Origin: a virus
Strand: one strand, 5' to 3'
Length of the DNA stretch: 64,000 nucleotides
Virus record (IMG/VR): IMGVR_UViG_3300037755_001279
Span: 32,001-96,000 of that record
Below are positions 1 to 64,000 of the stretch, piece by piece. The first letter of the stretch is position 1. Every line of letters starts with the position of its first letter. The position numbers and the translations under genes were made by a program. The notes under the pieces are model-generated. The model saw only the letters and a program-made list of their open reading frames with translations, made no database searches and was not told where the DNA came from.

Positions 1-11
1 CCAAGACGGGG

Positions 12-719
12 TTGCCGGTGTCGCTGGAGGCGTACACGCTGGCACGCTACGTCACCAGCGAGGTCGGCACGCGCGCCGTTGGTGAGCGCGTGGCGGTGGC
101 CCAGGCTGCCGTCAACCGGGTGCACTACGTTGACCGGACCGGAAGTGTCCTGAACTTGCTCCTGTACCGTCAGAAGGCCGGACACCCGAATCGGGGCTTC
201 TACGGTCCGATCCACGGCGACGGACTGAGCGCGCCGTACGGGCGCTGGGCGGCGACGTCACGTGACCCGGCGCTCAGCAACCTGATGATCGCCATCGACG
301 TCCTGAGCGGCAAGATCCCGCCGGGCTTTGCCAAGGGCGCCGATGATCAGTACGGCCCGGAGATTCTCGTTGCGCGGCAGGGCCTGGCCGTGACGCAGAA
401 CGGTGTGAAGACCCGCGGCGCCGACCGCAAATATTGGGTCGGTCCGTTGCCTGGTGTCGATCATCAGCGGACGTTCCTCTACACGTTTCGGCGAGACATC
501 GACCCCAAGAGCGACAACGGCAAGCTGCTCATCGCGCGCGGCGTCGCAGCGATGGCGCAGCCCCGGCCCAACTGGTCCGGGTTGCCGACCTGCCCTGAGG
601 GCTCGGCGATTCCGGCCATTCCGGGCGGCAGTACCACCGCTGCGGTGATCGGCGGCGCGGTGCTGGCGACGGCGGCCGTGGTCGGCGCGGCGGTATGGCG
701 CCGGCGTCAGGACGCGTGA
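12..719 (+). CDS. Cell-wall hydrolase (SleB/Hydrolase_2-like) with C-terminal transmembrane anchor; may be 5'-truncated by the window edge
   Basis: TLARYVTSEVG...ERVAVAQAAVNRV resembles the SleB LAxxIxxE...AVAxVxxNRV motif. The C-terminus is hydrophobic (AAVIGGAVLATAAVVGAAVW) followed by RRR. Confidence 0.6.
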   Translation: MPVSLEAYTLARYVTSEVGTRAVGERVAVAQAAVNRVHYVDRTGSVLNLLLYRQKAGHPNRGFYGPIHGDGLSAPYGRWAATSRDPALSNLMIAIDVLSGKIPPGFAKGADDQYGPEILVARQGLAVTQNGVKTRGADRKYWVGPLPGVDHQRTFLYTFRRDIDPKSDNGKLLIARGVAAMAQPRPNWSGLPTCPEGSAIPAIPGGSTTAAVIGGAVLATAAVVGAAVWRRRQDA

Positions 720-732
720 TAGGGTAGGCGGC

Positions 733-1104
733 ATGGCGCGTGAAAAAGAAACCTTCGTCGCGCGCGTGCACCATCAGCGGTATGGCGGCACGCACGGTTA
801 CGACTTCGAGTCGCCGCCGAAGACGTCCGTGCAGTCAGCGATGGCGACGGTCGATGCGCAGTGCAAGGCGGGCAAGTACATCACCGTCAAGAGCAACTAC
901 ACGTCCAACGGCGATCACTGGCCAGGTCACCGCGGCCGCATCATGGCGACCTGTGAGCGCAAGGCGTGGTTCGTCGAGACGTTTCCACCGGGTGATCACG
1001 GCGATCCGAGCGGACGCTTGAAGGGCGCACGCGGGCGCTGCCCTGCCAACATCGGCCGCAAGCGCGCACCGGCCAGGCTGCGTCGCAAGCGTGGTGCACG
1101 ATGA
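733..1104 (+). CDS. Hypothetical protein with LKG motif and basic C-terminal tail
   Basis: ATG lies 7 nt after TGaTAGGGT. Ends RLKGARGRC...RLRRKRGAR. Confidence 0.7.
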   Translation: MAREKETFVARVHHQRYGGTHGYDFESPPKTSVQSAMATVDAQCKAGKYITVKSNYTSNGDHWPGHRGRIMATCERKAWFVETFPPGDHGDPSGRLKGARGRCPANIGRKRAPARLRRKRGAR

Positions 1105-1418
1105 GTGCGCCGACGCAGCAGCAGGTGGCCGAGGCCGCGGCGCGGTACTGCGCTACAGAATTCACGACGTTCACGTCGTGGTTCAGTTATGAGGACGAGC
1201 TGGCTCGCGAGCTGATGAAAGACGACCAGTTTCGCTGCGCAGTTGACTACGCCACCAAGCAGGTCATGACGATGATCAGCTACAACAAGACGATGTCCGT
1301 GACCGCCGCGCAGCACGGCGGCGGCGCGCGTGGAATAGCTGTCGTTGTCGGCCACATCGTCGGTGAGTGGCTCGCCGGCAAGACGACGACGATCGATCAG
1401 GAGTTGATGACGTGGTGA
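1101..1418 (+). CDS. Hypothetical protein
   Basis: ATGA/GTGA coupling to both neighbours; coding-like composition. Confidence 0.7.
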   Translation: MSAPTQQQVAEAAARYCATEFTTFTSWFSYEDELARELMKDDQFRCAVDYATKQVMTMISYNKTMSVTAAQHGGGARGIAVVVGHIVGEWLAGKTTTIDQELMTW

Positions 1419-2476
1419 CGTTCACCGACCTGCTGAGCGCAGCCAAGCGCGCGTTCCGTGCGCGCGACTGCGGTGCCGCCCGAGACGCCACGCGGCGTCT
1501 TTTGATCACCGCGCGGACGCCCAAGGAACGCGAGACCGTCATGCGGCTGCAGAACGCCGTGCGGCGCTGCAAGGTCCGGCCGTTGGCCGGGCCAACGCGG
1601 TCGTCGAAGCGTCGCCGGCGCGCAACGCGCCGTGGCCTCGGTGCGATCACGGTGACGTCGGATGCCATTGCCGACCGCATGGAAGCGATCAAAGAGAACC
1701 CGGAGCCGACACGGTTGGCAGCGCAACGCATTCAGACGATCGCCAATGAGCTTGCAGCCGCCGGTGACAGCTTCGGCGGAAAGGTGTTCATCTCTGACAT
1801 CGCGCGGCGGCTCGACTCATCGGTGAAGCGCCTGGCGCCGATCCTGCTTGCAGCCAATCGGAAGGGCTGGCTGTCGATGGCGCGTGCCGACCTGCGGGGT
1901 GCCATGGACCCCGTCAAGGTCGACGCAAGCGAGATCCGTTACCTGAACAGCGAGGTGCATTTCGTGACCGTGCCGCCGGAGATGATCAAGGACGTTCCTG
2001 CGCCGCCCGACCCGCCGCCGCGTCGCGCGGCTGCACGGCCAGCTGCGCGGCGTGCTGAAGCCGCCATCGAGCCGGGCAGCCTGACGCGGGCGCAGCTGAA
2101 GACGTTGTTTCAGATTCGTCGCAGCGTCGGCGACCACGAAAGCGCTGCGATCGTCGAGGCGGCGCTGTCGCCGAACGAGGCGACCGACCAATACGGCGAT
2201 CCGTTGTTCGACGCGGCGGGCGTGAAGATTACGCGAACGCAGGCGGTCAAGCAGGCGCGGACGATCTGGGCTCGCAACGCACCGCGCGCGTTGGAGTGGT
2301 ACAACGTGGCGGTGTCGAGGGCTGTGGCCGCTGACGTGGTCCCCGCTGAGTGGACGGCGATTGCCGATGCGATTCACCGTGAAACGCCGGCGGTCGACGT
2401 TGCGGACATGGCGGCCCGCGAGCAAGACGCACGAGCGCGCGCGCGCGGGGCGCCAGGCGCTAGGCGACGAAGATGA
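1415..2476 (+). CDS. Modular protein (helical module, Arg-rich linker, wHTH-like module)
   Basis: GTG overlaps the upstream stop. Two modules align by eye with ORFs at 56219-56617 and 49818-51572. Confidence 0.75.
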   Translation: MTFTDLLSAAKRAFRARDCGAARDATRRLLITARTPKERETVMRLQNAVRRCKVRPLAGPTRSSKRRRRATRRGLGAITVTSDAIADRMEAIKENPEPTRLAAQRIQTIANELAAAGDSFGGKVFISDIARRLDSSVKRLAPILLAANRKGWLSMARADLRGAMDPVKVDASEIRYLNSEVHFVTVPPEMIKDVPAPPDPPPRRAAARPAARRAEAAIEPGSLTRAQLKTLFQIRRSVGDHESAAIVEAALSPNEATDQYGDPLFDAAGVKITRTQAVKQARTIWARNAPRALEWYNVAVSRAVAADVVPAEWTAIADAIHRETPAVDVADMAAREQDARARARGAPGARRRR

Positions 2477-3074
2477 CGCCGAGGTTGCCGTTGACGCCGA
2501 CCACCTTGCCGAGGGTGTGGCCGCGCGCCTTGATAACTGCGCGCTCCAATGTCCCGGCCATCACAAGGAGCCGCACGCGGGTGCCTGTCGGCGGCTCGAC
2601 ATCGATCTGCCACAGCGTCGGCTCGGACATGTCGACGTAAAGGCCGTCGTACTGGTTCTGGAGGGTGCCGAACTGCGTCTGCAGCCGGCTGAGGCTGCGT
2701 AGCGCGGCCGCGGTCTCGGCTTGGGCGGCGGTCACCGCCGCATCAGCCGCCTGCAGCGCATCAGCCGTAGCGGCAGCGGCGGCCGCGGCGTCAGCCTGGG
2801 CCATCGCGGCAATGTCGGCCGTGGCCGTTTCCTGTGCCGCGAGTCGCTGCTGCAGCTCGATGATGGACTGGAAGGCCGCGGCAACAGCCTCTTCAGCGGC
2901 CGCGAGTGCCACGAGGCTGGGGTCAAGCGGCTCGGGTTCGGATGCGGGCGCCGCGTCCGCCGCCGCCGCGGCATCGTTGCCCGCACCATCTTCGGGCGCA
3001 CCGGCCGGGTCCGTTGACGTGGTCTCGGGCGATTCGGTGGATTTGGCGTCGGTGAGATCCCAATGCTCGGACAT
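2460..3074 (-). CDS. Hypothetical acidic, Ala-rich coiled-coil protein
   Basis: 204 aa ORF with an Ala/Gln/Glu helical core and a small beta-rich C-terminus. Confidence 0.7.
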   Translation of the reverse strand: MSEHWDLTDAKSTESPETTSTDPAGAPEDGAGNDAAAAADAAPASEPEPLDPSLVALAAAEEAVAAAFQSIIELQQRLAAQETATADIAAMAQADAAAAAAATADALQAADAAVTAAQAETAAALRSLSRLQTQFGTLQNQYDGLYVDMSEPTLWQIDVEPPTGTRVRLLVMAGTLERAVIKARGHTLGKVVGVNGNLGVIFVA

Positions 3075-3147
3075 GGTCGTACGGTACGCTGAGCCGCTCA
3101 GCGCGTCTAGGTGGATCGCGCATACGATCCGGTGCTAGCATCCCTAC

Positions 3148-3711
3148 GTGGCGAATACCCTCAAGTCTCAGCTGACGTACACGTTGGCCGCCGGCGCGAG
3201 CCTTGCTCTTCCCCACAACCTCTCGCTGAACGGCACAGGAGCCGAACCGGACTTTATCTCGATCGAGAACCCGGACTTCGACTACGTATCGTCGACGACC
3301 ACGACCGTCACCATGATCAACAACGGGTTGGTCTTGGCGTCGTGTCGAATCCTGTGCGAGCTGTGGCATACCATCGAGCGCGTCTTCGGCGATGGCACGC
3401 CGGCGCTGCCCGCTGGGCCGTTCATCAGCCGCGGCGTCAACATGTCCGGCGGCGCCACGACGCCCGACCAGGTTTTCACCTATACCTGCACGGGGGCTGA
3501 GGGTTCGGACTTCTTCATTGTGCTGCCCGTCGCGCGCCCGGATGACGACTACGTCCCGCAGGTTTCGTGCGGCGGCGTCACCGGCATCTTGACGTTCGAC
3601 ATGCCCGACCTCGTCGCGCTCGATCGTACCACGACGCAATTTCGCGTCGTCTCCTCGGCCGTCGTTCAGCTGGCTGACCGGCTCGACGTGACCGTCCAGC
3701 AGCGGAGCTGA
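3148..3711 (+). CDS. Putative virion structural protein (beta-rich)
   Basis: Directly upstream of the fibre gene; Thr/Val/Gly-rich; GTG 6 nt after TGcTAGCAT. Confidence 0.6.
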   Translation: MANTLKSQLTYTLAAGASLALPHNLSLNGTGAEPDFISIENPDFDYVSSTTTTVTMINNGLVLASCRILCELWHTIERVFGDGTPALPAGPFISRGVNMSGGATTPDQVFTYTCTGAEGSDFFIVLPVARPDDDYVPQVSCGGVTGILTFDMPDLVALDRTTTQFRVVSSAVVQLADRLDVTVQQRS

Positions 3712-3716
3712 TTTCC

Positions 3717-5726
3717 ATGTCCAAGCCATTGACCACTGACGCGCTCGGCGCCGGATTTTCAGCTGACCCGTCGGCCGTTGGGTACGCCGCGCCGACGGGA
3801 TCGATCATCCCGCGGTTGGGAACGACCGAGATCTGGCAAAAGTTCGGCGCTGCTGCTACGGACTGGCAGCTGACCGGCGGCACGTCGCTCGACGGATTTA
3901 CCACGGTAGATAACACGGGCCTGGGCAACGCCGCCGGTGACTCAATCACGACCGGCGACCGGAACACGGTTATTGGCGTCAACGCCGGCACGGTGATCAC
4001 CACCGAGAACGACAACACTGCCGTAGGCAACAATGCGTTAGCAGCGAACGCTGCCGCTGGCAATACCGCGGTAGGTTCGGGCGCTGCGGATCTCAACACG
4101 AGCGCGACCGGTATCGTCGCTGTGGGCTTCAACGCGCTCGGTGCCAACCTGACCGGCGCGAACAACACTGCCATCGGTGTGAGTGCGCTACTGCTCGCGA
4201 CGGGCGCCGGTCACACGGCGGTCGGTGCCGGCGCGCTTGATGCGGTGACGACGAACACCAACTGCACGGCCGTTGGTCTCAATGCCCTCGGGCTCAATAC
4301 GGCCGCCAACAATACTGCTGTCGGAGCCGGCGCTGCGGACGCTGTTACCTCAGGCACAGGGCACACCGCCGTCGGAAGCGACGCCCTGGGTGCCATGTCG
4401 ACGGGCCTGGATGGCACCGCGGTCGGCTTCAACGCGCTCTTGCTGGCCACGGGCAACGGCAACACGGCGGTGGGCGCGCGTGCCGGCGACGCGATCTCGA
4501 CTGGCACGGCGCACACCGCGGTCGGCACCGATGCCCTGAGCGCGGTCACCACTAACAGCAACAGCACGGCGGTTGGAAACGGCGCGCTCCGGTTAGCGAC
4601 CGGCTCGCAAAATACGGCCGTCGGCGCGGCGGCCGGCGACGCAATCACAACGGGTGCGAGCAACGTCGCCGTGGGGTACAACGCCCTGGGCACGCTTAGC
4701 ACGAACGACGGCTGCACGGCGGTCGGCGAAAACGCGCTTGCTTCATGCACCGCCGCTGGCAACACGGCCGTCGGTCAGAGTGCTGGTGACTTGATCTCGA
4801 CCGGACAGCGGCACGTCGTCATGGGGCAGGACGCGCTCGGTTCCATGTCGACGAACAATGACTGCACGGCGATCGGATGGCAGTGTCTGCAGTCGGCTAG
4901 CGGTGGCAGCAACACGGCCGTTGGTGCAGCCGCACTACGAACGCTAACGTCGGGCACCGACTGTACAGCGATGGGACACAACGCGCTGGCGGTCAACACG
5001 GGCACCGGAAACACGGCCATCGGTTCAGCGTGCGCGGACGCAGTCACGACTGGCACCGGACATACGGCGATGGGGCACAATGCCCTCGGCACGATCAGTA
5101 GTGGCAGCAACTGTACGGCGATCGGGACCAGCGCGTTGCTCACCGCTACGGGCGGCGGCAACACGGCGGTCGGTAACACCGCCCTGGATGCCATCACCAC
5201 CGGCACGAACAACACCGGCATCGGCTTCGGTGTTGACGTCTCGGCGAACAACCGAACGGGCAGCATTGCCATCGGCATCAACACCGCCGGCACAGCAGCG
5301 AGCGCGACGGTCAACGACGGGCTCTTCTTTCATACGTCACTTGACGATCTTGCGCTTGCCGCGGCTGTCACCTACGACGCGGCGACGGGCCAGATGGGGC
5401 CTGTGACGTCGTCGGCGCGATGGAAAACCAACATCACCGATCTCGAACGCGGCGTCAGCGAAAAACTATGGCAGCTGCGCCCCGTGTCATACGACAAGGT
5501 GGTCGTGGAAGGAAAGCAGTCGGTGCCGCGGCAGTTCGGCCTCATCGCTGAAGAGGTGGCCGAAATCCTTCCTGAGATCGTCCCGCGGGATGGCCTTGGG
5601 CTGCCGTACTCGGTCGACTATAGCCGGCTGGTCGTCTTGGTGCTCACCGAGATGCGCCAGCTGCGTAATCGGGTCGCTGAGCTTGAAGCTCGGCTGGGTC
5701 TTGAGATCGGGCACGCGATCCGCTAA
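3717..5726 (+). CDS. Fibre/spike protein with ~14-aa (N/H/C)TAVG repeats and C-terminal intramolecular chaperone (Peptidase S74 type)
   Basis: Many NTAVGxxAL repeats, then SSARWKTNITDL...LRPVSY...FGLIAEEV...YSVDYSRL...RVAELEARL, typical of S74 autocleaving chaperones. Confidence 0.9.
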   Translation: MSKPLTTDALGAGFSADPSAVGYAAPTGSIIPRLGTTEIWQKFGAAATDWQLTGGTSLDGFTTVDNTGLGNAAGDSITTGDRNTVIGVNAGTVITTENDNTAVGNNALAANAAAGNTAVGSGAADLNTSATGIVAVGFNALGANLTGANNTAIGVSALLLATGAGHTAVGAGALDAVTTNTNCTAVGLNALGLNTAANNTAVGAGAADAVTSGTGHTAVGSDALGAMSTGLDGTAVGFNALLLATGNGNTAVGARAGDAISTGTAHTAVGTDALSAVTTNSNSTAVGNGALRLATGSQNTAVGAAAGDAITTGASNVAVGYNALGTLSTNDGCTAVGENALASCTAAGNTAVGQSAGDLISTGQRHVVMGQDALGSMSTNNDCTAIGWQCLQSASGGSNTAVGAAALRTLTSGTDCTAMGHNALAVNTGTGNTAIGSACADAVTTGTGHTAMGHNALGTISSGSNCTAIGTSALLTATGGGNTAVGNTALDAITTGTNNTGIGFGVDVSANNRTGSIAIGINTAGTAASATVNDGLFFHTSLDDLALAAAVTYDAATGQMGPVTSSARWKTNITDLERGVSEKLWQLRPVSYDKVVVEGKQSVPRQFGLIAEEVAEILPEIVPRDGLGLPYSVDYSRLVVLVLTEMRQLRNRVAELEARLGLEIGHAIR

Positions 5727-5784
5727 GCTCCGGGGGAGCCTTGGGCCTTGACCTGGGGCCCAACCCTCACACGGAGCACGACCC

Positions 5785-6255
5785 ATGGCCCTGACCGCCA
5801 CCCTTGTCAACGTGACCGCCAACGAGCTGGTCTACCTGATCGTCAACGCTGCCACCCTCGGCACCACGGCAACCATCCCGGCCACGGGCGGTGCCACGCC
5901 GGATCTCGCGACCGACTGCGTCACCAACACCTGGGGCCGGGCCGCGTGCTCGAAGCTCCGCAAGGTTTGCCGCGCCGGCCTCGATGGGCTCGGTGCGCAG
6001 GCTGCCGGCGGCTGGATCCAGGCCGAGGCCCGCGACCTGCTCCTGGGCAACGGTGCCACGCAGGCAGGCTCGCCGCTCATGCCGCGCGCTGAGATCGACC
6101 TGCAGCCACTGTCTGGCGTCGCTGGTGGTGCGCTGGCCGAGGCTGACGTCGATGTCGACGCCGGCGGCATCCCGGAGATCAACCTCACCGCCGTTGCGGT
6201 GGCGGGCGAGTGCATCATGCGTATCCGCCTGCGCTCGACGCCCGGCGTGAAGTGA
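5785..6255 (+). CDS. Putative virion structural protein
   Basis: GGAG RBS; follows the fibre gene; small-residue, beta-like composition. Confidence 0.6.
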   Translation: MALTATLVNVTANELVYLIVNAATLGTTATIPATGGATPDLATDCVTNTWGRAACSKLRKVCRAGLDGLGAQAAGGWIQAEARDLLLGNGATQAGSPLMPRAEIDLQPLSGVAGGALAEADVDVDAGGIPEINLTAVAVAGECIMRIRLRSTPGVK

Positions 6256-6268
6256 TGCGCCTGCTGGC

Positions 6269-6664
6269 CTAGCGCCGGCGTTTGGTCTTCGAAGCCGCCC
6301 GCTCGGGCGGCTTTTTGTGTTTGACCGGGACCTCGCTGAAGTGCCTGTGGAACGACGTGTGGTCGTACACGCCGCGGTGCACCCCTTCGGGGATGATCCA
6401 GTAGCCCGATTTCAGGCCGTACCCGCGCGATTGCACGTCGTCCCACCAATAGAATGAAAAGCCGTCGCGGTGTAGATTCATCACCTCTTGGTCGGCCTGC
6501 GCCCGTCGCATTCGATGCAATGTCGATTCGTTCAGGTAGTTGCACTCCGGCGGAGATGCCCACGTTTCATGAACGCGTGCGGGCCATGGTTTGACGTCGA
6601 CGATGAACTGCACCGCCTTGATGCGTGTCGTGACGTAGACGACGCGGCTCATTTCGGCAGCCAC
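6269..6664 (-). CDS. Hypothetical protein
   Basis: ORF coupled downstream of the glycosyltransferase. Confidence 0.6.
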   Translation of the reverse strand: MAAEMSRVVYVTTRIKAVQFIVDVKPWPARVHETWASPPECNYLNESTLHRMRRAQADQEVMNLHRDGFSFYWWDDVQSRGYGLKSGYWIIPEGVHRGVYDHTSFHRHFSEVPVKHKKPPERAASKTKRRR

Positions 6665-7464
6665 GCCGGCACCGCGGCTTCGTACGCGCGCAACGTCGGC
6701 TCACCGATGATCTTGGCGGCGGCGGCGCGCCCGCCGACTAGCTTGAATTCGACCGGGCCATCGAACACCGTACCGTCGGCGTCGTCGACTTTGAACGGCC
6801 GCGCCATCGTCGCGTTTGTGCCGTGGATCATGGCGACGTATCCGAAGTCGACGGTGTGTACCGTCGCGCCGTCGATGACATGGCGGACGATCCAGTCGCC
6901 GACGTTGCCCGGATCCGGCTTGCCGTCGTACCGCGGTATCAGGCGGAATGGTTGCTGTTCCCACAACGCGCGCCGGAACGCCGACGCGCCGTCCACCACG
7001 TGCGCCGGCGTGGTGAACTTGACCAGGCGGCGCTTGTCACCGATCAGCTCATGGTAGTGGATCATCGGCGGCCCGATGATGTCGAAGGCGTCGAGGTCGT
7101 TGATCGCCGTGGCTGTGACGGCAATGCGATCCGGCGCCGACCAGTCGTCGTCGTCCCACAGCATCACCCACGGCGCCTTGGCTTTGTCGATCGCCGCGTT
7201 CTGTTTGGCGGTGATGCTGTCCCACGGACCGTAGATGACCTCGCGCGGCACGCCGCTGTCCACGATGAGCTTGGCCTCGTCGAGGGTCAGGCTGCCGCCA
7301 TCGTCCATCGCGATGATCAGTTCGATGGGCGGTCGGTCCTGCTGCTTGAACAGGCACTCCAGCGCCAACTTTCGCAGGGCGGCGCGTGACGGCATGGTCA
7401 GCATCACGACTGAAATCAATGGCTTGCGCACGGCATCGTGCGCCGGCAGTGAAGCATTGGTCAT
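6649..7464 (-). CDS. Glycosyltransferase family 2 (GT-A fold)
   Basis: PLISVVMLT...IIAMDDG...KQNAAIDKAKAPWVMLWDDDDWSAPDRI motifs. Confidence 0.85.
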   Translation of the reverse strand: MTNASLPAHDAVRKPLISVVMLTMPSRAALRKLALECLFKQQDRPPIELIIAMDDGGSLTLDEAKLIVDSGVPREVIYGPWDSITAKQNAAIDKAKAPWVMLWDDDDWSAPDRIAVTATAINDLDAFDIIGPPMIHYHELIGDKRRLVKFTTPAHVVDGASAFRRALWEQQPFRLIPRYDGKPDPGNVGDWIVRHVIDGATVHTVDFGYVAMIHGTNATMARPFKVDDADGTVFDGPVEFKLVGGRAAAAKIIGEPTLRAYEAAVPAWLPK

Positions 7465-7470
7465 GTCGTT

Positions 7471-7514
7471 TCCGTAACATGCCCCTCCGACGTGTCGGAG
7501 GGTCGTGCTAGCTT
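7471..7514. promoter_or_regulatory. Divergent GTCGG-N10-TAnnn(T) promoter pair
   Basis: + strand: GTCGG 7494, TAGCTT 7509. - strand: GTCGG 7491-7487, TACGGA 7476-7471, 6 nt before the GT2 ATG. Confidence 0.7.
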
Positions 7515-7525
7515 CGCGTCTGCGA

Positions 7526-7984
7526 ATGCCCGAACCTGTAAAATGTGACGGCTGCGGCGCTGTCGGTGTGCGCGGGCTGCGGTACCCCTGCCCCACAGAT
7601 TGGTTCTATGCGCACGTCGTCGTGGAGGATCTCGACGTTGGTGCGAACGGTGGCCCGTCCACGGTCGTCATCTATGCGTGCGCCGAGGCGTGCCAGAAGC
7701 TGATCTGGCAGCGGGGGCCTGGTCCACAGATCCCCGGCGCCGACAAGTACATCGAGCGGCTGCGCGGCACGTATGCCGAGCCGTTGCCGGCGGCGCCGTC
7801 GCCGTTGACGGCCGCGCCAGCTGGGAAACTCACGCTGGCGTTCCACGGCCAACCCGTCATGAACGCCGCAGGCGACGTCATCGGTTACCTGAAGCCGCCA
7901 CCGCCAGCGCCGTGTTTGGTGCAGGAAGGCAACTGCAAGGCCTGGAACTGCCCGACGCACGGCAATCTGTCCGGTGACGGCTGA
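7526..7984 (+). CDS. Hypothetical Cys-rich (zinc-binding) protein
   Basis: CDGC, CAEAC and C-x5-C-x4-CPTH motifs. Confidence 0.65.
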   Translation: MPEPVKCDGCGAVGVRGLRYPCPTDWFYAHVVVEDLDVGANGGPSTVVIYACAEACQKLIWQRGPGPQIPGADKYIERLRGTYAEPLPAAPSPLTAAPAGKLTLAFHGQPVMNAAGDVIGYLKPPPPAPCLVQEGNCKAWNCPTHGNLSGDG

Positions 7985-8274
7985 TGTCGGGCGTCAAGAT
8001 CCCGCGGATCAATGATCGTGTGTTCGTCTTCAATGTCAACAAGTCGAATGCCGCAGCGCCGTACGCAGCGATCGTCACGGGTTCATGCACCGAGTGGACG
8101 GTGATGGCCATGCCGCTGGCCATCTTCATGCCCGATAGCTACGCGGCCATCGGCTATGTGCAAGACTCGGCGCTCGACAAGATCAATTTCGGAACGTTGC
8201 CGCACCGAACGCTGCGCGATCCCGCCAACCACGGCCCGCTGGTGTGGGACTGGCAGCCGACGGCGTCGGAATGA
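7984..8274 (+). CDS. Hypothetical protein
   Basis: Translationally coupled ORF. Confidence 0.65.
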   Translation: MSGVKIPRINDRVFVFNVNKSNAAAPYAAIVTGSCTEWTVMAMPLAIFMPDSYAAIGYVQDSALDKINFGTLPHRTLRDPANHGPLVWDWQPTASE

Positions 8275-8768
8275 CGCAGCCGCCGCAAGACGTGATCGAC
8301 GTCGCCGTCATCATGGCGCGGCAGTCGCCGTGCGCCAAGAGCAAACGCGGCGTGGCGTTGTACATCGACGATGTCATCTTCGCAGGTGGTTTCAACGGGC
8401 CGCCAGGCGACGAACGCTGCCTGATGGACGCGTGGTGCCGCGCGGTGTGCGCCGATCGCTGTTCGCACGCTGAGGCACGTGCGATCCGCAATTCCGGGCT
8501 GCACACGTTCGTTCGCGCAACCGCTGTACACGTCAAGCTCGATGGTGACGACAAGCTCGTAGCTGGTGGTCCGCCGTCGTGCCGGCCGTGCGCACGTGAC
8601 GTGTTGGACATCCAGCTTGCCGGGTTCTGGTTGTACGAAGCGGACAAGCGCAAGACGATTGCCGATCCGACGGCACGCACGTGGCGCCTTTACACGGCAC
8701 GGGAATTCTACGATGCGACGATGAAGAACGCGCCGCTGCCGAAATCGTACGAGAGGGAATGGCCGTGA
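8271..8768 (+). CDS. dCMP/cytidine deaminase family protein
   Basis: ARQSPCAKSKRGV, GFNGPP, HAE and SCRPC zinc-deaminase motifs. Confidence 0.85.
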   Translation: MTQPPQDVIDVAVIMARQSPCAKSKRGVALYIDDVIFAGGFNGPPGDERCLMDAWCRAVCADRCSHAEARAIRNSGLHTFVRATAVHVKLDGDDKLVAGGPPSCRPCARDVLDIQLAGFWLYEADKRKTIADPTARTWRLYTAREFYDATMKNAPLPKSYEREWP

Positions 8769-9346
8769 TCGAAGCAACCGAAGCGATCAAACCGGCGTGC
8801 CTCAATTGCAAGACGCCGATCGAAGGCGGCGTGGTGTGCCGTGACCACCTGGCGTGGTTCGTCGAGCGGGCGAGCTTCAGCGTGCGCATGGACCCACAGG
8901 ACCCGAACGTGGTCCTCACGGAGTACCGGCGCGTGAACGCGCCGTTGCGCGGGTACCACGTCACCGGCGACGCGGCGCTGGTGGCGCTCACCCATTTCTG
9001 CATCCACTACCTGCACGGCATCGGCGTCTTGCCCGACGATTTTGCGTTTGGGCTCGTCGAGAGCCTTGGACCGCAACCGGAGACCGACGCGTTGCCGTGG
9101 GCTGCATCCGTCGATCTGCCGACGACCGACCCGTCGGTGTCGCCGACTTGTGAGCATGACAAGTATCCCGGCAAGTACCTCGTTGACGGGTCTGCCGCGG
9201 CCGCACCGGACGACAAGCTGCCACCCAAGCCAAAGCGCGGTCGCCCCAAAGATTCGCCCGTGCGTCTCGTGTCATCATCCATGGGCGACACCGTTGCGGT
9301 GATGCCCGACGATGATGACGACGACCAGACCAAGGAACCGCCGTGA
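8759..9346 (+). CDS. Hypothetical protein with CxxC and AT-hook-like KRGRP
   Basis: CLNC...CRDH; KPKRGRPK near the C-terminus. Confidence 0.6.
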   Translation: MAVIEATEAIKPACLNCKTPIEGGVVCRDHLAWFVERASFSVRMDPQDPNVVLTEYRRVNAPLRGYHVTGDAALVALTHFCIHYLHGIGVLPDDFAFGLVESLGPQPETDALPWAASVDLPTTDPSVSPTCEHDKYPGKYLVDGSAAAAPDDKLPPKPKRGRPKDSPVRLVSSSMGDTVAVMPDDDDDDQTKEPP

Positions 9347-9657
9347 CCAAACCAAAAAAGGAGACCCTCAAGCGCGCCCGGATCACCGGCAAGCAGATCG
9401 CAGGCCTACGCGCGCGGATGTACCTCAACGTGCAGGAATTTGCGGGCGCGCTCGGTGTGCACGCCAGCAGCGTTTACCGCTGGGAAGCGACGGCGCGGCC
9501 TGCGTTGCGGCCATCGATGCAAGCGATCATTGAGCGGCTGCTGAAGCTCGACGACGATCACCTGAAGCTCGCCGGTGAGGCGATCAAGCTCGCGCTCGCG
9601 GCCGAGCAAACGGATCAGCTGCAGGTGATGCAGCGGACGCTGGCTGCGGTGGCGTGA
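9343..9657 (+). CDS. XRE-family HTH transcriptional regulator
   Basis: IAGLRARMYLNVQEFAGALGVHASSVYRWE. Confidence 0.85.
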   Translation: MTKPKKETLKRARITGKQIAGLRARMYLNVQEFAGALGVHASSVYRWEATARPALRPSMQAIIERLLKLDDDHLKLAGEAIKLALAAEQTDQLQVMQRTLAAVA

Positions 9658-9664
9658 TTTACAC

Positions 9665-9802
9665 CGTCGATCGTCACGACCGCTAACCGGGCTATTCCTC
9701 GTTGGTGGCGATAGCCCGTATGGTCGCGTTCGCGCCGCTGAGCTTTTGCCGTTGCTGAACGTGTCAGGTCGTGACGTTGATGACTTCGAGATCGTCGAAG
9801 TC
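9665..9802 (+). ncRNA. Candidate structured RNA or bidirectional terminator between convergent regulators
   Basis: 9665-9681 pairs with 9767-9782. Inner stems 9688-9695/9711-9718 and 9725-9731/9757-9763. Hairpin 9782-9802. Confidence 0.35.
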
Positions 9803-9807
9803 CCTGA

Positions 9808-10089
9808 CTAATCCTCGCCGGGGATCTCGCCGTCCTTGTGCGACAAGATGTACTGCTGCAGGAACGTCTCGAAGGCTCGCTTGAATTCGCCCGTGCCGAC
9901 ACGGAAGCCTTCGCCCCAGCCGGCCTCGAACGGGTCGTGTGCGCCGCCGTGCAGCCGCTGATCGATCAGCAGCCGCAGGTATTGGCTGACCGAGACCTCT
10001 TCGCCGGTGGCCTGCTTGAGCGCCTCACGGTCGTGGTCGACCTTGTGGCCGGTTTCCTCGTCTACCTGGACTGAAAAAATGCGGGGCAC
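9808..10089 (-). CDS. Ribbon-helix-helix (CopG-like) DNA-binding protein
   Basis: Beta strand RIFSVQV, then a helix, then VSVSQYLRLLI. Confidence 0.55.
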   Translation of the reverse strand: MPRIFSVQVDEETGHKVDHDREALKQATGEEVSVSQYLRLLIDQRLHGGAHDPFEAGWGEGFRVGTGEFKRAFETFLQQYILSHKDGEIPGED

Positions 10090-10199
10090 GTGGAGCTTTC
10101 GACAGAGCCTGGGCGGAGCTTTGCGCACCCCAACGTATCGCCGCGCGCCGCCGGCGCCAAGGGGATCCGGCACGCGATCTCCGACGGTGGACCGTCGAA

Positions 10200-10490
10200 G
10201 ATCCGAATTCGGGGGATTCGAACATGCGAAAGGGTCCGAATCGACGTCGAATCCGGGACCTATGAGCGCCGCGCTGATTCGGAAAGCATCCGAAAAATGG
10301 CCTGTATTATCCGATAGTTATACGATAAATCCACGGGTTTCATTCGAGAATCCACCGGTTTTACCGAATGAAATCCGATACTTGGACCACTAATCCACGG
10401 GTTACCATCACCCGTGAAACCCTCGGATCTGGCACTGGAGAACCAACTAAGAATCGAATAAATTCGCATAGTTACGGCTTTTAGCGAAGT
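10200..10490. repeat. AT-richer intergenic region with ~21-bp phased ATCC repeats (iteron/origin-like)
   Basis: AATCCACGGGTT at 10328 and 10392, AATCCACCGGTT at 10349, ATCCGATA at 10309 and 10373, ATCCGA at 10288. Confidence 0.55.
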
Positions 10491-10496
10491 ACCGAC

Positions 10497-10564
10497 TTGT
10501 GCTTTGGCTTGTCAGGCCTCATGATGGTTCTTGCCCGGCACTTTCCACCCCGGGCAGGAAGGCA
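10497..10564 (+). promoter_or_regulatory. sigma70-like promoter plus conserved leader motif
   Basis: TTGTGC-N17-CATGAT (10497-10525), then CGGCACTTTCCACCCCGGGCAGGAAGGCA. Confidence 0.5.
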
Positions 10565-10572
10565 CGAACCCA

Positions 10573-12423
10573 ATGGACACCGGAGCCGACGACGACCTTT
10601 TCGACATGCGCGGATCAGCCCCCTCGGATCCCCGCTTTCGCGCACTGACGCCCCCGGGGGGCGTCCCGTCGCCCTGGCTCTCGCCGCCGTCGGCGGCGCA
10701 GCTGCCCGGCGAGATCACCCTGCCCGCGGCACGTGCCGAGCGCGTCGCCCTGGGGCTATTCATCGCCGCGTTCCTGCGCGCCATGTGGTTCACCTGGGGT
10801 GCGCTCGCCGAGCGCGCTCGCATGGCGCCCGTGGCAGCGCCCGTGACGGCGCCCGCGCCCGCCGCCTTGCCGCCGGTGGTGGCGCCCGTGGTGGCGCCCG
10901 TCGTCGACTCGGCGCCCGTGCGCACCGACCTGTACATCCGCGCGCTGCCGGACGGCACGCTAGCACTCGTCGCTCCGTACATCCGCGGCGCCGACGGCTA
11001 CACGGCGCGCCCTGCACTCAAGGCCGCCACCGGAGCCGAGTTTCTGCGTGGTACACCGACGCTGCGTGCTGCCGGCCTCACCGAGGCGTGGGTGGTGCCC
11101 GCGGGTGGCCTTGCCGCTGCTCGTGCATGGCTCATGCAGTGGTTTGGCTACAGCGGCGGCTCGGTGCAGGGCACCACGGCCAGCCTGACGGACGCGCCCG
11201 CGGCACCCGCCGTGGCGCCCGTGCCCACGGCTAGCGAGCGCCAGGCAATCCCCGCCGCTACGATCACAGCGGCCGTGGTGTCAGCCGATGCCACCTCCGC
11301 CGCCATCATCGAGCGCGCGCGCAGCCGCCGCGCCGCGACTCCGCCGCCCGTCGCGGCGGGCAACGCAGCGCTTGCCGCGCTCGATGCCGCGCTCGGCGGT
11401 AACACCATGCTGACGGAAACCCGCGCCGATGTCGGCGAGGTCAACGGCGCCACCCTACGTGCCGGTGAGCTAGTCGCCGGTGCCCGCACCGACGGTCAAG
11501 GTGTGCTCGTCGGCTGGACCGGCCGTAAGGAGCGCACGCGGTCGCAGATCATCGCGGCGCTTGCCGCCGCGGGTGCCCCGTCGGATTGGGCGCCGAAGAG
11601 CAAGAGCGCCCATGCCCACGCTGGTAACGCCGTCATGCGGCTCAGCCGTGAGGGCCTCATCCCGCGCATGGCGCGCGACGTCAACGCCGACGATCGCCGC
11701 CGCGGTGTCGCCGCCCGTTGGATCGTCGGCCGCGCCAACTTCACCGGTGATGTCGGCGATGCCATGGGGCGGATCGCCCTGACGGCCGAGCTGGTCAACA
11801 GTGACCTCCGGCTTGACGGTGACCCGGCGCTTTGCGCCGAAGTCCGCGAGGAGTACAACCGCCGTGCGGACGCGGACGTGTACGGCGCCGCGGACGTGAC
11901 GGCGTGGTTGTCCGGCGTGCTGCGCGAGCATCTCGGCGCCGTGCGGCTGGCACAAGCGTGGTACGTGCGGAATCAGCACGCCACGGTGGCCGAGCGCCTC
12001 TGTCAGGTCATCGCGGACGGCGACAAGTCGATCGCGCTCACCGGGTGGGGGTGTGACTGGCTTCTGCCCGCGCTGCCGGTGGCGACCAGCAAGCAACTCC
12101 GTACGGGCCTGGCCCGCGGGTTCATCACCGAGGCGACCGACGTGCTCGACGAGCTGGAAGCGGCGCAAAAGGTCGCCCGCGATGCCGGCCGCACGGGCAT
12201 CGGCACCCGCGCCGCGGCGACCTTGCTCGGCAAGTTGCGCACGGTCAGCGAGCGCGCCGCGCAGTACATGACGATCCTCGGGGCGGAAGCGCTCGGCGAC
12301 ATCAGGGTTCAGATCCGGGCGGCGCTCGACGTTGTCGAGCCGCTCTGTGATGACACTTCGCAGCGCGGCGCTCTGCTGGAATTGGACGACGCGCCGCGCG
12401 ATTCCGGCGCGCGCCGCGACTAG
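10573..12423 (+). CDS. Large hypothetical protein; C-terminal half DUF6744/DUF3150-like
   Basis: GVLVGW...LAAAG...PKSKS..A...Y....V..WL..VL...L....WYV pattern, recalled from phage proteins linked to AAA/vWA modules. Confidence 0.55.
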   Translation: MDTGADDDLFDMRGSAPSDPRFRALTPPGGVPSPWLSPPSAAQLPGEITLPAARAERVALGLFIAAFLRAMWFTWGALAERARMAPVAAPVTAPAPAALPPVVAPVVAPVVDSAPVRTDLYIRALPDGTLALVAPYIRGADGYTARPALKAATGAEFLRGTPTLRAAGLTEAWVVPAGGLAAARAWLMQWFGYSGGSVQGTTASLTDAPAAPAVAPVPTASERQAIPAATITAAVVSADATSAAIIERARSRRAATPPPVAAGNAALAALDAALGGNTMLTETRADVGEVNGATLRAGELVAGARTDGQGVLVGWTGRKERTRSQIIAALAAAGAPSDWAPKSKSAHAHAGNAVMRLSREGLIPRMARDVNADDRRRGVAARWIVGRANFTGDVGDAMGRIALTAELVNSDLRLDGDPALCAEVREEYNRRADADVYGAADVTAWLSGVLREHLGAVRLAQAWYVRNQHATVAERLCQVIADGDKSIALTGWGCDWLLPALPVATSKQLRTGLARGFITEATDVLDELEAAQKVARDAGRTGIGTRAAATLLGKLRTVSERAAQYMTILGAEALGDIRVQIRAALDVVEPLCDDTSQRGALLELDDAPRDSGARRD

Positions 12424-12429
12424 CATCCC

Positions 12430-12553
12430 GCGGGGGGCGCCGGGTGGGTTGGGCCGTGACGCGGGCGATTCTGCCGCGCGTGTACGGTTCGACGGCCCGG
12501 AGCTGCCAAATACGGAGCCGTCGCCCGGCGCCCCCCGCACCTTCCTTTTTCTT
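12430..12553 (+). ncRNA. Candidate structured RNA closed by a 17-bp GC stem and followed by a pyrimidine tract
   Basis: 12430-12446 pairs with 12522-12538; inner stem 12451-12457/12492-12498; CTTCCTTTTTCTT follows. Confidence 0.4.
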
Positions 12554-12577
12554 CCTGCCACCTCGGAGTCAAGCCCC

Positions 12578-15500
12578 ATGGCTATCGTCACCGCGTTTCA
12601 CTTCACCGCGCAAACCGGCGCGATCGACTACGCCGAACCCAAGGCGCCGTCCAATTTCTACCGGTACACCTTGCCGGCCGCGTGCCTTGGGCGCGTCAAA
12701 CTGGCCATCGATGCCGCCGCCGTCGGGTCGGGTGGCCTGGAGTACCCCGCCGACTTCCTCGTGTGGCTTGCCGCGAACGATGCGCCGCGCGCGGCGCTCA
12801 CGTGCCGCCACTGCGCGAAGCCGTGCCCTCCACAGCACGTGACGTGCGACGGTAGCGAGTGCCAGGAAGCCGAGTACCACGCCAACGCTGAGCGCGCTGC
12901 AATGCGGCGCCGCACGCGGCGCTAGGAGCCAAGCCATGCCGATCCGTCAATACATCACTGACATCGAGGCCCTGTGGGACAACGGCCGCGATCTCCACCA
13001 AGTCGTCGACGACTACATCGACCAACTGCAGGACGAGGAGCGCGCAGAGATCTTGGCGCTGTACGGTGCACGGGACCTGAGCGAGCCGACGCCAGAGGCG
13101 TTCGACAAGCGCGGACCGTTCGACAAGACGCCGCCGCCGCTGCAGCAGGGGTGGGACGCGATGCAGCGCTGGTGGGAACGTGTGCAACGGCAGCTCGCCT
13201 TCAACGCGCTCTATCAAGCGGCGTGCGCCGTCTTGGACGGCACCATGACCCCCGAGGAAGCAGGTTTGCCGTGACCACCGCACCCACCCCCGAAGCGTCC
13301 GAAGAGCTTTACATCCCCGCCGCCCGCGACGCGGTGATCGCCTACTTCGGGCGCCCCGCGCACGGCGGCGCTGGGCTGCGCACCCACTGCAACACCTGCA
13401 TCGCCGCCGGCCACGCGTTGCACGGCTACGACGGCCGCGCGGAGCCCGACAAGGTGCACGGCGATCTGCTGACAGCGCGGTCCGACGGTCGCGACGGCGA
13501 CATGTTGCCGGACACCGAGGCGTGCGACGTCTGCGACGTGCTGCTCTCGACGATCTCGGCACAGTGCCAGGCTGAGCACGATGCACAACAAGCGCGCTGG
13601 GCACGCATCGCACGACCGACCGTGCTGATCGAGTACGGCATCCCGGCGTTCATCCGCTGCCGGGTGTACTGAGGAGTCTATCCATGTCACGCAAGCAACA
13701 CACTGAGAGCCGGAGCCGGCCCTACTTCACCCTCTGTGGCCGCGAGATGCCGCAGGATCAAGATCCGTGGTCGCCGGACGCGGAAAGCTGTGAGGCGTGC
13801 GCGCGCGTTGTGCGCCTTGCCGATGCCCGACGCAATCAGCGTGCGCCGCGTACCTTCGGCGGCGATCGTTAGCCCACCCCATAACCAACCACCGCTAAGG
13901 AGCAACACGACCATGGAACCGTCGACCACTACCGCCGCCACTACCACCGCCGCCACCGCCGCTTCGGACGACGGAACGCCGCTCGTGCAAGCCGCGCTGC
14001 GCGCCTTGCCGTTGCTGGTCCAGCTTGGTGATTACATTGGCAACGGCCCCGTCGACTCCAGCAACCCGCAGTCCCTCGGTGAGCGCTGTGACGTTGTCGA
14101 GGCGTTGCGCGCGGCGCTCGGCGCTCTCGGCGTGTCCGAGTCGGACATGGCGCCCACGAAGGGGCGCCGCGCGTAGGCCAATTTTGCCAGAGTGAATTTC
14201 GCAAACGCGAGCGACGTCTGATACAACAGTCGGGCATTTCAAACCCCCGGCAGGAAGGCAGGGCCCCGTGGCCTACCAGTACACCACGACTGAGACCGAG
14301 GCCGAGCACGCCGAGCGCATCGGCGTCGATGAGACCAGCGAAGAGACCCGCTGGTGCGACACTTGCAGCGTGTGGGAGGCGGCCGAGCTGGTGTGCGAAA
14401 AGGCGGTGGCCGCCGCGCTTGCTGCCGAGGAAGCGGCGATCCTGGCCAACCGCCCGCCCCCGGCGCGCATCGTGGCGCGGATGCGGCGGCAGACGCTCAT
14501 CTGTTCGTGCGGCCACCGTACGTGCCGCATGATCAACAGGTACGGCCTGACCGTCCCGACGTTCCGCGGTGACATCGAGCCGATCCCGTCGCAGTACGCG
14601 CGGGACCGGCGCGCGCTGGAGATCAAGGCCGGGGGTGGGTTGTGATCGAGATACCCTCGGCGGAAGCCAGCCGTCGCCTGGCGATCATAATGCAGCGCGC
14701 CCCGCAACTGTACGACGCGGTCCTGGTGGACGCGCACGGCGCCATCGCCGCCGTGTGCTGCGTGTGGTGGGTGGGCGACGTCATCGAGGATGCCGGCGAG
14801 AGCTGGACCGGCTATGTGCTGATGCCTGGGGGTGGGTTGTGACGCGAACCCGCAACCCCGAGCACATTGCCGGCCGCAAGGTGCCCGGTTGGGGCGCCCG
14901 GCGCATCGCTCAGATTCCGCCCTGCGCTGCCAGCATGGGCTGTCTCTGTGCAGGCCACGCGCGCGGCAATGCTGCGACGGCGCCGTGTGACACCAGCGAG
15001 ATCGCACCGACCGCGTCAACGCGGGCAACCCGCCCGCCCACCATGACCGACTTCGAGGCCTGGATGCGCGACATCTATGCCAAGTCGCGCAAGATCGACC
15101 CTGACGAAGAACGTGACTGGAACGCGATGGCGCTCGGGTTCATGGTCGCGCGCGGCGTCGACTACCGCGTAGCTGTCGATTGGGAGCTATGCTCGGCGTT
15201 CACCTGCGGCGATCGGCCGCGCGCCGAAGCGGCGACGGCGATGTCAGAGCGCGTGTGGCTCGCGCATGATTGGGCCGACCGAGTTGGGTACCGTGCCGCA
15301 TACCGTACGGCACTCGTCGCAGCCGCGGACGCCACCGAACCACCGGCCGGTATCGACGTCGCTCTGTGGGTGCGCTCACTCGATGATGCAGCGTGGGAGG
15401 CGGCGCGGGTAGCGGTACCGGTTGAGCTGCCCAAGAAACGCAACGCACGGTCAGCGGCTGCGCGCGCGCATCTTGACGCCGTCGCGGCTGCCGGCCATAC

Positions 15501-18500
15501 GGCGCGACTTGCAGCCAGCTCGCACGCGTTCAACCAACGCTTGATCGCCGGCTGGAATGTCGCCGGTACGCCGCTACCGGAGTGCGCTGCGGCTGACCTA
15601 TGCGATCCGCACCGTCGCGGATACCCGACGACGACGCCATGCGCGGACCTCCGCATGTTCGACCCCAACGCCCCGAAAGGCGCCTGACTCCATGCTGTTC
15701 ATCGTCAACTGCGAGACCTTCAACGCCGACGGCCCGACCCGGGAAGAGACGCTCTTTGTCGTTGCATCCGACCGGATGGCCGCGATCAACGAAGCGCGGC
15801 GCGCCGTCAAGCGATGGCCCGAGAGTGCGGCCCTCAAGGCCGGCATCTTGATCACCGGTCCGCGTCCGGTGTTCCTGTCCGTCGGGCACTGCGCCCGCGA
15901 GCTGCTGGCCGCGGACCTGGCTTACCTGATCGGTTACATGGTTGCCGATGGCGATGACGCCATGGAGCTGGATTACGCTTCTGGCTACATCGCGTGCGCG
16001 CTTTACGGCGGCGCGGACTGCGACGTCGATTGGATGGCGACCGACGAGATCATCAAGCCGCGTGTCGCGGCAATGATGCGCGCGGCGGCAGCGGCGCGGC
16101 GCGCGGACTTGGTTCCCGAGGGGTTGGTGTCATGAGCGGTTTGCATCGAGCGCTCACTGCCGCAATCCTGCAGTGCAACGCGGCGATCGACGCGTACCCG
16201 GACCTGACGCGGGCCGATGTTCGACACCCGGGTCAAACCGAATCCACCGTCGTCACCGTGACGCAGGTACACGGCGAGCTTCAGTGGCACGTCGAGTGCC
16301 GCGTCAGGTTGCTCAAATCGCCGCGTCGCACGGCGGCGCGCGGTCGCGTGGCGGCGCGCGGTGTGATGAGTGCGTGTAAAGACACGCTGACCGCCACCAT
16401 CGCGTCGTTCTGCGACCCCACGCAGATCGGCTACCTCGTCGACGTTTTGAAAGAAATCTAGGAACACCATGACCGTCTTCCTCAACAACACCCACCACTC
16501 CAGCGGCAACAACAAGGGCCAGGTCCGCCGCGCCTGGCGTCGCATCGCGCGCAAGCGTGACCGTGCCGCGGCGCGCCGCGAGCTGCGGCTCGCGCTCGCT
16601 GGGGAGGGGTTCTAGGTCATGCCCCGCGCCTGCATCATGTTCGCCCACGCCGATGGAACCGAGGGCAACCACGCCACCATCGAGGGTGACGAAGCGCGCA
16701 TCCGCGTGGCGCTTCATGGCTGTCTCGGCGTCAACAATGCGGCCCGAGCGTGGGCTACCGACGCACGCACCGGTGAGCTGATCGCCGGTGTCTACTACGA
16801 CGGCCGCGCGCTGACGTCACTGCCGACTACGCAATACGCCGTGTGGATCGGCGCCTTCAAGGGTGAGATGCGCGGCGGAGTGTGGGACGCGCACGGGGGC
16901 GGGCGCCTTGTCCGACCGCCGCTCGCGCGCATCATCGAGCGCGACGCGTCGCATGTCTACCGCGCCGTGCGCGGCGGCGGCAACCGCATGGTGCTGGTCT
17001 ACATCAACGGGCGCTGCATCGGCCACGCTGATCCGATCGACCTGGGGTTCACGGGCACCGATGCGATGATCGCCGCGGGGGCTGCGTCATGAGTGGGAGC
17101 AAGATCACCACGCGCCACCCGTCCACGCCCGAGATCACCGCGTTCGCCGTGGGCGCTAACGGCACCCGTAACCGCGGCTTTGATCTCGATGGCGTGCGCG
17201 TGCTGGTGTCTGGCGACGACGACGCGCAAATCGCCGCGGTGGCCTTCAACCTCGCCAACGCAGGTGCTGCACTGGAACAGGCGCGCGCGCGGCATGTCGA
17301 GCTGCAGGCAGAGATCGAACGCGTCGAGTCACCCACCGCACGGTGGGCACGGCTGCACGCGCAGCACGCGCAGCTTTCAGCTGCACCACCCAAGCGCCCC
17401 GCGCGACTCTTGGGCCCCGGTGTGGTCCGTTTCGATCCGGCGATGGGCAAGCCGTGGCTGCTCAACAAGCGTGAGCCGGGGTGGTCATCCTGGGGCGTGG
17501 TTTGCGACGATTGGGATGATCTATTTCGCCGCTTCAACGTTCGGGTTACCGGACACGGCACCGACGAGCACGGTGCATGGTGGGAGGTCACGCCGATCAT
17601 CGAGGAAGCTACGCCGTGAAGGGCCCCAAGATCACACCCCGTGCGGGGCGGCGCTACAATTTCGCCGATGTCACCTGGCCTGCCGATCAGACTGCGTGCT
17701 TTGCACGTTGTGAGATCGCTGCGTCGCGTGCCACCGACGGCACGCCGGTGCTCGACGTCATCATGATCTTCAACCCCGCGGTCCGCGTGCGCGTGCCGTA
17801 CGAACAGCTTGCCGCGATGCACGTGAGCGATGCGCTGGTAGAACGCGCGCTCGCTGCGTTCGTGGCAGTGCCGCCGTGCAACGGCGACGCAGCACCGCTG
17901 GAAGCGGCGATGCGCCGTGCGCTCGAAGCAGTGCTGAAGGGTGGGCGGCCGTGACGTCCGCAGGCGGGATCAGAATGCAGTATCACCCAGCTACAGGAGA
18001 TCGACCATGACCGCTACCCCCAGGACCGCCGCCGACCATGGCGCCGACGACGCGACCACCGCCTACAACGAGTGGAGCGACGACGTCAGCCCGATCGAGT
18101 CCGTCGCCGCGATGCGCGCCGGTCGCGAGGAGTTGCCGGACGAGGCGCTGATCAACGCGATGGGCGCGAACTGGATCATCCAGCAGGCGACCGGCGACGA
18201 GGCCGCCGAGCAGACGGACGAGAATTGGGAGATGATCGGCCTGCCGTGGTGCGCGGCGTACAACGCGGCGTATCTCGCCCGCCTCCAGGAACTGGCGTCC
18301 GCCGCCGCGCAGGGCGAGTAGGCCCGAGCGGTGAGCATCGACCCCGAGCACCGCATCCGCTCCCTCGCTGGCGAGGACTACCACGGCGACCACCCAACCT
18401 CGCCGGCCCGCGCCCGCATCGAGTGGCACGCCAACGACGAGGACATCGCCGAGGCGGTCGCGCGGGTAGGCGGCATCGACTACGCGGCCACGCTGTACGC

Positions 18501-19961
18501 CGAGGAGCTGGCGGAGATCCGGCGGTACGAGGCGAGAGAGGAAGGCTGAGATGGGCAAGGACGGGGATAGGACTGCTCACTGGATGCGCCGGCCGTGCGT
18601 CTGCGGCAGACCGTTTGGCGCCCACCGCGCGGCGCCGCCCCACTCTCACGGCGACGACTGCCCGGGATTCCACGCCAAGAGCGAAGCCCCACCCGCCACC
18701 AAGGAAGAGTAGGAGGAGACGATGACTGAACGAGACGACAAGGCAAGGTTCATCGGGCGCCTGCGCCACTTCGCGGCCACCAACGGCGCCGACACCCCCG
18801 ACGGCTACGGTCGCATCGGGTACCGCCCGGGGCGCGGATTGACGGTCCTGGCGGTCGGCATCGCGCAGTACCTCGACGACCCGGCGATCCCCGGTCCGTC
18901 CCTCGGGCTCAACTGGCTGCGCGATCTTCCGCTGTACCTCACCGAGGCGTTCCGCGCCTTCCGCGAGTCGCCGCGGTGGGACGACTTGCGGCGGGTCTAC
19001 AGGGAGCACGCCGACCACGAGATCCCGAGCCTCGTCAACATCCACGAGGGCGGCCTCCATCGCTCCATGGTAGCGCATGACATCGTGCGGCTCGTGCCGA
19101 TCCTTGCCGATGCGGAGTGGCTGGCGGCTCGGCTCGCCGAGCACGTCAACGCACAGTGGGGCGTTGTCACGCAGGCGTGGCAAGACTTCCTGCGCGTCAT
19201 CTACCGCGAGGTCATGCCGCGCATCAAGGCCGAGACCCACTGCGGCGAGTTCGGAGCGACGACCCTGCTGTCGTTCGCCTGCGCTGGCCGCGTGATGTTC
19301 ACGTTCAACCGCGGCGATGACTCGCTCACGTACGTTGCCGACGATTCGGACATGTACGGCGCGCGTTCCGGCCCGAACGCGACCGCCACACCGTACGAGC
19401 GGTGCGTCGCGATGATCCGCGATGTGGTCGACGGCTGGGGGATGGAGAGGTTCGCGCGGTCCGACAGCGTGGGGATCGGATGACCGCCCCGCTGACCGAC
19501 GACGAGCGCGACGGCGCGGCGGCGCAAGCCGAGGCGGACGCCGACGGCTACGACCGCGGCCTCGAATACAACACGGTCATGAGGTACTACCGCTACTTCA
19601 TGTTGCCGGAGAAACGGAACCGCTTCGGGTATGAGCTGCGCTGCGAGGTCGTGTCGTGCACGGACTACGACAAGATCAAGCCGGGGCACGGCCCGTGACC
19701 CGCGGACACAACACGCGCGCCTCGACGATCACGCACGGCCGACAGTATGCCGTCAACGTAGTCGACACCGTAGTCACCTTCGAGTGCGCACGCGCGCAAC
19801 ACAACTACAAGATCGATTTCGCGAAAAAGCCGCTGCACAGGCGGTTGAGCACAACGGCGTGCAAGATGATGGCGCGTTGGTGGAGTCGTGAACGCGGCGG
19901 CTGTATCGGCGAGTGTCCGAAGTGCCGCCGTGCCGAGCTGAAGTTGAAGCCGCCCCCTTGA
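12578..19961 (+). other. Array of ~20 short, co-oriented hypothetical genes (early/host-takeover-like)
   Basis: ORFs 12578-12925, 12936-13274, 13271-13672, 13684-13872, 13913-14176, 14268-14645, 14642-14842, 14839-15687, 15692-16135, 16132-16461, 16619-17092, 17089-17619, 17616-17954, 18007-18321, 18331-18549, 18722-19483, 19480-19698, 19695-19961, with GTGA/ATGA overlaps or GGAG RBS. Confidence 0.75.
14198..14260 (+). promoter_or_regulatory. Extended -10 promoter plus conserved leader motif
   Basis: TGaTACAAC at 14219-14227, then CGGGCATTTCAAACCCCCGGCAGGAAGGCA at 14231-14260. Confidence 0.5.
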
Positions 19962-20032
19962 CTCCGCCCTAACCAAGCACTATTCTCATCTGCGAAACTG
20001 GAAACCCCGCCGGGCACTTCTCACCCCCGGCA
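19958..20032 (+). promoter_or_regulatory. sigma70 promoter plus conserved leader motif
   Basis: TTGACT-N17-TATTCT (19958-19986), then CGGGCACTTCTCACCCCCGGCA at 20011-20032. Confidence 0.7.
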
Positions 20033-20047
20033 TCGAGGAGCGAGACC

Positions 20048-21748
20048 ATGATACTCACGAAGTTGTTCAAGTGCGGCCACACGTACTACCGCGACCCGGC
20101 CGCGAACCGGTACTACGTCACCGACGCCTCGACGGCTGCCAGCGGCGCCGTCCAGATCGACACCACGCGACCGATCATCATCGGCGACTGCGGCGGCATC
20201 AGCCTGCCGCTCGCCGACGGCGGCGCCACGCCGATCTCGGGCATCGAGGCGGCAGCGGCGGTGCTCAACCTCGGGATGACCGTCCGACTCGGCGAGCTGG
20301 GCGACCACGTGATCCTCACGCAGGCGGATTGAGCCATGTGGACCCTCGACGACGTCAAGGCGCTCGTCGCCACCGGTGAATTCCACCACGCGACGGCACG
20401 CACGATCGGTGAGCCGCGGTTGTTCATCTACCGTCGCAATGGGGCGGGCTTTCGCGGCTACGAGCTGGTGGCGTCTATCCCCGACACCGACGAGAACCGC
20501 GCGTACTTCGCATCCATCAAGCACGGCGTCTCTGTGGGCGCCTACGGAGCAGGCTGATGAGTGCCGACCTGATGACCCCGAGCGTCCACCTCAACGGCAC
20601 GAGCGGCGAACAGTTGTTCGAGCAAGTGTGCGGTGTCCTCGACGTGCTGCGCGCTTTGCGCAAGGCGATGGATGACGCCTCGCCCAACGCCCGCGACTAC
20701 TACATCCAGGGTGACGACGCCTTCAAGATCGCGGTGCTCCAACACGACGCCCGCGGCTTCAAGGTCACCGTCCTCATCGAGGAGTACCAGGCCCTCGCCG
20801 AGGGCATCGCTGACCAGAGGGGTGTGTAAAAGCCATGTCCGAATTCCTCAACAACGACATCGACACCGACTCGCTCACTGAGTCAGAGGTTCGCCGGCTG
20901 TGGCGCGAGCATCTGATCGACAGCGGCACCCGGGAATCCGCCTATCAATTCATCCGGCAGCGCAGCGACGTGACCACGCATCGCGCGGATCGCGTCCAAG
21001 CGGCGATGCGCTGTGTTGAGTTGCTGCGCCAACGCCCGGAGCATCAAGACGCCGTCAAGGCGCCGCCGGTCAAACCAGGCCGAGCCGAAGCAACCAGCCT
21101 CACAACCGACGGCATGATCATGCTGCGCGCGCTCGTGCACGTCGAGCTGAACCGGCTGCGCGCGCAGTTGGCGGGCGTCGAGGAGATATGCGGAACCTAC
21201 TACCCGCACGCGCCGCAGCTTGCGACATCGCGCAAACGCGTCGAGGAAGCTGAAGCGCTATACGGCAGCCTCGAAGATCTGCACAAGCTCTTCGATCAAC
21301 GGTCGGACGCCATCCGCGCCGAGAACGAGGCGCGGGAAGAGGTGCGGCTGCTGCGCGCCGCGCTGCAGGCGGAGCGCGCCACGGGGCTGGCGAGCAAGGA
21401 CAAGTTGTGACCAAACTCCTACGCCAAGACGCCGCGGTCATCATCTACCAGTGGCAGCGTCAGATCGGCGATCACTGGTCGTGCATTGCACTGCCGCCCA
21501 CCGGGAACGGGCACAACAGACCGTTGCACCCCAAGGCGTGGACTGAACACACAGCCAGCGGTGAAGCCTGGCAGCGTCACGGCATCCACGGCTTTCTGGA
21601 CAAAGACAAGGCGTTCGCTGCGATGCCGCTCGTCACGGCGTTCATTCGCACCGAAGCCGAGTATCCGCAGTATCGGCTGGCGCAGCTGCAGCTCACCCAG
21701 GTGACCACGGCGCTGGTGACAGCGACGGTGAAAGACCTCACGCCGTGA
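20048..21748 (+). other. Five short hypothetical genes
   Basis: 20048-20332, 20336-20557, 20557-20829, 20835-21410, 21407-21748, tightly packed. Confidence 0.7.
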
Positions 21749-22404
21749 CCATCACCGATCTCGTCCCGAGCCTCAGCATCGACAACTTCCTGGCGCAGCG
21801 TGACGCGATGATCGAGCGGGCGCACGAGGTGCGCCGGTTGTTGCTGGAGATCAGCGACATCGCTGACACGATGCCGGCAACGACAACCTCGTCGTCCTGG
21901 TTTCGCCTCGCGTTGAACACGTACCCCGCACAGCGTGACTTCGCTAGCGAGGACGGTTTCACGCCGTACATCAAGGCGATTGACGCCGCGTGTTGGGCGC
22001 GTCTCCTCGACCTGTCCGGCCTGCGGACGTTCATGGATGCCGCGGCGCGCGCAGCCTGGGATGAGAACATCGACAAGCAAAACGTCCCGGAGCTGACCTT
22101 CAGCAACGTCGAGGCGACGTTCCAGGAGTTGTACGCCGTGCGCGGCGACATGTTCGAGCGCGGCGTCGTCGCTGTCTTCAAGTCGCTGTCGTGGGACTAC
22201 AAGACCAACAACCCGGTGATGTTCGGCAAGCGGATCATCCTCCGCTACGTGTACAGCACGTGGGGTACGGGCAAGCAACGGTACACCAGCGTCAACCATG
22301 ACGGCACCAACAAGCTCGACGACCGTCTGCAGCAGCACCCGCGGCTGGTGACGCTGGAGATCACCGGCGAAGCGCCGATCGAAACCACCGAGGTTACCTC
22401 GTGA
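21745..22404 (+). CDS. DUF4942-like protein (possibly C-terminally truncated)
   Basis: W..LL..SG...FMD...R..W....PELT..NV.ATF..L......MF.RGVV.VF..LSW.YKTN....FGKRII pattern. Confidence 0.7.
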   Translation: MTITDLVPSLSIDNFLAQRDAMIERAHEVRRLLLEISDIADTMPATTTSSSWFRLALNTYPAQRDFASEDGFTPYIKAIDAACWARLLDLSGLRTFMDAAARAAWDENIDKQNVPELTFSNVEATFQELYAVRGDMFERGVVAVFKSLSWDYKTNNPVMFGKRIILRYVYSTWGTGKQRYTSVNHDGTNKLDDRLQQHPRLVTLEITGEAPIETTEVTS

Positions 22405-22841
22405 CCCCCCTCGACGTCATCAAGAGCTGGGCGGAGACCTGGCGGTCGCTCGCGGCATGGCGCGCGCCGCTCAACGTGGAGATCACCGTCAAGCCGCAAC
22501 CGAAGCACGTCCGACGTCTGGGCACGGCGCAGGCGCGCCAGAAAACTGCCATCATCTACGCCATCGGCGACCTGGCCGAAGACCTCGGTACGGCGCTGCA
22601 CGAAATGGCGCACCTGGCTGCGCCGGTCTACGTGGCGCACGAGCGGCCGTGGCGTGAGATCTTCGTCGCTGCAGCCACCGAGGCGCTCGGTTGCAACGCC
22701 GACCTGTTCGACCTCGACGTCACCGTCGTCGATCTGGACGCGCAGGTCGTGGCGGCGGTTGACGGCTGGCTGGCGCGCACCGGGCAAATCACCGTGCTGC
22801 GCGCGCTGGGCATCATCCCGGCGCGGGCGGTGGGGCGATGA
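22401..22841 (+). CDS. SprT/YgjP-like zinc metallopeptidase
   Basis: LHEMAHL followed by a third His in AHERPW. Confidence 0.6.
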   Translation: MTPLDVIKSWAETWRSLAAWRAPLNVEITVKPQPKHVRRLGTAQARQKTAIIYAIGDLAEDLGTALHEMAHLAAPVYVAHERPWREIFVAAATEALGCNADLFDLDVTVVDLDAQVVAAVDGWLARTGQITVLRALGIIPARAVGR

Positions 22842-23479
22842 GCTGCCGCGGCTGTCAGAAATCGGCGCGCCAGGTCGAGCACCTGATCGCCATGCTCAAG
22901 CGTGCACTCAGCTACATCGACGGCGTGCGCACGGACGCCGACGGTTTCATTGCGTGGGCCGAAACGCACGATGAGCTGCTCACCGAGATCAACAAGCACG
23001 AACCGGCGTGGTCGCCCGGCGATGTATGATCTTGCACGCGATCGACATGGCGCTTGGCGTTGCGTGGGCGCGGCACGCTGCGATCACCGCATCGACGTCA
23101 GCAGCGCGCGACAACACCTACGCCGCGTACGCCGCGTACATTCGTAACTACGCCCCACTGCAACCCGTTGACACACGGTGCGGCGGCTACGGTAAGACCC
23201 ATGCGCGCGCCTATGCGCGCGCCTGTGCCCCACCCAAGGACTAACCCCATGAAGCTCACCATCCAGTTTTCGCCGATCGACATCGACATCACCGCCGAGG
23301 ACGTCGCCACGTACCTCGACACGGACACCCCGACAGACGCCGACATCAGCAAGGCGCTGGACGAGGCGATCGATGCCGCCCTCGACCAGCACGGCCCCGC
23401 GAGCCGCTATCACCATGGTGGCGAACGGATCACGGCGGCCGTGCGTCGGCACCTCGACGCCGAGCGGCAGGAGTAGACC

Positions 23480-23974
23480 ATGACCATGACCAACAAGATG
23501 CGCCGGCGCTATCACGACTTCGCCGGGGAGATCCGCGACCTGGAGACCAAGCTGGCACAGGCGGGCGCCGAAGCGGACCGCCGCGTCGCTGACGCCGTTG
23601 CCGCGGCGACTGCGCCGATCACCGCCGAGCGCGACGTGATCGCCGCCGCCGCGCGGCTGCTGCAGGTGGCGCTGACCGACGCGGGCACGGCATTGACCGA
23701 CGCCAACGGTCTCATCGACGACCTGCACGGCCAGATCGTCCAACTCAGCCGCGACAGCCTCAACCACCGCGCGACCATCGCCAGCCTCAAGGCCAAGCTG
23801 GCCAAGGTCGAGCCGACGCTGCAAGAGTTGGATGGCATCAACCGCCGGCTGCTCGGCTTCATCACGACAGCGGGCGTGCGGTTGCGCCGCAAGGAACAGC
23901 TGCAGATCGATGCCAACCAGAACCGCCGCGCCGTGACGCGGGCGCTGTACATCGCGCCGCCGGAGGACCGGTGA
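23480..23974 (+). CDS. Coiled-coil hypothetical protein
   Basis: GGAG RBS; heptad-like Leu/Ala pattern. Confidence 0.65.
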   Translation: MTMTNKMRRRYHDFAGEIRDLETKLAQAGAEADRRVADAVAAATAPITAERDVIAAAARLLQVALTDAGTALTDANGLIDDLHGQIVQLSRDSLNHRATIASLKAKLAKVEPTLQELDGINRRLLGFITTAGVRLRRKEQLQIDANQNRRAVTRALYIAPPEDR

Positions 23975-24339
23975 CCGCTGACCTCTTCGTCTTCGACACC
24001 GAGCGCAGCTATTGGTTCTGCCGCAACTGCGGCATCGCGCGCGAAGTACACGGCGGCTGCGGTAGGTGCAAACCGTTGAAGCTCATCGTTGCTGCACCGA
24101 CCGCCGCCGTTACCATGCGGATGCGCCGCTTCCGGCTCGTCCGCGACGTGGACGAGACCGGCACGTCCGGCGTCGGAATCGTCGCCGAGGGCTGCGAATT
24201 CAGCAGCGGCATGTGCGCGCTGACCTGGTTGTCGCCCTACCAAACCGTGTCGATGTGGGCATCGATCAAGGCCGTTGAGATCGTGCACGGGCACAGCGGA
24301 AAGACCCGCGTGGTCTGGATCGACCCGGTGCTGTTGTGA
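23971..24339 (+). CDS. Conserved phage hypothetical protein with N-terminal zinc ribbon
   Basis: CRNC/CGRC, then RRFRLVRDVDETGTSGVGIVAEG.EF...HGHSGKTRVVW, a pattern recalled from many phages. Confidence 0.65.
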   Translation: MTADLFVFDTERSYWFCRNCGIAREVHGGCGRCKPLKLIVAAPTAAVTMRMRRFRLVRDVDETGTSGVGIVAEGCEFSSGMCALTWLSPYQTVSMWASIKAVEIVHGHSGKTRVVWIDPVLL

Positions 24340-25242
24340 GGTGCAGCGTTCGTGGGTGCACCGCGCCCGCGTACTGCGGCAACGTGTGCGTGGGCTGCCG
24401 GCTCGGGATTCCGTTCCGCAACGCTGTCGACGATGCCTTGGCCGAGCCGGAACCCGAGACCCTCGGCGCGACCAAGAAAGACCTCGCCCCATGACCAACC
24501 GAGCCCCGATCGTGAAATGCAACACCGCCCTGCCCGGCGCACCCGAGGCGCGAGCTGGAGAGGCCAAGCGGGGGGAAACCTACCGCCGCGTCTTTGTACA
24601 CTTCCACGCCGGCGACGGTCAAGAGGCCGCGGACGTCGTGATCCACGTCTACCGTGATGACGCCGACGGCGCGCCGGTGATCGACGTTGTGGCAGCGCCG
24701 CCGGGCGCCCGCGTTGTCACGCAGTCGACGGCAGCGGCGGAGGCCGCGACGGTACGTGCCGTGCGTGAGGCCGCCAAGGCGTCGGAAATGCTGCCGTGGC
24801 GTGTGCCCACGCCGGTGCTGGACGCCATGATCAAGCCTGACGACGTCCGTTGTCCGCACGACGGCGCCAAGTGTCACCACAACTGCAGCCGCATCGGCTA
24901 CATGCCGGGACTGCCGGCTGACCTGACCGGCCCGACGTGCTACCGCAAGAAGTACGACATGGCGCTGACCTCGCCGTATTCGGGCTTCCCGCAGAACGGA
25001 GATCGCCCGATCGGTGGCGTGCCGGCGCCAGTGCCGCGCGTTGCCGCGTCACACGATGACTTCAGTGCGGTGTGGGCAACGGAGCTGGGTGCAGCTCCGC
25101 GGTGCAATCACCCCGTTCATGGTGCTGTCCACACGCGTCCCGCCGTGTACACCCATTGCCCCGAGCACGGCGATGCGCTGATCAACGGTCGCTGCGGCAA
25201 CTGTGACTCGCCTTTCGATGACGCCGACGCGCCGGAGGTCGG

Positions 25243-26679
25243 TTGATGAAAACGGAGACCATGTGTTTCGTCGTCTACGGTGCGGACTTCACGCGCATGG
25301 CACGTGAACGGCTGCTCGAAGACGACCCGGGCCATGCCTGGCGCATCGCCTCGTGCATCATGGGTGACGAAGGTGCCGAGCGCGTGGCCATCGAGATCTT
25401 GCAAGGCAAGACGCGGCTGACCGGCGACTCGTCGTCGGGGATGACGCCGGAGATTGAGACCGCAGTGGTGCGCGAGGCGCACGAGAACGCGCTGGCGTGG
25501 CTGTACGCCGGCCGTATCAGGATCAACGGCCTGTGGTACCGCCCGATCGCGCACGTCACGGACTGCGGGCCCAACGACATGAAAAATGACCACGGCAGGG
25601 TCGTGCGCCCGCCGTCCAGCGGCAAATTCGGCGGGTACATCAACCGGCCATGGCACTACGCCCGACCCAAGGAAATCGTCCCGGACGAAACCCCCGACAT
25701 CATCTTCGAGCCATGCGGCGAGTTGCCACACTGGATGCAGCCCACGTTGAGCCCGGCGGTAGCGGTGGAAGCCTGGCGCGCAGTGGGCCGGACGTTGGAA
25801 GAACGGTCGCACAGCTTGTGGTACTCGTTTTCGGAGCCGGTAACCGATGAGGCACGGGACGCTGCCGTCGAGGCTGAAGAGCTGGCGGCGGCGTGGGGAA
25901 CGCCAGCGCAGCGTGACGCACGGCGTGACGCCGAGTACGCCGAACAAGATCGCCGCAAAGCTGAACGGCGCGCTGCATGGCGCAGCGCCATCCTCGAACA
26001 AGCCAAGGGCGACCTGATCAAGCTGACGTGGCCCGCGACCGGCAAGCACCCCGCCGGCGAAGCCATGATCCCGCGCACACCGTTTGTTCGCTGGGTGGTC
26101 GAGCGCTACCCCCGCCTGCGGCATCTCGGGGCCCCGACGTGGAACAACGTCTGCCCGTGGGGCATGAAGCTACAGAATGACAGCTCTGATCACTCCGACT
26201 GGATGATCGGCGGCGGGTTGTTCGATGCGCTCGATGACGGGTACCTCCAGCACCCGTCGTACGACGCGGCTATCAGCCTGATGTCCGAGATGCTCGAAGA
26301 GCTAGGGCAGCGCATCAACGATGGCATCTTGATTTTGTCGCCGGGGCATTGCAGCATCACCAGCCGCGTCGTTCACGGCAAGCTGAACACGCCGTCACCG
26401 ATCGGCTCGATCGTCGTCCTGCCAGACCTGCGCCCCGCATACCTCGCAGCGATCAAGGACGCCGCAGCGGTGCTCACGGAAGCCGGCGGTGCAGCGTCGC
26501 ACCTGGCCAACGTCGGGCGTGACTGCGCCTTGCCGATGTTGCTCGTGCCTGACGCGTTGCGGCGCTTCGCAGCGGGTGCGCGCATCACCGTCGATGCTGA
26601 AAACGGTGGCGTTGACCTTGCGCGCGAAGCCAACGACGAGGACGCCCCCGACGTCGGACCCGCCTGTTACCCTTTCTGA
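25243..26679 (+). CDS. Protein with C-terminal PEP-utilising enzyme mobile (phospho-His swivel) domain
   Basis: GSIVVLPDL.P.Y...IKDAAAVLTEAGGAASHLANVGR...LP...GARITVDAENG.V. Confidence 0.75.
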   Translation: MMKTETMCFVVYGADFTRMARERLLEDDPGHAWRIASCIMGDEGAERVAIEILQGKTRLTGDSSSGMTPEIETAVVREAHENALAWLYAGRIRINGLWYRPIAHVTDCGPNDMKNDHGRVVRPPSSGKFGGYINRPWHYARPKEIVPDETPDIIFEPCGELPHWMQPTLSPAVAVEAWRAVGRTLEERSHSLWYSFSEPVTDEARDAAVEAEELAAAWGTPAQRDARRDAEYAEQDRRKAERRAAWRSAILEQAKGDLIKLTWPATGKHPAGEAMIPRTPFVRWVVERYPRLRHLGAPTWNNVCPWGMKLQNDSSDHSDWMIGGGLFDALDDGYLQHPSYDAAISLMSEMLEELGQRINDGILILSPGHCSITSRVVHGKLNTPSPIGSIVVLPDLRPAYLAAIKDAAAVLTEAGGAASHLANVGRDCALPMLLVPDALRRFAAGARITVDAENGGVDLAREANDEDAPDVGPACYPF

Positions 26680-27564
26680 AGGAACTCGTAAAATGTCTGA
26701 CCCTGCCCCTGACCTGACCAAAAACGCCGCCGGCCGCACCATGCACGAGCACGGGCTGCACAGCGCCAAGCTAAGCATCGCGCGCCTCGCGCGCTTCGCG
26801 CAGCTTGACGCCCCGGTCACAATCCTCATCAACGAGCTGCTCATTCTCAAGCGGCGGTTGATGCTGGCTGCGCCCGAAGCCTACGCACGGAGCAGCCTGC
26901 TCGAAAAAATGGAGCACCTGAAGCCGATGTCAGGGTTCTGCGCGACCGTCGACTGCACGCGCACGCTCGCGGACGACCAGATGCGCATCCACGGCGCCGT
27001 TTGCCCGACCTGCAAGACGGAAGACGTCTTCGATGATGACGACGCCGAAGGTGAGGACGTGTCGTGAGCGAAGACAGCACCCCCGACCCGCGCATCACCG
27101 AGCTGGGCCAACTAGCCGATGAGCTGCGCAAGCGAACGCAGGCGCGCAACGTCGCTGCCGGACTACGCAATCAGATCGAGGCCGATCGCATTCGTGCGGC
27201 CATCGAAGCGGCCCAACCAGGGCTCGCCGTGGTGGCACTGGAACATGACATCGTTTTGATCAAACCCACGCTGTTGCATGAGCGGATCGCGCTGCTGCAG
27301 TTGTCAGGCACGCGCAACGGCGACGTGCCGGAATCGCCGACGACACCATTTCCTCGGTCATTCGTCGTCGACAAAAATGGGTTCATCTACGAAGTCACCG
27401 TAGCTTTCCACGGGCCGGGACAAACGCGTGCGTCGCGCGACGCACTGGATCTTGCCACCATCATCGGGCCTGGCGCCGCGGACGCCGTTGTCAAAGCCCT
27501 GACGGACGCCATCAAGCGCGGCCTCAGCGGCACCCCCGAAATCTGATCTCGCACACGATCCCCC

Positions 27565-27593
27565 TTGCGGGCTGCCGCCGGACGATCTACAAC
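27565..27593 (+). promoter_or_regulatory. sigma70-like promoter of the AAA/vWA operon
   Basis: TTGCGG-N17-TACAAC; the same hexamers and spacing occur at 55209-55237. Confidence 0.55.
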
Positions 27594-27615
27594 CAGTTTC
27601 GCAAACGAGAAAACA

Positions 27616-28848
27616 ATGACCACGGCATCCATCGACAGCATCTACTTGAATCTGCACCAAACGGGGGTCGCCATCGCCGCGTGTGCACGCGCAGGCCGCG
27701 TCGCGCTGGTGTTTGGTCCGCCGGGCATCGCCAAGACGACGCTCGCGCGCGCCGTCACACCGGTCGTTGCGCGGCACCTCGGGTACAACACCACAAGCCC
27801 GGACGATCCGATGTACCCGGCCATCGACTGCGTACTGTCGAACCGCGACGCCGTAGACATCGGCGGGTACCCCGTGACGTTCCCCGACGGCGAAGTCCGC
27901 CTCCAGCTGTTCGGCACGCTGCGTCAGGCCGAGCAACGTCCAGGCTTGCTCATCCTCGACGAGTTGACCACCTGCACGCAGGCCGTCCAGGGTCCGGCCA
28001 TGCGCCTGGTGCTCGAACGGTACGCCGGCGAGAATCCGCTGCACAAGGACACACGCATCGTGTGCCTCGCCAACAGGCCTGATCAAGCGCCTGGCGGCAT
28101 CCAGCTGACGGCGACGCTGATCAATCGTGTGATCATCATCAACTGTCAGCCGACGGTGACCGAGATCAGCGATTACTTCTGTGCCGCCCCCGCGGCGCGC
28201 CTTGACACCATGGTCGAGCTGCCGTCGGACGCTGTGTGGCAGGCTCGCCGGCAGCAGCTCATGGCGACGGCAGGGGTGATCTTCACGCAGCGCCCCGATT
28301 TGCTGTGTTTCGATCCGCCGCCGGCGGCGATCAGCGACGGAGAATCCTTCGCCAGCCCCCGCGCCTGGGAGATTTGCTGTGACGTCATCTCGACGTTGCC
28401 CAGCATGAGCGGCGACGATTCCATCGTACAGGCGATTGCGGTCGGCACTCTCGGCGCTGCGCGCGCGTTCGCGTTCCTGTCGATCCTCAAGGCACGTGAG
28501 CACTTGCCGTCGGTCGACGACGTGATCAAGTCCCCGGACACCGCCTTGGTGCCCGACGAGACCAAGATGATCGACGACGGCCAGGGTGGCCGCAAGCAGA
28601 TTGGCCGCGACGTCACCTTCGCGGCCATCCCGCTGGTGATCGAGGCGTCCCGCATCGATAGCTGGGCGGCCTGGGTGTACATCGAGCGGTTGCCCTCCGA
28701 GATCGTCGCTGCTGTGGCCAAGGGCATCACGTCGAACATCTACGCGCCTGCTGCGTCACCTTGGTTGGCACGTGGGCAACGAATCATGCTCGATACCGTG
28801 CGGCAGCTCGGCGGCTTGCCCGCGTCACAGGTCAAAAAGGCCAGCTGA
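27616..28848 (+). CDS. MoxR-like AAA+ ATPase
   Basis: Walker A GPPGIAKT, Walker B LLILDE, sensor CLAN, LINR arginine finger, FASPRAWE. Confidence 0.9.
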   Translation: MTTASIDSIYLNLHQTGVAIAACARAGRVALVFGPPGIAKTTLARAVTPVVARHLGYNTTSPDDPMYPAIDCVLSNRDAVDIGGYPVTFPDGEVRLQLFGTLRQAEQRPGLLILDELTTCTQAVQGPAMRLVLERYAGENPLHKDTRIVCLANRPDQAPGGIQLTATLINRVIIINCQPTVTEISDYFCAAPAARLDTMVELPSDAVWQARRQQLMATAGVIFTQRPDLLCFDPPPAAISDGESFASPRAWEICCDVISTLPSMSGDDSIVQAIAVGTLGAARAFAFLSILKAREHLPSVDDVIKSPDTALVPDETKMIDDGQGGRKQIGRDVTFAAIPLVIEASRIDSWAAWVYIERLPSEIVAAVAKGITSNIYAPAASPWLARGQRIMLDTVRQLGGLPASQVKKAS

Positions 28849-30023
28849 TGCCGCCGTCTGTCATCCCACGCTTGACGCAGCTGAAGCACAACTTGTGCTG
28901 GATCTCACCGTACCTTGCGCCGGCAATCGCGGCGCTCAAAATTATCGAGACCGATCGGTTGCCAGACAAGACGGCGGCTGTCGACAGCCACGGGCGCATG
29001 TTCATCGACCCGCAGTGGAGCACCAAACAGTCCGACGAGGAAATTCGATTCACGATCCTGCACGAATGCCTGCACCTGCTGCTTGGACATCACCATCGTC
29101 GTGGATCGCGGCACTCCGAGATCTGGAACATCGCTGCCGACCTCGTCATCAATGACGCCATCAACGCCTTGAACCTGCGCACGTCAGCACCGGCCGGCGT
29201 GCTCAATCGTGCTGTGCACACACCCGACATCGCACCCAACTTGACCGTCGAAGAGGTCTACGAGCTGTTGATGGCGAGCCACGTCAAGATCATCGCCGGT
29301 CCGGGTCCCGGCAGCGGTTGCGGTGTCATCGATGCCGATGCTGATGCGGGCGACGGCGTGTCGCCGAGTCAGTGGCGCGACCTCAAGCACACCGTTGAAA
29401 CGCTCGTGCGCGGTGCATCGGACGGCACGCGCGCGCTAGTACCGCTCTTGACCGTTCCACCGAGCCGCGTGCGTTGGGCCGCGCTCGTCCGTCAGCTGGC
29501 TTCGACGGCAGTGAGTCAAGCGGGGCGCGACGTCACGACATGGGCGCGGCGCTCGCGACGGTCGCCGTCGAACGTCAACTTGCCGGGCGCGCGGACCAAC
29601 GTGGTCAAGCTGGCTATCGTCATCGATGCCAGCGGTTCGATGTCCGACGACGAAGTGTCTGTGTGCGTGGCCGAAGCGTACGCTGCCGTCATGGCGGCCG
29701 GCGTTGAAGCCTTCCTTGTGGTGCATGATCACGTAGTCCAAAGCACGGCGTGGATCAAGCCTGGAAGTGGCGTCGGCGCCATCGTCAAGCACATCAAGGG
29801 CCGCGGTGGGACGGCGTTCACGCCGGCGTACGCTGCCGTGGCAGAGACTCGCGCCAAGTTCGCGGCCATCACGCATTTTACCGACGGGTATCCTTGTGAG
29901 CTGTGGCCGAACAGGCCGCGCAACTGCGCGCGGGGCATCATCGCGCTGACGCCGGAGGGCCGGCAAGCCGTGATGCCAGGCGGCTGGCGCGTGGTGCCGA
30001 TCGAAGTGCCGGGGAGGGTATAA
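28848..30023 (+). CDS. DUF2201-type metallopeptidase + vWA domain protein
   Basis: TAAVD, LHECLHLLLGH, WNIAADLVIN; MIDAS DASGSM, GRGGTAF, FTDG. Confidence 0.9.
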   Translation: MPPSVIPRLTQLKHNLCWISPYLAPAIAALKIIETDRLPDKTAAVDSHGRMFIDPQWSTKQSDEEIRFTILHECLHLLLGHHHRRGSRHSEIWNIAADLVINDAINALNLRTSAPAGVLNRAVHTPDIAPNLTVEEVYELLMASHVKIIAGPGPGSGCGVIDADADAGDGVSPSQWRDLKHTVETLVRGASDGTRALVPLLTVPPSRVRWAALVRQLASTAVSQAGRDVTTWARRSRRSPSNVNLPGARTNVVKLAIVIDASGSMSDDEVSVCVAEAYAAVMAAGVEAFLVVHDHVVQSTAWIKPGSGVGAIVKHIKGRGGTAFTPAYAAVAETRAKFAAITHFTDGYPCELWPNRPRNCARGIIALTPEGRQAVMPGGWRVVPIEVPGRV

Positions 30024-30449
30024 AATGGGCAAGAGTCATCACGACTGCGACGCGCCCGGTTGCGAGGTGCAGATCGCGTGGGCCGACCCACACGCATACT
30101 GCGACAAGCACCGTCGCGATAACATCGTCACCGGGTGCGCACAGGTCGTCGTACCGTTCACCGGCGAACGGCCACAATGGCACGCGCTGACTCGGTCGTT
30201 GTGTGCCCACGGAATTGCGAGGCTTTGTCTACCCTACGAAGTAAAAACGCCGCCGTCGACCGTAGGCGAGCCGCCGTCGATCGCAGGCGAGCTGTACGCC
30301 CGATGCCGGAGCTTGACGGATACCTCTGAACAAGTTGCCGTGCTGCTGCGTGAATGGCTCAGCGCCGAAGGGCTGACCGGTGACGTGGCGGCGCTCGACG
30401 TGAAAGCAGCGATGCCTTGGCTCGGGCAGCATTCACCGCCGAAAAACCC

Positions 30450-31196
30450 ATGACCCCCAAACTCCGCCCACGTCAGCAAGCGATCCAGATCGCCCCCGGC
30501 CGCGCTGTGCTCAACCTTTCCGGTGCGCGGGGCGGTGTCACCTACCGCACGGAGGTCATCACCGACCGGACGCAGGTGCGGCACAGCCGCCGCGTCGAGT
30601 CCCGCGTCGTCAAGACCATCGACAACGAGGCGCTGGTGCGCGAGATCGACGCGGTCATCAAGAACGTCGACGACACCGTCATGCGGCGTCTGTGCGTCAA
30701 GATGACGTTCGGCCATTTCCTGCCGGAGCACAACGCCGCCGAGCTTCACCAGGAAATCGCGCAGCTGCGTGGGCGCGTTGAAGCACTCAACGCCGCCGCG
30801 GTGGCGATGGGCAGCCGACACCATGGCAGCGTCGGCGTCTTGACGCCAGCGCTCGACATCGATGACCCGCACTTCGTGATGGAGTGCTGCCGCACGGTGA
30901 CGGCCGCGCTGACCGACGTGTACGCGGCGCTCCAAGCGGGTGACATCGACGACCAGCAGGCTGACGGCCGGGTCATTCGAAACGCGCTGAAGCCGGCGCT
31001 GCTGCGCGCCAAGAACATCGAAGCGCTGGCTGAGGGAGACGCCGGCACGCTGCTGCAACAGGCCTTCGCGCGCGTGCGCAGCGTCAAGTCTGAGATCCGA
31101 TCGCTCATCGCTGCGGGCGCACCGCCGGATGAAGCTGGCCGCAACGTCAACCTGCGCGACGTCGAGCGCGCGCTGCAGCTGTTTCAAGTGCCATGA
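30450..31196 (+). CDS. DUF3150-like helical protein associated with the AAA/vWA module
   Basis: Downstream of the vWA gene; LC....FG.FLP.....EL...I pattern. Confidence 0.5.
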   Translation: MTPKLRPRQQAIQIAPGRAVLNLSGARGGVTYRTEVITDRTQVRHSRRVESRVVKTIDNEALVREIDAVIKNVDDTVMRRLCVKMTFGHFLPEHNAAELHQEIAQLRGRVEALNAAAVAMGSRHHGSVGVLTPALDIDDPHFVMECCRTVTAALTDVYAALQAGDIDDQQADGRVIRNALKPALLRAKNIEALAEGDAGTLLQQAFARVRSVKSEIRSLIAAGAPPDEAGRNVNLRDVERALQLFQVP

Positions 31197-32951
31197 CGCT
31201 TTCGGCCGCGGCTGATTCACTGCTCGTTGAATGGCACGAGACTTTCGTTTCGCAGGCCAACGCCGCCCTCGAAAAATTCGTCTGGGACGCAACACAGGTA
31301 GCGCCGGTATGTACTTCAACCCTGGGCCATTCCTTGCGGACTTACTGACGAATGTTGATGCCTACGTCCGCGGCGAGGGCACGCAGATTGTCTACAGCGC
31401 CGGCAACGATTACACCAGTCGGCATCGCTGCGCCAAACCTCGCACAACTTCCGCCGACCTGCAGCAGGAAGACACGATCCTGGCTGCCTGGCGACAGCAC
31501 GACGAAAGCCCAAAATGACGACACCCCAAAAATGGCACGTGCCGGCCAACCCTATCGCGCAGCAAGCCGAAACGCGCGGTGAACCGATGCCTATCGGTGA
31601 GACGGCCGCGGCGCTCACCGCGCGCGGGTACGACGTGCCGGCAGCGATTCCACCGGCGGCCGTCCTTGCCGCTGTCGCTGAAAGTCCGACGGGGTACGCC
31701 TGGCGCTGGGTAGGGTCGCGATTCGAGGCGGTAGACGCACCGCTCAATGCCGAAGAGCGCGCATGGTACCTCGCAACGTGAAGAACATGCCCAAACTCAA
31801 GTCGCCCAAGAAACTTGAACGCCGCTTCGTCATCTACGGCGTCAAGCCGACGTCCAAGCTGTTCCCGGCGTGCTGCCGGCTCTGGTTGTCCGTCGACGGC
31901 CGCAAGGTGTCGTTCGACGGGTTCGAGGCTGCGCCCATTTCGCGCCACTACACACCCGGCAGCCTGCCCGAGCGCTACCTGGCGCGCGCGCTGCGGGCCA
32001 TCAAGGGCGAGCACCCGACGACGTGGGGTAAGCTGGAGACGGTGTGGCGGTGGCAAAACGAGTAGACCTGGCGACGCTTGAGGCGTGGCACGTGGCGCTC
32101 GCACAGCTTGACGTCGAGCTGCTGAAGTTCACGTGGACGCCGGAAGCACACCCGCGCCATGCGCTCAACGGCGAGGCCATGCGCGGCCGCGCCGTCGTTT
32201 TGTGGCAACAAACAGGCGGCGTGAAGGTGTCGGTCTTTAGCAGTGCGCCGAGCAACATGATCGTGCGCGTAGCGGTTCCGTGGGCGGCTACAGCGCAGCT
32301 GACCGGTTGGCGGCCGCTCGACGGTGAACCTGAGCATTCACCCGAGCGCAAACGATTGTGGCCTCGCGGCGCTGCGTGGGAAGCTACGTTCACGCACTGT
32401 CTCGGCCGCGGCCGCGGTACGTGGTTGATCGCACGGCTGAGCGCCGGCAAGTACGCTATTGCTGCAGCAACGTTCACGTGTCGCGCCGCGCAGCTGCGTA
32501 AAGCCAGCGCGCGCGCCGCGCAGCTGGGCGCCGGCGAGCTTGGCCGTGAAGTCTCGCACATCGGCCACGGCGCTGTGTCGAACTACCCGCGGCACGTACT
32601 AGGTACGCGCCTGCTGCTGTCCACGGCGGACCGTGAAGCTGGCGATGCCTACCGGATCCCGTGGGCGACATGACCTCCGACGAGCTTCTGATTGCCTGGC
32701 ACGAGGCGCTGCAGCCGTTCGCGGTGCAGCGCTTCGTGTGGGACGCCGTTGCCTGCGCGCCGGCGGAGTTGGCGTTCGCGCCACGCCTCGTGGCGCTGAA
32801 GATCAACGCGTTCGCGGCCCACGGGATCCTGTCCGTACACTATACAGACGTTGACGCTGACCAAACGTGCAACGTCGTGGTTCAGCTTCGCTGCAGCGGT
32901 GGCCGCAGCCGGCCGCCGTCCGCCGTTGTCGGAGAGATCCTGCGCAGGATT

Positions 32952-33007
32952 CCGGATCAGCTCTTGACATGGTCACATGCCGGATCAGCTCTTGACATGG
33001 TCACATG
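32952..33007. repeat. Perfect 28-bp tandem duplication
   Basis: CCGGATCAGCTCTTGACATGGTCACATG at 32952-32979 and 32980-33007. Confidence 0.95.
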
Positions 33008-33031
33008 TCAGGACTAAGATTTAGTATACTA
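32992..33031 (+). promoter_or_regulatory. Near-consensus sigma70 promoter overlapped by palindromic operator
   Basis: TTGACA(32992)-N17-TAAGAT(33015); palindromes TGACATG-GTCA-CATGTCA (32993-33010) and TAGTATACTA (33022-33031). Confidence 0.75.
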
Positions 33032-36000
33032 TAAGAGTCACTGGTGGCGGCGGGGTTTTCTCGGGTGCGAAATGCAGGATACCATGGCCATTCCCTCAAA
33101 CAAGACCGTGCGCACGCTCGGCGCGCAGCGATCCGAAAGCTGCACCGGCCGCTGCCCACGGTGCTGTCCGTGTTCGAATCGCACCCCGACCGAACCGAAT
33201 CAGGTCCGGGACTATCGGATCTCGTACTATGCCGCCGGCTGGAGGACGATCGACGTGCAGCTCACCCCCGACGAGTACAACACGGCGCCAGTCAAGGACA
33301 CCCGCAACCCGTCCGACTACCGGAAGCAGTCCGCGCGCGCGCGCATCGTGCGGCGTGCCTACGGCGTGGATCTCTACGGCATGGACACCATCATCGAGTC
33401 GCTGGCGGTGCGCCGTGGGTAAGAAAGCAGGCAAGGCCAACATGCTCGACGCCGGCACCCATAGGGTCCGCGTCACCGCTTGCCGCGTCGTGAAGGCGCA
33501 AGCCGTCGGAACGAATGAACCGCGTCGCTGGTACGTCTACGCTGACTCAGCTGACCGCGCCATCGATGGCACCAAGCCGTTCATCGATTTGCACCTCGGG
33601 CCGTGGCCGGCTGATGCCTCGAAGCACGGTCAGCGGCTGCGCGTCGCCTACGCTGTGGTGCAGGTTGCGGTGGCCGCGGCGCAGCGCAACCGCAAGACTG
33701 CCGCCGACACGGACCGGCGCAAGGTGCTGCGTGATGCCGGCGTCACCAAGCTGACGGACCTGGACTGTCCGATGCCGCGGTCAAGGACCTGGCGTTGCGT
33801 GAGGTACGATGCCGGCGCCGGTCCGGCGGGTTGCACGTGCCCGACGTGCGCGCCGCAGGCGTCCGAACCCAAGCCCACGCCGCTCCCCGACGCCGTGCGC
33901 ACCGCGCCTCAAACGGTGATCACCAACGCTGCGGTCCGCGCCAAGCTGCGCCTGTGGCTCGCATGGCTTGACGGTGAGGCGCCGCCGGCCGGTGTCATCG
34001 GCGGCCCGCCACCGGAAAACGTCGGTGAGCTGGTGCGCGTGATCCATGAAAAAGCCGACGCGTGGGTCTGCGAGCTGAACGACGATGAATATGGTGGTGA
34101 TGGAGAGGCGGACTGAAATGCCCGCCGTCGTCACCAATCAGATCGGCGCGCCGATCACCGACCAGCCGCAGTTTCGCTGGATCGTCCGGCGCAACGGCGG
34201 CCGGATCTGGGGTTGGGTCACCGCCGACAGTGAAGCGGCCGCGCGGCAGGGGCTGCGTGAGGAAAGCGTCAAGCGCGGCATCAAGCTGACGTTGGGTGAG
34301 CGCGCACCTAAGCTAAGGTTGGTGCCGTGAGCGGGCCCGGCTGGCATCAAGGCCGCGGCCGCCCGCAATCGCGACGGTGGACCTGCCGTGGCTGCGGGCA
34401 GGAACCTGGCGCGCACTGTTGGTACTGCCGCGCGATGATCTGCACGAGCTGCACCACTGAGGACCCGACCGCTTGTGACCATTGCCGCAGGCCGTTGCGC
34501 GGTGTGACCGCGCGCAGCGTAGTGACGGCCATGATCAAACACGCGTGGGGCCTACGTTATGGCGCCGGCCTATTCGGCGACCGAGACCGACGAAACCACA
34601 AGCGCGCCCGTCGCCGCGGCGCCGGAAAAGACGCAGCGCCATGAGCCGCATGGATTCCGGCGAAGGCCTCGAAATCTGCCCGAAGTGCCAGATGCAGGTG
34701 CTCACGTTCGATGTCCGCAACGGCAACCACGGGCTGGATCGGTGCCACGCCAAAACCGGCGCGGCGCTGCACGCGCTCGCCAACGCCGTCGAACCGCTCG
34801 GCGTGAAGGTCGCCCGCAAGGGCTACGGTTACGGCAACTTCGGTTTCACGCTCTCGGACGGCATGACGCTGAAGATCGGCGGATACGGCGCCAGCGCAAA
34901 GCTGGAGATCCGAGACATTTACAGCGGCAGGCCGGGCAGCGTCGATACGCTGACGAAGATGATCACCGCGTTGGTCGCGGTGCTGCGTGACAAGCCGTGA
35001 GCGCACCGCCTTACATCCCCGCCGCCGCTCGTGCGCGCAGTGATGCACAGCCGTTGACCGTGCTGCGGGCGTTGCTGGACCCGCGCGTGCGCCCGCCGCT
35101 CGGTCAGCGACGTGGTACGCATGAAATCGTTGTTGATGACGACGGTTTCTACAAGACGACTTACCGGGTGTGGCGCGACGCATTCGGTGAGCTGAATATC
35201 AACGAGATGCGCCGTGATCGTGCGATGATCGACCGCCGCGTCGGCATCAGATCGGGTGTGACGACGGTGCTGTATATCGACGAGCTGGACGCCGTGTGCG
35301 CGATCCGACCTTACGCGGACACGGTGCCCTGATGGCCTGGTGCTACTACAAAGACCTGCGGCGAAAGATCGGCGCGAGGCTCCGCGTGCGCGGTCTGCCG
35401 GATGCAATCACACGCGTCGTACCGATCGGCATGAAGCTGTTGACCGCCGAGGTCGATAGCCGGTGCCAGGGCGTCGTCGTCTTACAGCTGTGGTGTCAGC
35501 CGCTGGTTGACGTCGGCGGTAAGGCCGCGCGCCCCGACGACACGCAGGTCCACGGTTACTACATCGTCCTCATCGTCAGCACTCTGGAAGACCCCAACTG
35601 GATCGTCGAGCGATGAGCAACAAACCAAAGCACAGCCGCCGGATCACGGTCGACGACCGCACCTGGTTATGGCGTTGCAGCGCGCGCGGCACCGTCACGC
35701 TGTGGGCGCCAGACGGCGCCAAACACTACCTCCGGCCACCGCAGACCAGCGGCGTCAGCGACGACACGTACCGGCGTGGGCTGCGCAAGAAGACGTCGGA
35801 TGCAGCGATCACACCGCTGCACGTTGCCGGAGCCATCCGCAAGCTACAAACTGCGCCAGCGGTCAAGCTCGACCAGAGCAAGAACGGCGTGCGGGTGATC
35901 GTCCATCTGTGGTCTGACGGTGGCCGCGTCGTCGACGCGGATTGCCAGTGCTTCGGCGAGCGTGGCCGTGTTCATTCCGACCCGCGATGCCCGCGGATTC

Positions 36001-37604
36001 CCAAGTCCTCAAGGCCGGCGCCATGACCAACCTCGTCTGCAAGCAATGCGAACGCCGCCGCGCCGACACGCAGCTGTGCAGCCAGCTACACGGCGGCGAC
36101 TACCGAACGGCGCCGCGCTGGGGACGCAGCTGGATTTGCGCCGCGTGTGCGCTCGACCTGATCCGATGCGCGGTCGACGGAACGCACCACACGGATCAAA
36201 TCGACCGCTGGAGTGTCAGCAGCCTGCAACGATTCGTCGGGGCCCGGGTGATGCCGACCAGCATCCCGCCGACGAAGACACACCACGACCTGGCCGCGTG
36301 GCTCAACGGTCTGCGGATGTTCCGCGCGGTCGCCGAGTCGGCGAAGTCGAACACGGACATTCACCACGGTAAGATCCGTGTTCCCGGCCGCGGGCGCCGT
36401 GGCGTGAAGCTGACCGTCTGGTGGCGCCGCCCCAACGATATGGTGCGCGATCCCGACGAGGTCAAGATCTACGAGCATGACACCAGCGAGTGCTACCGGA
36501 AGCACGCCGAAGCGCGTGCGTGGATCAAGCACTTCCTCAACAACCGCGTGCCGGAGCCGATCCGCAGCGGGGAGACGATGACCGCCGTGGAATGGGTGAG
36601 GTACTGTCGTACGGCCGAGGCCGCGCGCCGGGGGCGGACGCAGTGACGTCGCTGCGCGGCATCACGATCTTTACGGTGATCGTCGGGGCGTTGTTCGTCG
36701 CGGTCATCGTGCTTGTGATCGGCCTCAGCATTCGCGACGGTCGAGCCAAGAATCGGTGCCGCGACGACGGCGGCACCGTCGTCGAGTACGACTGCCGCAC
36801 GATCGTCACCTGCACCACCAGCAACAACATGACGATCTGCACGCCGTCGAAGAGCTGCGAGTGGCGCTGTGACGGCTTGCCAGCGGAAAGGCCGCCTCAA
36901 TGAACCGCCGCCCGACAATCCCGTTCATACCGCCAGCGGCACGCGAGCGGCCGTTTCAATTCCAGTTTCAGCCGATGTTGCCGCCGCCGTTTCAGTTTCC
37001 CACGGTGATTATCCCAGAGCCGCTACCTCGCCTCACGGCCCACCCCGACACGCAAGATCGCTATCCCGACAGCTGCAGCCGCGGCGGCGACGGGCCGCCC
37101 TGCGGCAAGATCGGGTGCCGAGGATGAGCGCCATCGGTACCAGTCCGAGCGTCACCGACGCACACACGGCGTGGTTGTTGAAGATGCACAACCGCCCTAT
37201 CGTTCAGCTCGATTGGCACCCGGGCGCCGCGGTGCCGCGCGTCGCACGCTGGATGTTCGGTGATTTCGCCGTCGAGTTTTGCGGCATACCACGGTACGCC
37301 GCGCCAACCGACGGCCTGTTGGGTGTCTACCCCGCGTGGCTGCCCAAGTGCTGGGGTGACGTCGGAGGGCTCATCAACTCATGGCGTCTCTCCAGCGTGC
37401 TCTACCCGGTTTGTTGTTCCGTCTATACGGCGGATCCCGACAAGCTCGAAAAGGGCGTCACCGCGCTGATGGATTACTTGTCGTGGGGTGGACACCCGGC
37501 GCCTTTGAAGCGCCTCAACCGCGCGCTGCGTGGACTGCCGCCGGTAAAGCGTGACGGCAAAACGACCCCCAACCCTGCCTGGCCTCGCTGAAAGAAAAAC
37601 GGAC

Positions 37605-38171
37605 ATGGACCAATTGAAAGCTGACATCACTGCCGCCGCGGGGCGGTTCGCCGACGAGATCGCCGCGATCCAGCAGCGGCACTACGGCGCGCGCATCCGC
37701 GACCTTGTCGCTGGCTTCCAGCTACAGCCTGCAGACGTTCTCAAGGATGCCCAGGACCGTGACCGCGCCGCCGTCCTCGACCGCCGGCGCTACGGCCTTG
37801 CACCTCGCCGCAGCACGTCTGCGGTCGAGCCCAAGGCCAAGTGCGGCGCCACCGACAAGTTTCGGCGCCGTAGTCCTGAAGAACTGGACGCGCTCACCGC
37901 ACGGCTGGCCGAGTACATCGTGCAGCACCCCGGCCAGCGCATCGAACAGATCGGCAAGGTGCTGAACGCGTCCACCGCAGATCTCACCCGGCCCATGAAG
38001 CGGCTGATCACCGGCGGCATCGTGAAGTCCCATGGATTGCTGCGCGCGACGTCGTACTGGTCGAACACGCCGACGCCGGTGACGATCAAGCTCAAGCCCA
38101 AGGCCAAGGCCAAACCTAAGGCCAAGGCCAAGGCCAAGGCCAAGACCAAGAAAGGCGGCAAGCGTGGCTGA
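37605..38171 (+). CDS. wHTH DNA-binding protein with histone-like KAKAK tail
   Basis: RRSPEEL...LAEYI.QHPGQRIEQIGK.L.....DL.RPMKRLI..G.V.S.G..RAT.YW resembles myxobacterial DNA-binding proteins; Lys/Ala tail. Confidence 0.7.
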   Translation: MDQLKADITAAAGRFADEIAAIQQRHYGARIRDLVAGFQLQPADVLKDAQDRDRAAVLDRRRYGLAPRRSTSAVEPKAKCGATDKFRRRSPEELDALTARLAEYIVQHPGQRIEQIGKVLNASTADLTRPMKRLITGGIVKSHGLLRATSYWSNTPTPVTIKLKPKAKAKPKAKAKAKAKTKKGGKRG

Positions 38172-38889
38172 CGCTCCCAAGCGCCTCATCAAACCGCGCG
38201 GCGCGACGTGGACCGAAGCTGAGGTCGAGTACACGCGCTGCGAGGCGCACGACCTGTACAGTGCCATGGGGATCGTTGCTGGGTTGGAAAAGGCCATCGC
38301 CGCCGCTGCGGTGGCAGCGGGCACGCGCTTCATGAACGGCGATGACCGCGGCGCAGCCGCGCTCCGCGACCACGTCGGGGAACTGCGCAAGATTATCGAC
38401 GAGGCGAACCTCATCGAGTGTCGGGTGCGGTATAAGTACGGTCTGCCTGGCGGTGCGCCGTGACCAAGAAGCTGCCCAAGCCAGGCGACAACCACCGCGC
38501 GGCGTTCACGACACCCAACCACCACACCGAGGCGCGGTACAGCGGCTGGGCTTCGAAAAGCTCGAAGACATGAAGGCGTTGCTGGCTGGCGGCGCCACAC
38601 CCGCTCTGTCAGCTAGCCGCGCTGGCATCCACGTGGTGAGCACCGAAGTCCGCATCGCAGACCCGCTGGATCAGCACAGCTGGGAATGCAGCGCGCGGCT
38701 GCGTCGACGGCCGGGTGTGTGTGTGGCGTCACCACCGGAAACATCGACGTCAGGGGCGACGACACCGCAGCCATCTACGAGGTCGCGCACAACGACGGAA
38801 CCATAGCTTGGTACGACCACGAGGAGCTGACGCCGATCAAAGCGTAAGCGCAACTCACGAAAATCGAACAGACCGGGGGGAATGTTCAC

Positions 38890-40628
38890 ATGATCCACGA
38901 CGATGAAGACCAGAGCGACGGTATTCCGAAGGCGCCGGCACCGCCGGCGATCCGCGGCACACCGACCGACCGGACCATCCGGGCGTTTTCGTTGACGCTG
39001 CCCAGCGGCGGCGTCCCGACGGCTGCACCGACCGCGGCAACGTCGGCCGTGGACATGCCCAACTTTGCTGAAGGCACAGCCGACGGCAACGTAGGCACAG
39101 CGGCCGTGGTTGCCGCTGCCCGCGCGGCCGTCGAAGCGATCACCGCCGACGATCCGACCGGCCTCGTGACGCCCCTCGACGTCGGATACCGCTACATCAT
39201 CTTGCGGCGCGTCGTCGAGCTGATCGTCACCGGCGACGGTGGCGACTGGCGGCCGCTGCGCGCCGTCAACGGGGTGTCCCCTGGCGCAGAGGTGATCGTC
39301 GACCCCGCCGATCACCGCGTCGTCCTGGTGATCATCCGGCGCTGGCGCGATTTCGCTGCCTGGGTGCGCGCGCACGCGCTCGACAACTTCGTCGCGATGA
39401 AGTCGGTCATGGACCCATGGCCGGGCGAGATCAAAAACGGCGCCCGCAGTGTTTTGCGGCGCCTGTCCGAGGCGTGTCACCAACGTCCGGCATGTGAACC
39501 CAACGGTGACGTGCTGCTACGGCTCTGAAAAGGAAACCAATGTCGAACGACTACTTTTTCTACCATGACGATGCCACGAAATCTGAGGCGACGCGGACGG
39601 GGATCGTCGGCGGCGCGCTGTGTTACGCCGGCGGCGCAACGTGCACTAACGGCCTATTTCTCGCCGTGAACGGCAAGACGGTCATCCAGGCCGGCGCGGC
39701 CGTCGTCAACAACCTCGTCGTTGTGTATCGTGACGCTGGCCGGCAGGGCTGGCACATCGCGCGACCCGACGTGCGGTTCGCGGTCGTTCAAGGCAAATAT
39801 GAAAACGAGTGGGCCATCGGCTTCCTCCACGAGGAGAATGCACGGAAATTCGCCAGTGAATTGAACGCGATGCCCGCAGCCGAACGCGATCACGCGCGCC
39901 TGCACCGTGGTTTTTCGACGATCGACTATACCGCACGATGGGCGGTGATCGACCTGCTTGATTTCACGACGCAACAACACGTAGCGACCGCAGCACCGGA
40001 CTGTGCTCCGCGCTATGTCGTCAAGCATCGCGACGAGCTGACACTCGGCGAGCCGTGCGCGCCGTACGGCCTTTCGTTCGGGATCGCTGGGATCCAACAC
40101 GACTGCACCATGTTGAACGCCGGCACCGGACTAGCCTTCGCTGCGTGGGCCGGCCGCAAGCTCTGGGATCACCGCAACGCCTCAAATGTAATGTACGCCA
40201 TCGTCGACACGCACGATGACTGGCATCGGCATCAACGGGCAGGCGTTGGCGTTGGCGCGCAGCTGCTGTCGGCGGTGCCCCGCGGCATCACCGACGCCGA
40301 CGTCTGCACTGCCTGGGTCGCGTTCCAGGCATGGCGTGAGGCGTGCGATATGGCACCGGCGCCTGTCGAGACGCAGCACGTTGACGGGCAGCTCGTGGGC
40401 GTCTACGTCGCCTCGCCTGACTTGCCGACCAAGGTGTTTTTTACCGTCGCGCAGTGCAGCACCGCGTGGACCAACGAGCTGCAGCGCACGCGGCCTGCAC
40501 CGCCGCGGAAGCTGATGGCGCAGATCGATTGCCTCGACGACCACGAGGAAGCCTACATGCCTGACGAGCCTAGCCGGCTCAACGACATGGCATCGCTGGT
40601 GCGCGAGCTGTTCGTGGTGCCGCAGTGA
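38890..40628 (+). other. Two hypothetical genes (38890-39528, 39540-40628)
   Basis: Long ORFs with RBS-like upstream purine runs. Confidence 0.65.
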
Positions 40629-40843
40629 CCGACCGCGTCCAAACCCTGACCGTCATCCTCGCCAACGAAATGCGCACCGACGACGTCGAAGGCGTGGTGC
40701 ACGCCATCGGGATGATGAAGTGTGTCAGAGCCGTGACGCTGGGCCCCGTCGCTGACGCGGCCACATACGCGGCGGTATTTACGGCGACGTTGGAGATCCG
40801 CGAGGAGATCCTCGACGTGCTCAACAAACGGTTGAAATAACCG

Positions 40844-41584
40844 ATGCCGCGCGCGACCAAACCCAAGGCACCCGCGCTGCCTGCCCTCGCGGCCTGCGAA
40901 GCCGCGCTCAAAGAGCCGGCCGCGGCATGGGTGGCGCGTTGCTACGAGATCGCCAGCAAGATTGTCGACGCTGGCCTGGTCAAGGGCGCGGCGGTGTACG
41001 GACACTGGACCGGCAGCGTGAACCGCCGCAGCCGGTTCTACGGCAAGCCGATCGTCCAGCACGGCTGGATCGCGCTCGACGCCGCTGTGTATGACATGAA
41101 CCCTGGTGCTGTACTCGACCCGACACGGTGGGTCTTCGAAGCGGCGTCGCCGTACATCTACGTCGGCGAACCGGTCACCGGCTGGGACGTCGGGACAGCA
41201 TGTGTCAACTGCGACCTCGTCGAAGACGAGCATCGAGACGCGGACTTTGACCACTGCGGCGATTTCACACGACCCCCCTGGCCGTACGACGAAGGCGGCA
41301 ACCGGCTACGGCAGGCACGGCAAACAGCACCACCGCGGTTTGATCCAACGGCGCCCACGTTCACCCTCAAGCTACCGCGCGCGATTGCAGCGCACGTGGC
41401 GATGATCCTTGACCATCCGCTACCCGCCGTGACGCGCCCACAGCTCTTCTGGCTTGCGAACCTACCGTACGACCGGCTTGCACCGTTCGCCTGGGAGATC
41501 TACCGCGCCATCAACAAACATACCGCGGGCCTCATTCCCATCGACAACGAACGGCGCGCCGCGCGCGACCACAAAGGAGCCTGA
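40844..41584 (+). CDS. Putative transglutaminase/papain-like protein
   Basis: Possible Cys-His-Asp triad: RCYEIA...QHGWI...VLDPT. Confidence 0.4.
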   Translation: MPRATKPKAPALPALAACEAALKEPAAAWVARCYEIASKIVDAGLVKGAAVYGHWTGSVNRRSRFYGKPIVQHGWIALDAAVYDMNPGAVLDPTRWVFEAASPYIYVGEPVTGWDVGTACVNCDLVEDEHRDADFDHCGDFTRPPWPYDEGGNRLRQARQTAPPRFDPTAPTFTLKLPRAIAAHVAMILDHPLPAVTRPQLFWLANLPYDRLAPFAWEIYRAINKHTAGLIPIDNERRAARDHKGA

Positions 41585-41869
41585 CCCCAAAAATGCACAC
41601 CCGAACAATCAAACATGGCACGATCGTGATCTACGTACATCACAACAGCGATTGGTCCGGCGACGTCATCATCAATGCCGATCATCTCGGGTCGGTTCGT
41701 GTCCCGGGTTGTACGCTGATCGACGGCGGCCTGATTGACACCGGGTCACTGCCGGTCGACGTCGTCAGGCGCATCACCGCGGTTCTCGCGCGGGATCACG
41801 CACTGGATCAAGTTCGCGCCGCCGTCGATAGTCTTCCAAGCCTAAAGCTCTAAAAAAGGAGCCTAACCC

Positions 41870-42988
41870 ATGCCCCGAAAACACCGTGATGCCGCCAACG
41901 GCGCCGATCGTCCCGAAGCTGCCGCCGCCGGCGACCCCGGGAAAAAAACGCACGCCGAGCGGCTGCCCGGCCACGGCGCGGCCGTGCACCATGAGATGAC
42001 CGACGTGCCGCTGGTCGCCCTGGGGCTTTACTGTGAGCGCCCCGAAGCCGCAGATGACACCGAAGGGTGTTTCCTTGCTACCGACCGCGGCCGGCTATTG
42101 TTGCAGTCCGTAGGGCTGTCAGCAGTCGGCTTCACCGCGCGCATTTTCGCTGCGATCCGCGCAGTGCGTGACGAGATCCGCGGCAACCACATTCCCTGGG
42201 GCTTGACCCAGGAGATGGTCTTCATGTGCGTCTCGACAGCGACGGCGTCTCTCCTTGGGTTGACTGCCACCATGGCCGTGGTGGCGGCACGCATCGAAAA
42301 GACCGCGGCGATGCTGGGGAAGGGAGTCCGGTCGGAGATCATGCACGGTGGCAGCACCGCACCGAGTAGTGACGAGGGATTCTTGACGTACCTCGATGAC
42401 CGCGCCGGCGCGCTCCCCAACGTCATCATCCAAAGCGTCGCCGCGTCCAGCCTGGACCACCGCGAGATGCTCGCGCTGTACCACGCGCTGAACGACCCGG
42501 CGATCGTAAGTCAAGCTGTGCTTCAACGGCAGATTCACCAACAGCTGCAGCTGTTCCAGATCAACCGCGTTGCACGCGTCGGTGATCGTGTGTTCGGTGA
42601 TCGTGAGCTTGCCGCCCCGGTGCTGGTGCGCGACCACCGCCAGACGTACATGACGCTGTGCGAGGCGTTCGGGTTGCGGCACCTTGCCGCAGAGCTAAAC
42701 GGTGCGAACACAGGCAACACCGAGGAGCCGATCACGATGGAGAGCCTGCACTTCGTGCGCATCGTCGAGCCGTCGATGCACGATTTGATGCTCGCTGCCT
42801 GGCGACAGCGGCGGCCGCATGAACCCGTGCCGCACGTCAACCTCGACACGCGTGACGGACGTGACCACGTGCGCTGGGAGCACACGTTCCGCGCCGAGCT
42901 GGAACATCACCCGGATCCGTTGAGCCTGGTGTACCAACACCGTGATGACGGTGACGGCGATGTGGTAGCAACGGCGGCGCAGTCGTGA
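41870..42988 (+). CDS. Hypothetical protein
   Basis: 372 aa ORF with AGGAG RBS. Confidence 0.7.
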   Translation: MPRKHRDAANGADRPEAAAAGDPGKKTHAERLPGHGAAVHHEMTDVPLVALGLYCERPEAADDTEGCFLATDRGRLLLQSVGLSAVGFTARIFAAIRAVRDEIRGNHIPWGLTQEMVFMCVSTATASLLGLTATMAVVAARIEKTAAMLGKGVRSEIMHGGSTAPSSDEGFLTYLDDRAGALPNVIIQSVAASSLDHREMLALYHALNDPAIVSQAVLQRQIHQQLQLFQINRVARVGDRVFGDRELAAPVLVRDHRQTYMTLCEAFGLRHLAAELNGANTGNTEEPITMESLHFVRIVEPSMHDLMLAAWRQRRPHEPVPHVNLDTRDGRDHVRWEHTFRAELEHHPDPLSLVYQHRDDGDGDVVATAAQS

Positions 42989-43390
42989 AGTTGTCAACGC
43001 ACAGAAACAGGTTGACTGCAACCCTGTATATCAGCGCTCTTGTAGCCTGCGTCGTCGGCATCATCCTGCCGTACATCGTCGTCGTCAAAGAATCCGCACA
43101 CGCAGACCACCTCGCCGCACAAATGGTGCAGATGCGGGACACACGCGCGGTACTTTGTCGTACGGCTGCCGTTCGGCTCGGCACCGGAGCCACGGCCGCG
43201 GCGCTGTTCGAGGCGGCTGCGTACGCGCCCGGTTGCCTCCGCACAGTCCCTGACAGCGTGACGAGCGCGATCAACCAGACGCTGACATCCGCGGAAACAC
43301 CGCAGGTCGCTGTGCGCGCCGCAATGCTAGACTTGCGCGCCGCGTTTGCTGCTGCCGCAGCAGACGGCTGGCCGCTGCCGCCCAAATAAC

Positions 43391-44341
43391 ATGGCCAAGA
43401 CCATCGATCTCCTCGGGCTCGTCAAACGAGCCAACAGCCTGCGCCCCAACACCAAGCGGGCGTACAGCAACGCCGTGCGCCAGTGGATCGACTTCGCCGG
43501 CGACTCACCTGCGGCGTGGACCGTCGAGAATGCGCAGGCGTTCTACGACAAGCTCTTGGCTGACGGCATCGCCGTGGCGACGGCCAACAATATGATCACC
43601 GGCGGCCTGTCATACGTCTTCGGGCGTGCTGCGGCGCTGTACCCGGGCGTTGTCGCCGACATCACCGTCGCCGTTGACCGCGCCAAGGATCTGGACGAGG
43701 ACGCGCGCAGTCGACCGCTCGCGCTTCACGCGCCACAGGCTCAAGCGCTGTTGACCGCCTGCGATGGACCGCGGCTGATCGACATGCGCGACCGCGCCAT
43801 GGCGGTGATCGGGCTGTACACCGGGATGCGCGTGATGTCCTTGGTGGACATCCACACAGATCGCGTCCATCAGCATCACAACTTCGTCCTGATCAGCGTG
43901 GTGCAAAAAGGCGGCAAGCCGTATCGCGTGCCGCTCGACAACCGCGCCTGGGCGCTCACCGAGAATTATCGCAAGTCGCTGCAGCGCACGCGCGGCAATG
44001 CCGGCCCACTCTTTCCTGGGCTGCGATCACAGCTCATCCCGGGCGGCATCACCGAGGTCGTCGGCGAAGGCCTCACCGATAACGGCGCCTACAAGGCGCT
44101 CGCCCGGCGCGCTGACAAGGCGCACCTGAGCCACTTCCACCCGCACTTGTTCCGACACACGTTCGCGACGTGGTGCCGCAGCGCCAAGATCGAGGACTAC
44201 TTGATCGAGGTCGTCACCGGGCACAAGAGCAACCGCGGCCTGGTGCACCGCGTGTACACCGACGAGACGCAGCTGCACGACGAAGTCACGACACGCTGCT
44301 ACGAAGCAATGTCCGCGCGATTGACGGAGCTGAAGCCGTGA
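43391..44341 (+). CDS. Tyrosine recombinase (integrase/Xer family)
   Basis: RPNTKRAY N-domain; RDRAM...YTGMR, QKGGK, HPHLFRHTFAT, TGH, VY catalytic residues. Confidence 0.92.
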   Translation: MAKTIDLLGLVKRANSLRPNTKRAYSNAVRQWIDFAGDSPAAWTVENAQAFYDKLLADGIAVATANNMITGGLSYVFGRAAALYPGVVADITVAVDRAKDLDEDARSRPLALHAPQAQALLTACDGPRLIDMRDRAMAVIGLYTGMRVMSLVDIHTDRVHQHHNFVLISVVQKGGKPYRVPLDNRAWALTENYRKSLQRTRGNAGPLFPGLRSQLIPGGITEVVGEGLTDNGAYKALARRADKAHLSHFHPHLFRHTFATWCRSAKIEDYLIEVVTGHKSNRGLVHRVYTDETQLHDEVTTRCYEAMSARLTELKP

Positions 44342-44688
44342 CGCCAGCGCAGATCCGACGCCTGCGTGGGGCACTCGGCCTACGGCAGGATCAATTCGGC
44401 CAACTCCTGGGCCTGCACTCAGCAACGATTTCGCGCTGGGAGTCCGACGTGTCGCCGATCGCGCCCAGCGCCTGGCAACAAGAGATCCTGGCGACCATAC
44501 AAGAGGCCCTGCAGCACCGCCCTGCCGTCGTCGATGAGGCGATCGGATTCCTCGGCGCCAGGCAGCCCGGCCTGGCGCTCGGGGCACTGCTCGGCGCGGC
44601 GGCCTCCGCCAGACCCGCACCGCCGGTGCGTCGAGCTACGGGGCGTCGCGCCCCACGTGGCCCACGGCAAAAGAAGCCGAAGCCATGA
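44338..44688 (+). CDS. XRE-family HTH regulator
   Basis: IRRLRGALGLRQDQFGQLLGLHSATISRWE. Confidence 0.85.
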   Translation: MTPAQIRRLRGALGLRQDQFGQLLGLHSATISRWESDVSPIAPSAWQQEILATIQEALQHRPAVVDEAIGFLGARQPGLALGALLGAAASARPAPPVRRATGRRAPRGPRQKKPKP

Positions 44689-45096
44689 GCCGCTGGATGG
44701 AGTTGTTCGACTGGCGCTTCGATCGTATCCCAGCGCCGGAAATCGACGATGGGCCACGTGTGCGCCGCGGTGCACCGCCGGCTATGGCACCGGACACGGA
44801 GTGGCCTTCCAAGTGCCCGGGGTGCGGTACGTGGCGTTTTATCTCGCGCATGACCGCGCCGTACTGCGGGCCAGCACGCCTGCCGCCGGTTGTCAAAGGA
44901 CCGTATCGATGATGTCACAGCAGCGTCGGCACGCGATCTCGCGCCGCATGAAAGACCTTGCAGTGCGCCGGCAATGCCCAGAGTGCGGTCGAAAAAACGC
45001 GATGCTGCGGTCACGCAGTACCGACGGGACGGTGACCATCAAGAAATGCCGCTGGTGCGGCTTCTTGAAGGAATGGCACCTGCCGATGCCCTGAGC

Positions 45097-45841
45097 CCGT
45101 CGGACCCCTGAGCTAGGAAGAAAATGACGTACATCAAAGAGCTGTCAGTGATCGTCAAGTTGCATACCAACAAGGACGACGACGTGCGCGCCGTGGCGCT
45201 TCTTGAAGGCGAGTCGATCGACGATTTCAAGAAGCGCGTGTGTGCGATGATCGAAAGGATGTTGTCCGAAAGGATGCTGCCCGAATGATCCGCAGCTGCA
45301 CCTGCGGCGAAGGCCTCGGCGGCCGCTTCGGTGATTTCTGGGTGTACAACGACGCGCCCGCGGCCTGGCGCCACCGGTTGTGCGCCGCCTGCCAGACGTA
45401 CAAAGACGCCACGCTCGAAGGTGCCGCGCCGATCTACGGTTCGCAGGTCTGGAAGCGCGTCGTTCTCTGGTTCTTGTACTGGCTGGAGGTGCTATACCTG
45501 CGAACCAGCGGCTGGTACCGGCTGCCAAGCGATGCCGACCACTGGCAGTCCCCACGCGACTACCCGTTCACGCGCAAGGACCCGTACACCCACGGCCACG
45601 CCGTCAACGCACAGAAACAGGTCGACGGCAACCCGCGCTACCGTCGGTTGGCTGACGCTGCGCGCAAACTCCGAGAGAAAGCCGATGCCTGAACACAAGA
45701 TCCGGCGACGCGTATGATCGCCGTCTGGCTGATTCTATTCTCGATTGTCTATTGGGCGATGGTCATCGGGGCGCTAAGCATCATCGAATACCTCAGCGCG
45801 CGCCGCGGTCGAGGCAAGCCGTCGGACCCCTGAGTTATGCT
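45097..45841 (+). promoter_or_regulatory. Two GTCGG-N10 promoters sharing a 16-bp identical core
   Basis: CCGTCGGACCCCTGAG at 45097 and 45819, followed by TAGGAA (ATG 45124) and TATGCT (ATG 45850). Confidence 0.65.
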
Positions 45842-46462
45842 CGCCTGCCATGCGCCTGCCGATGCCCTTGACCAACGCTGAGAGCGTGACGCTGCGCAAG
45901 GCACTCGACGGTGCCGTCGACGAAGCACAGCGCCTATTCCTGGCCACGACGGTGATCGTAGACCCCACGAACGGAACGCCGCTAGGTGGACCTGACCCGC
46001 GCGCGGTCGACGCCGAGGTCTTGCTGTGGCTGGCCCGGCGGCTGGCGCGCAGCGGCCTGGACCTGGTCGGCGCGGCTGCGTTCGAGGCCAAGATCGCGGA
46101 GCTGGAGGGTGCGCTTGCCAACGCCGGACCACCGATTTGACACCGACTTGATCCTCTGGCATGAGGCGCTCGCCGCCCGCGGCATCGTCGTGACGACGTT
46201 CAAGTGGATGGTGTTTCACGCGGTCGTTGGCATCATCGGCACCAGCCCGCTGCGGACGGTGTACGGCGCACCGGCGCGTATTGAAACGCCTGCGTGGACC
46301 TTCACGGTGCCGTACGGCGATACAACGGTAGCCCGAGTCTGGCAGGACATGACCCGTCCGCCATTCATGGTGAAGCTCTTCATCGGCGGGCGCACTGCGT
46401 ACACACGGGCGCCTGCTGACATTCTGGACGACGTCTTACGAATGGTGGTAGCCTAAGTCACC

Positions 46463-47140
46463 ATGCACACGTACGACGCCCTGGGCGCCACCACCGCCAG
46501 CTTCGTGTGTGGATCCAGCGGCACGTGCACCGGATCCACGCGCGCCACGCAAGAAGCCTTCATCGCGCTGCAGACCCAGATCAACCGGGTCGGCGTGAGC
46601 TACGGCATCACCAAGATCGCCACGGACGGCAAGATCGGACCGTTGACGCTGCGCGCCATGACCAACCTGGCACGGGGGTTGGCGGCGAAGCTCGGCGGCA
46701 ACCTCGACCCGATCGTCGAAGAGCTGATCATCGAGGATCCGACCCACCCGGTTACCACCGCGGACCTGGCCATCAACGCCGAGCGACTCGCCGCGGCGCT
46801 ACAGCGTGACGGCACGCGCGCCGAGACCTGGGGCCCGCTGAACACCATCCGTGAAATCGCCCAGCAGATCGTCGCGGCCGGCGGCGCCGCACCGCAGGTA
46901 CCGCCGATCTCCGCCGGCGTGCCGCTGGACCCCTACCGGTCAACCACCGTGCCGCAGCCGCCGGCGACGCCGTACCCCGCCACCGCGCCGAACCTGTGGG
47001 CCTACGTGCCGCCGACAAGCGGGCAAAGCCCGGCGCCGTACATCACGGCGCTGCCCCGGCTGTCACCCCTGTGGATCGCGATCGGCGTCGGCGCCCTGGC
47101 GCTGTTCGGCGGTGTCGTGGCGGCCGTCGCGCGGCGGTAG
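46463..47140 (+). CDS. Peptidoglycan-binding-like domain protein with C-terminal transmembrane anchor
   Basis: ALQTQIN..G......DGKIGPLTLRA; Pro-rich linker; WIAIGVGALALFGGVVAAVARR. Confidence 0.6.
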   Translation: MHTYDALGATTASFVCGSSGTCTGSTRATQEAFIALQTQINRVGVSYGITKIATDGKIGPLTLRAMTNLARGLAAKLGGNLDPIVEELIIEDPTHPVTTADLAINAERLAAALQRDGTRAETWGPLNTIREIAQQIVAAGGAAPQVPPISAGVPLDPYRSTTVPQPPATPYPATAPNLWAYVPPTSGQSPAPYITALPRLSPLWIAIGVGALALFGGVVAAVARR

Positions 47141-47563
47141 GCCGATCGCGGCGCGCTGCATGGTGTTCAGCATCGCCGCCCACGTCCCAGAATCGAGCCC
47201 CGACGCGGCGAACAGGCGCGCGAGGATGCCCACCATGACCCCGGCGTCGTCCTCGTCAAAGTATTCGGTGAGCGCGGTCACCATGTCCTCGGACAACTGA
47301 CAGCTCGCCGGGTCTGGGCACTCACCGGCATCGTTCAAGATCTCGTTGTGCGCAGTCGTGATGGCGATCAGCGTGTTCCACAATGCCGACGCCGCGCCGA
47401 ACCCAAGCCAGCCGGTCATGACGGCGAACGCGCCGCCAACGAGGGACATCGCGAAGTGCTGCACCGGGTCTTCACCATCACCTGCGCCCGGCACCGCTGG
47501 GAACTTGCCCGTTACGGCACTCCGGGCCACTCGTTGAAACGCGGCGCGGTCGAGATCATCCAT
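47063..47563 (-). CDS. Hypothetical membrane-associated protein
   Basis: ATG 8 nt after a GTCGG-N10-TAGGCT promoter, divergent from trxA. Confidence 0.55.
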   Translation of the reverse strand: MDDLDRAAFQRVARSAVTGKFPAVPGAGDGEDPVQHFAMSLVGGAFAVMTGWLGFGAASALWNTLIAITTAHNEILNDAGECPDPASCQLSEDMVTALTEYFDEDDAGVMVGILARLFAASGLDSGTWAAMLNTMQRAAIGLPPRDGRHDTAEQRQGADADRDPQG

Positions 47564-47612
47564 AGGCCGGCAGCCTACCACGTCGGACCGACATGCTAGC
47601 GTCCCAAGCTGC

Positions 47613-47957
47613 ATGACCAAGACCAAGTCCGACAGCCTGACCATCGAGATCACCGACGACAACTTCGATGCCGAGGTGCTCAAGTCGGCCATCCCCGTCC
47701 TCATCGACGCCTGGGCGACCTGGTGCGGGCCCTGCAAGCACCTGGCACCGACGATCGACGCACTGGCGGACCAGTACGCCGGTAAGCTCAAGGTCGGCAA
47801 GGTCGACGTCGACGCTAACCACGACACGGCGAAGGCGCTGCGCGTCAGCTCGATCCCGGCACTGTTCATCTTCAAGGACGGCCTGGTGGTGTGGAGCTTC
47901 GTCGGCGCTGCGCCGAAGGCCAAAATCGACGCGGCGATCAAGGCGGCGCTGGCTTAG
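47613..47957 (+). CDS. trxA: Thioredoxin
   Basis: DDNFDAEVLKS..PVLIDAWATWCGPCK...KVDVD...SIP. Confidence 0.95.
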   Translation: MTKTKSDSLTIEITDDNFDAEVLKSAIPVLIDAWATWCGPCKHLAPTIDALADQYAGKLKVGKVDVDANHDTAKALRVSSIPALFIFKDGLVVWSFVGAAPKAKIDAAIKAALA

Positions 47958-48484
47958 CTGTGCCGCCAGTCGATGGTGCAGCTGACCGCGATCCCTAGTC
48001 CGATGCCGAGGGCGAGTTTGGCGGCGAGTGAGAGATCGAGCGGCCATGTCTCAATGAAATAGGCGAACGAGATCACCACGAGCACGAGAAGCCAATCAAG
48101 AAAGTCGCGTGGCATCGTCACGCCGCCGCCGTTTTGAAATCGGCATCCGACGGCCACGGCGCCCATTGATCACCTTGCAACGCTGACTCCGGGATACCCG
48201 ACACCGGGTGCCACGCCGTCCACACCGCCGGGCCGCGGCTCGCGCGCGAGTAGAACGTCACCAAGCCGTCGCGCAGCACGACGGCGTACTCACGCACTGC
48301 CGACGTGCGGACGGTGGCTGGACATTTGGCTTGTTGGAGAGCCTGGGCGAACGTCATGACGTCTTCACCGTCCCGTGCTCGACCGTTTCGCACCTGAAGT
48401 AGCCGTCGCTGTACAGCCACCAGCAGACGAAGTAGTACCGGCCGCGGCGGATGCCGCTGTCGATCAACGCGCGGCTTGACACAG

Positions 48485-48558
48485 TTGCGGGGACAGGATT
48501 TGAACCTGTGACCTTCGGGATATGAGCCCGACGAGCTACCAGACCGCTCCACCCCGCA
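48485..48558 (-). tRNA. tRNA-Met(CAT), initiator type; no encoded CCA
   Basis: Cloverleaf: acceptor UGCGGGG/CCCCGCA, anticodon stem UCGGG/CCCGA with three consecutive G-C pairs, GGTTCAAATCC T-arm. Confidence 0.92.
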
Positions 48559-48564
48559 GCGAAA

Positions 48565-48888
48565 AATCGTGTGCTCTATGCTGGCTGTCGAAGTTGGCGA
48601 GGCTGCCACCCCTCGCAAGGTCACCGTTCATTCGCGTTATTCAGTCATGCGGTGGACGTCTCCACCAACCCAGGCAGTCACTGGTGTATTTTTTTACCCG
48701 GGGCGCCGGTCTTCGCGGGCCATCGTTCTCACGACCCTTGCGCACCTTACGCTACTAGATTGGCGACCTGCCGCTCAAGATGTCTGAGCGCACCTTCCCC
48801 TCGTGACAGGGGACGTTCGGTCACACCCGCACGCCGAGATTGTTCAAGCCTCGACGGCGTTTCGGCAGCCAGCTCACAGCACACGATT
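48565..48888 (-). ncRNA. Large structured ncRNA (~325 nt), possibly a compact ROOL-like RNA
   Basis: Ends pair (48565-48592 with 48861-48888); several internal hairpins; CTTGAAAACTGAAT at the 5' end; ends 6 nt before tRNA-Met. Confidence 0.7.
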
Positions 48889-48987
48889 CAGTTTTCAAGC
48901 TCGACCTACGGCCCGAGCAAGAGGACCCTCGCATACGCGAACGCCGACGTCAAGCGCCGCGGTCAGGAAGGCGCGCTAGCTTCTGCA

Positions 48988-49134
48988 TCACCGCCGCCGG
49001 CGCCGTCGCCGGCTACCTTGCAAGCGCGGCGAATACGCCGACGCGTTGCGGGCCGCACGGCCGCGCGGGGCCTTCTTGCACTTGCGGCGCTTGGTGGGGT
49101 GCTTGAGTTTGCCGTATCGACAGGAAGTTGCCAT
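48988..49134 (-). CDS. 48-aa protamine-like basic protein (not in ORF track)
   Basis: MATSCRYGKLKHPTKRRKCKKAPRGRAARNASAYSPRLQGSRRRRRRR; ATG 6 nt after TGaTAGGCT. Confidence 0.7.
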   Translation of the reverse strand: MATSCRYGKLKHPTKRRKCKKAPRGRAARNASAYSPRLQGSRRRRRRR

Positions 49135-49138
49135 GGCG

Positions 49139-49573
49139 TCAGCCTATCACAGCCTCGGCGAGCGGGTCTAGCTCTAGCTGTTTCGCGATGTTGCGACGCT
49201 GCTGTTCGTCGGCGGCTGCGTCGAGGACGGCGTAGAACGTGTTGATGTCGGCCTCGTCCCAACGCTCATCGACGCGCAGCTGTAGCGAAGCGAGCGGCAC
49301 CGCGACGACGTCAACCAGGTCTTGGTCAGTGATCACGCGATCGGGCGCGACCTCCAGTTGCCCGATGGACCAGCCGTTGCCGCAGACACCGTTGTACAGC
49401 GGTGAGTAGGTTCCAAAGCCACCGTCGAACGGATCGACGTCGTCTGTAGATAACACCACTGCGTCTCGGTCGAGCGCGTCGTTCGGCGGCAGGTGCAGCA
49501 ACGCGTCATCAACGTCCCGCATGTGCGCTCGGTCGACGTACTGCCGGCGGTGATCATCACGGTTCCAGCTCAC
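49139..49573 (-). CDS. Hypothetical protein, DAAxxEQxRR family
   Basis: C-terminal VLDAAADEQQRR. Confidence 0.65.
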   Translation of the reverse strand: MSWNRDDHRRQYVDRAHMRDVDDALLHLPPNDALDRDAVVLSTDDVDPFDGGFGTYSPLYNGVCGNGWSIGQLEVAPDRVITDQDLVDVVAVPLASLQLRVDERWDEADINTFYAVLDAAADEQQRRNIAKQLELDPLAEAVIG

Positions 49574-49821
49574 GGCGCAGCCTGCCTTGCAGCGTCTCGG
49601 CGCTGTTGTTCGGCTTCGGCAGCGCGTAAGACGCTTGCCATGGCATCGATGTTGCCGCCGACCACGCTCACGGTTTGTTGCAGATCTAGATCAAAATGCT
49701 TGTACAGCCAGCGCACGGACCAGTGCACGCGTTCACCGTCGAATCCATTCGCGTCGTACCCGGGCAGGTCAGGAGGCGCCGCGCCAGTGGGCAGGAACAC
49801 AGGGTATGGCAGGGGCGTCAT
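49570..49821 (-). CDS. Hypothetical protein
   Basis: Coupled ORF ending VLRAAEAEQQRR. Confidence 0.6.
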   Translation of the reverse strand: MTPLPYPVFLPTGAAPPDLPGYDANGFDGERVHWSVRWLYKHFDLDLQQTVSVVGGNIDAMASVLRAAEAEQQRRDAARQAAP

Positions 49822-51572
49822 GACACCACGAGCATGTTCACGGACCGCCCGGCGTGCTCAACGGTCGACGCGTCGACTCGTGCGGCGTCGTCACCGGCGT
49901 CGAGATCACGCCGTTGCAGCTCGACCCATCCCTTGCGTTGAAAGAGCAAGAGCATCGGCGCCAGGCGCTTGAGCGGGATGCCGACCTCATCGGCAAGGTC
50001 CGCCAGGTAAACTTTCTTGGTGAAAGCGCCGTGGCTCTTGCCGCGTGCGGCGAGCGCTGCCGCCGCGGCGTTCACCCTGTCCGCCGTCGCCTTGAGCAGC
50101 GGAACGCGGTCCGGGTCAGAGTCGTCGGTTGGCACATCGACGGTGACCGTGCCAAGGGCGAGCGCCTCGGCATCCAACCGTCGGCGCGCTGCGTCGACAG
50201 GATCCTGCGGTTCGGCTGCCTGCAACCGCGCGATCAGCTTGTCGGCGACCGCCGCCGGGATCGTTCGATCGCGCTCGTGCTCGACGTCGGCCGCCAACGT
50301 TGCCAAGCGATTTTGCCAACCCACGGCCGGCTTACGTTTGTTGAGTACGTCGAGGACGCGCTTGACCAGCTTCTGGCCTCGGTCGTGCACGAGGCCGCCG
50401 TCGATAAGCGTCGGGCCGCGGCCGCGCACCATCACCCAGCTGTTCGGCTTGCGCTCTGGTGCACTGAAGCCGTACGGCGCCATGACTTTGTAGAGCGCGT
50501 CGCTGAGGTCATAGACCTTGCTCTCCTGGGTCCACTTCAACGGCTGGCCGCGGACGCACTCACGTACGATCACGTCGTTGGACTCATCGTAGCGCTTGAA
50601 CCGTGCGACGTGTTCGCGCGCACCCGGGATCTTGTTGGCCTGCTCGAAGAATGCAGCTTCGAGCGCCAGCGAACCGCGGCCAGGTCGCCCGACCTTGTAG
50701 GCGGTGCCCCCATCACAGAACACAATGCCCTCGGCACCGGCGCCCATGTACTCCAACTCGCCGGACGCCCCGGCCTTACCGGCACGTTCAACGGCACCAG
50801 GCAGCTCATCGGCTAGAACATCACGATCACGCTGCGGCACGGTATCATCGCGCAGGGTCGCCGGCGCGCCCTGTAACGGTCGCCGGGTTGCCACCCGGCC
50901 CAAGCCATTGAGCTGTCGGCGACGGCGGATCACCCAGGCCACGCCGGCGAGCGCGACCGCTGCAACCGCCGCCGCCGCCGGAATGCTCCAACGCACGCCG
51001 GTGACCGCAGGCATGAGACCGGCGCGCACGCGGTCTCGTGCCTGCAACCAGGCGTCAGCCAGCCGCTTGCCCTGGACCGCGGCACCGGCCGTGCTGAAAT
51101 GCACGCCGTCACCTGACCGGCCCTGCAAATCGGCCGTGAGCGGGCGCCAGTCGATGACGCGCGAAGCCCCGAACACGGCGACCAGGGTGGTGTAAACCTG
51201 CGGCGTCTTTGACTGCAGGTCGACGCGCGCGAAGCTCGGGGGCCCGACGGCCCACAGCTCTGCGCTGTGAAACGCTGCCGCGATCCGAGCGAACGCCACC
51301 TGGTCGGCGCTCGCGCTCATCCCGAGGTCGTTGGTCCCAAGCATCACGATGACGATGTCGGGTTGCCAGGCGGCTTCCGTCGTCGCCACGGCAGCGCCGT
51401 CCTCACCGTTCTTGCCGGACCAGAAATTGACGGCGCTGCGTGAGACCTTGCCGTTGACGCGGACGGTTGCACCGGCGGCGCGCAGCAGCGCCGCCAGTAC
51501 GCCACCGGGGGTGTTCGCCCCGGCCGACAGCGAGTCGCCGAGGATGAGGATTTTCTTGCCGCGGATGCTCAT
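49818..51572 (-). CDS. Multidomain protein: SGNH/GDSL hydrolase, TM helix, kinase-like domain, wHTH-like module
   Basis: ILGDSL, LGTND, DGVHF; TM AAAAVAAVALAGVAWVI; MGAGAEGIVF...AYKVG...E...ERKPNS...LIDGG; C-module KVYLADLA...KRLAPMLL...RKGW. Confidence 0.8.
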   Translation of the reverse strand: MSIRGKKILILGDSLSAGANTPGGVLAALLRAAGATVRVNGKVSRSAVNFWSGKNGEDGAAVATTEAAWQPDIVIVMLGTNDLGMSASADQVAFARIAAAFHSAELWAVGPPSFARVDLQSKTPQVYTTLVAVFGASRVIDWRPLTADLQGRSGDGVHFSTAGAAVQGKRLADAWLQARDRVRAGLMPAVTGVRWSIPAAAAVAAVALAGVAWVIRRRRQLNGLGRVATRRPLQGAPATLRDDTVPQRDRDVLADELPGAVERAGKAGASGELEYMGAGAEGIVFCDGGTAYKVGRPGRGSLALEAAFFEQANKIPGAREHVARFKRYDESNDVIVRECVRGQPLKWTQESKVYDLSDALYKVMAPYGFSAPERKPNSWVMVRGRGPTLIDGGLVHDRGQKLVKRVLDVLNKRKPAVGWQNRLATLAADVEHERDRTIPAAVADKLIARLQAAEPQDPVDAARRRLDAEALALGTVTVDVPTDDSDPDRVPLLKATADRVNAAAAALAARGKSHGAFTKKVYLADLADEVGIPLKRLAPMLLLFQRKGWVELQRRDLDAGDDAARVDASTVEHAGRSVNMLVVS

Positions 51573-51634
51573 GAGGAAAGCCGGCCTGTCAAGCGCCATC
51601 CTATCATGACGGACCGACGTGGTAGGGTAGATCG

Positions 51635-51985
51635 GTGCCAACGGTGAAACTCAGTGACTGGACCGATGCGCCGGTCTGGGAAATGCTTGTGCGTGGGCGG
51701 CGACCGCCGAGACTTACCGGAGACCCGCGGCGCTGGCCGGACCTCGATGCGTCGTGGCGGCGCTCGCACCACCACGCGTCTTTTGACGTCATTCGTGTGT
51801 CCGCCGGGCTGCAAGACGCCGACCTGATCGAACCTGTGCGCCGCGCCTGGGACGATCTGTGGTCGTCCCGTACAGCCGACGACGAATGGACGTTCGCGCA
51901 TATTCTTGACGCCGCCGTCGACGAACAAGACCGACGCCTCGGCAAACCGCCGCGGCCACCTAGAGCTGCCGAAGCGCCGCAATAG
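51635..51985 (+). CDS. Hypothetical protein, DAAxxEQxRR family
   Basis: TGD..RWPD...ADL...EWT...ILDAAVDEQDRR, paralogous to 53506-53943. Confidence 0.7.
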   Translation: MPTVKLSDWTDAPVWEMLVRGRRPPRLTGDPRRWPDLDASWRRSHHHASFDVIRVSAGLQDADLIEPVRRAWDDLWSSRTADDEWTFAHILDAAVDEQDRRLGKPPRPPRAAEAPQ

Positions 51986-52744
51986 TTACGCGGATCGACA
52001 GCACCACGCCCAGGTGCGCGCACGTGATGCGCAACGCGTCAAGCGCTGTATGATCATAGCATTCAACCTCCAGGCCGAACGCGTCGTTCATATACAATTC
52101 GTACAGCTGCACGAATGGACAGCCGACGTGTGAAACGTCGACGACGCCGGGCGTACGTACCGGCGATGTGTAGACTCCGCCGTCCAACAGCCGCGCAAGC
52201 GTATCCTGCACCATGACTTTGTGTCCATGCCGAAACACCACGCGCGTTGTATTGCACCACGCATGAAACGCGTCGCTTCGCGTGGCGCGCTCCGGCCCAT
52301 TCGTGCACGCGCGCCAGCCACACAACAGGTGTAGCGCTTCGATGACGTTCGTCCGATAAAACGACGTGTCGGCCGTAGACAGCCGCCGCGCGGGATTACC
52401 CGGGACTTTATCCCCGCGCGCGCAGAACACTGGTCGGAAGGTGGCACATCACGCAGCGCGGCGTGCCGCTTCAGCCAGCGCTGCGGTAAGCACATTGTCG
52501 AACGCGGCGTCATCACTTGTCGTACTTGGCGCTGCAGCCACTAACGCCGCCACCAAATCCTCGTCGGTGACCCCCATGTACCTGAGCAACACGGACAGGT
52601 TCAACACCGGAAACTTGAACGCCAGGACGTCAGGCCACTTCGTGAGGTCGCCGGTCATCGCACCGCCGGCAACTGCGCGTGCACCTGCCGCGTAGATCAT
52701 CCGGCACATGCGCAGTTGCTGTTCAAGATCGAGGTCGAGCTTCA

Positions 52745-53398
52745 TCAGTACACCGTCGTTTTGTAGAGACCGCGCAGGAAGATCCGCACCGACATACGGC
52801 AGCCGACGTGCGCGGTCGTGATGCGCAGCGCCGACACGGCAGCTACGCACTGCGGCGTGACAAGCGCCTCGAAGCCCAATTGCTGACGCACCTCGATCGG
52901 CAACACGAACAGCTGGCCGGTCTTCGGCGCGTCGGGGTCCATGTCAGACGGTGCGCCGGGCGCCTGGTATTTGGCGTCAGGCGGCAATGTTCGTAGCAAC
53001 TCGGACAGCGGCCACTCGGCACGCAGCTTCATGTTGTATTTGAACTGAACGCTGGTGGTCGCGAACCACGCTTGCGCAGCGTCACTTACGATCACCTCGC
53101 GTGGTGCCACGACAGCGGCGCGCCAGCCGTACATGATAAAATCGTGGTCTTGCGGTAGCCCACTGTACCCCGGCCGAGGCAAATTGGTGTCAGCATTGGT
53201 GGCAGAGCGCACCGGGTTTGATCCTGGAACGTACTGCGACCGTCCGACACTGAACGGATCGATCACGTTGAGCTGCCCGTTGAAATCGAACGTGCCCCAC
53301 AACTCGGTGTCACAATAGTCGTCGATGCGTACCACGCGCCCGCTGGGGAACGTCATCGTCGAAACGCCGGGCGCAACGCCTACGAAGCTGTGTGCCAT
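52745..53398 (-). CDS. Putative single jelly-roll capsid-like protein
   Basis: 217 aa, beta-rich: D.ELWGT...F...TNADTNLP..G..GLP.DH.F.MYG...LPIEVRQQLGF...VRIFLRGLYK. Pattern recalled from jelly-roll capsid proteins of tailless prokaryotic viruses; unverified. Confidence 0.5.
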   Translation of the reverse strand: MAHSFVGVAPGVSTMTFPSGRVVRIDDYCDTELWGTFDFNGQLNVIDPFSVGRSQYVPGSNPVRSATNADTNLPRPGYSGLPQDHDFIMYGWRAAVVAPREVIVSDAAQAWFATTSVQFKYNMKLRAEWPLSELLRTLPPDAKYQAPGAPSDMDPDAPKTGQLFVLPIEVRQQLGFEALVTPQCVAAVSALRITTAHVGCRMSVRIFLRGLYKTTVY

Positions 53399-53447
53399 GT
53401 TGTTGAGCCCGGTGGTTTTGGTTGAAGGCAGCGCCACGCGAAGCCGC

Positions 53448-53495
53448 AACCTACCAGCACCCTCCGACGGACCCGTCGGCCCGCCGTGCTACGGT
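53448..53495. promoter_or_regulatory. Divergent GTCGG-N10-TAnnnT promoter pair
   Basis: - strand GTCGG 53468-53464 with TAGGTT; + strand GTCGG 53475 with TACGGT 53490. Confidence 0.7.
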
Positions 53496-53505
53496 TCGTT
53501 CCAAC

Positions 53506-53943
53506 GTGTCCGATCAACGTGGGTACCTGCAGCCGACCGGCGATTCATTTCGCTGGCCGGACGTGCTCGACGCATGGGCGTATTGGGAGCACACCGACCC
53601 GGCACGGAAGCTGCCGGCGCTGCTCGCGCCGCTGCGCGCGCGCAGCGGCAAGTCCCCGTGTGACTACTTCGACGCCGACCTGAAAGACGCGATCTGCGCC
53701 GCCGTCGACGGCGTCGACATCGAAAACCGATCGGTCGACGAAGATTGGACCAGCGCCAGCATCATTGATGCTGCCGTCGCCGAGCAATGTCGGCGCGATG
53801 GCATCATGGACGCCACGCGGCTGCGCACACCAGCGCGGCTCCAGTCGCTGTCCCGGTATCGCGGCAAATGCGACACACGCGACACGTACTTCGCCGAGAT
53901 CAGGGCGATCTACAACGGCGTGATCAAGCGCACCGTCGTCTAA
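53506..53943 (+). CDS. Hypothetical protein, DAAxxEQxRR family
   Basis: TGDSFRWPD...DADL...DWT...IIDAAVAEQCRR. Confidence 0.7.
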   Translation: MSDQRGYLQPTGDSFRWPDVLDAWAYWEHTDPARKLPALLAPLRARSGKSPCDYFDADLKDAICAAVDGVDIENRSVDEDWTSASIIDAAVAEQCRRDGIMDATRLRTPARLQSLSRYRGKCDTRDTYFAEIRAIYNGVIKRTVV

Positions 53944-54242
53944 CGCTTCAAGAAGCGCGAACCGGCGCCATAGCCCCGGATCACCGCCGTGCCGACGGCG
54001 AACGCCAGGACACCCCAGCCGACGGCCGCGGTGGTGAAGTCGGCGATGGCGTTGTCACCGGTGCCTGCAGCCGCCGCGTCATCGGACCAGGCGTCACCCA
54101 GCTGACCACGCGGCAGACAGCCGACGCCAGGCGGACAGCCGAGCCACTGATCGCGGTCGTCACGACCCAAGCCGACGCGGCGGAAGAAACGGGTGACCGG
54201 GCCGGGGGCACCGGCGCCGCTGAGGGTGAGGGTGGTGGGCAT
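53940..54242 (-). CDS. Small membrane protein with LSG/LG motifs
   Basis: TM AAVGWGVLAFAVGTAVI near the C-terminus. Confidence 0.65.
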   Translation of the reverse strand: MPTTLTLSGAGAPGPVTRFFRRVGLGRDDRDQWLGCPPGVGCLPRGQLGDAWSDDAAAAGTGDNAIADFTTAAVGWGVLAFAVGTAVIRGYGAGSRFLKR

Positions 54243-54298
54243 GGTGGTTGCTAGCGTATCACGGCGTCGGTGGGCTGTGGTAACGTGAACCGCCGCCG

Positions 54299-55231
54299 AT
54301 GAGCACGTACGACGTCATCTGGTACTGGCGTGGCCCTGGCCAGCTCAAGGAGCGGCCGCGCATCGAAGGTCTGACAGCGCGCGTTGCCGCCCGCGCTGCT
54401 GTTCGTGCGGTGCGTGACGGGGGTGACGCCGCGTTCGTCGTGCCTGCCGGCGCTAGCATCGCGAACCCCGCGATGCACTGCAAGGTCAGCCTGCGTACAC
54501 GACGCCCGACCGCGCGCGCTCGCCGGACGTTCGTGGCCTGCACGCCAACGGCGAGCTTCAAGAAGTTGCTGCAGACCCCGCGCGCAAAGCCGAAGCGCCG
54601 GCGGAGGGCCCGCTGATGCCACGGCGTCAACGCAGCCCGATCCGCGTCGGGAATTGCTTCCCGTGGCCGTTCGAACCGCGGCGCCGCGATGAGCCCCGTA
54701 TGGTGTGCCGATGGATCTGTGACCGTGCGCCGCGCGCTGCGGAATTCGTCCAGCGCGACGACCCGCGCCGCACGGCGATCCTGCACCCATCAACGAAGCG
54801 GAAGGGTTGGCAGGTGTCATTCTTCGACCAGGACGGCGCCGTCAGCGACGTGATCCGCGCTGACTGCAGCGCGGCGCTCTACGATGCCGGCATCACACCG
54901 GGGGCGTGGCGACTGCGCGCGGTCGAGCCACGGCGGTGAGCCCGTCGGAGGGGTGTGCTATCAGCACGGAATGCCGGCCCACATCATCGTCATGTTCGCC
55001 GAGGGTGACTTCCACCGCGCGACTAGTTGCGACAGCCCCGAAGAGGCCCGCGGCTTCGTCGCCGGCTTCACCGCCGGTGCCGATGCCTACGGCGCCGGCT
55101 CAGCCGCTGCGTACATCATCCCCGAGGATCAGCACGAGATGAAGGCGCACGAATCGCCGAGCGCCATCACGACGGCGCACGCCGCCGTGCGGCGGCTCGA
55201 AGCGGCGCTTGCGGCGCCAGCGACTAGCTGA
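54299..55231 (+). other. Three small genes (54299-54616 and 54616-54939, both basic; 54971-55231)
   Basis: First and third are preceded by GTCGG-N10 promoters (54266, 54944). Confidence 0.65.
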
Positions 55232-55301
55232 TACAACCAAGCCGTCATGATCGCCCGCGCCATCGTCGACCGCCTGCAGCAACGCTGAACCTGCGTTTCG
55301 C

Positions 55302-55372
55302 TGGGGTGTGGTCTAGTGGCACGACGGCAGGCTCTGACCCTGCAGACGGTGGTTCGACTCCACCCACCCCAT
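55302..55372 (+). tRNA. tRNA-Gln(CTG)
   Basis: Acceptor TGGGGTG/CACCCCA; anticodon arm GCAGG-CTCTGAC-CCTGC; T arm GGTGG-TTCGACT-CCACC. Confidence 0.88.
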
Positions 55373-55382
55373 CTAGCCGTGC

Positions 55383-55455
55383 TGGCGCGCGGTCAGGATG
55401 GCACTGACGCCGGCCTTTGAAGCCGGAGACGCGGGTTCGAGTCCCGAGGCGCCTA
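55383..55455 (+). tRNA. tRNA-Gln(TTG), degenerate
   Basis: Anticodon arm CCGGC-CTTTGAA-GCCGG; GGTTCGAGTCCC T arm; mismatches at 1:72, 7:66 and the first T-stem pair. Confidence 0.65.
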
Positions 55456-55935
55456 CCGCCGTTTGCCGGTCATTTGTTCAACGCGACGCCGGCTGTCCGC
55501 CTGGTTCACCCGCCGCGCTTCGGCCGCGGTCATCAAACGGAAGTCCGCGTTCGGCGCGTCGCGCCGAAACACCGCGAGCCATTCAGCTGCCGTGTCGTCG
55601 GTGACGTCACGCTCGTGCACCCACCGCGGGCTGGCCGGGTTGGTGTCGTAGCGCCAAAGCCCGCGCGTCGCTGACACGCCCCCTTGTAACACACGAGACC
55701 GACGCCGGCGCCGAACCCCCGCCAACCCGCTCGTGCACCGTTTCGCCGAGCACTTCACCAACACCTCGGGCTCACGTCCACCGCACACCTGCGTCACCGT
55801 CGCCGCCGGATGCCCGATGCCGCGGGCGGCGCGCTCGGCTGCGCGCTGCGCCGTCACCAGGCCCTTGCGCGTGGCCGCGAACGTGTCGATGTCGCGGCCG
55901 CGGACGGCGAGGACGAGCTTGCAGGATTTGGTCAC
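55453..55935 (-). CDS. Two-module protein with LAG-VRRRRRSR-VLQG linker
   Basis: GTG 55935 after GAGG; internal Arg-rich linker. Confidence 0.65.
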   Translation of the reverse strand: MTKSCKLVLAVRGRDIDTFAATRKGLVTAQRAAERAARGIGHPAATVTQVCGGREPEVLVKCSAKRCTSGLAGVRRRRRSRVLQGGVSATRGLWRYDTNPASPRWVHERDVTDDTAAEWLAVFRRDAPNADFRLMTAAEARRVNQADSRRRVEQMTGKRR

Positions 55936-55942
55936 GGGGCCC

Positions 55943-56200
55943 TCAGCACCGCACCTTCCAGCCGACGTGCAGCGGGCTCTGCCAGTGCTTTTCCGCTTCG
56001 GCGCGCGTTGCGAGCCGTGCGCGCTGCGCCGAGCCGCCGGCACCACGCATGAGCTTCTTGCCCCGACCGCCGCCCGGCTGCACGTGGACGGTGCCGGTCC
56101 GCGTGTCCGTGAACGCGTAGAGCGTCCGTGAATCGCCGCCGACCCAGCCACGGCGCGCGCTGTACTGCGGCAGCGGCGCCTTGCGGATGCACTTTGCCAT
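55943..56200 (-). CDS. Small basic protein
   Basis: ATG 7 nt after TAGGCT. Confidence 0.65.
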   Translation of the reverse strand: MAKCIRKAPLPQYSARRGWVGGDSRTLYAFTDTRTGTVHVQPGGGRGKKLMRGAGGSAQRARLATRAEAEKHWQSPLHVGWKVRC

Positions 56201-56218
56201 GGTCGGTAGCCTACACCA

Positions 56219-56617
56219 TCACCGTTGCCGGCGTCGACGCCCACGGCCCAGGTCAGGCTGACGCCGCTCGCAGACCTGCACCGCGTGCTGCAACTTGAGG
56301 ATCGCCCGGCGCTGCGTCGCCGTCAGCGCGCGACCACGCGCCATCTGCTGCACGATGTACTTGGCGTCATCGCAGTCTTTGCGACGAAACGCCAGGCGGA
56401 GGTCACGCAGCTGCCAGCCGAAGTCGTTTTTCGGGTGCCCCGCGATGCCGGCGGGGACTACTCGAACGCTGATGCGGGAAGGATCGACCTTGGACAGACG
56501 GTCAGCGACCTTTTGTGCGTCATCCATGTTGGTGAAGACTCGGTCGTCTCCATCGGCATCGGTGATGAAATCGGTGCGGCCGGTGGTGTGCCGTTTCTGG
56601 AGCTTGAACCCTGCCAC
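56219..56617 (-). CDS. Two-module protein ending DLG-RGRRRRQR
   Basis: Second module AFRRKDC...LKLQHAVQVC matches the N-terminus of 1415-2476. Confidence 0.7.
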   Translation of the reverse strand: MAGFKLQKRHTTGRTDFITDADGDDRVFTNMDDAQKVADRLSKVDPSRISVRVVPAGIAGHPKNDFGWQLRDLRLAFRRKDCDDAKYIVQQMARGRALTATQRRAILKLQHAVQVCERRQPDLGRGRRRRQR

Positions 56618-56639
56618 GGTGCCCTCATTTCGGTAGGCA

Positions 56640-56894
56640 TCAGCGCCTTCGCCTCTTGCCGCATCCGCCAAATTCCTTAGCGTCGATTGCCGCGATCAGT
56701 TGACGATCGATGGCCTGTAGATCTCGTAAGCCATGCTTACGTAGATCTCGATCCAACCTCTTCCCGCCAGTGGCGATTTGAACCTGGATGAGTGCTTGCC
56801 GCCGACGAAGATCCTTGAGTGGCTTCTTCGCCAGCGCACAGACAACCTGCTGCACTTGAGCAGGCGTCATCCTTGATGGACGCGGCAAGCCCAT
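56640..56894 (-). CDS. Small basic protein ending FGG-CGKRRRR
   Basis: Start overlaps the upstream stop. Confidence 0.6.
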   Translation of the reverse strand: MGLPRPSRMTPAQVQQVVCALAKKPLKDLRRRQALIQVQIATGGKRLDRDLRKHGLRDLQAIDRQLIAAIDAKEFGGCGKRRRR

Positions 56895-57046
56895 CAGCGC
56901 CGCCGGCGGGCGCGCTTCACGCCCTGCAGTGGCCCACAGGCCTTCAGGTAGTTGGCCAGCGCAGCCGGGCCGCGGTCATGCGCCCGTGCGGCAGCCTTGC
57001 GGCTGCAACGATTCGGACGGGAACGTGTACGTCGGCGCCATCCCAT
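56894..57046 (-). CDS. 50-aa protamine-like protein (not in ORF track)
   Basis: MGWRRRTRSRPNRCSRKAAARAHDRGPAALANYLKACGPLQGVKRARRRR; ATG 6 nt after TGaTAGGCT. Confidence 0.7.
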   Translation of the reverse strand: MGWRRRTRSRPNRCSRKAAARAHDRGPAALANYLKACGPLQGVKRARRRR

Positions 57047-57189
57047 GGTGGCAGCCTATCACGGCGGCGCCGCGGTCGGCTAGCGCCGACGACGCTTGCG
57101 GCGACCCGCCAGCTGGCCATCGGTCAGCTTGCAGCGCTTCAACACCAGCACCGTGCCCGGCGCCGTGATGGCTCTGGGCAGCGCCAGGC

Positions 57190-57498
57190 CTAGCCCTCGA
57201 TGTTGCGCTTGGCCAGCCAAAGACCGGCCGCGACACCGGCAATGGCTCCGACGACCTTGGCGACGCCGCTGAAGCTCGGCAGCAGCGGCGCGCCCAGGGC
57301 ACCTGACAGCCCGGGGGCGGTCATGTAGCCGGCCGGGCTGCCGGTCATCTGGAATTCATCCCCGAAGGGGATGGGACTCCAGCCGAACGCGCTGAACCCG
57401 CCACCGCCCGACGGGAAGGTCGGGAAATAGCGGATCTTTTGGTTCGGGTTGTTGGGCGCCGAGTGATGGTCCTGGCGCCACCGGGTGGCGGACACCAT
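57190..57498 (-). CDS. Small membrane protein with LSG/LG motifs
   Basis: GLSGALGAP, then TM VVGAIAGVAAGLWLA and KR. Confidence 0.7.
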   Translation of the reverse strand: MVSATRWRQDHHSAPNNPNQKIRYFPTFPSGGGGFSAFGWSPIPFGDEFQMTGSPAGYMTAPGLSGALGAPLLPSFSGVAKVVGAIAGVAAGLWLAKRNIEG

Positions 57499-57519
57499 GG
57501 TGGGTGGGTCCTTCCCGGC

Positions 57520-57651
57520 TCAGCGCCGGCCGCGGCGGCGGATGCACTTGCCGCGCTTGCCCATCTTCCAGCCGGCGCCGCACGAGGCGGAGCCCAGGCC
57601 ACGACGGCGACGACGGCGACGAGAACGACCCAGGAGATTGATGCTTGCCAT
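57520..57651 (-). CDS. 43-aa protamine-like protein (not in ORF track)
   Basis: MASINLLGRSRRRRRRRGLGSASCGAGWKMGKRGKCIRRRGRR. Confidence 0.7.
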   Translation of the reverse strand: MASINLLGRSRRRRRRRGLGSASCGAGWKMGKRGKCIRRRGRR

Positions 57652-57683
57652 GGTTTCGAGGATCGCACACGCGATCCTGGTCG

Positions 57684-60112
57684 TCAAGACCTACGCAACG
57701 CCTTGAGGGCCGCCAACCCGCGGTACGCTTTTGGGCCACGGGGGTGGTCCCACGCTGACCCAAGCCGTTCAGGGATGTGATGTCCACGAAGCCATGCACA
57801 CACGGCGTGCCAACAACGTCGGTGCCAATGGTGCAGGACATTTGCCGCGTCGCGGTTGTGCACCGTGAGCCTGCCGGTAGTCTTGCCGCAACGACTGCAC
57901 GCCGATTTTTGCTTCACAACGCCCCGCCGTCGTCCGCCCACACGGCGAGCTGCGCCGTGAGGATATTTGCGGCGGCGCGGTAGTCATCATCGTCGCTGTG
58001 CCTAGACGCGCGCAACGGCGCCAGCCATTGATCCAACATTTCGACGCGCGGTCCAAGGATGACTGCGTTGCGGCCTGGCCGCGCAACACATGAGGCAAGT
58101 GGAGATCCTGGCACGCCGATGTTTACGATCGCCTCTTGCAGGCCGCGAACGACCATGTTGATCCCAAACTGCATGAAGTCTTCATCCAGCTGGACGTCGA
58201 ACACCATGATGACCATGGCCCGGGTAGCTACCACCTTCACGGCCGGCCCCCGGCGATCCGGACGATCTCCGCGAGCGCGGCGACGGAGACGTTGAGGTCA
58301 GACGCCTCATCGTCGGACAGCGCATCGAAGTATCGGTGCGCTGCGAACGCCGGCGTGAATGGCTCGACGACGGATAAGATGGCCTCAGCCGGCATCCCGA
58401 TGATGATCGGCCTGGGGAGCGCACCGCGTTCGGTACGCGCGACGCGATAACCAGGACCCGTAAATCCAGCTAAGTCCCGGCGTGCTGCTGTCTCGAATGC
58501 CGTGACGACGACCGCGGTGTCGTCACCGTCCGTCAGCGTAATGTCGATCTCGACAAACACGACGGCCTTCAAACGTTTGCGCGGTGGCAGGTTCACTTCC
58601 GCGCCGCCTCAGCTTGCGTGTAACAGCAGCTGTCGCGCACGCTGGTACAGATCCGGGCAATCTCCGCTGCAGCTGCGCACGCAATGTTGAGGGCCGCGCG
58701 GCAGTCAGCGCACCGGTAGTCAGGCCAAGGTAGGTGTCCGGATCCTGGCCTGACTGTACTCGTTGTGGCGTGGATACCGATGAGCTGCAACGCTGTATCG
58801 GCGTCCGCCGCTGCGAACAGATCCAGCAGTTGCTGCGCGGGTGCGCCGATCAGCACGGGGCGTGGGGTTGCCTGGGGATCGTGCATTTGCACCATGTCGA
58901 CGTGCCAACGACCTTCATGATGGCTAGACCCCGTGATACCACGGCCCACCTTCTGCGATACATCGTACAACATGTGGAGCAAGACGTGCGGGTCATCAAC
59001 CTCAAGCTCGACCGGCACCAACACAACGGCCTTGTACTTCACGCGCCGTGATCCTGCAGGGGCAGCTCGCAGCGCGCACAGTCATGGTGCCGACAGTTGA
59101 CGCAATCACCGTCGTCGCAGACGAAGTTGTGATGCAGCCGGCCGTTGCTCCGAAGTTCGTTGAACGCAGCGGTGATGACGCTGAGCGGCGGCGGTGGCGT
59201 GTCTACGACAACAACGTGCGCTGGGTGTTCACGCAATGGTCGGTTGCAGCGTTCACACATGTGATCCTGACAGATGGCGCACCAGTCGGAGGTGCACAAC
59301 CAGCCGGCGCAGGTGGGTCTGCGGTAGGGCCCCGCATGGGGCGCGGTGCCGGATCCATTTTCCGGCCCGCGCGCTGCGTCCGCAGCGAGCTGGCTCCGTT
59401 CGCGGCGCAGCCCAGCGTTCCAGATAACCTGGACCACGATTGCAAAAGCAACCGCGCCGCCGGCGCCGATCACGACCAACCGCGGCTCGGCGCCACCCAA
59501 CAGCATCAGACCGATGAAGAAGAACATGGCGACGTATGCCATGGCTTCGCCAAACAAGGACTTGCGACCCACGGTTCAATCCTCCCCGGAAAACTCGGCG
59601 ATGGCTTCCAGCTCGTCCAAACCTACCAGCACTGGCGCTGGCGCCCGGCGCACCACCCGTGCCGTGCCGCTGATCGGAAACGCGCCGACCGTGGCGTCGT
59701 GCTTGAACTGCAATTCCAGGCCGCTGTCCTCGACGATCAAGAACACCGGCATGTCCGCGGTGACGATCACGTAGAGGCCACCGTTGACGTAGTCATGGGC
59801 GACACGCGGCCGACCGCTGGCAAGCCGCGGCGGCGTGGCCAGTTCATTCGGCGATGCAGGCGCTGCGATCTCAGGGAGGACGTCAACCTTCGCATCGTCA
59901 TCGTCGGCGCGTGGATTTCCACCCAAGGCTGCGGCCGCGCTCATGGCGCGCGTATACTTCCCAGGTTGACCGCCGGTTCCCACGGTCACGTCAGCCTCGG
60001 CCTGCACGAGATCCGCGTCGATCTTTAGCTTGGTCATCGCCGCCCCCCGATGTACGGCCACGGAAACCGTGGCGGCCATGCGCCCCAACGGCGCCGCCAA
60101 AGCAGCCGGCAC
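57684..60112 (-). other. Run of coupled hypothetical genes
   Basis: 57684-57941, 57914-58240, 58237-58596, 58593-59042, 59039-59572 (two TM helices plus Cys/His clusters), 59576-60112. Confidence 0.65.
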
Positions 60113-60170
60113 CCGAGGTCAAACAAGACCAGGCCGACAGCACCGCCGCCCAGGAACATCACGGCTAGCA

Positions 60171-61148
60171 TCACGCCCCACCCCCTGCGCCGCGCTTACT
60201 GCTGGCCCAATCCGGCGACGGCAGATACTGCTTGCGGCCCGTCTCCGCTTCGAGCCGCGCGGCGAAGATGCCCTTGACGCGCACGTAGCAAGGCGACCGG
60301 TCGCTGATGCGCATCTGCCGGCCCACCAGCCAAGCCAGGTACTGCGGGTCGGCCGACAACGCCATGAGGAGCGTACCGAACTGCTCCTTGGTCAGCTTGG
60401 TCGTCTTCGACGAGTACGGCGTGATGACGAGCCGACGGTACAGCCACATGCAGATGGTCAGGTTGAGCGCCAGCCACAAGCGGCTGTACTCGGGGTCGCG
60501 CCCCCACGCATTGATGGCCAGCTCGAAAAAGTCGATCATGACATCGGCCTCATCGAGGGTGAGTCGGTTGGCCGCTTCGACGGCGTTGACCGCAGCGCTC
60601 GTCGGCACTTCGGGCGTCGCGCCGACCCAGCAGCGCAGCGCCGCGCTCATGGAGATCATCGGCGACTTCGGATTGCGGCGCAGCTGATCGTAGCCGATGA
60701 ACGAACAGCGCTTCCGCAGCTTGAGCAGCGCCGCCGATCCGGATTCCAGTGCGCGAAGTACGTCGTCCGGCTTCATCTGCACCAACCGGCTGTTCAGCTT
60801 CCAGAATTCCTCGGCCATCTCGGCCATCGACGCGTAGTGCGCGATGCGCACGTCGACGTAGCCGGTCAAGCACTCGCTGATCAGGAATGCCTCGCGCCGA
60901 TGCTGCCCATCGAGCAAGTACACGACCTTGTCGAGCACACCGAGGGTCAAGATGCCCGGGATGACACCGTCGTCCGCCTTGATGTCGACGGCGACCTGAC
61001 GCACCTTGTCGTTGACCTTCAGCGGGCGCTGAAAGGGCGGCGACTTCCAGGCCGTGACGCTGTCGGGTGTGACCTCCCAGCAATCCGTGGTCGTCCGTGT
61101 GGTTCGCTGCGCTTCGGTGGCCGGTTTGACGATGCGAAGGTTGGTCAT
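60171..61148 (-). CDS. ParB/Srx-like DGQHR-domain protein
   Basis: PFQRPL...IPGILTLG....YLLDGQHRREA...EEFWKLN. Confidence 0.8.
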   Translation of the reverse strand: MTNLRIVKPATEAQRTTRTTTDCWEVTPDSVTAWKSPPFQRPLKVNDKVRQVAVDIKADDGVIPGILTLGVLDKVVYLLDGQHRREAFLISECLTGYVDVRIAHYASMAEMAEEFWKLNSRLVQMKPDDVLRALESGSAALLKLRKRCSFIGYDQLRRNPKSPMISMSAALRCWVGATPEVPTSAAVNAVEAANRLTLDEADVMIDFFELAINAWGRDPEYSRLWLALNLTICMWLYRRLVITPYSSKTTKLTKEQFGTLLMALSADPQYLAWLVGRQMRISDRSPCYVRVKGIFAARLEAETGRKQYLPSPDWASSKRGAGGGA

Positions 61149-61815
61149 TCGAGGTTGTCCTTGATCCGCTTGATCGCGTGCCGGATGGCGAGTCCGTGGT
61201 CCTCAGCGTAACAAAACGTCAGGCACACCACAGAAGACCCACCAGCGCTTTGCGGACCACGACCAGGCAACAATACAGCAGGCGCCGACACGTCGATGAT
61301 CTCGACCGCGCCACGCACGTGCTTTTCTCCGAGCGCCGTGAAACCTTCGGCCCGCGCTGTCCGCTGCCACACCGCCAACTTACCCCCCGACGCAGCGCAA
61401 CGCGTGTCGCTGGCATCCTTGTGCGACCAAAGGTCGCGCGCCGGCAAGCGAATCCAGGTCGGCCGACCGCACCGCGGACAGTTGACCCGTTCCTTCTTGG
61501 GAGCCGCTGACGTCACGGCGCTTCGGGTGGCGGGCAAGGAATACTCACCATCGCGACGTTGATCTCAGGGAAGACACCGATGATCACACAGGCGCCTGCG
61601 ACACGGTGCAAGGTCAAGCGAGACTGCCGCCATGCGTAGTCGGTTGGCGTTGAAGCCGTCTCGTAGTCCCCTTCGTTTTTCTTCTTGCAGCCTGTGAACC
61701 CGGTAACCGCGTACACGGCAAGCACGAACACCAGGATCAGGCCCATCCAGCTCAGCACAGCCCGTTTGTTCATTTCGCATATGAGACTAGGTCGGCCGAC
61801 GCCGCATGTCAAGCC

Positions 61816-62238
61816 CTACCGCGGCGCGTCCTTGGCCAGGTTCCGTAGAAACGCCTTCACCGTCGGAAAGAACAGGTACAGGCTTGGGACACAAGCCAGT
61901 CGCTCGACGGCGTACAGCGGGTCAACCCATAGGAGATCCGTGTGCTCGACGGCCTCGGGAACCTGCGCGCCAATCACTACGTGGAACAGCGAGATCACCA
62001 CCTGGCTCTCCAGATCGAACGTCACCCGGGCGATGCGCCGCCGAACCGACGGCGTGATCTTCAGCTCTTCCATCCACTCGCGGGCTAGGGCAGTCTCATC
62101 GCCCTCGGCACGTTCGACCTTGCCGCCCGGGTACTCGTACATATCGGGTCGCTTTTTGTCCGGCGGCCGCTTGGCGACGAGGACATGGTTGTTGTGATCG
62201 ACGGCGAGACCAGCGACGACGCGGATACGATCGGTCAT
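61816..62238 (-). CDS. NUDIX hydrolase (MutT-like)
   Basis: YEYPGGKVERAEGDETALAREWMEEL Nudix box. Confidence 0.9.
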   Translation of the reverse strand: MTDRIRVVAGLAVDHNNHVLVAKRPPDKKRPDMYEYPGGKVERAEGDETALAREWMEELKITPSVRRRIARVTFDLESQVVISLFHVVIGAQVPEAVEHTDLLWVDPLYAVERLACVPSLYLFFPTVKAFLRNLAKDAPR

Positions 62239-62611
62239 TTGGAATCTTTCTCCATCAACGCGGTCACCGCACGAATGATGGCGATGGTCACCGGTGATCC
62301 ATTTCGCTGCGGCGATGTCTCCGGCTTCACGCGTCGAGGACGTTTGAGCCGTTGTTCGAGCGCGTGTGCCGCAGCGCTGGCCGGACTGCGGCCACCGACG
62401 CGTGGTCGGCCTTCACGTGCAAGTGCACGTGCTACCTGCAGCACTTTGAGTAAATCAGCCGTCGTTACCGGCTGCGGGCGCGTCTCGTAGGCTTCGATGC
62501 ACGCTAAGCAAGTGGCCTCAGCCGGCCTGCTGGTCACCGTTTTGTGTTCCACGCCGCTCACCGGTCCAGGACGGCAATACAGTCCGATGTCGTTGGCGAA
62601 TAGATGAAAAA

Positions 62612-63466
62612 TCACCCGTCACCTCCGGGCACCGCCGCCGGCGGCGGGTAGCGCGTCGCGGCCCACTGCAAGAACGCCTGGCCCTTGCGATTGATCGCCT
62701 GTTGCACTACTTCCATGACGTGCATCGGGAAATCTTGTTTGAGCATCCACTTCAGGTAGCCAGCCTGCGACGACGCCAGCTCGTGCAGCTTGGCATCCTT
62801 ATGCTTACCGAACGTCACGACAACGACGTCGCCTTCAGCGGTCCACCGAAAGTGATTGGTGTGGCCAAGCCAAAACTTCCGCTCCGGTTCGCACTTTTCG
62901 GCGATGTCGTGCCACGCCTCGCCAGACAACCCGAAGGCATCCAGCATGGCCAGGGTCACGCGGCCGGTTGCCGCGATGTCGGCGGCGGCCGTGTGCTGGT
63001 CGGCGAAGTCATCGCCGACAAACCGGCGATGCGCCGCGGCTAGGGTGCGCGGTTCGCCGAAGTGCCACAAGCGCAGTGTGTCAACGATGGCCTTGTCCTT
63101 GAGATCCGGCGGCCGAATCTTGGCGCGGATCAGCTCGGCGAAGAGCCTGTCGATGTCGAACTTGATGTTGTAGCCGATCAGCACCAGGGCGCTGTCGAGC
63201 AGCTCGGCGATGTCCTGTGCCGACGCGATGAACGGCAGCTCGTTGGCAAGATCAACCGCACTGATCCCATGGACGCGCTGCGCGCCGGGATGAATCGGTA
63301 CGCTCGGCTTGAAACGCCAGGTGCGGACGGCGGGCGGGATGTCGCCGTAGATGTCGCCGAAACCGAACTGAACGGCCAGCTCGATCACCTGCGCGTCAGC
63401 TTCAGCACCGGTCGTTTCCACGTCCAGCAACAAAACCGAGCCGTCCAACCCGTCATCGATAGGCAC
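62612..63466 (-). CDS. DnaQ-like 3'-5' exonuclease (DEDDh)
   Basis: LDVETTG, GYNIKFD, HTAAADI; C-terminal FGKHK...YLKWML module. Confidence 0.92.
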   Translation of the reverse strand: MPIDDGLDGSVLLLDVETTGAEADAQVIELAVQFGFGDIYGDIPPAVRTWRFKPSVPIHPGAQRVHGISAVDLANELPFIASAQDIAELLDSALVLIGYNIKFDIDRLFAELIRAKIRPPDLKDKAIVDTLRLWHFGEPRTLAAAHRRFVGDDFADQHTAAADIAATGRVTLAMLDAFGLSGEAWHDIAEKCEPERKFWLGHTNHFRWTAEGDVVVVTFGKHKDAKLHELASSQAGYLKWMLKQDFPMHVMEVVQQAINRKGQAFLQWAATRYPPPAAVPGGDG

Positions 63467-63505
63467 GGGTCGTTCGTACCATACAGGTCCGACGGACAGC
63501 CCCGT

Positions 63506-63760
63506 CTACAGAAAGAACCCGGTCCACAGCACGTAGTCAAAACCGCGCACGTCGATCGGCGACGTGCTGTCAAGCTGCGGGTGATCGACGAGCAACTCTG
63601 CCAGCGCCGTCAGCGCGGCCTCAACGTCATCGGTGTTGTCCGCACCGTTGACGAAACACCCGTGGGTGAGCTTCAGCCGATCCCACTGATCGCCCGTGAC
63701 GTCCATGGTGTAAAACTTCGTGGACTCCGGCACTTCTTCGTAGATGATGAGGATGCGCAC
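63506..63760 (-). CDS. Hypothetical protein
   Basis: GTG 7 nt after GTCGG-N10-TAGCTT. Confidence 0.65.
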   Translation of the reverse strand: MRILIIYEEVPESTKFYTMDVTGDQWDRLKLTHGCFVNGADNTDDVEAALTALAELLVDHPQLDSTSPIDVRGFDYVLWTGFFL

Positions 63761-64000
63761 GTGCGGCAAGCTATCACACGGGTCCGACAGGCTCGGCGTG
63801 CTCCGGGCAGTAGTCACAAACGCGAACGGTTTGAACGCCGCGGGTTCTAACAACCACGGCGACACGCCAACCGCCGGCGGCTGCCGCGTGACGTGCCGGG
63901 CCGACTTGCCGGCCGTCGTGATCAAATCGCTGCCCGCACCGTGGTTTGTCACACCACAAGACGTAGCGCAGGCGCGCGGTCACCCCGCCAACGCCTTGAC

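Follow-up and report, generated by a model that had tools for sequence, protein, structure and literature searches.

A portable arginine-rich C-terminal tag with a hydrophobic-x-glycine motif on small proteins of a large, unusual bacterial-type virus

Protein sequences of a large and very unusual bacterial-type virus and of its close relatives show that ten or more unrelated soluble proteins, most of them tiny (30-130 aa), end in a common, portable tag at the C terminus. The tag consists of a hydrophobic residue (Φ), one residue that is most often Ala, a Gly, 0-2 small residues, 4-10 Arg/Lys and the stop. In a few longer proteins, an internal Arg run bracketed by Φ-x-G lies at the junctions of two modules, designated A and B. 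The explanation that we find most likely, although we hold it tentatively, is that the Arg run would serve as a DNA-binding tail and Φ-x-G as a hinge, which is also the safest reading. The DNA analysed (the window; 64,000 nucleotides, with positions counted from its first letter) is a portion of a 126.5 kb IMG/VR virus record with 66% GC, designated G000.

To describe the tag, we used a strict rule: either the Gly of a Φ-x-G or Φ-G lies 1-3 residues ahead of an Arg run or, in the downstream form, such a motif begins no more than 4 residues past the run. The comparison sets were G001 (a relative with a median protein identity of 50%), 18 further relatives as a distant set, and two ordinary high-GC phages (144 proteins together) as an external control. 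The results showed that bare [LF]xG is not enriched in the virus (316 seen versus 305.5±16.4 in 200 shuffles), and generic LxG is retained in orthologs at about the expected rate (9 of 14). C-terminal Arg tails, in contrast, are enriched, occurring in 10 of 220 proteins where 0.58 would be expected (500 shuffles, maximum 3), and N-terminal Arg runs numbered 0 in the same count of 220 proteins. G001 carries such tails on 12 of its 212 proteins, and the two phages on 0 of 144 (Fisher p=0.0016). With called genes alone, the motif directly precedes 10 of 15 Arg tails in G001 (p=2.3e-7) and 3 of 10 in G000 (p=0.067), the latter becoming 6 of 14 (p=0.0013) when four conserved small ORFs are included; these values apply to a motif definition drawn up after inspection of G000 and to a G001 set that is partly orthologous to it. 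Tails lacking the motif make up 8 of 14 in G000 and 6 of 17 in G001. Internal Arg runs with the motif on both flanks were also more frequent than expected in G000 (4 of 24 versus 0.31), and the 18 distant relatives showed a weak association of tail and motif (9 of 38, p=0.04), most tails there following a transmembrane (TM) helix. Overall, two checks that could have refuted the preliminary description did not do so: the LxG-plus-Arg-tail combination exceeds what composition predicts, although LxG by itself does not, and homologs conserve the combination, both G001 orthologs and metagenomic homologs of module A.

The motif-bearing runs are also confined in position. All 11 in G000 fall in two gene blocks that make up 19.5% of the genome and contain the tailspike-like gene plus the most conserved ORFans. 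None lies in the replication block or in the 10-46 kb block; the latter holds 6 Arg runs, 0 of them with the motif, in agreement with the preliminary description. Furthermore, none of the 25 motif-bearing runs of G000 and G001 follows a predicted TM helix, all 25 being on soluble segments, and a stop-transfer or tail-anchor basic cluster was rejected for these runs on this ground. Proteins in which an Arg run follows a TM helix form a separate class, comprising those at 49818 (internal), 3-719 and 46463 and most of the distant-relative tails. Arg tails without the motif are found on a 131-aa protein (6269..6664, minus strand; KRRR; no G001 counterpart), a 115-aa protein in the 'early' block (12578..12925, plus strand; RRRTRR) and a 105-aa protein (54299..54616, plus strand; KRRRRAR; no true G001 counterpart).

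All 12 strings cited in the preliminary description are present in the sequence where it placed them. Its roughly one dozen loci, with LxG or LG ahead of an Arg tail or at a domain boundary, fall into four groups: six obey the strict rule in called or conserved genes (48988, 49818, 55453, 56219, 56894 and 57520), two do so loosely (733 and 1412), three (46463, 53940 and 57190) have plain LxG or LG with no Arg run adjoining, and one (56640) is an unvalidated ORF. The gene at 733..1104 (plus strand), present in both our own and the public gene calls, encodes a 123-aa protein in which LKG is followed by a C-terminal basic tail of about 30 residues; no Pfam family was matched, and the G001 ortholog (39% identical) retains LKGAR and the Arg tail. 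At 1412..2476 (plus strand), a modular 354-aa protein runs from module A through PLAG, KRRRR, GLG, module B and a C-terminal domain to RRRR, with PLAG 6 residues before KRRRR and GLG 5 after it. The 593-aa product of 49818..51599 (minus strand) comprises a GDSL esterase (Pfam Lipase_GDSL_2), a TM helix, RRRR, LNGLG, a middle domain, ALG and module B, and its strict match lies downstream of the Arg run only, past the TM helix. Here TM-RRR-L.G is retained in 4 of 4 aligned relatives, and the post-TM LNG and LQG are LAG and VQG in the G001 ortholog. Strict matches on both sides of the run occur at 57520 and at 55453..55935 (minus strand), a public gene call of 160 aa with the internal cassette LAG-V-RRRRRSR-V-LQG and no counterpart in G001. 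The 132-aa protein at 56219..56617 (minus strand; a 150-aa form in the public gene call) joins an N-terminal domain to module A, DLG and RGRRRRQR, and aligns with standalone module-A proteins bearing the same terminal tag.

Three microproteins with the motif, all on the minus strand, are conserved in G001. The first (48988..49134) is a 48-aa Arg/Lys/Cys-rich protein that ends in LQG-S-R7; its G001 ortholog, at 77% identity, terminates in MAG-A-R7, with nucleotide differences of 9, 7 and 19 at the three codon positions. It is absent from the public gene call and has a codon score of about 0. The second (56894..57046; 50 aa) ends in GPLQG-V-KRARRRR, and its G001 ortholog is 75% identical (8, 12 and 25 differences); another homolog, P0199 (69% identical), has the ending GPPAG...RRARRK, its PAG indicating that the hydrophobic position of the motif is loose. 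The third (57520..57651; 43 aa), immediately upstream of a conserved TM protein at 57190-57498, contains LLG-RSR7-GLG, C-x11-C and an Arg tail, and is 88% identical to its G001 ortholog (3, 3 and 10 differences). Judged by comparative sequence, these three are real genes: they are 75-88% identical to G001, against a genome median of 50%, and third-position changes predominate. None matched anything in the 18 distant relatives. Two other minus-strand ORFs are unvalidated, both being absent from the public gene call and without a G001 counterpart. One (56640..56894; 84 aa, ending in FGG-CG-KRRRR) is the sole open frame at its site, with a codon score of -7.8 and a GC3 of 0.56; the other (57080..57220; 46 aa, ending in LAG-RRKRRRR) has a codon score of 0.6. 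The latter was missing from the examples given in the preliminary description.

Modules A and B show how the motif relates to protein architecture. Module A is a two-Cys unit, and module B, shared by 1412 and 49818 (blastp E 5.7e-13), is probably a winged helix, judging from its look-alikes. An exhaustive HMMER search returned 246 matches, in which both modules also exist as separate small proteins, as they do in G001, where they are separate genes. Of 7 module A sequences, all 7 have Φ-x-G or LG after the second invariant Cys and 6 continue at once into an Arg run, and metagenomic module A homologs terminate in the same tag. At the junction in G001, '...RRRR stop' is followed 4 nt on by 'M-RG-VRPY', the start of module B, and fused homologs read 'Arg run-LxG-VxPY' at the same junction; in P0008 and P0009, module B is preceded by no LxG and no Arg run. 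The term 'polyprotein' used earlier for such products is supported only in the sense of an architecture of several domains, whose genes split and fuse at the junctions.

Under the DNA-binding explanation, the Arg run would be an unstructured polyanion-binding tail that holds its proteins to the viral DNA so that they condense it or are packaged with it, or, in TM-anchored forms, that tethers DNA to the membrane; Φ-x-G would form a hinge at the end of the folded part. The winged-helix look-alikes of module B would suit this explanation. DNA binding, virion presence and any cleavage at the hinge are what we infer from these patterns. A possible though rather unlikely alternative is that the tails are generic nucleic-acid- or membrane-binding extensions of non-structural proteins (regulators, for example, or factors for host takeover), which would be neither packaged nor cut, the Gly being merely a helix cap or flexible hinge. 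This would suit the loose hydrophobic position in P0199, the many tails without the motif and the resemblance of module B to a regulator-type winged-helix DNA binder. However, the genes for tagged proteins are grouped in the two blocks that also hold structural-looking genes, conservation of the microproteins far exceeds the genome median, nine or more unrelated folds across the two genomes bear this one tag, and the two ordinary phages have none.

We consider it unlikely that the tagged proteins are precursors of the virion core and are cut at Φ-x-G by a viral cysteine protease, which would free Arg peptides or modules. The Arg runs with the motif on both sides do resemble an excisable peptide, and gene fission and fusion fall exactly at the junction; on the other hand, the order differs, being ΦxG-Rn in tails and Rn-ΦxG at junctions. 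A protease, which the preliminary description had called for, was sought across the genome. No match to adenain/Ulp1 (PF00770, PF02902) was obtained at E<=1 in six frames of the whole genome, a search whose HMM sensitivity could let a very divergent member escape, and the adenovirus-type site consensus cited earlier fits only 1 of 16 motif-bearing tails. The only peptidase-like gene within the window (28848..30023, plus strand; 54% identical in G001) encodes a DUF2201_N/SprT-like putative metallopeptidase with a VWA domain (Pfam DUF2201_N E 6e-17), and nothing links it to the motif. Outside the window, the search did yield a candidate, a conserved, membrane-anchored enzyme encoded at genome positions 17061-17810, fifteen kb upstream.

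In this candidate, Cys170, His203 and Asp222 are invariant among 29 aligned sequences, and its structure model (pLDDT 88.6) has a predicted transglutaminase/papain-like core fold. The best solved matches were putative proteases, 3kd4 (Z 12.6, rmsd 3.1, 138 aligned) and 3isr (Z 11.4); LapG matched at Z 9.0-9.3 with a sequence identity of 14-17%, and Foldseek gave a probability of 1.0 with E values of 2e-4 to 9e-4. According to PMC6890996, LapG-type enzymes cut inside PAAG/AAAG. This small-residue-Gly site is similar to the commonest form of the motif, Φ-A-G-A. The enzyme has 43 relatives, several of them on 85-132 kb contigs and 6 with a precomputed PF01841 match, but the G000 member itself scores below the Pfam PF01841 gathering cut-off (17.5 versus 23 bits, E 0.005). 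Furthermore, the model is matched nearly as well by true transglutaminases (Z about 9-10) and by pseudomurein isopeptidases (Z 9.0-9.4; PeiP 9.4), so the enzyme may instead cross-link proteins or cut cell wall; it is best regarded as a candidate protease. In 27 of the 29 family members, the motif lies in the linker after the enzyme's own TM helix. The modelled helix stops right at L-L-G, and pLDDT is lowest in the basic linker, an arrangement that would fit a plain hinge, as in the DNA-binding and non-structural explanations, as well as a cleavage site.

The tag might also be a capsid-interior targeting peptide that binds a shell protein rather than DNA, like an encapsulin cargo-loading peptide or the basic C terminus of phage scaffolding proteins. 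We judge this very unlikely: a tag that is short, portable and placed at the very C terminus of unrelated cargo is what would be expected, but known loading peptides are far less basic than runs of 6-10 Arg, such Arg runs are also present internally and after TM helices, and PF05065, the single capsid family sought, was unmatched in the genome and 19 relatives (the structure model of a capsid candidate had a pLDDT of 37). Finally, GC-rich composition, spurious ORFs or a signal at the level of DNA or translation (such as stop-start coupling) could produce the pattern as a side effect, a reading that is highly improbable and largely refuted. In its favour, 49 of 1687 non-coding-frame ORFs (2.9%) end in Arg tails by chance, several stops overlap the following start as TGATG, small-ORF codon scores are about 0 and two ORFs are unvalidated, but the shuffles, the phage controls, the third-position changes between orthologs and the codons beneath the motif, whose variation among copies indicates that conservation acts at the protein level, all favour selection on protein.

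Several known systems resemble parts of this picture. The adenovirus protease AVP, with pVI/pVIc, pVII and pre-Mu, offers small, very basic proteins and a basic C-terminal peptide after hydrophobic-x-Gly. As described in PMC4246237, pVIc (GVQSLKRRRCF) is cut from the C terminus of pVI just after a hydrophobic-x-Gly-type site, the protease meets its substrates on DNA, and its consensus is (M/I/L)xGG-x or (M/I/L)xGx-G; the basic pVIc peptide favours the cleavage alternative by analogy. Unlike adenovirus, the virus described here has no C5/C48 match, tails that mostly depart from this consensus, a bacterial-type host and a TM-anchored candidate enzyme of transglutaminase fold, and cleavage is putative. 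LapG-type BTLCPs share the fold class and the Cys-His-Asp triad of that enzyme; LapG, however, is periplasmic and calcium-dependent and cuts adhesins, whereas the viral enzyme has a TM anchor, and the sequence past its helix is the more positively charged side. Encapsulin cargo-loading peptides are likewise portable extreme-C-terminal tags, and the M. xanthus peptide LTVGSLRR pairs hydrophobic-x-Gly with terminal Arg (PMC13268814); the tag differs from them in its longer Arg runs, its internal occurrences and the lack of an HK97-fold shell match (PF05065 only). In hepatitis B virus, an Arg-rich C-terminal extension of the core protein holds nucleic acid in the capsid (PMC7412469 and PMC3447754), but that tail is on the capsid protein itself, is phosphorylation-regulated, lacks a Φ-x-Gly prefix and has no sequence relation to the tag. 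Proteins of the baculovirus P6.9 type condense the genome for encapsidation in large eukaryotic dsDNA viruses, according to PMC6163548, and the literature matches listed included no phage examples of such protamine-like DNA-condensing proteins. Similar to these, the proteins described here are below 15 kDa and Arg-rich, some with paired Cys, and four with Arg runs (43, 48, 50 and 31 aa), all conserved in G001, have protamine-like size and Arg content. Protamine-like proteins are known from eukaryotic viruses, whereas here the Arg run belongs to a C-terminal tag that has a conserved hinge at Gly and that larger modular proteins carry as well.

The preliminary description held that about a dozen otherwise dissimilar proteins carry (L/F)-x-G or LG just before an Arg-rich tail or at a domain boundary. 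Every string cited there is present in the sequence. Arg tails occur above chance, but bare [LF]xG was found at the chance level (316 versus 305.5 ± 16.4). Generic LxG sites were also retained in orthologs about as often as expected (9/14). An Arg tail was defined as at least three Arg and at least four Arg/Lys in the last six residues. A gene call with self-trained codon usage on the whole IMG/VR source record (G000; 126,509 bp, of which the window covers 32001-96000; CheckV completeness 98%, 63-70% GC) gave 220 genes, and 10 of their proteins end in such a tail, as against 0.58 in shuffles (maximum 3 in 500). The same test revealed no Arg runs at the N-termini, and two ordinary high-GC phages treated identically yielded 0/91 and 0/53 Arg tails (Fisher p=0.0016). 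Because 49 of 1687 non-coding-frame ORFs also end in an Arg tail, the tail alone is no proof of a small ORF.

We counted Φ-x-G or Φ-G (Φ, hydrophobic) with the Gly one to three residues before an Arg run. The results showed that the motif accompanies 6 of the 14 C-terminal runs of G000 against a background of 9.8% (p=0.0013). Among called genes alone, the proportion was 3/10 in G000 (p=0.067) and 10/15 in the related virus G001 (p=2.3e-7), where several of the 10 motif-bearing tails have no G000 ortholog. Internal runs with the motif on both sides numbered 4/24 in G000 (0.31 expected) and 2/27 in G001 (p=0.054). All 25 motif-bearing runs lie in soluble segments, and the 11 of G000 are confined to two blocks making up 19.5% of the genome; none falls within the 10-46 kb array, in agreement with the original impression that the combination is not evident there. 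The commonest form is Φ-A-G-A-Arg(n). A DNA repeat as the origin of the tails was rejected, as the codons under the motif differ from copy to copy, and Shine-Dalgarno (SD) sequences of the next gene were dismissed because the codons are CGN rather than AGG. Pfam gave no significant family for 10 cited or neighbouring proteins.

The 354-aa protein starting at window position 1412, which contains a two-Cys unit (module A) and a probable winged helix (module B), retrieved only itself in a word-indexed search and 246 relatives in an exhaustive HMMER search. Module A also exists as standalone proteins of 64-75 aa ending in the tag. In all 7 aligned module-A sequences, the second invariant Cys is succeeded by Φ-x-G or LG, with an Arg run immediately behind it in 6; the seventh has an extra domain inserted, and its tag returns at the true C-terminus after FAG. 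Module B alone accounts for 246 cluster representatives among public sequences and is thus far undescribed as a domain; its only look-alikes are winged helices, it is widespread, and nothing was found below E 0.015 in PDB sequences or below E 0.0019 in Pfam. Standalone module-B proteins begin exactly where the fused forms have an Arg run followed by LxG. In yet other forms, that junction is preceded by a TM helix or by a short basic leader, and in G001 an Arg-tailed protein is followed 4 nt on by a separate module-B gene. The motif recurs in homologs at module-A tags and module-B junctions, but a strict rule is contradicted by P0008 and P0009, which have neither LxG nor the Arg run before module B, and by P0199, a homolog of the 50-aa microprotein at 56894-57046, which has PAG. 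In the protein encoded at 49818-51599 (minus strand), residues ~280-440, between a TM helix and module B, hold a Gly-rich loop followed by AYKV, conserved in the homolog P0020; this middle domain looks kinase-like by eye, with no supporting Pfam match.

Five Arg-tailed ORFs of 43-84 aa have codon-usage scores near 0 and are absent from the public gene call. For those of 43, 48 and 50 aa, G001 orthologs are 88, 77 and 75% identical, and nucleotide differences at the first, second and third codon positions number [3,3,10], [9,7,19] and [8,12,25], respectively. Judged from these sequence comparisons, the three ORFs are proteins under purifying selection. A fourth G000/G001 small-ORF pair (31 and 30 aa) is located outside the window, and G001 lacks counterparts of the unvalidated ORFs at 56640-56894 and 57080-57220. 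The microproteins share conserved Cys pairs (C-x11-13-C), and two thioredoxin-domain proteins were found among the 150 longest of the 220 (best E 5.5e-31), so disulfide chemistry may be important for them. The window also encodes tRNA-Met(CAT) at 48484-48558 (minus strand) and two tRNA-Gln (CTG, TTG) at 55302-55373 and 55383-55457 (plus strand); the former adjoins the 48-aa microprotein gene, and the second tRNA-Gln abuts the 3' end of the gene at 55453. On the minus strand, a TA..GCT hexamer (TGTAGGCT / TGATAGGCT) at 56200-56215 and 57050-57075 precedes the ATG codons of 55943-56200 and 56894-57046 by 6-7 nt and resembles the -10 box of leaderless transcripts.

Near-identity searches against named phages gave no match. 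Single-protein IMG/VR scans with the 49818, 56219 and 710-aa proteins likewise gave no relatives, whereas alignment-based scans were successful. The relative G001, whose 123.9 kb record has repeats at its termini, matches 85 of the 220 G000 proteins at a median identity of 50% in conserved gene order. G000 encodes a tailspike-like protein with an S74 chaperone domain, PolA with an N-terminal UDG domain, ThyX, an SNF2 helicase and methyltransferases. In the window, a MoxR-like AAA ATPase and a DUF2201_N/SprT-like metallopeptidase-VWA protein are encoded as a pair (27616-30023, plus strand; each 53-54% identical in G001). The tyrosine integrase at 43391-44341 (plus strand; Pfam E 5e-18) has a G001 homolog of 48% identity, and its conservation suggests a temperate lifestyle. 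A haloarchaeal host was rejected because the proteome is not acidic; together with SD-like tetramers upstream of 93/220 genes, this indicates that the host is probably bacterial. Beyond the window, a 702-aa protein (genome 118095-120203, window 86095-88203) matches phrog_1735 (E 4e-231); it is present in 543 records from diverse phages, where the usual annotation is 'hypothetical protein'.

Across the whole genome, Pfam models of the HK97 capsid, Terminase_6N, prohead proteases S77 and S78 and PM2 P2_N (PF05065, PF03237, PF03420, PF04586, PF18628) had no match, and none of 19 related records matched Terminase_6N or Phage_capsid. Among the best 25 of 40 Pfam and best 25 of 76 PHROG families for the 150 longest of the 220 proteins, there was no terminase, portal, capsid or protease. 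The most conserved G000 protein (236 aa, genome 20821-21531, 90% identical to G001) is a capsid candidate, with weak atlas leads to the PM2 P2 and PRD1 P3 capsid families (scores 0.77-0.78); its four-sequence model has a pLDDT of 37. It is paralogous to a 230-aa protein at window 52745-53437 (minus strand; 29% identical, E 1e-19), and both are beta-rich.

A candidate protease, TM-anchored, is encoded at genome 17061-17810, ~15 kb upstream of the window. A protein search with it gave no match, and Pfam returned a Transglut_core match below threshold. Its family comprises 43 relatives, of which several come from contigs of 85-132 kb, and Cys-His-Asp is invariant in 29 aligned sequences. The confident model (pLDDT 88.6) predicts a transglutaminase/papain-like fold, whose best solved matches are putative proteases (Z 12.6 and 11.4), followed by transglutaminases (Z about 9-10), PeiP (9.4) and LapG (9.0-9.3). 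Furthermore, in 27/29 family members a basic pair following the TM helix precedes Φ-x-G or Φ-G, and in the model the helix is predicted to end exactly at the motif; the Schellman motif is a helix cap. LapG-type enzymes cleave within PAAG/AAAG (PMC6890996). Taken together, the fold, the catalytic residues, the structural matches, the enzyme's own motif and this site preference make a protease plausible; a cross-linking or cell-wall role is possible, and cleavage at Φ-x-Gly is doubtful. Next to the enzyme gene, in divergent orientation, lie two to four successive genes for large proteins whose C-terminus is a TM helix plus Arg, both in G000 (genome 14913-16995, window -17087 to -15005) and in distant relatives (L026-L029, about 4000-9700); this block of membrane proteins with tail anchors is conserved. 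The enzyme was found on 18 further IMG/VR contigs (30-221 kb), on which 38/559 genes end in Arg runs. Most of their products are large and have a TM helix at the C-terminus; association with the motif is weak there (9/38, p=0.04), and the microproteins were undetectable.

The safest reading is a portable tail, putatively DNA-binding and attached by a Gly hinge, which would be placed on small proteins and module junctions and encoded among structural-looking genes. By the accepted view, the DNA that tailed phages package is naked, and it is eukaryotic viruses that typically have condensing proteins rich in Arg and cores matured by a protease. This is why a conserved, portable Φ-x-Gly/poly-Arg tag shared by many unrelated proteins would be important in a virus of bacterial type. 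Such a tag would point to a different organisation of a prokaryotic viral genome, most strongly in combination with tiny proteins resembling protamines, numerous membrane proteins with tail anchors, the two genes with thioredoxin domains and the conserved Cys-His-Asp enzyme. The tag would also offer a short, testable handle for DNA binding or cargo loading; in addition, the analysis flags three conserved microproteins missed by standard gene calling and defines two undescribed domains. Among the open-access papers listed, we found no earlier description of a phage case.

Poxvirus and ASFV proteases cleave after AG/GG. A cysteine protease of the adenain/Ulp1 type, suggested earlier as a possible partner elsewhere in the genome, did not emerge from Pfam models searched across the whole genome. 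The adenovirus analogy (PMC4246237) is attractive, yet it fails on two points, as adenain, the adenovirus maturation protease, has no match in this virus, and 1 of 16 motif-bearing tails fits the cleavage consensus given in that paper. It is very unlikely, in our estimate, that a prokaryotic virus lineage (~80-220 kb), in which neither a terminase nor a prohead protease nor an HK97 capsid is recognisable, uses Arg/Cys microproteins of protamine type together with Arg-tagged core proteins to pack its DNA, and that these are matured by a membrane-anchored transglutaminase-fold cysteine protease cutting at Φ-x-Gly. If true, a core-and-maturation strategy so far confined, to our knowledge, to large dsDNA viruses of eukaryotes, adenoviruses among them, would here be built from unrelated parts.

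What the first reader, a model, noticed from the sequence alone, without database searches (positions are those of the whole stretch)
48565..48888. Compact, ornate ncRNA directly upstream of tRNA-fMet (mini-ROOL-like candidate)
Seen: 324 nt closed by 11-bp and 13-bp stems around a 4x4 internal loop. Internal hairpins include ACGCCG/CGGCGU, UCCCCU/AGGGGA, CGCUCA/UGAGCG, GGUGGA/UCCACC and GCGAGG/CCUCGC, joined by A-rich linkers (AAUCUAGUAG, AUACACCAGU, CUGAAUAAC, GAAUGAACGGUG). An rRNA-leader-like CTTGAAAACTGAAT sits at its 5' end, and tRNA-Met begins 6 nt after it, so RNase P could create its 3' end. Established: ROOL (~600 nt) and GOLLD (~800 nt) RNAs occur beside tRNAs in phages and form multimeric cages. 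Inference from memory: the linkers resemble ROOL, so this would be a roughly half-size variant or a new class. The strand is inferred from context.
Basis: partly seen in the sequence, partly recalled or inferred. Interest (0 to 1): 0.8.

Follow-up and report, generated by a model that had tools for sequence, protein, structure and literature searches.

The report
New folded RNA beside phage initiator tRNA
A 324-base gene-free stretch just in front of a phage's initiator tRNA gene is most likely a gene for a tightly folded non-coding RNA of an uncatalogued family that travels with that tRNA as one unit, but its job is unknown.

Summary
It folds far better than shuffles (z -5.97) and ends 6 nt before an initiator-like tRNA-Met (48558-48484). 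It looks non-coding: GC is flat across codon positions and mismatches show no period of three.

I could see one homolog. It lies in a related 124-kb IMG/VR virus (G001; PolA 70% identical) and again sits directly upstream of tRNA-Met, but at a non-syntenic place. RNA plus tRNA therefore behave as one cassette. The RNA is 68% identical, with invariant runs of up to 22 nt, against 56% at PolA third codon positions.

A shared fold is moderately supported: a 23-25 bp terminal rod plus at least seven helices. My model has 16 double compensatory changes in 75 pairs. Controls mostly support it, but several helices seen only in G000 are not conserved.

No Rfam family matches at E<=10, including ROOL, GOLLD and raiA, so "mini-ROOL" is not supported. 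A new family of the tRNA-linked phage ncRNA kind is. No expression data exist. The scan had already flagged the G001 copy (e1-5867196).

The parts
48565..48888 (-). Candidate structured non-coding RNA, 324 nt (RNA position n = window 48889 - n)
   Evidence: Fold z -5.97. Flat GC by codon position. Homolog in G001 with 196 of 289 aligned positions identical. No Rfam match.
48878..48888 (-). P1 5' strand, AAUCGUGUGCU
   Evidence: Pairs perfectly with 48565-48575. 9 of the 11 pairs are identical in G001 and the outer two are lost there.
48565..48575 (-). P1 3' strand, AGCACACGAUU
   Evidence: It is followed by UUUUC in G000 only.
48861..48876 (-). P1b/P2 5' strand of the terminal rod (RNA 13-28)
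   Evidence: Partner is 48580-48592 plus 48577-48579. The sequence differs from G001 (GCUGGCUG against GACGCCG-type) but both pair. There are 5 double compensatory changes in this rod. The 5' alignment was made by hand.
48577..48592 (-). P1b/P2 3' strand of the terminal rod (RNA 297-312)
48828..48859 (-). G000-specific hairpin (RNA 30-61, ACGCCGUCGAG...CUCGGCGU), absent from G001
   Evidence: A 32-33 nt length difference between the two copies lies here. It is an 11-bp hairpin in the G000 MFE.
48788..48824 (-). H1 plus hairpin A (RNA 65-101). Hairpin A, UCCCCU-GUCACG-AGGGGA, lies inside a 22-nt invariant run
   Evidence: H1 has one A-U to G-C double change. Hairpin A is invariant.
48743..48782 (-). 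H2 (RNA 107-146): CAYCUUG pairs with UAAGGUG. Contains the invariant GUAGCGUAAGGUGC
   Evidence: 7 pairs kept in both copies, with one U.G to C-G change. Also found in the independent G001 MFE. It competes with the G000 hairpin CGCUCA/UGAGCG, which has a G.G mismatch in G001.
48704..48742 (-). H3 (RNA 147-185): outer 3 bp, then a 5-bp stem with a bulged A. The loop holds the conserved AGAACGRUGG
   Evidence: Three consecutive double compensatory changes (UCG/CGA to CGA/UCG) and one more in the outer stem.
48669..48702 (-). H4 (RNA 187-220): CCCGGGUA/UGCCUGGG, closing an A-rich loop with the invariant ACCAGUGACU
   Evidence: Present in both MFEs, with a one-nucleotide register slip between the copies.
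48651..48666 (-). H5 (RNA 223-238): GGUGGA-GACG-UCCACC
   Evidence: Same GACG loop in G001. Three double compensatory changes. The two outer pairs are lost in G001.
48617..48648 (-). Conserved unpaired strand (RNA 241-272) with the 17-nt invariant UGACUGAAUAACGCGAA and GACCUU
   Evidence: It is unpaired in the consensus folds. RNAalifold on A3 offers an alternative pairing of its CGCG with YGUG at RNA 64-67.
48597..48616 (-). H6 (RNA 273-292): GCGAGG-GGUGGCAG-CCUCGC
   Evidence: Two adjacent double compensatory changes against G001's GCAGGG...CCCUGC.
48889..48897 (-). Short conserved 5' flank (GAAAACUG in G000, GACAACCG in G001). Similarity to G001 starts here
   Evidence: BLAST piece covering query 104-124. 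Alignments.
48559..48564 (-). 6-nt spacer between RNA and tRNA (8 nt in G001)
48484..48558 (-). tRNA-Met(CAU), initiator-like, no encoded CCA
   Evidence: ARAGORN. Rfam tRNA 63.2 bits. 62 of 75 positions identical to the G001 tRNA, which does encode CCA.

Best explanation
This is a gene for a roughly 300-nt, tightly folded non-coding RNA of an uncatalogued family. A small clade of high-GC viruses from environmental metagenomes carries it fused, as a single cassette, to their initiator-type tRNA-Met.

Proposed mechanism. The RNA is transcribed on the minus strand together with the tRNA, either from an unrecognised promoter or by read-through from the co-oriented upstream genes. RNase P cutting at the tRNA's 5' end leaves the RNA with a 6-8 nt 3' tail. 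The RNA's two ends are locked in a 23-25 bp rod (P1/P2), and this rod may also be an RNase III-type processing site that frees the 5' end. The rod carries a compact multi-helix core whose invariant unpaired strands form the functional surface. The released RNA acts in trans as a stable particle. Its strict linkage to the phage initiator tRNA suggests a role in tRNA or translation-initiation biology during infection.

Shown: non-coding character, conservation above the neutral level, cassette behaviour, and a partly covarying fold on the tRNA's strand. Inferred: transcription, processing, action in trans, and the link to translation.
For: 1. Non-coding. GC by codon position is flat (0.53-0.72) across 48440-48980, while neighbouring genes show one codon position at 0.75-0.93 and another at 0.32-0.50. 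Mismatches to the homolog fall 28/37/28 over the three phases. PolA gives identities of 0.77/0.82/0.56 by codon position. The 224-aa plus-strand ORF across the element has no Pfam hit.

2. Conserved. Only about 34 kb of the 126.5-kb genome aligns to G001 at the nucleotide level, in 68 BLAST pieces of 65-85% identity. The RNA+tRNA block (341 nt, 74.6%) is one of them, and its immediate flanks do not align. Over the RNA, 196 of 289 aligned positions are identical, with invariant runs of 22, 17, 14, 12, 10 and 10 nt.

3. Cassette. In G000 the RNA+tRNA-Met lies between homologs of G001 38.1-38.3 kb and 40.0-40.1 kb. In G001 that slot holds a weak PTH2-like ORF and tRNA-Arg/Ile/Ile, and its own RNA+tRNA-Met lies at 7.57-7.95 kb, syntenic with window about 9.6-10.0 kb.

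4. Fold. z is -5.97 in G000 and -3.33 in G001. RNAalifold on the MAFFT-only alignment gives 62 pairs, 9 of them with both sides changed. On my alignment the consensus energy is -94.8 against -53.7 +/- 5.0 for column shuffles (0 of 200 reach it), with 13 double changes against 6.0 +/- 2.4 (0 of 200). The G001 MFE projected on the MAFFT-only alignment gives 12 doubles against 3.8 +/- 1.7 (0 of 2000). The manual model has 75 pairs: 45 unchanged, 7 one-sided, 16 double and 7 broken in one copy. It reaches 82-83% of each MFE.

5. Strand. Consensus energy is -94.8 (minus) against -75.9 (plus), and in the core -60.7 against -48.2. The model has 7 G.U pairs in each sequence.

6. Copy number. There is a single copy per genome.

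7. Initiator reading (my own, from the sequence plus textbook rules, not a tool result). The anticodon is CAU and the anticodon stem has GGG/CCC. Position 1:72 is A.A in G001 but U-A in G000.
Against: Only two sequences were visible to me, so covariation cannot reach R-scape-type significance.

In the purely MAFFT-aligned core the excess of double changes is weak: 8 against 4.6 +/- 2.0, reached by 17 of 200 shuffles. The energy z there is -3.4, reached by 1 of 200.

The structure taken from G000's own MFE is not better conserved than the null. It gives 4 doubles against 3.2, reached by 759 of 2000, and 24 of 101 pairs are broken.

The five double changes in the terminal rod rest on a 5' alignment that I made by hand with the structure in mind. 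Helices H4 and H5 also needed hand re-registration.

The plus strand also folds significantly.

There is no evidence of transcription. The only run holding the stretch is the DNA sample it may have been assembled from. No sigma-70-like promoter and no canonical copy of the phage's GTCGG-N10-TAnnnT box lies directly upstream. Function is pure inference from linkage.
Confidence: 0.55

Rival explanations
1. It is a cis-acting 5' leader of the tRNA-Met precursor, serving as a stability, timing or processing element, and has no life of its own once RNase P has cut.
For: It is always 6-8 nt upstream of the tRNA and moves with it. No separate promoter or terminator lies between the RNA and the tRNA. 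The other tRNAs of these genomes lack it, so it is specific to the initiator tRNA.
Against: About 300 nt, at least seven helices and invariant unpaired runs of 14-22 nt are far more than any described tRNA leader needs (from my own knowledge). A closed terminal rod that brings the 5' and 3' ends together looks like a design for a stable excised molecule. This is an argument, not a test.
Confidence: 0.15
2. It works at the DNA level, for example as a terminal-inverted-repeat mobile element (MITE-like), an attachment site for the phage integrase, or a replication or packaging origin rich in hairpins.
For: It has perfect 11-bp terminal inverted repeats. Both strands fold significantly. The module sits at different places in the two genomes. 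A tyrosine integrase lies about 4 kb away in G000 (window 43346-44341), and integrases often use tRNA genes (from my own knowledge).
Against: There is one copy per genome, and I saw no target-site duplication at the repeat ends. The unit that moved includes the tRNA, which lies outside the inverted repeats. The consensus fold is clearly better on the tRNA's strand, and the model has 7 G.U pairs per copy, which would be C.A mismatches on the other strand. Compensatory changes inside internal hairpins are not expected for protein-binding double-stranded DNA sites. In G001 the integrase homolog (about 26.9-27.5 kb) is 19 kb from the module.
Confidence: 0.07
3. It has no function of its own. It is a GC-rich spacer that folds by composition and looks conserved only because it hitch-hiked with the tRNA in a recent transfer, or because it hides a very small ORF.
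For: There are only two sequences. The G000-MFE test is not significant. A mini-ORF with an upstream AAGGUG is shared: G000 MRTMAREDRRPG* and G001 MRTVVRREKRPGGKIYYQ*, starting at RNA 157 (G000) and 124 (G001). This is my own reading of the sequences.
Against: Divergence of the RNA (68%) and of the tRNA (62 of 75) is in line with the genome-wide divergence of conserved genes (65-85%). That argues against a recent transfer. Over the same time PolA third positions fell to 56% and the immediate flanks became unalignable. Folds beat dinucleotide shuffles in both copies. In the 13 codon positions compared in the mini-ORF, differences fall 6/4/3 over codon positions 1/2/3 and the stop is not conserved (my count). 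That does not look like a coding pattern.
Confidence: 0.1
4. It is a strongly diverged or truncated member of ROOL or GOLLD, the first reader's 'mini-ROOL'.
For: The genomic habit is the same: phage-borne and next to tRNAs. ROOL and GOLLD are described as often lying near tRNAs in phages and prophages, and one GOLLD lies downstream of a Met-tRNA (passages read in PMC5737381, and bioRxiv 10.1101/2024.12.08.627333).
Against: Neither copy gave a cmscan match to either family at E<=10, even with the laxest filters on 321-346 nt. Its 291-324 nt compare with an average of 581 nt for ROOL and more than 800 nt for many GOLLD members.
Confidence: 0.03

Closest known systems
ROOL RNA (Rfam; Weinberg et al. 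2017, PMC5737381, passages read)
   Same: A structured ('ornate') non-coding RNA carried by phages and prophages, often next to tRNA genes, with unknown function and no known protein partner.
   Different: No covariance-model match. It is about half the size, 291-324 nt against an average of 581 nt. [quoted passage not shown] ROOL is widespread over three phyla, whereas this RNA was seen in two viruses. Cage formation is untested.
GOLLD RNA (Rfam; passages of bioRxiv 10.1101/2024.12.08.627333 read)
   Same: Encoded by phages and prophages near tRNA islands. tRNAs are sometimes physically linked to GOLLD, and one studied member lies next to a Met-tRNA.
   Different: No covariance-model match. 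Many GOLLD members exceed 800 nt. The cited GOLLD lies downstream of the Met-tRNA, whereas this RNA lies upstream.
Phage T4 RNAC and RNAD (review PMC3014915, one passage read)
   Same: Small stable RNAs of unknown role transcribed from a phage tRNA region. Processing out of tRNA precursor transcripts is recalled from older literature, not read here.
   Different: They are much smaller (recalled). They come from an unrelated phage and host. No sequence comparison was possible because no T4 sequence was fetched.
rRNA precursor processing stems and phage T7 RNase III sites (recalled textbook knowledge, no paper read)
   Same: A long double-stranded rod with internal mismatches, formed by the sequences flanking a structured RNA, which is the architecture RNase III uses to excise RNAs from longer transcripts. 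This is only a mechanistic analogy for how the 5' end could be made.
   Different: No RNase III site can be predicted from sequence, and nothing was tested.

Membership tests
ROOL (Rfam) | Match to the family covariance model | tested here: not met
   No hit at gathering score on the whole window. No hit at E<=10 on 901 nt or 346 nt of G000, or on 321 nt of G001.
ROOL (Rfam) | [quoted passage not shown] | tested here: not met
   The element is 324 nt in G000 and 291 nt in G001. The consensus has a main multi-helix junction, and H1 (enclosing hairpin A) and H2 form smaller ones. No pseudoknot has covariation support.
ROOL / GOLLD | Located in phages or prophages near tRNA genes | tested here: met
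   It lies in a 126.5-kb virus record, 6 nt upstream of tRNA-Met. This is a habit, not a membership criterion.
ROOL / GOLLD | Assembly into homo-oligomeric RNA cages | not testable with these tools
   Needs in vitro transcription followed by SEC, native gel or cryo-EM.
GOLLD (Rfam) | Match to the family covariance model; conserved 3' domain; many members over 800 nt | tested here: not met
   No hit. Length is 291-324 nt.
raiA RNA (Rfam) | Match to the family covariance model | tested here: not met
   No hit.
Any other Rfam 15 family (RNase P RNA, tmRNA, group I/II introns, 6S, HEARO, riboswitches and others) | Match at E<=10 | tested here: not met
   Only noise overlaps the element: manA 10.7 bits at E 2.1 on G000 (gathering score 55.2), radC 12.6 bits at E 8.4 and sR19 11 bits at E 8 on the plus strand, and ClpQY_promoter 11 bits at E 5.4 on G001. 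ARAGORN found no tmRNA.
Bacterial initiator tRNA (the neighbouring gene) | CAU anticodon; three G-C pairs at the base of the anticodon stem; unpaired 1:72 (textbook rules, recalled) | tested here: inconclusive
   CAU is present. GGG/CCC is read in both copies. Position 1:72 is A.A in G001 but a pairable U-A in G000.
MITE-like inverted-repeat element | Multiple copies and target-site duplications | tested here: not met
   Single copy in G000 and in G001. No duplicated bases flank the 11-bp repeats.
Protein-coding gene | Codon-position bias and three-base periodicity of substitutions | tested here: not met
   GC per codon position is flat. Mismatches fall 28/37/28. The sense strand has 4-6 stops in every frame. 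The antisense 224-aa ORF has no Pfam hit and is interrupted in G001.

The most novel reading that the evidence does not exclude
This is a new class of about 300-nt ornate phage RNA that forms a mobile two-gene RNA cassette with the phage's own initiator tRNA. After excision it would build an RNA-only or RNA-protein particle that acts on translation initiation. It might, for example, hold or deliver the phage initiator tRNA, or engage the small ribosomal subunit through its invariant AAGGUG / CCUU-type strands. That would make it a smaller functional cousin of the ROOL and GOLLD cages, with a direct and testable link to a specific tRNA.
Probability: 0.15. Interest if true: 0.75.

Novelty: new variant of a known kind. 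Interest (0 to 1): 0.5.

Why it matters
Large folded RNAs next to phage tRNA genes (ROOL, GOLLD, T4 RNAC/RNAD) are a recurring puzzle, and none has a known function. This one is compact, at about 300 nt. It is tied to one particular tRNA, the initiator, so tightly that the pair moved together between genome positions. That gives a concrete handle, translation initiation or tRNA maturation, which the larger RNAs lack. Its size also suits chemical probing and cryo-EM. If it is real, it adds a new family to the short list of ornate phage RNAs, from an almost unsampled clade of 124-127 kb high-GC environmental viruses. It would also strengthen the idea that phages pair structured RNAs with tRNAs for a common purpose.

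Tried and rejected
**Rfam.** The search was run four ways and found nothing but noise.

**Search for more homologs**
- blastn 'distant' against 50,697 GenBank phage records matched 86 records. In none did a match cover 80% or more of the query. The 30 rows shown (12-14% coverage) matched only the tRNA part.
- tblastn of the 607-aa neighbour found no match.
- The search for related loci with the 144-aa neighbour found no relative.
- The search for homologous proteins with the same protein found only the window's own protein, in the near-length band searched, 79-252 aa.
- PolA searches found 4 contigs (G001-G004). Only G001 is long, and the three short ones (5.7-12.5 kb) hold no copy.
- Six viral contigs pattern scans found only G001, plus two chance hits in coding DNA of low-GC phages.
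- One metagenome-contig scan gave 2 chance hits in AT-rich coding DNA.
- One genome-contig scan gave 1 chance hit, at the C-terminus of what reads as a PD40-type repeat protein in an Acidobacteriaceae MAG. That reading is my own.
- nhmmer --max over both genomes found no paralog.
- The earlier scan note e1-5867196 speaks of three phages. I could see two. A third may be hidden as 'very near' my own record or lie in a collection whose cap I had used.

**Expression.** The look-up of sequencing runs listed 7 runs. Only one, the possible source DNA sample, holds the stretch. Five are on record as RNA and a sixth is guessed RNA; each shares 0.06 of the words. Laying four runs showed the three RNA runs covering only 48484-48567, that is other organisms' initiator tRNAs. 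This says nothing for or against transcription of the element.

**Promoters.** The sigma-70 scan found 0 sites in 48000-49700. The phage's own GTCGG-N10-TAnnnT box occurs 22 times at spacing 10 against 0-3 at spacings 8, 9, 11 and 12. It has no canonical copy directly upstream. The nearest on the minus strand is at 51618, and an off-spacing GTCGG-N8-TATGCG lies at 48948.

**Helices seen only in G000.** The G000 MFE as a whole is not conserved in G001, with 24 of 101 pairs broken. I dropped CGCUCA/UGAGCG and the long-range AGGUCGCC/GGUGACCU from the consensus.

**Other ideas**
- A kissing pair GUCAC (loop of hairpin A) with GUGAC (loop of H4), and AAGGU with ACCUU, are possible. Both are invariant, so they are unsupported.
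- T-box, hammerhead, RNase P, tmRNA and group I resemblances that came to mind were not borne out by Rfam.
- The U-run after P1 in G000, which would make it terminator-like, is absent in G001.
- I did not build a covariance model. A full-length model would exceed the calibration limit, and no unsearched sequence was available to scan with it.
Full report
**What is there**

On the minus strand, window 48888->48565 reads as 324 nt. It begins AAUCGUGUGCU and ends AGCACACGAUU, an 11-bp closing stem. After a 4x4 internal loop comes a second stem of 13 positions (12 pairs and one C.A).

ARAGORN and Rfam place tRNA-Met(CAU) at 48558-48484 on the same strand, 6 nt downstream. Judged from the sequence by textbook rules that I recall, the tRNA looks like an initiator. 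It has GGG/CCC in the anticodon stem. Its 1:72 position, however, is a pairable U-A here and A.A in the relative.

The element folds at -148 kcal/mol against -117.1 +/- 5.2 for dinucleotide shuffles, z -5.97, with 0 of 100 shuffles as good. The opposite strand also folds well (z -5.49).

**Context**

The window is part of a 126,509-base IMG/VR virus record, G000, which CheckV rates 98% complete. Its GC content is about 66%. It has a family-A DNA polymerase with an N-terminal UDG-like domain, ThyX, an SNF2 helicase, a tyrosine integrase, and six tRNAs by ARAGORN, one of them a doubtful 98-nt call.

The stretch 48440-48980 shows no codon-position GC bias (0.53-0.72 in all three phases). Neighbouring genes show one codon position at 0.75-0.93 and another at 0.32-0.50. 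The sense strand has 4-6 stops in each frame. A 224-aa ORF is open on the antisense strand, but it has no Pfam hit and its counterpart in the relative is interrupted.

**Relatives**

The neighbouring proteins are orphans. Using PolA as a probe I found four related IMG/VR contigs. Only one is long: G001, 123,913 bases, with PolA 70% identical.

G001 holds a 291-nt homolog of the element, again directly upstream (8 nt) of a tRNA-Met(CAU) on the same strand. The three short contigs hold none. Nothing else turned up in:
- six viral pattern scans;
- one metagenome scan;
- one genome-contig scan;
- a GenBank phage BLAST;
- the run index.

Every other hit was a chance match in coding DNA. Each genome has one copy.

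It reports the family in three phages. I could see two.

**Conservation**

Only about 34 kb of G000 aligns to G001 at the nucleotide level, in 68 pieces of 65-85% identity. The RNA+tRNA block is one of these pieces (341 nt at 74.6%). Similarity starts about 8 nt before P1 and stops at the tRNA's 3' end, and the flanks are unalignable.

Over the RNA, 196 of 289 aligned positions are identical, with invariant runs of 22, 17, 14, 12, 10 and 10 nt. The tRNAs share 62 of 75 positions. Mismatches show no three-base period (28/37/28). PolA, the best-conserved gene, has identities of 0.77/0.82/0.56 at codon positions 1/2/3. The element is thus kept well above the near-neutral level without being coding.

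**A cassette**

The two copies are not syntenic. G000's copy lies between homologs of G001 38.06-38.27 kb and 40.00-40.13 kb. In G001 that slot carries a weak PTH2-like ORF (21 bits, below the cut-off of 23) and tRNA-Arg, Ile and Ile.

G001's copy lies between an XRE-like gene and the homolog of G000's 121-aa gene. In G000 the matching place, about window 9.6-10.0 kb, has no such insert. RNA and tRNA-Met have therefore stayed together while changing place. In both genomes they sit downstream of a co-oriented gene.

**Fold**

The independent MFEs of the two copies share these features:
- the terminal rod;
- hairpin A (UCCCCU/AGGGGA);
- H4 (CCCGGG.../...CCUGGG around an A-rich loop with ACCAGUGACU);
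- H5 (GACG loop);
- H6.

RNAalifold on the MAFFT-only alignment predicts 62 pairs, 9 of them with both sides changed.

With a 5' alignment that I corrected by hand, G000 carries an extra 32-nt hairpin at RNA 30-61. On that alignment the consensus energy is -94.8 kcal/mol against -53.7 +/- 5.0 for 200 column shuffles, and none reaches it. It contains 13 double compensatory pairs against 6.0 +/- 2.4, again reached by none.

My helix-by-helix model has 75 homologous pairs: 45 unchanged, 7 changed on one side, 16 changed on both sides and 7 broken in one copy. The clearest cases are:
- H3: UCG/CGA becomes CGA/UCG, three pairs in a row;
- H5: three doubles under the same GACG loop;
- H6: two adjacent doubles;
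- the terminal rod: five doubles, where GCUGGCUG/CAGCCAGC is replaced by a GACGCCG/CGGCGUC-type stem.

The model reaches -123.0 and -106.1 kcal/mol, which is 82-83% of the respective MFEs.

**Controls that temper this**

In the core that MAFFT aligns without my help, the energy z is -3.4 (1 of 200 shuffles reach it). The excess of doubles there is weak: 8 against 4.6 +/- 2.0, reached by 17 of 200.

The G001 MFE projected on the MAFFT-only alignment gives 12 doubles against a null of 3.8 +/- 1.7 (0 of 2000). The G000 MFE gives only 4 against 3.2 (759 of 2000), with 24 of 101 pairs broken.

Several G000 helices are therefore not conserved, among them CGCUCA/UGAGCG and a long-range AGGUCGCC/GGUGACCU. 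H4 and H5 needed hand re-registration. With two sequences the fold is supported but not proven.

**Strand**

The consensus fold is better on the tRNA's strand: -94.8 against -75.9 for the whole, and -60.7 against -48.2 for the core. The model holds 7 G.U pairs in each copy. This argues for an RNA read in the tRNA's direction rather than for a DNA cruciform.

**What it is not**

cmscan against the 4227 families of Rfam 15 finds nothing but the tRNA at gathering score. At E<=10, on either copy, it finds only noise. There is no ROOL, GOLLD, raiA, RNase P, tmRNA, intron or riboswitch.

[quoted passage not shown] Many GOLLD members exceed 800 nt (bioRxiv 10.1101/2024.12.08.627333, passages). Only the habit is shared: phage-borne and beside tRNAs. 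The 'mini-ROOL' reading fails its membership test. 'Works like ROOL or GOLLD' remains open and untested.

**How it most likely works**

The most economical reading has five steps.
1. The RNA and the tRNA are made as one minus-strand transcript. No sigma-70-like promoter lies within 48000-49700.
2. The virus's own box, GTCGG-N10-TAnnnT, occurs 22 times at spacing 10 against 0-3 at other spacings. It has no canonical copy just upstream, and the nearest on this strand is at 51618. Read-through from the upstream gene block is therefore plausible.
3. RNase P then defines the RNA's 3' end, 6-8 nt after P1.
4. The 23-25 bp rod formed by the two ends protects them. By analogy with rRNA precursors and T7 RNase III sites (recalled), it may also be where the 5' end is cut.
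5. The invariant unpaired strands (GUAGCGUAAGGUGC, AGAACGRUGG, ACCAGUGACU, UGACUGAAUAACGCGAA, GACCUU) would form the active or binding surface of a stable trans-acting RNA.

Its exclusive linkage to the initiator tRNA points to translation initiation or tRNA biology. All five steps are inference, and no expression data exist. The only run holding the stretch is the possible source DNA sample, and the three RNA runs I laid cover only the tRNA part.

**Rivals**
- A purely cis-acting tRNA leader (0.15).
- A DNA-level element such as a TIR element, att site or origin (0.07).
- A functionless spacer or a hidden mini-ORF (0.10). A shared 12-18 codon frame after an AAGGUG exists, but its substitutions fall 6/4/3 over codon positions and its stop is not conserved.
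- A diverged ROOL or GOLLD (0.03).

**Verdict**

This is a real and probably functional structured non-coding RNA of an uncatalogued family. [quoted passage not shown] It is notable for its compactness and for its cassette-like coupling to the initiator tRNA. The family is tiny, with two copies seen here, so both fold and function need more sequences and experiments.

No paper describing it turned up in three full-text searches. All three were by topic (ROOL/GOLLD/tRNA/phage; T4 rnaC/rnaD; initiator tRNA/phage-encoded/structured RNA/RNase P), none by sequence. They do not show that it is unpublished.

Noticed in passing
whole G000; e.g. window 7494(+), 47582(+), 47592(-), 51618(-), 53468(-), 53475(+): The motif GTCGG-N10-TAnnnT occurs 22 times in G000 at spacing exactly 10, against 0, 1, 1 and 3 times at spacings 8, 9, 11 and 12. 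G001 has 7 copies at spacing 10. Most carry TG before the -10-like box. It looks like a virus-specific promoter class, as earlier notes of the scan proposed.
   Followed up: partly
G001 38720-39400 (L035 18720-19399, minus strand): The slot syntenic to G000's RNA+tRNA-Met cassette holds tRNA-Arg(TCT), two ARAGORN calls of tRNA-Ile(AAT) and a 119-aa ORF. The ORF has a weak PTH2 peptidyl-tRNA hydrolase match (E 4e-4, 21 bits, below the cut-off of 23). This looks like a variable 'tRNA island' at a fixed genome position.
   Followed up: partly
G000 99300-102062 (outside the window; L004): The family-A DNA polymerase carries an N-terminal uracil-DNA-glycosylase-superfamily domain (PF03167, E 5e-16). 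The fusion is kept at 68-76% identity in four IMG/VR contigs.
   Followed up: no
window 48696-48733 (RNA 156-193), minus strand: A shared mini-frame follows a conserved UAAGGUG. It reads GUG/AUG-AGA-ACG..., giving MRTMAREDRRPG* in G000 and MRTVVRREKRPGGKIYYQ* in G001. Substitutions are not third-position biased and the stop is not conserved, so it is probably a by-product of helix H3. It is worth a look if ribosome profiling ever exists.
   Followed up: partly
window 48484-48558 against L016 1499-1575: The G001 initiator-like tRNA encodes its CCA end and has an A.A 1:72 mismatch. The G000 copy lacks CCA and has U1-A72. The two tRNAs also show compensatory changes in the acceptor and T stems.
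   Followed up: no
L016 1895-1945 (G001, minus strand), just upstream of the G001 RNA: A 12-bp GC-rich hairpin (CCCCGGCGUCCC...GGGGGACGCCGGGG) without a U-tract sits about 20 nt before the G001 copy. It has no counterpart in G000. It could be the end of the upstream gene's transcript or an extra structure.
   Followed up: no
G000 120206-120303 (outside the window): ARAGORN calls a 98-nt 'tRNA-Pro(AGG)' on the minus strand. That is unusually long for a tRNA.
   Followed up: no
window 48988-49134 (minus strand): A 48-aa arginine-rich ORF ending in RRRRRRR lies directly upstream of the cassette. It is one of the few neighbours conserved in G001, at 78% nucleotide identity (G001 40002-40130).
   Followed up: no
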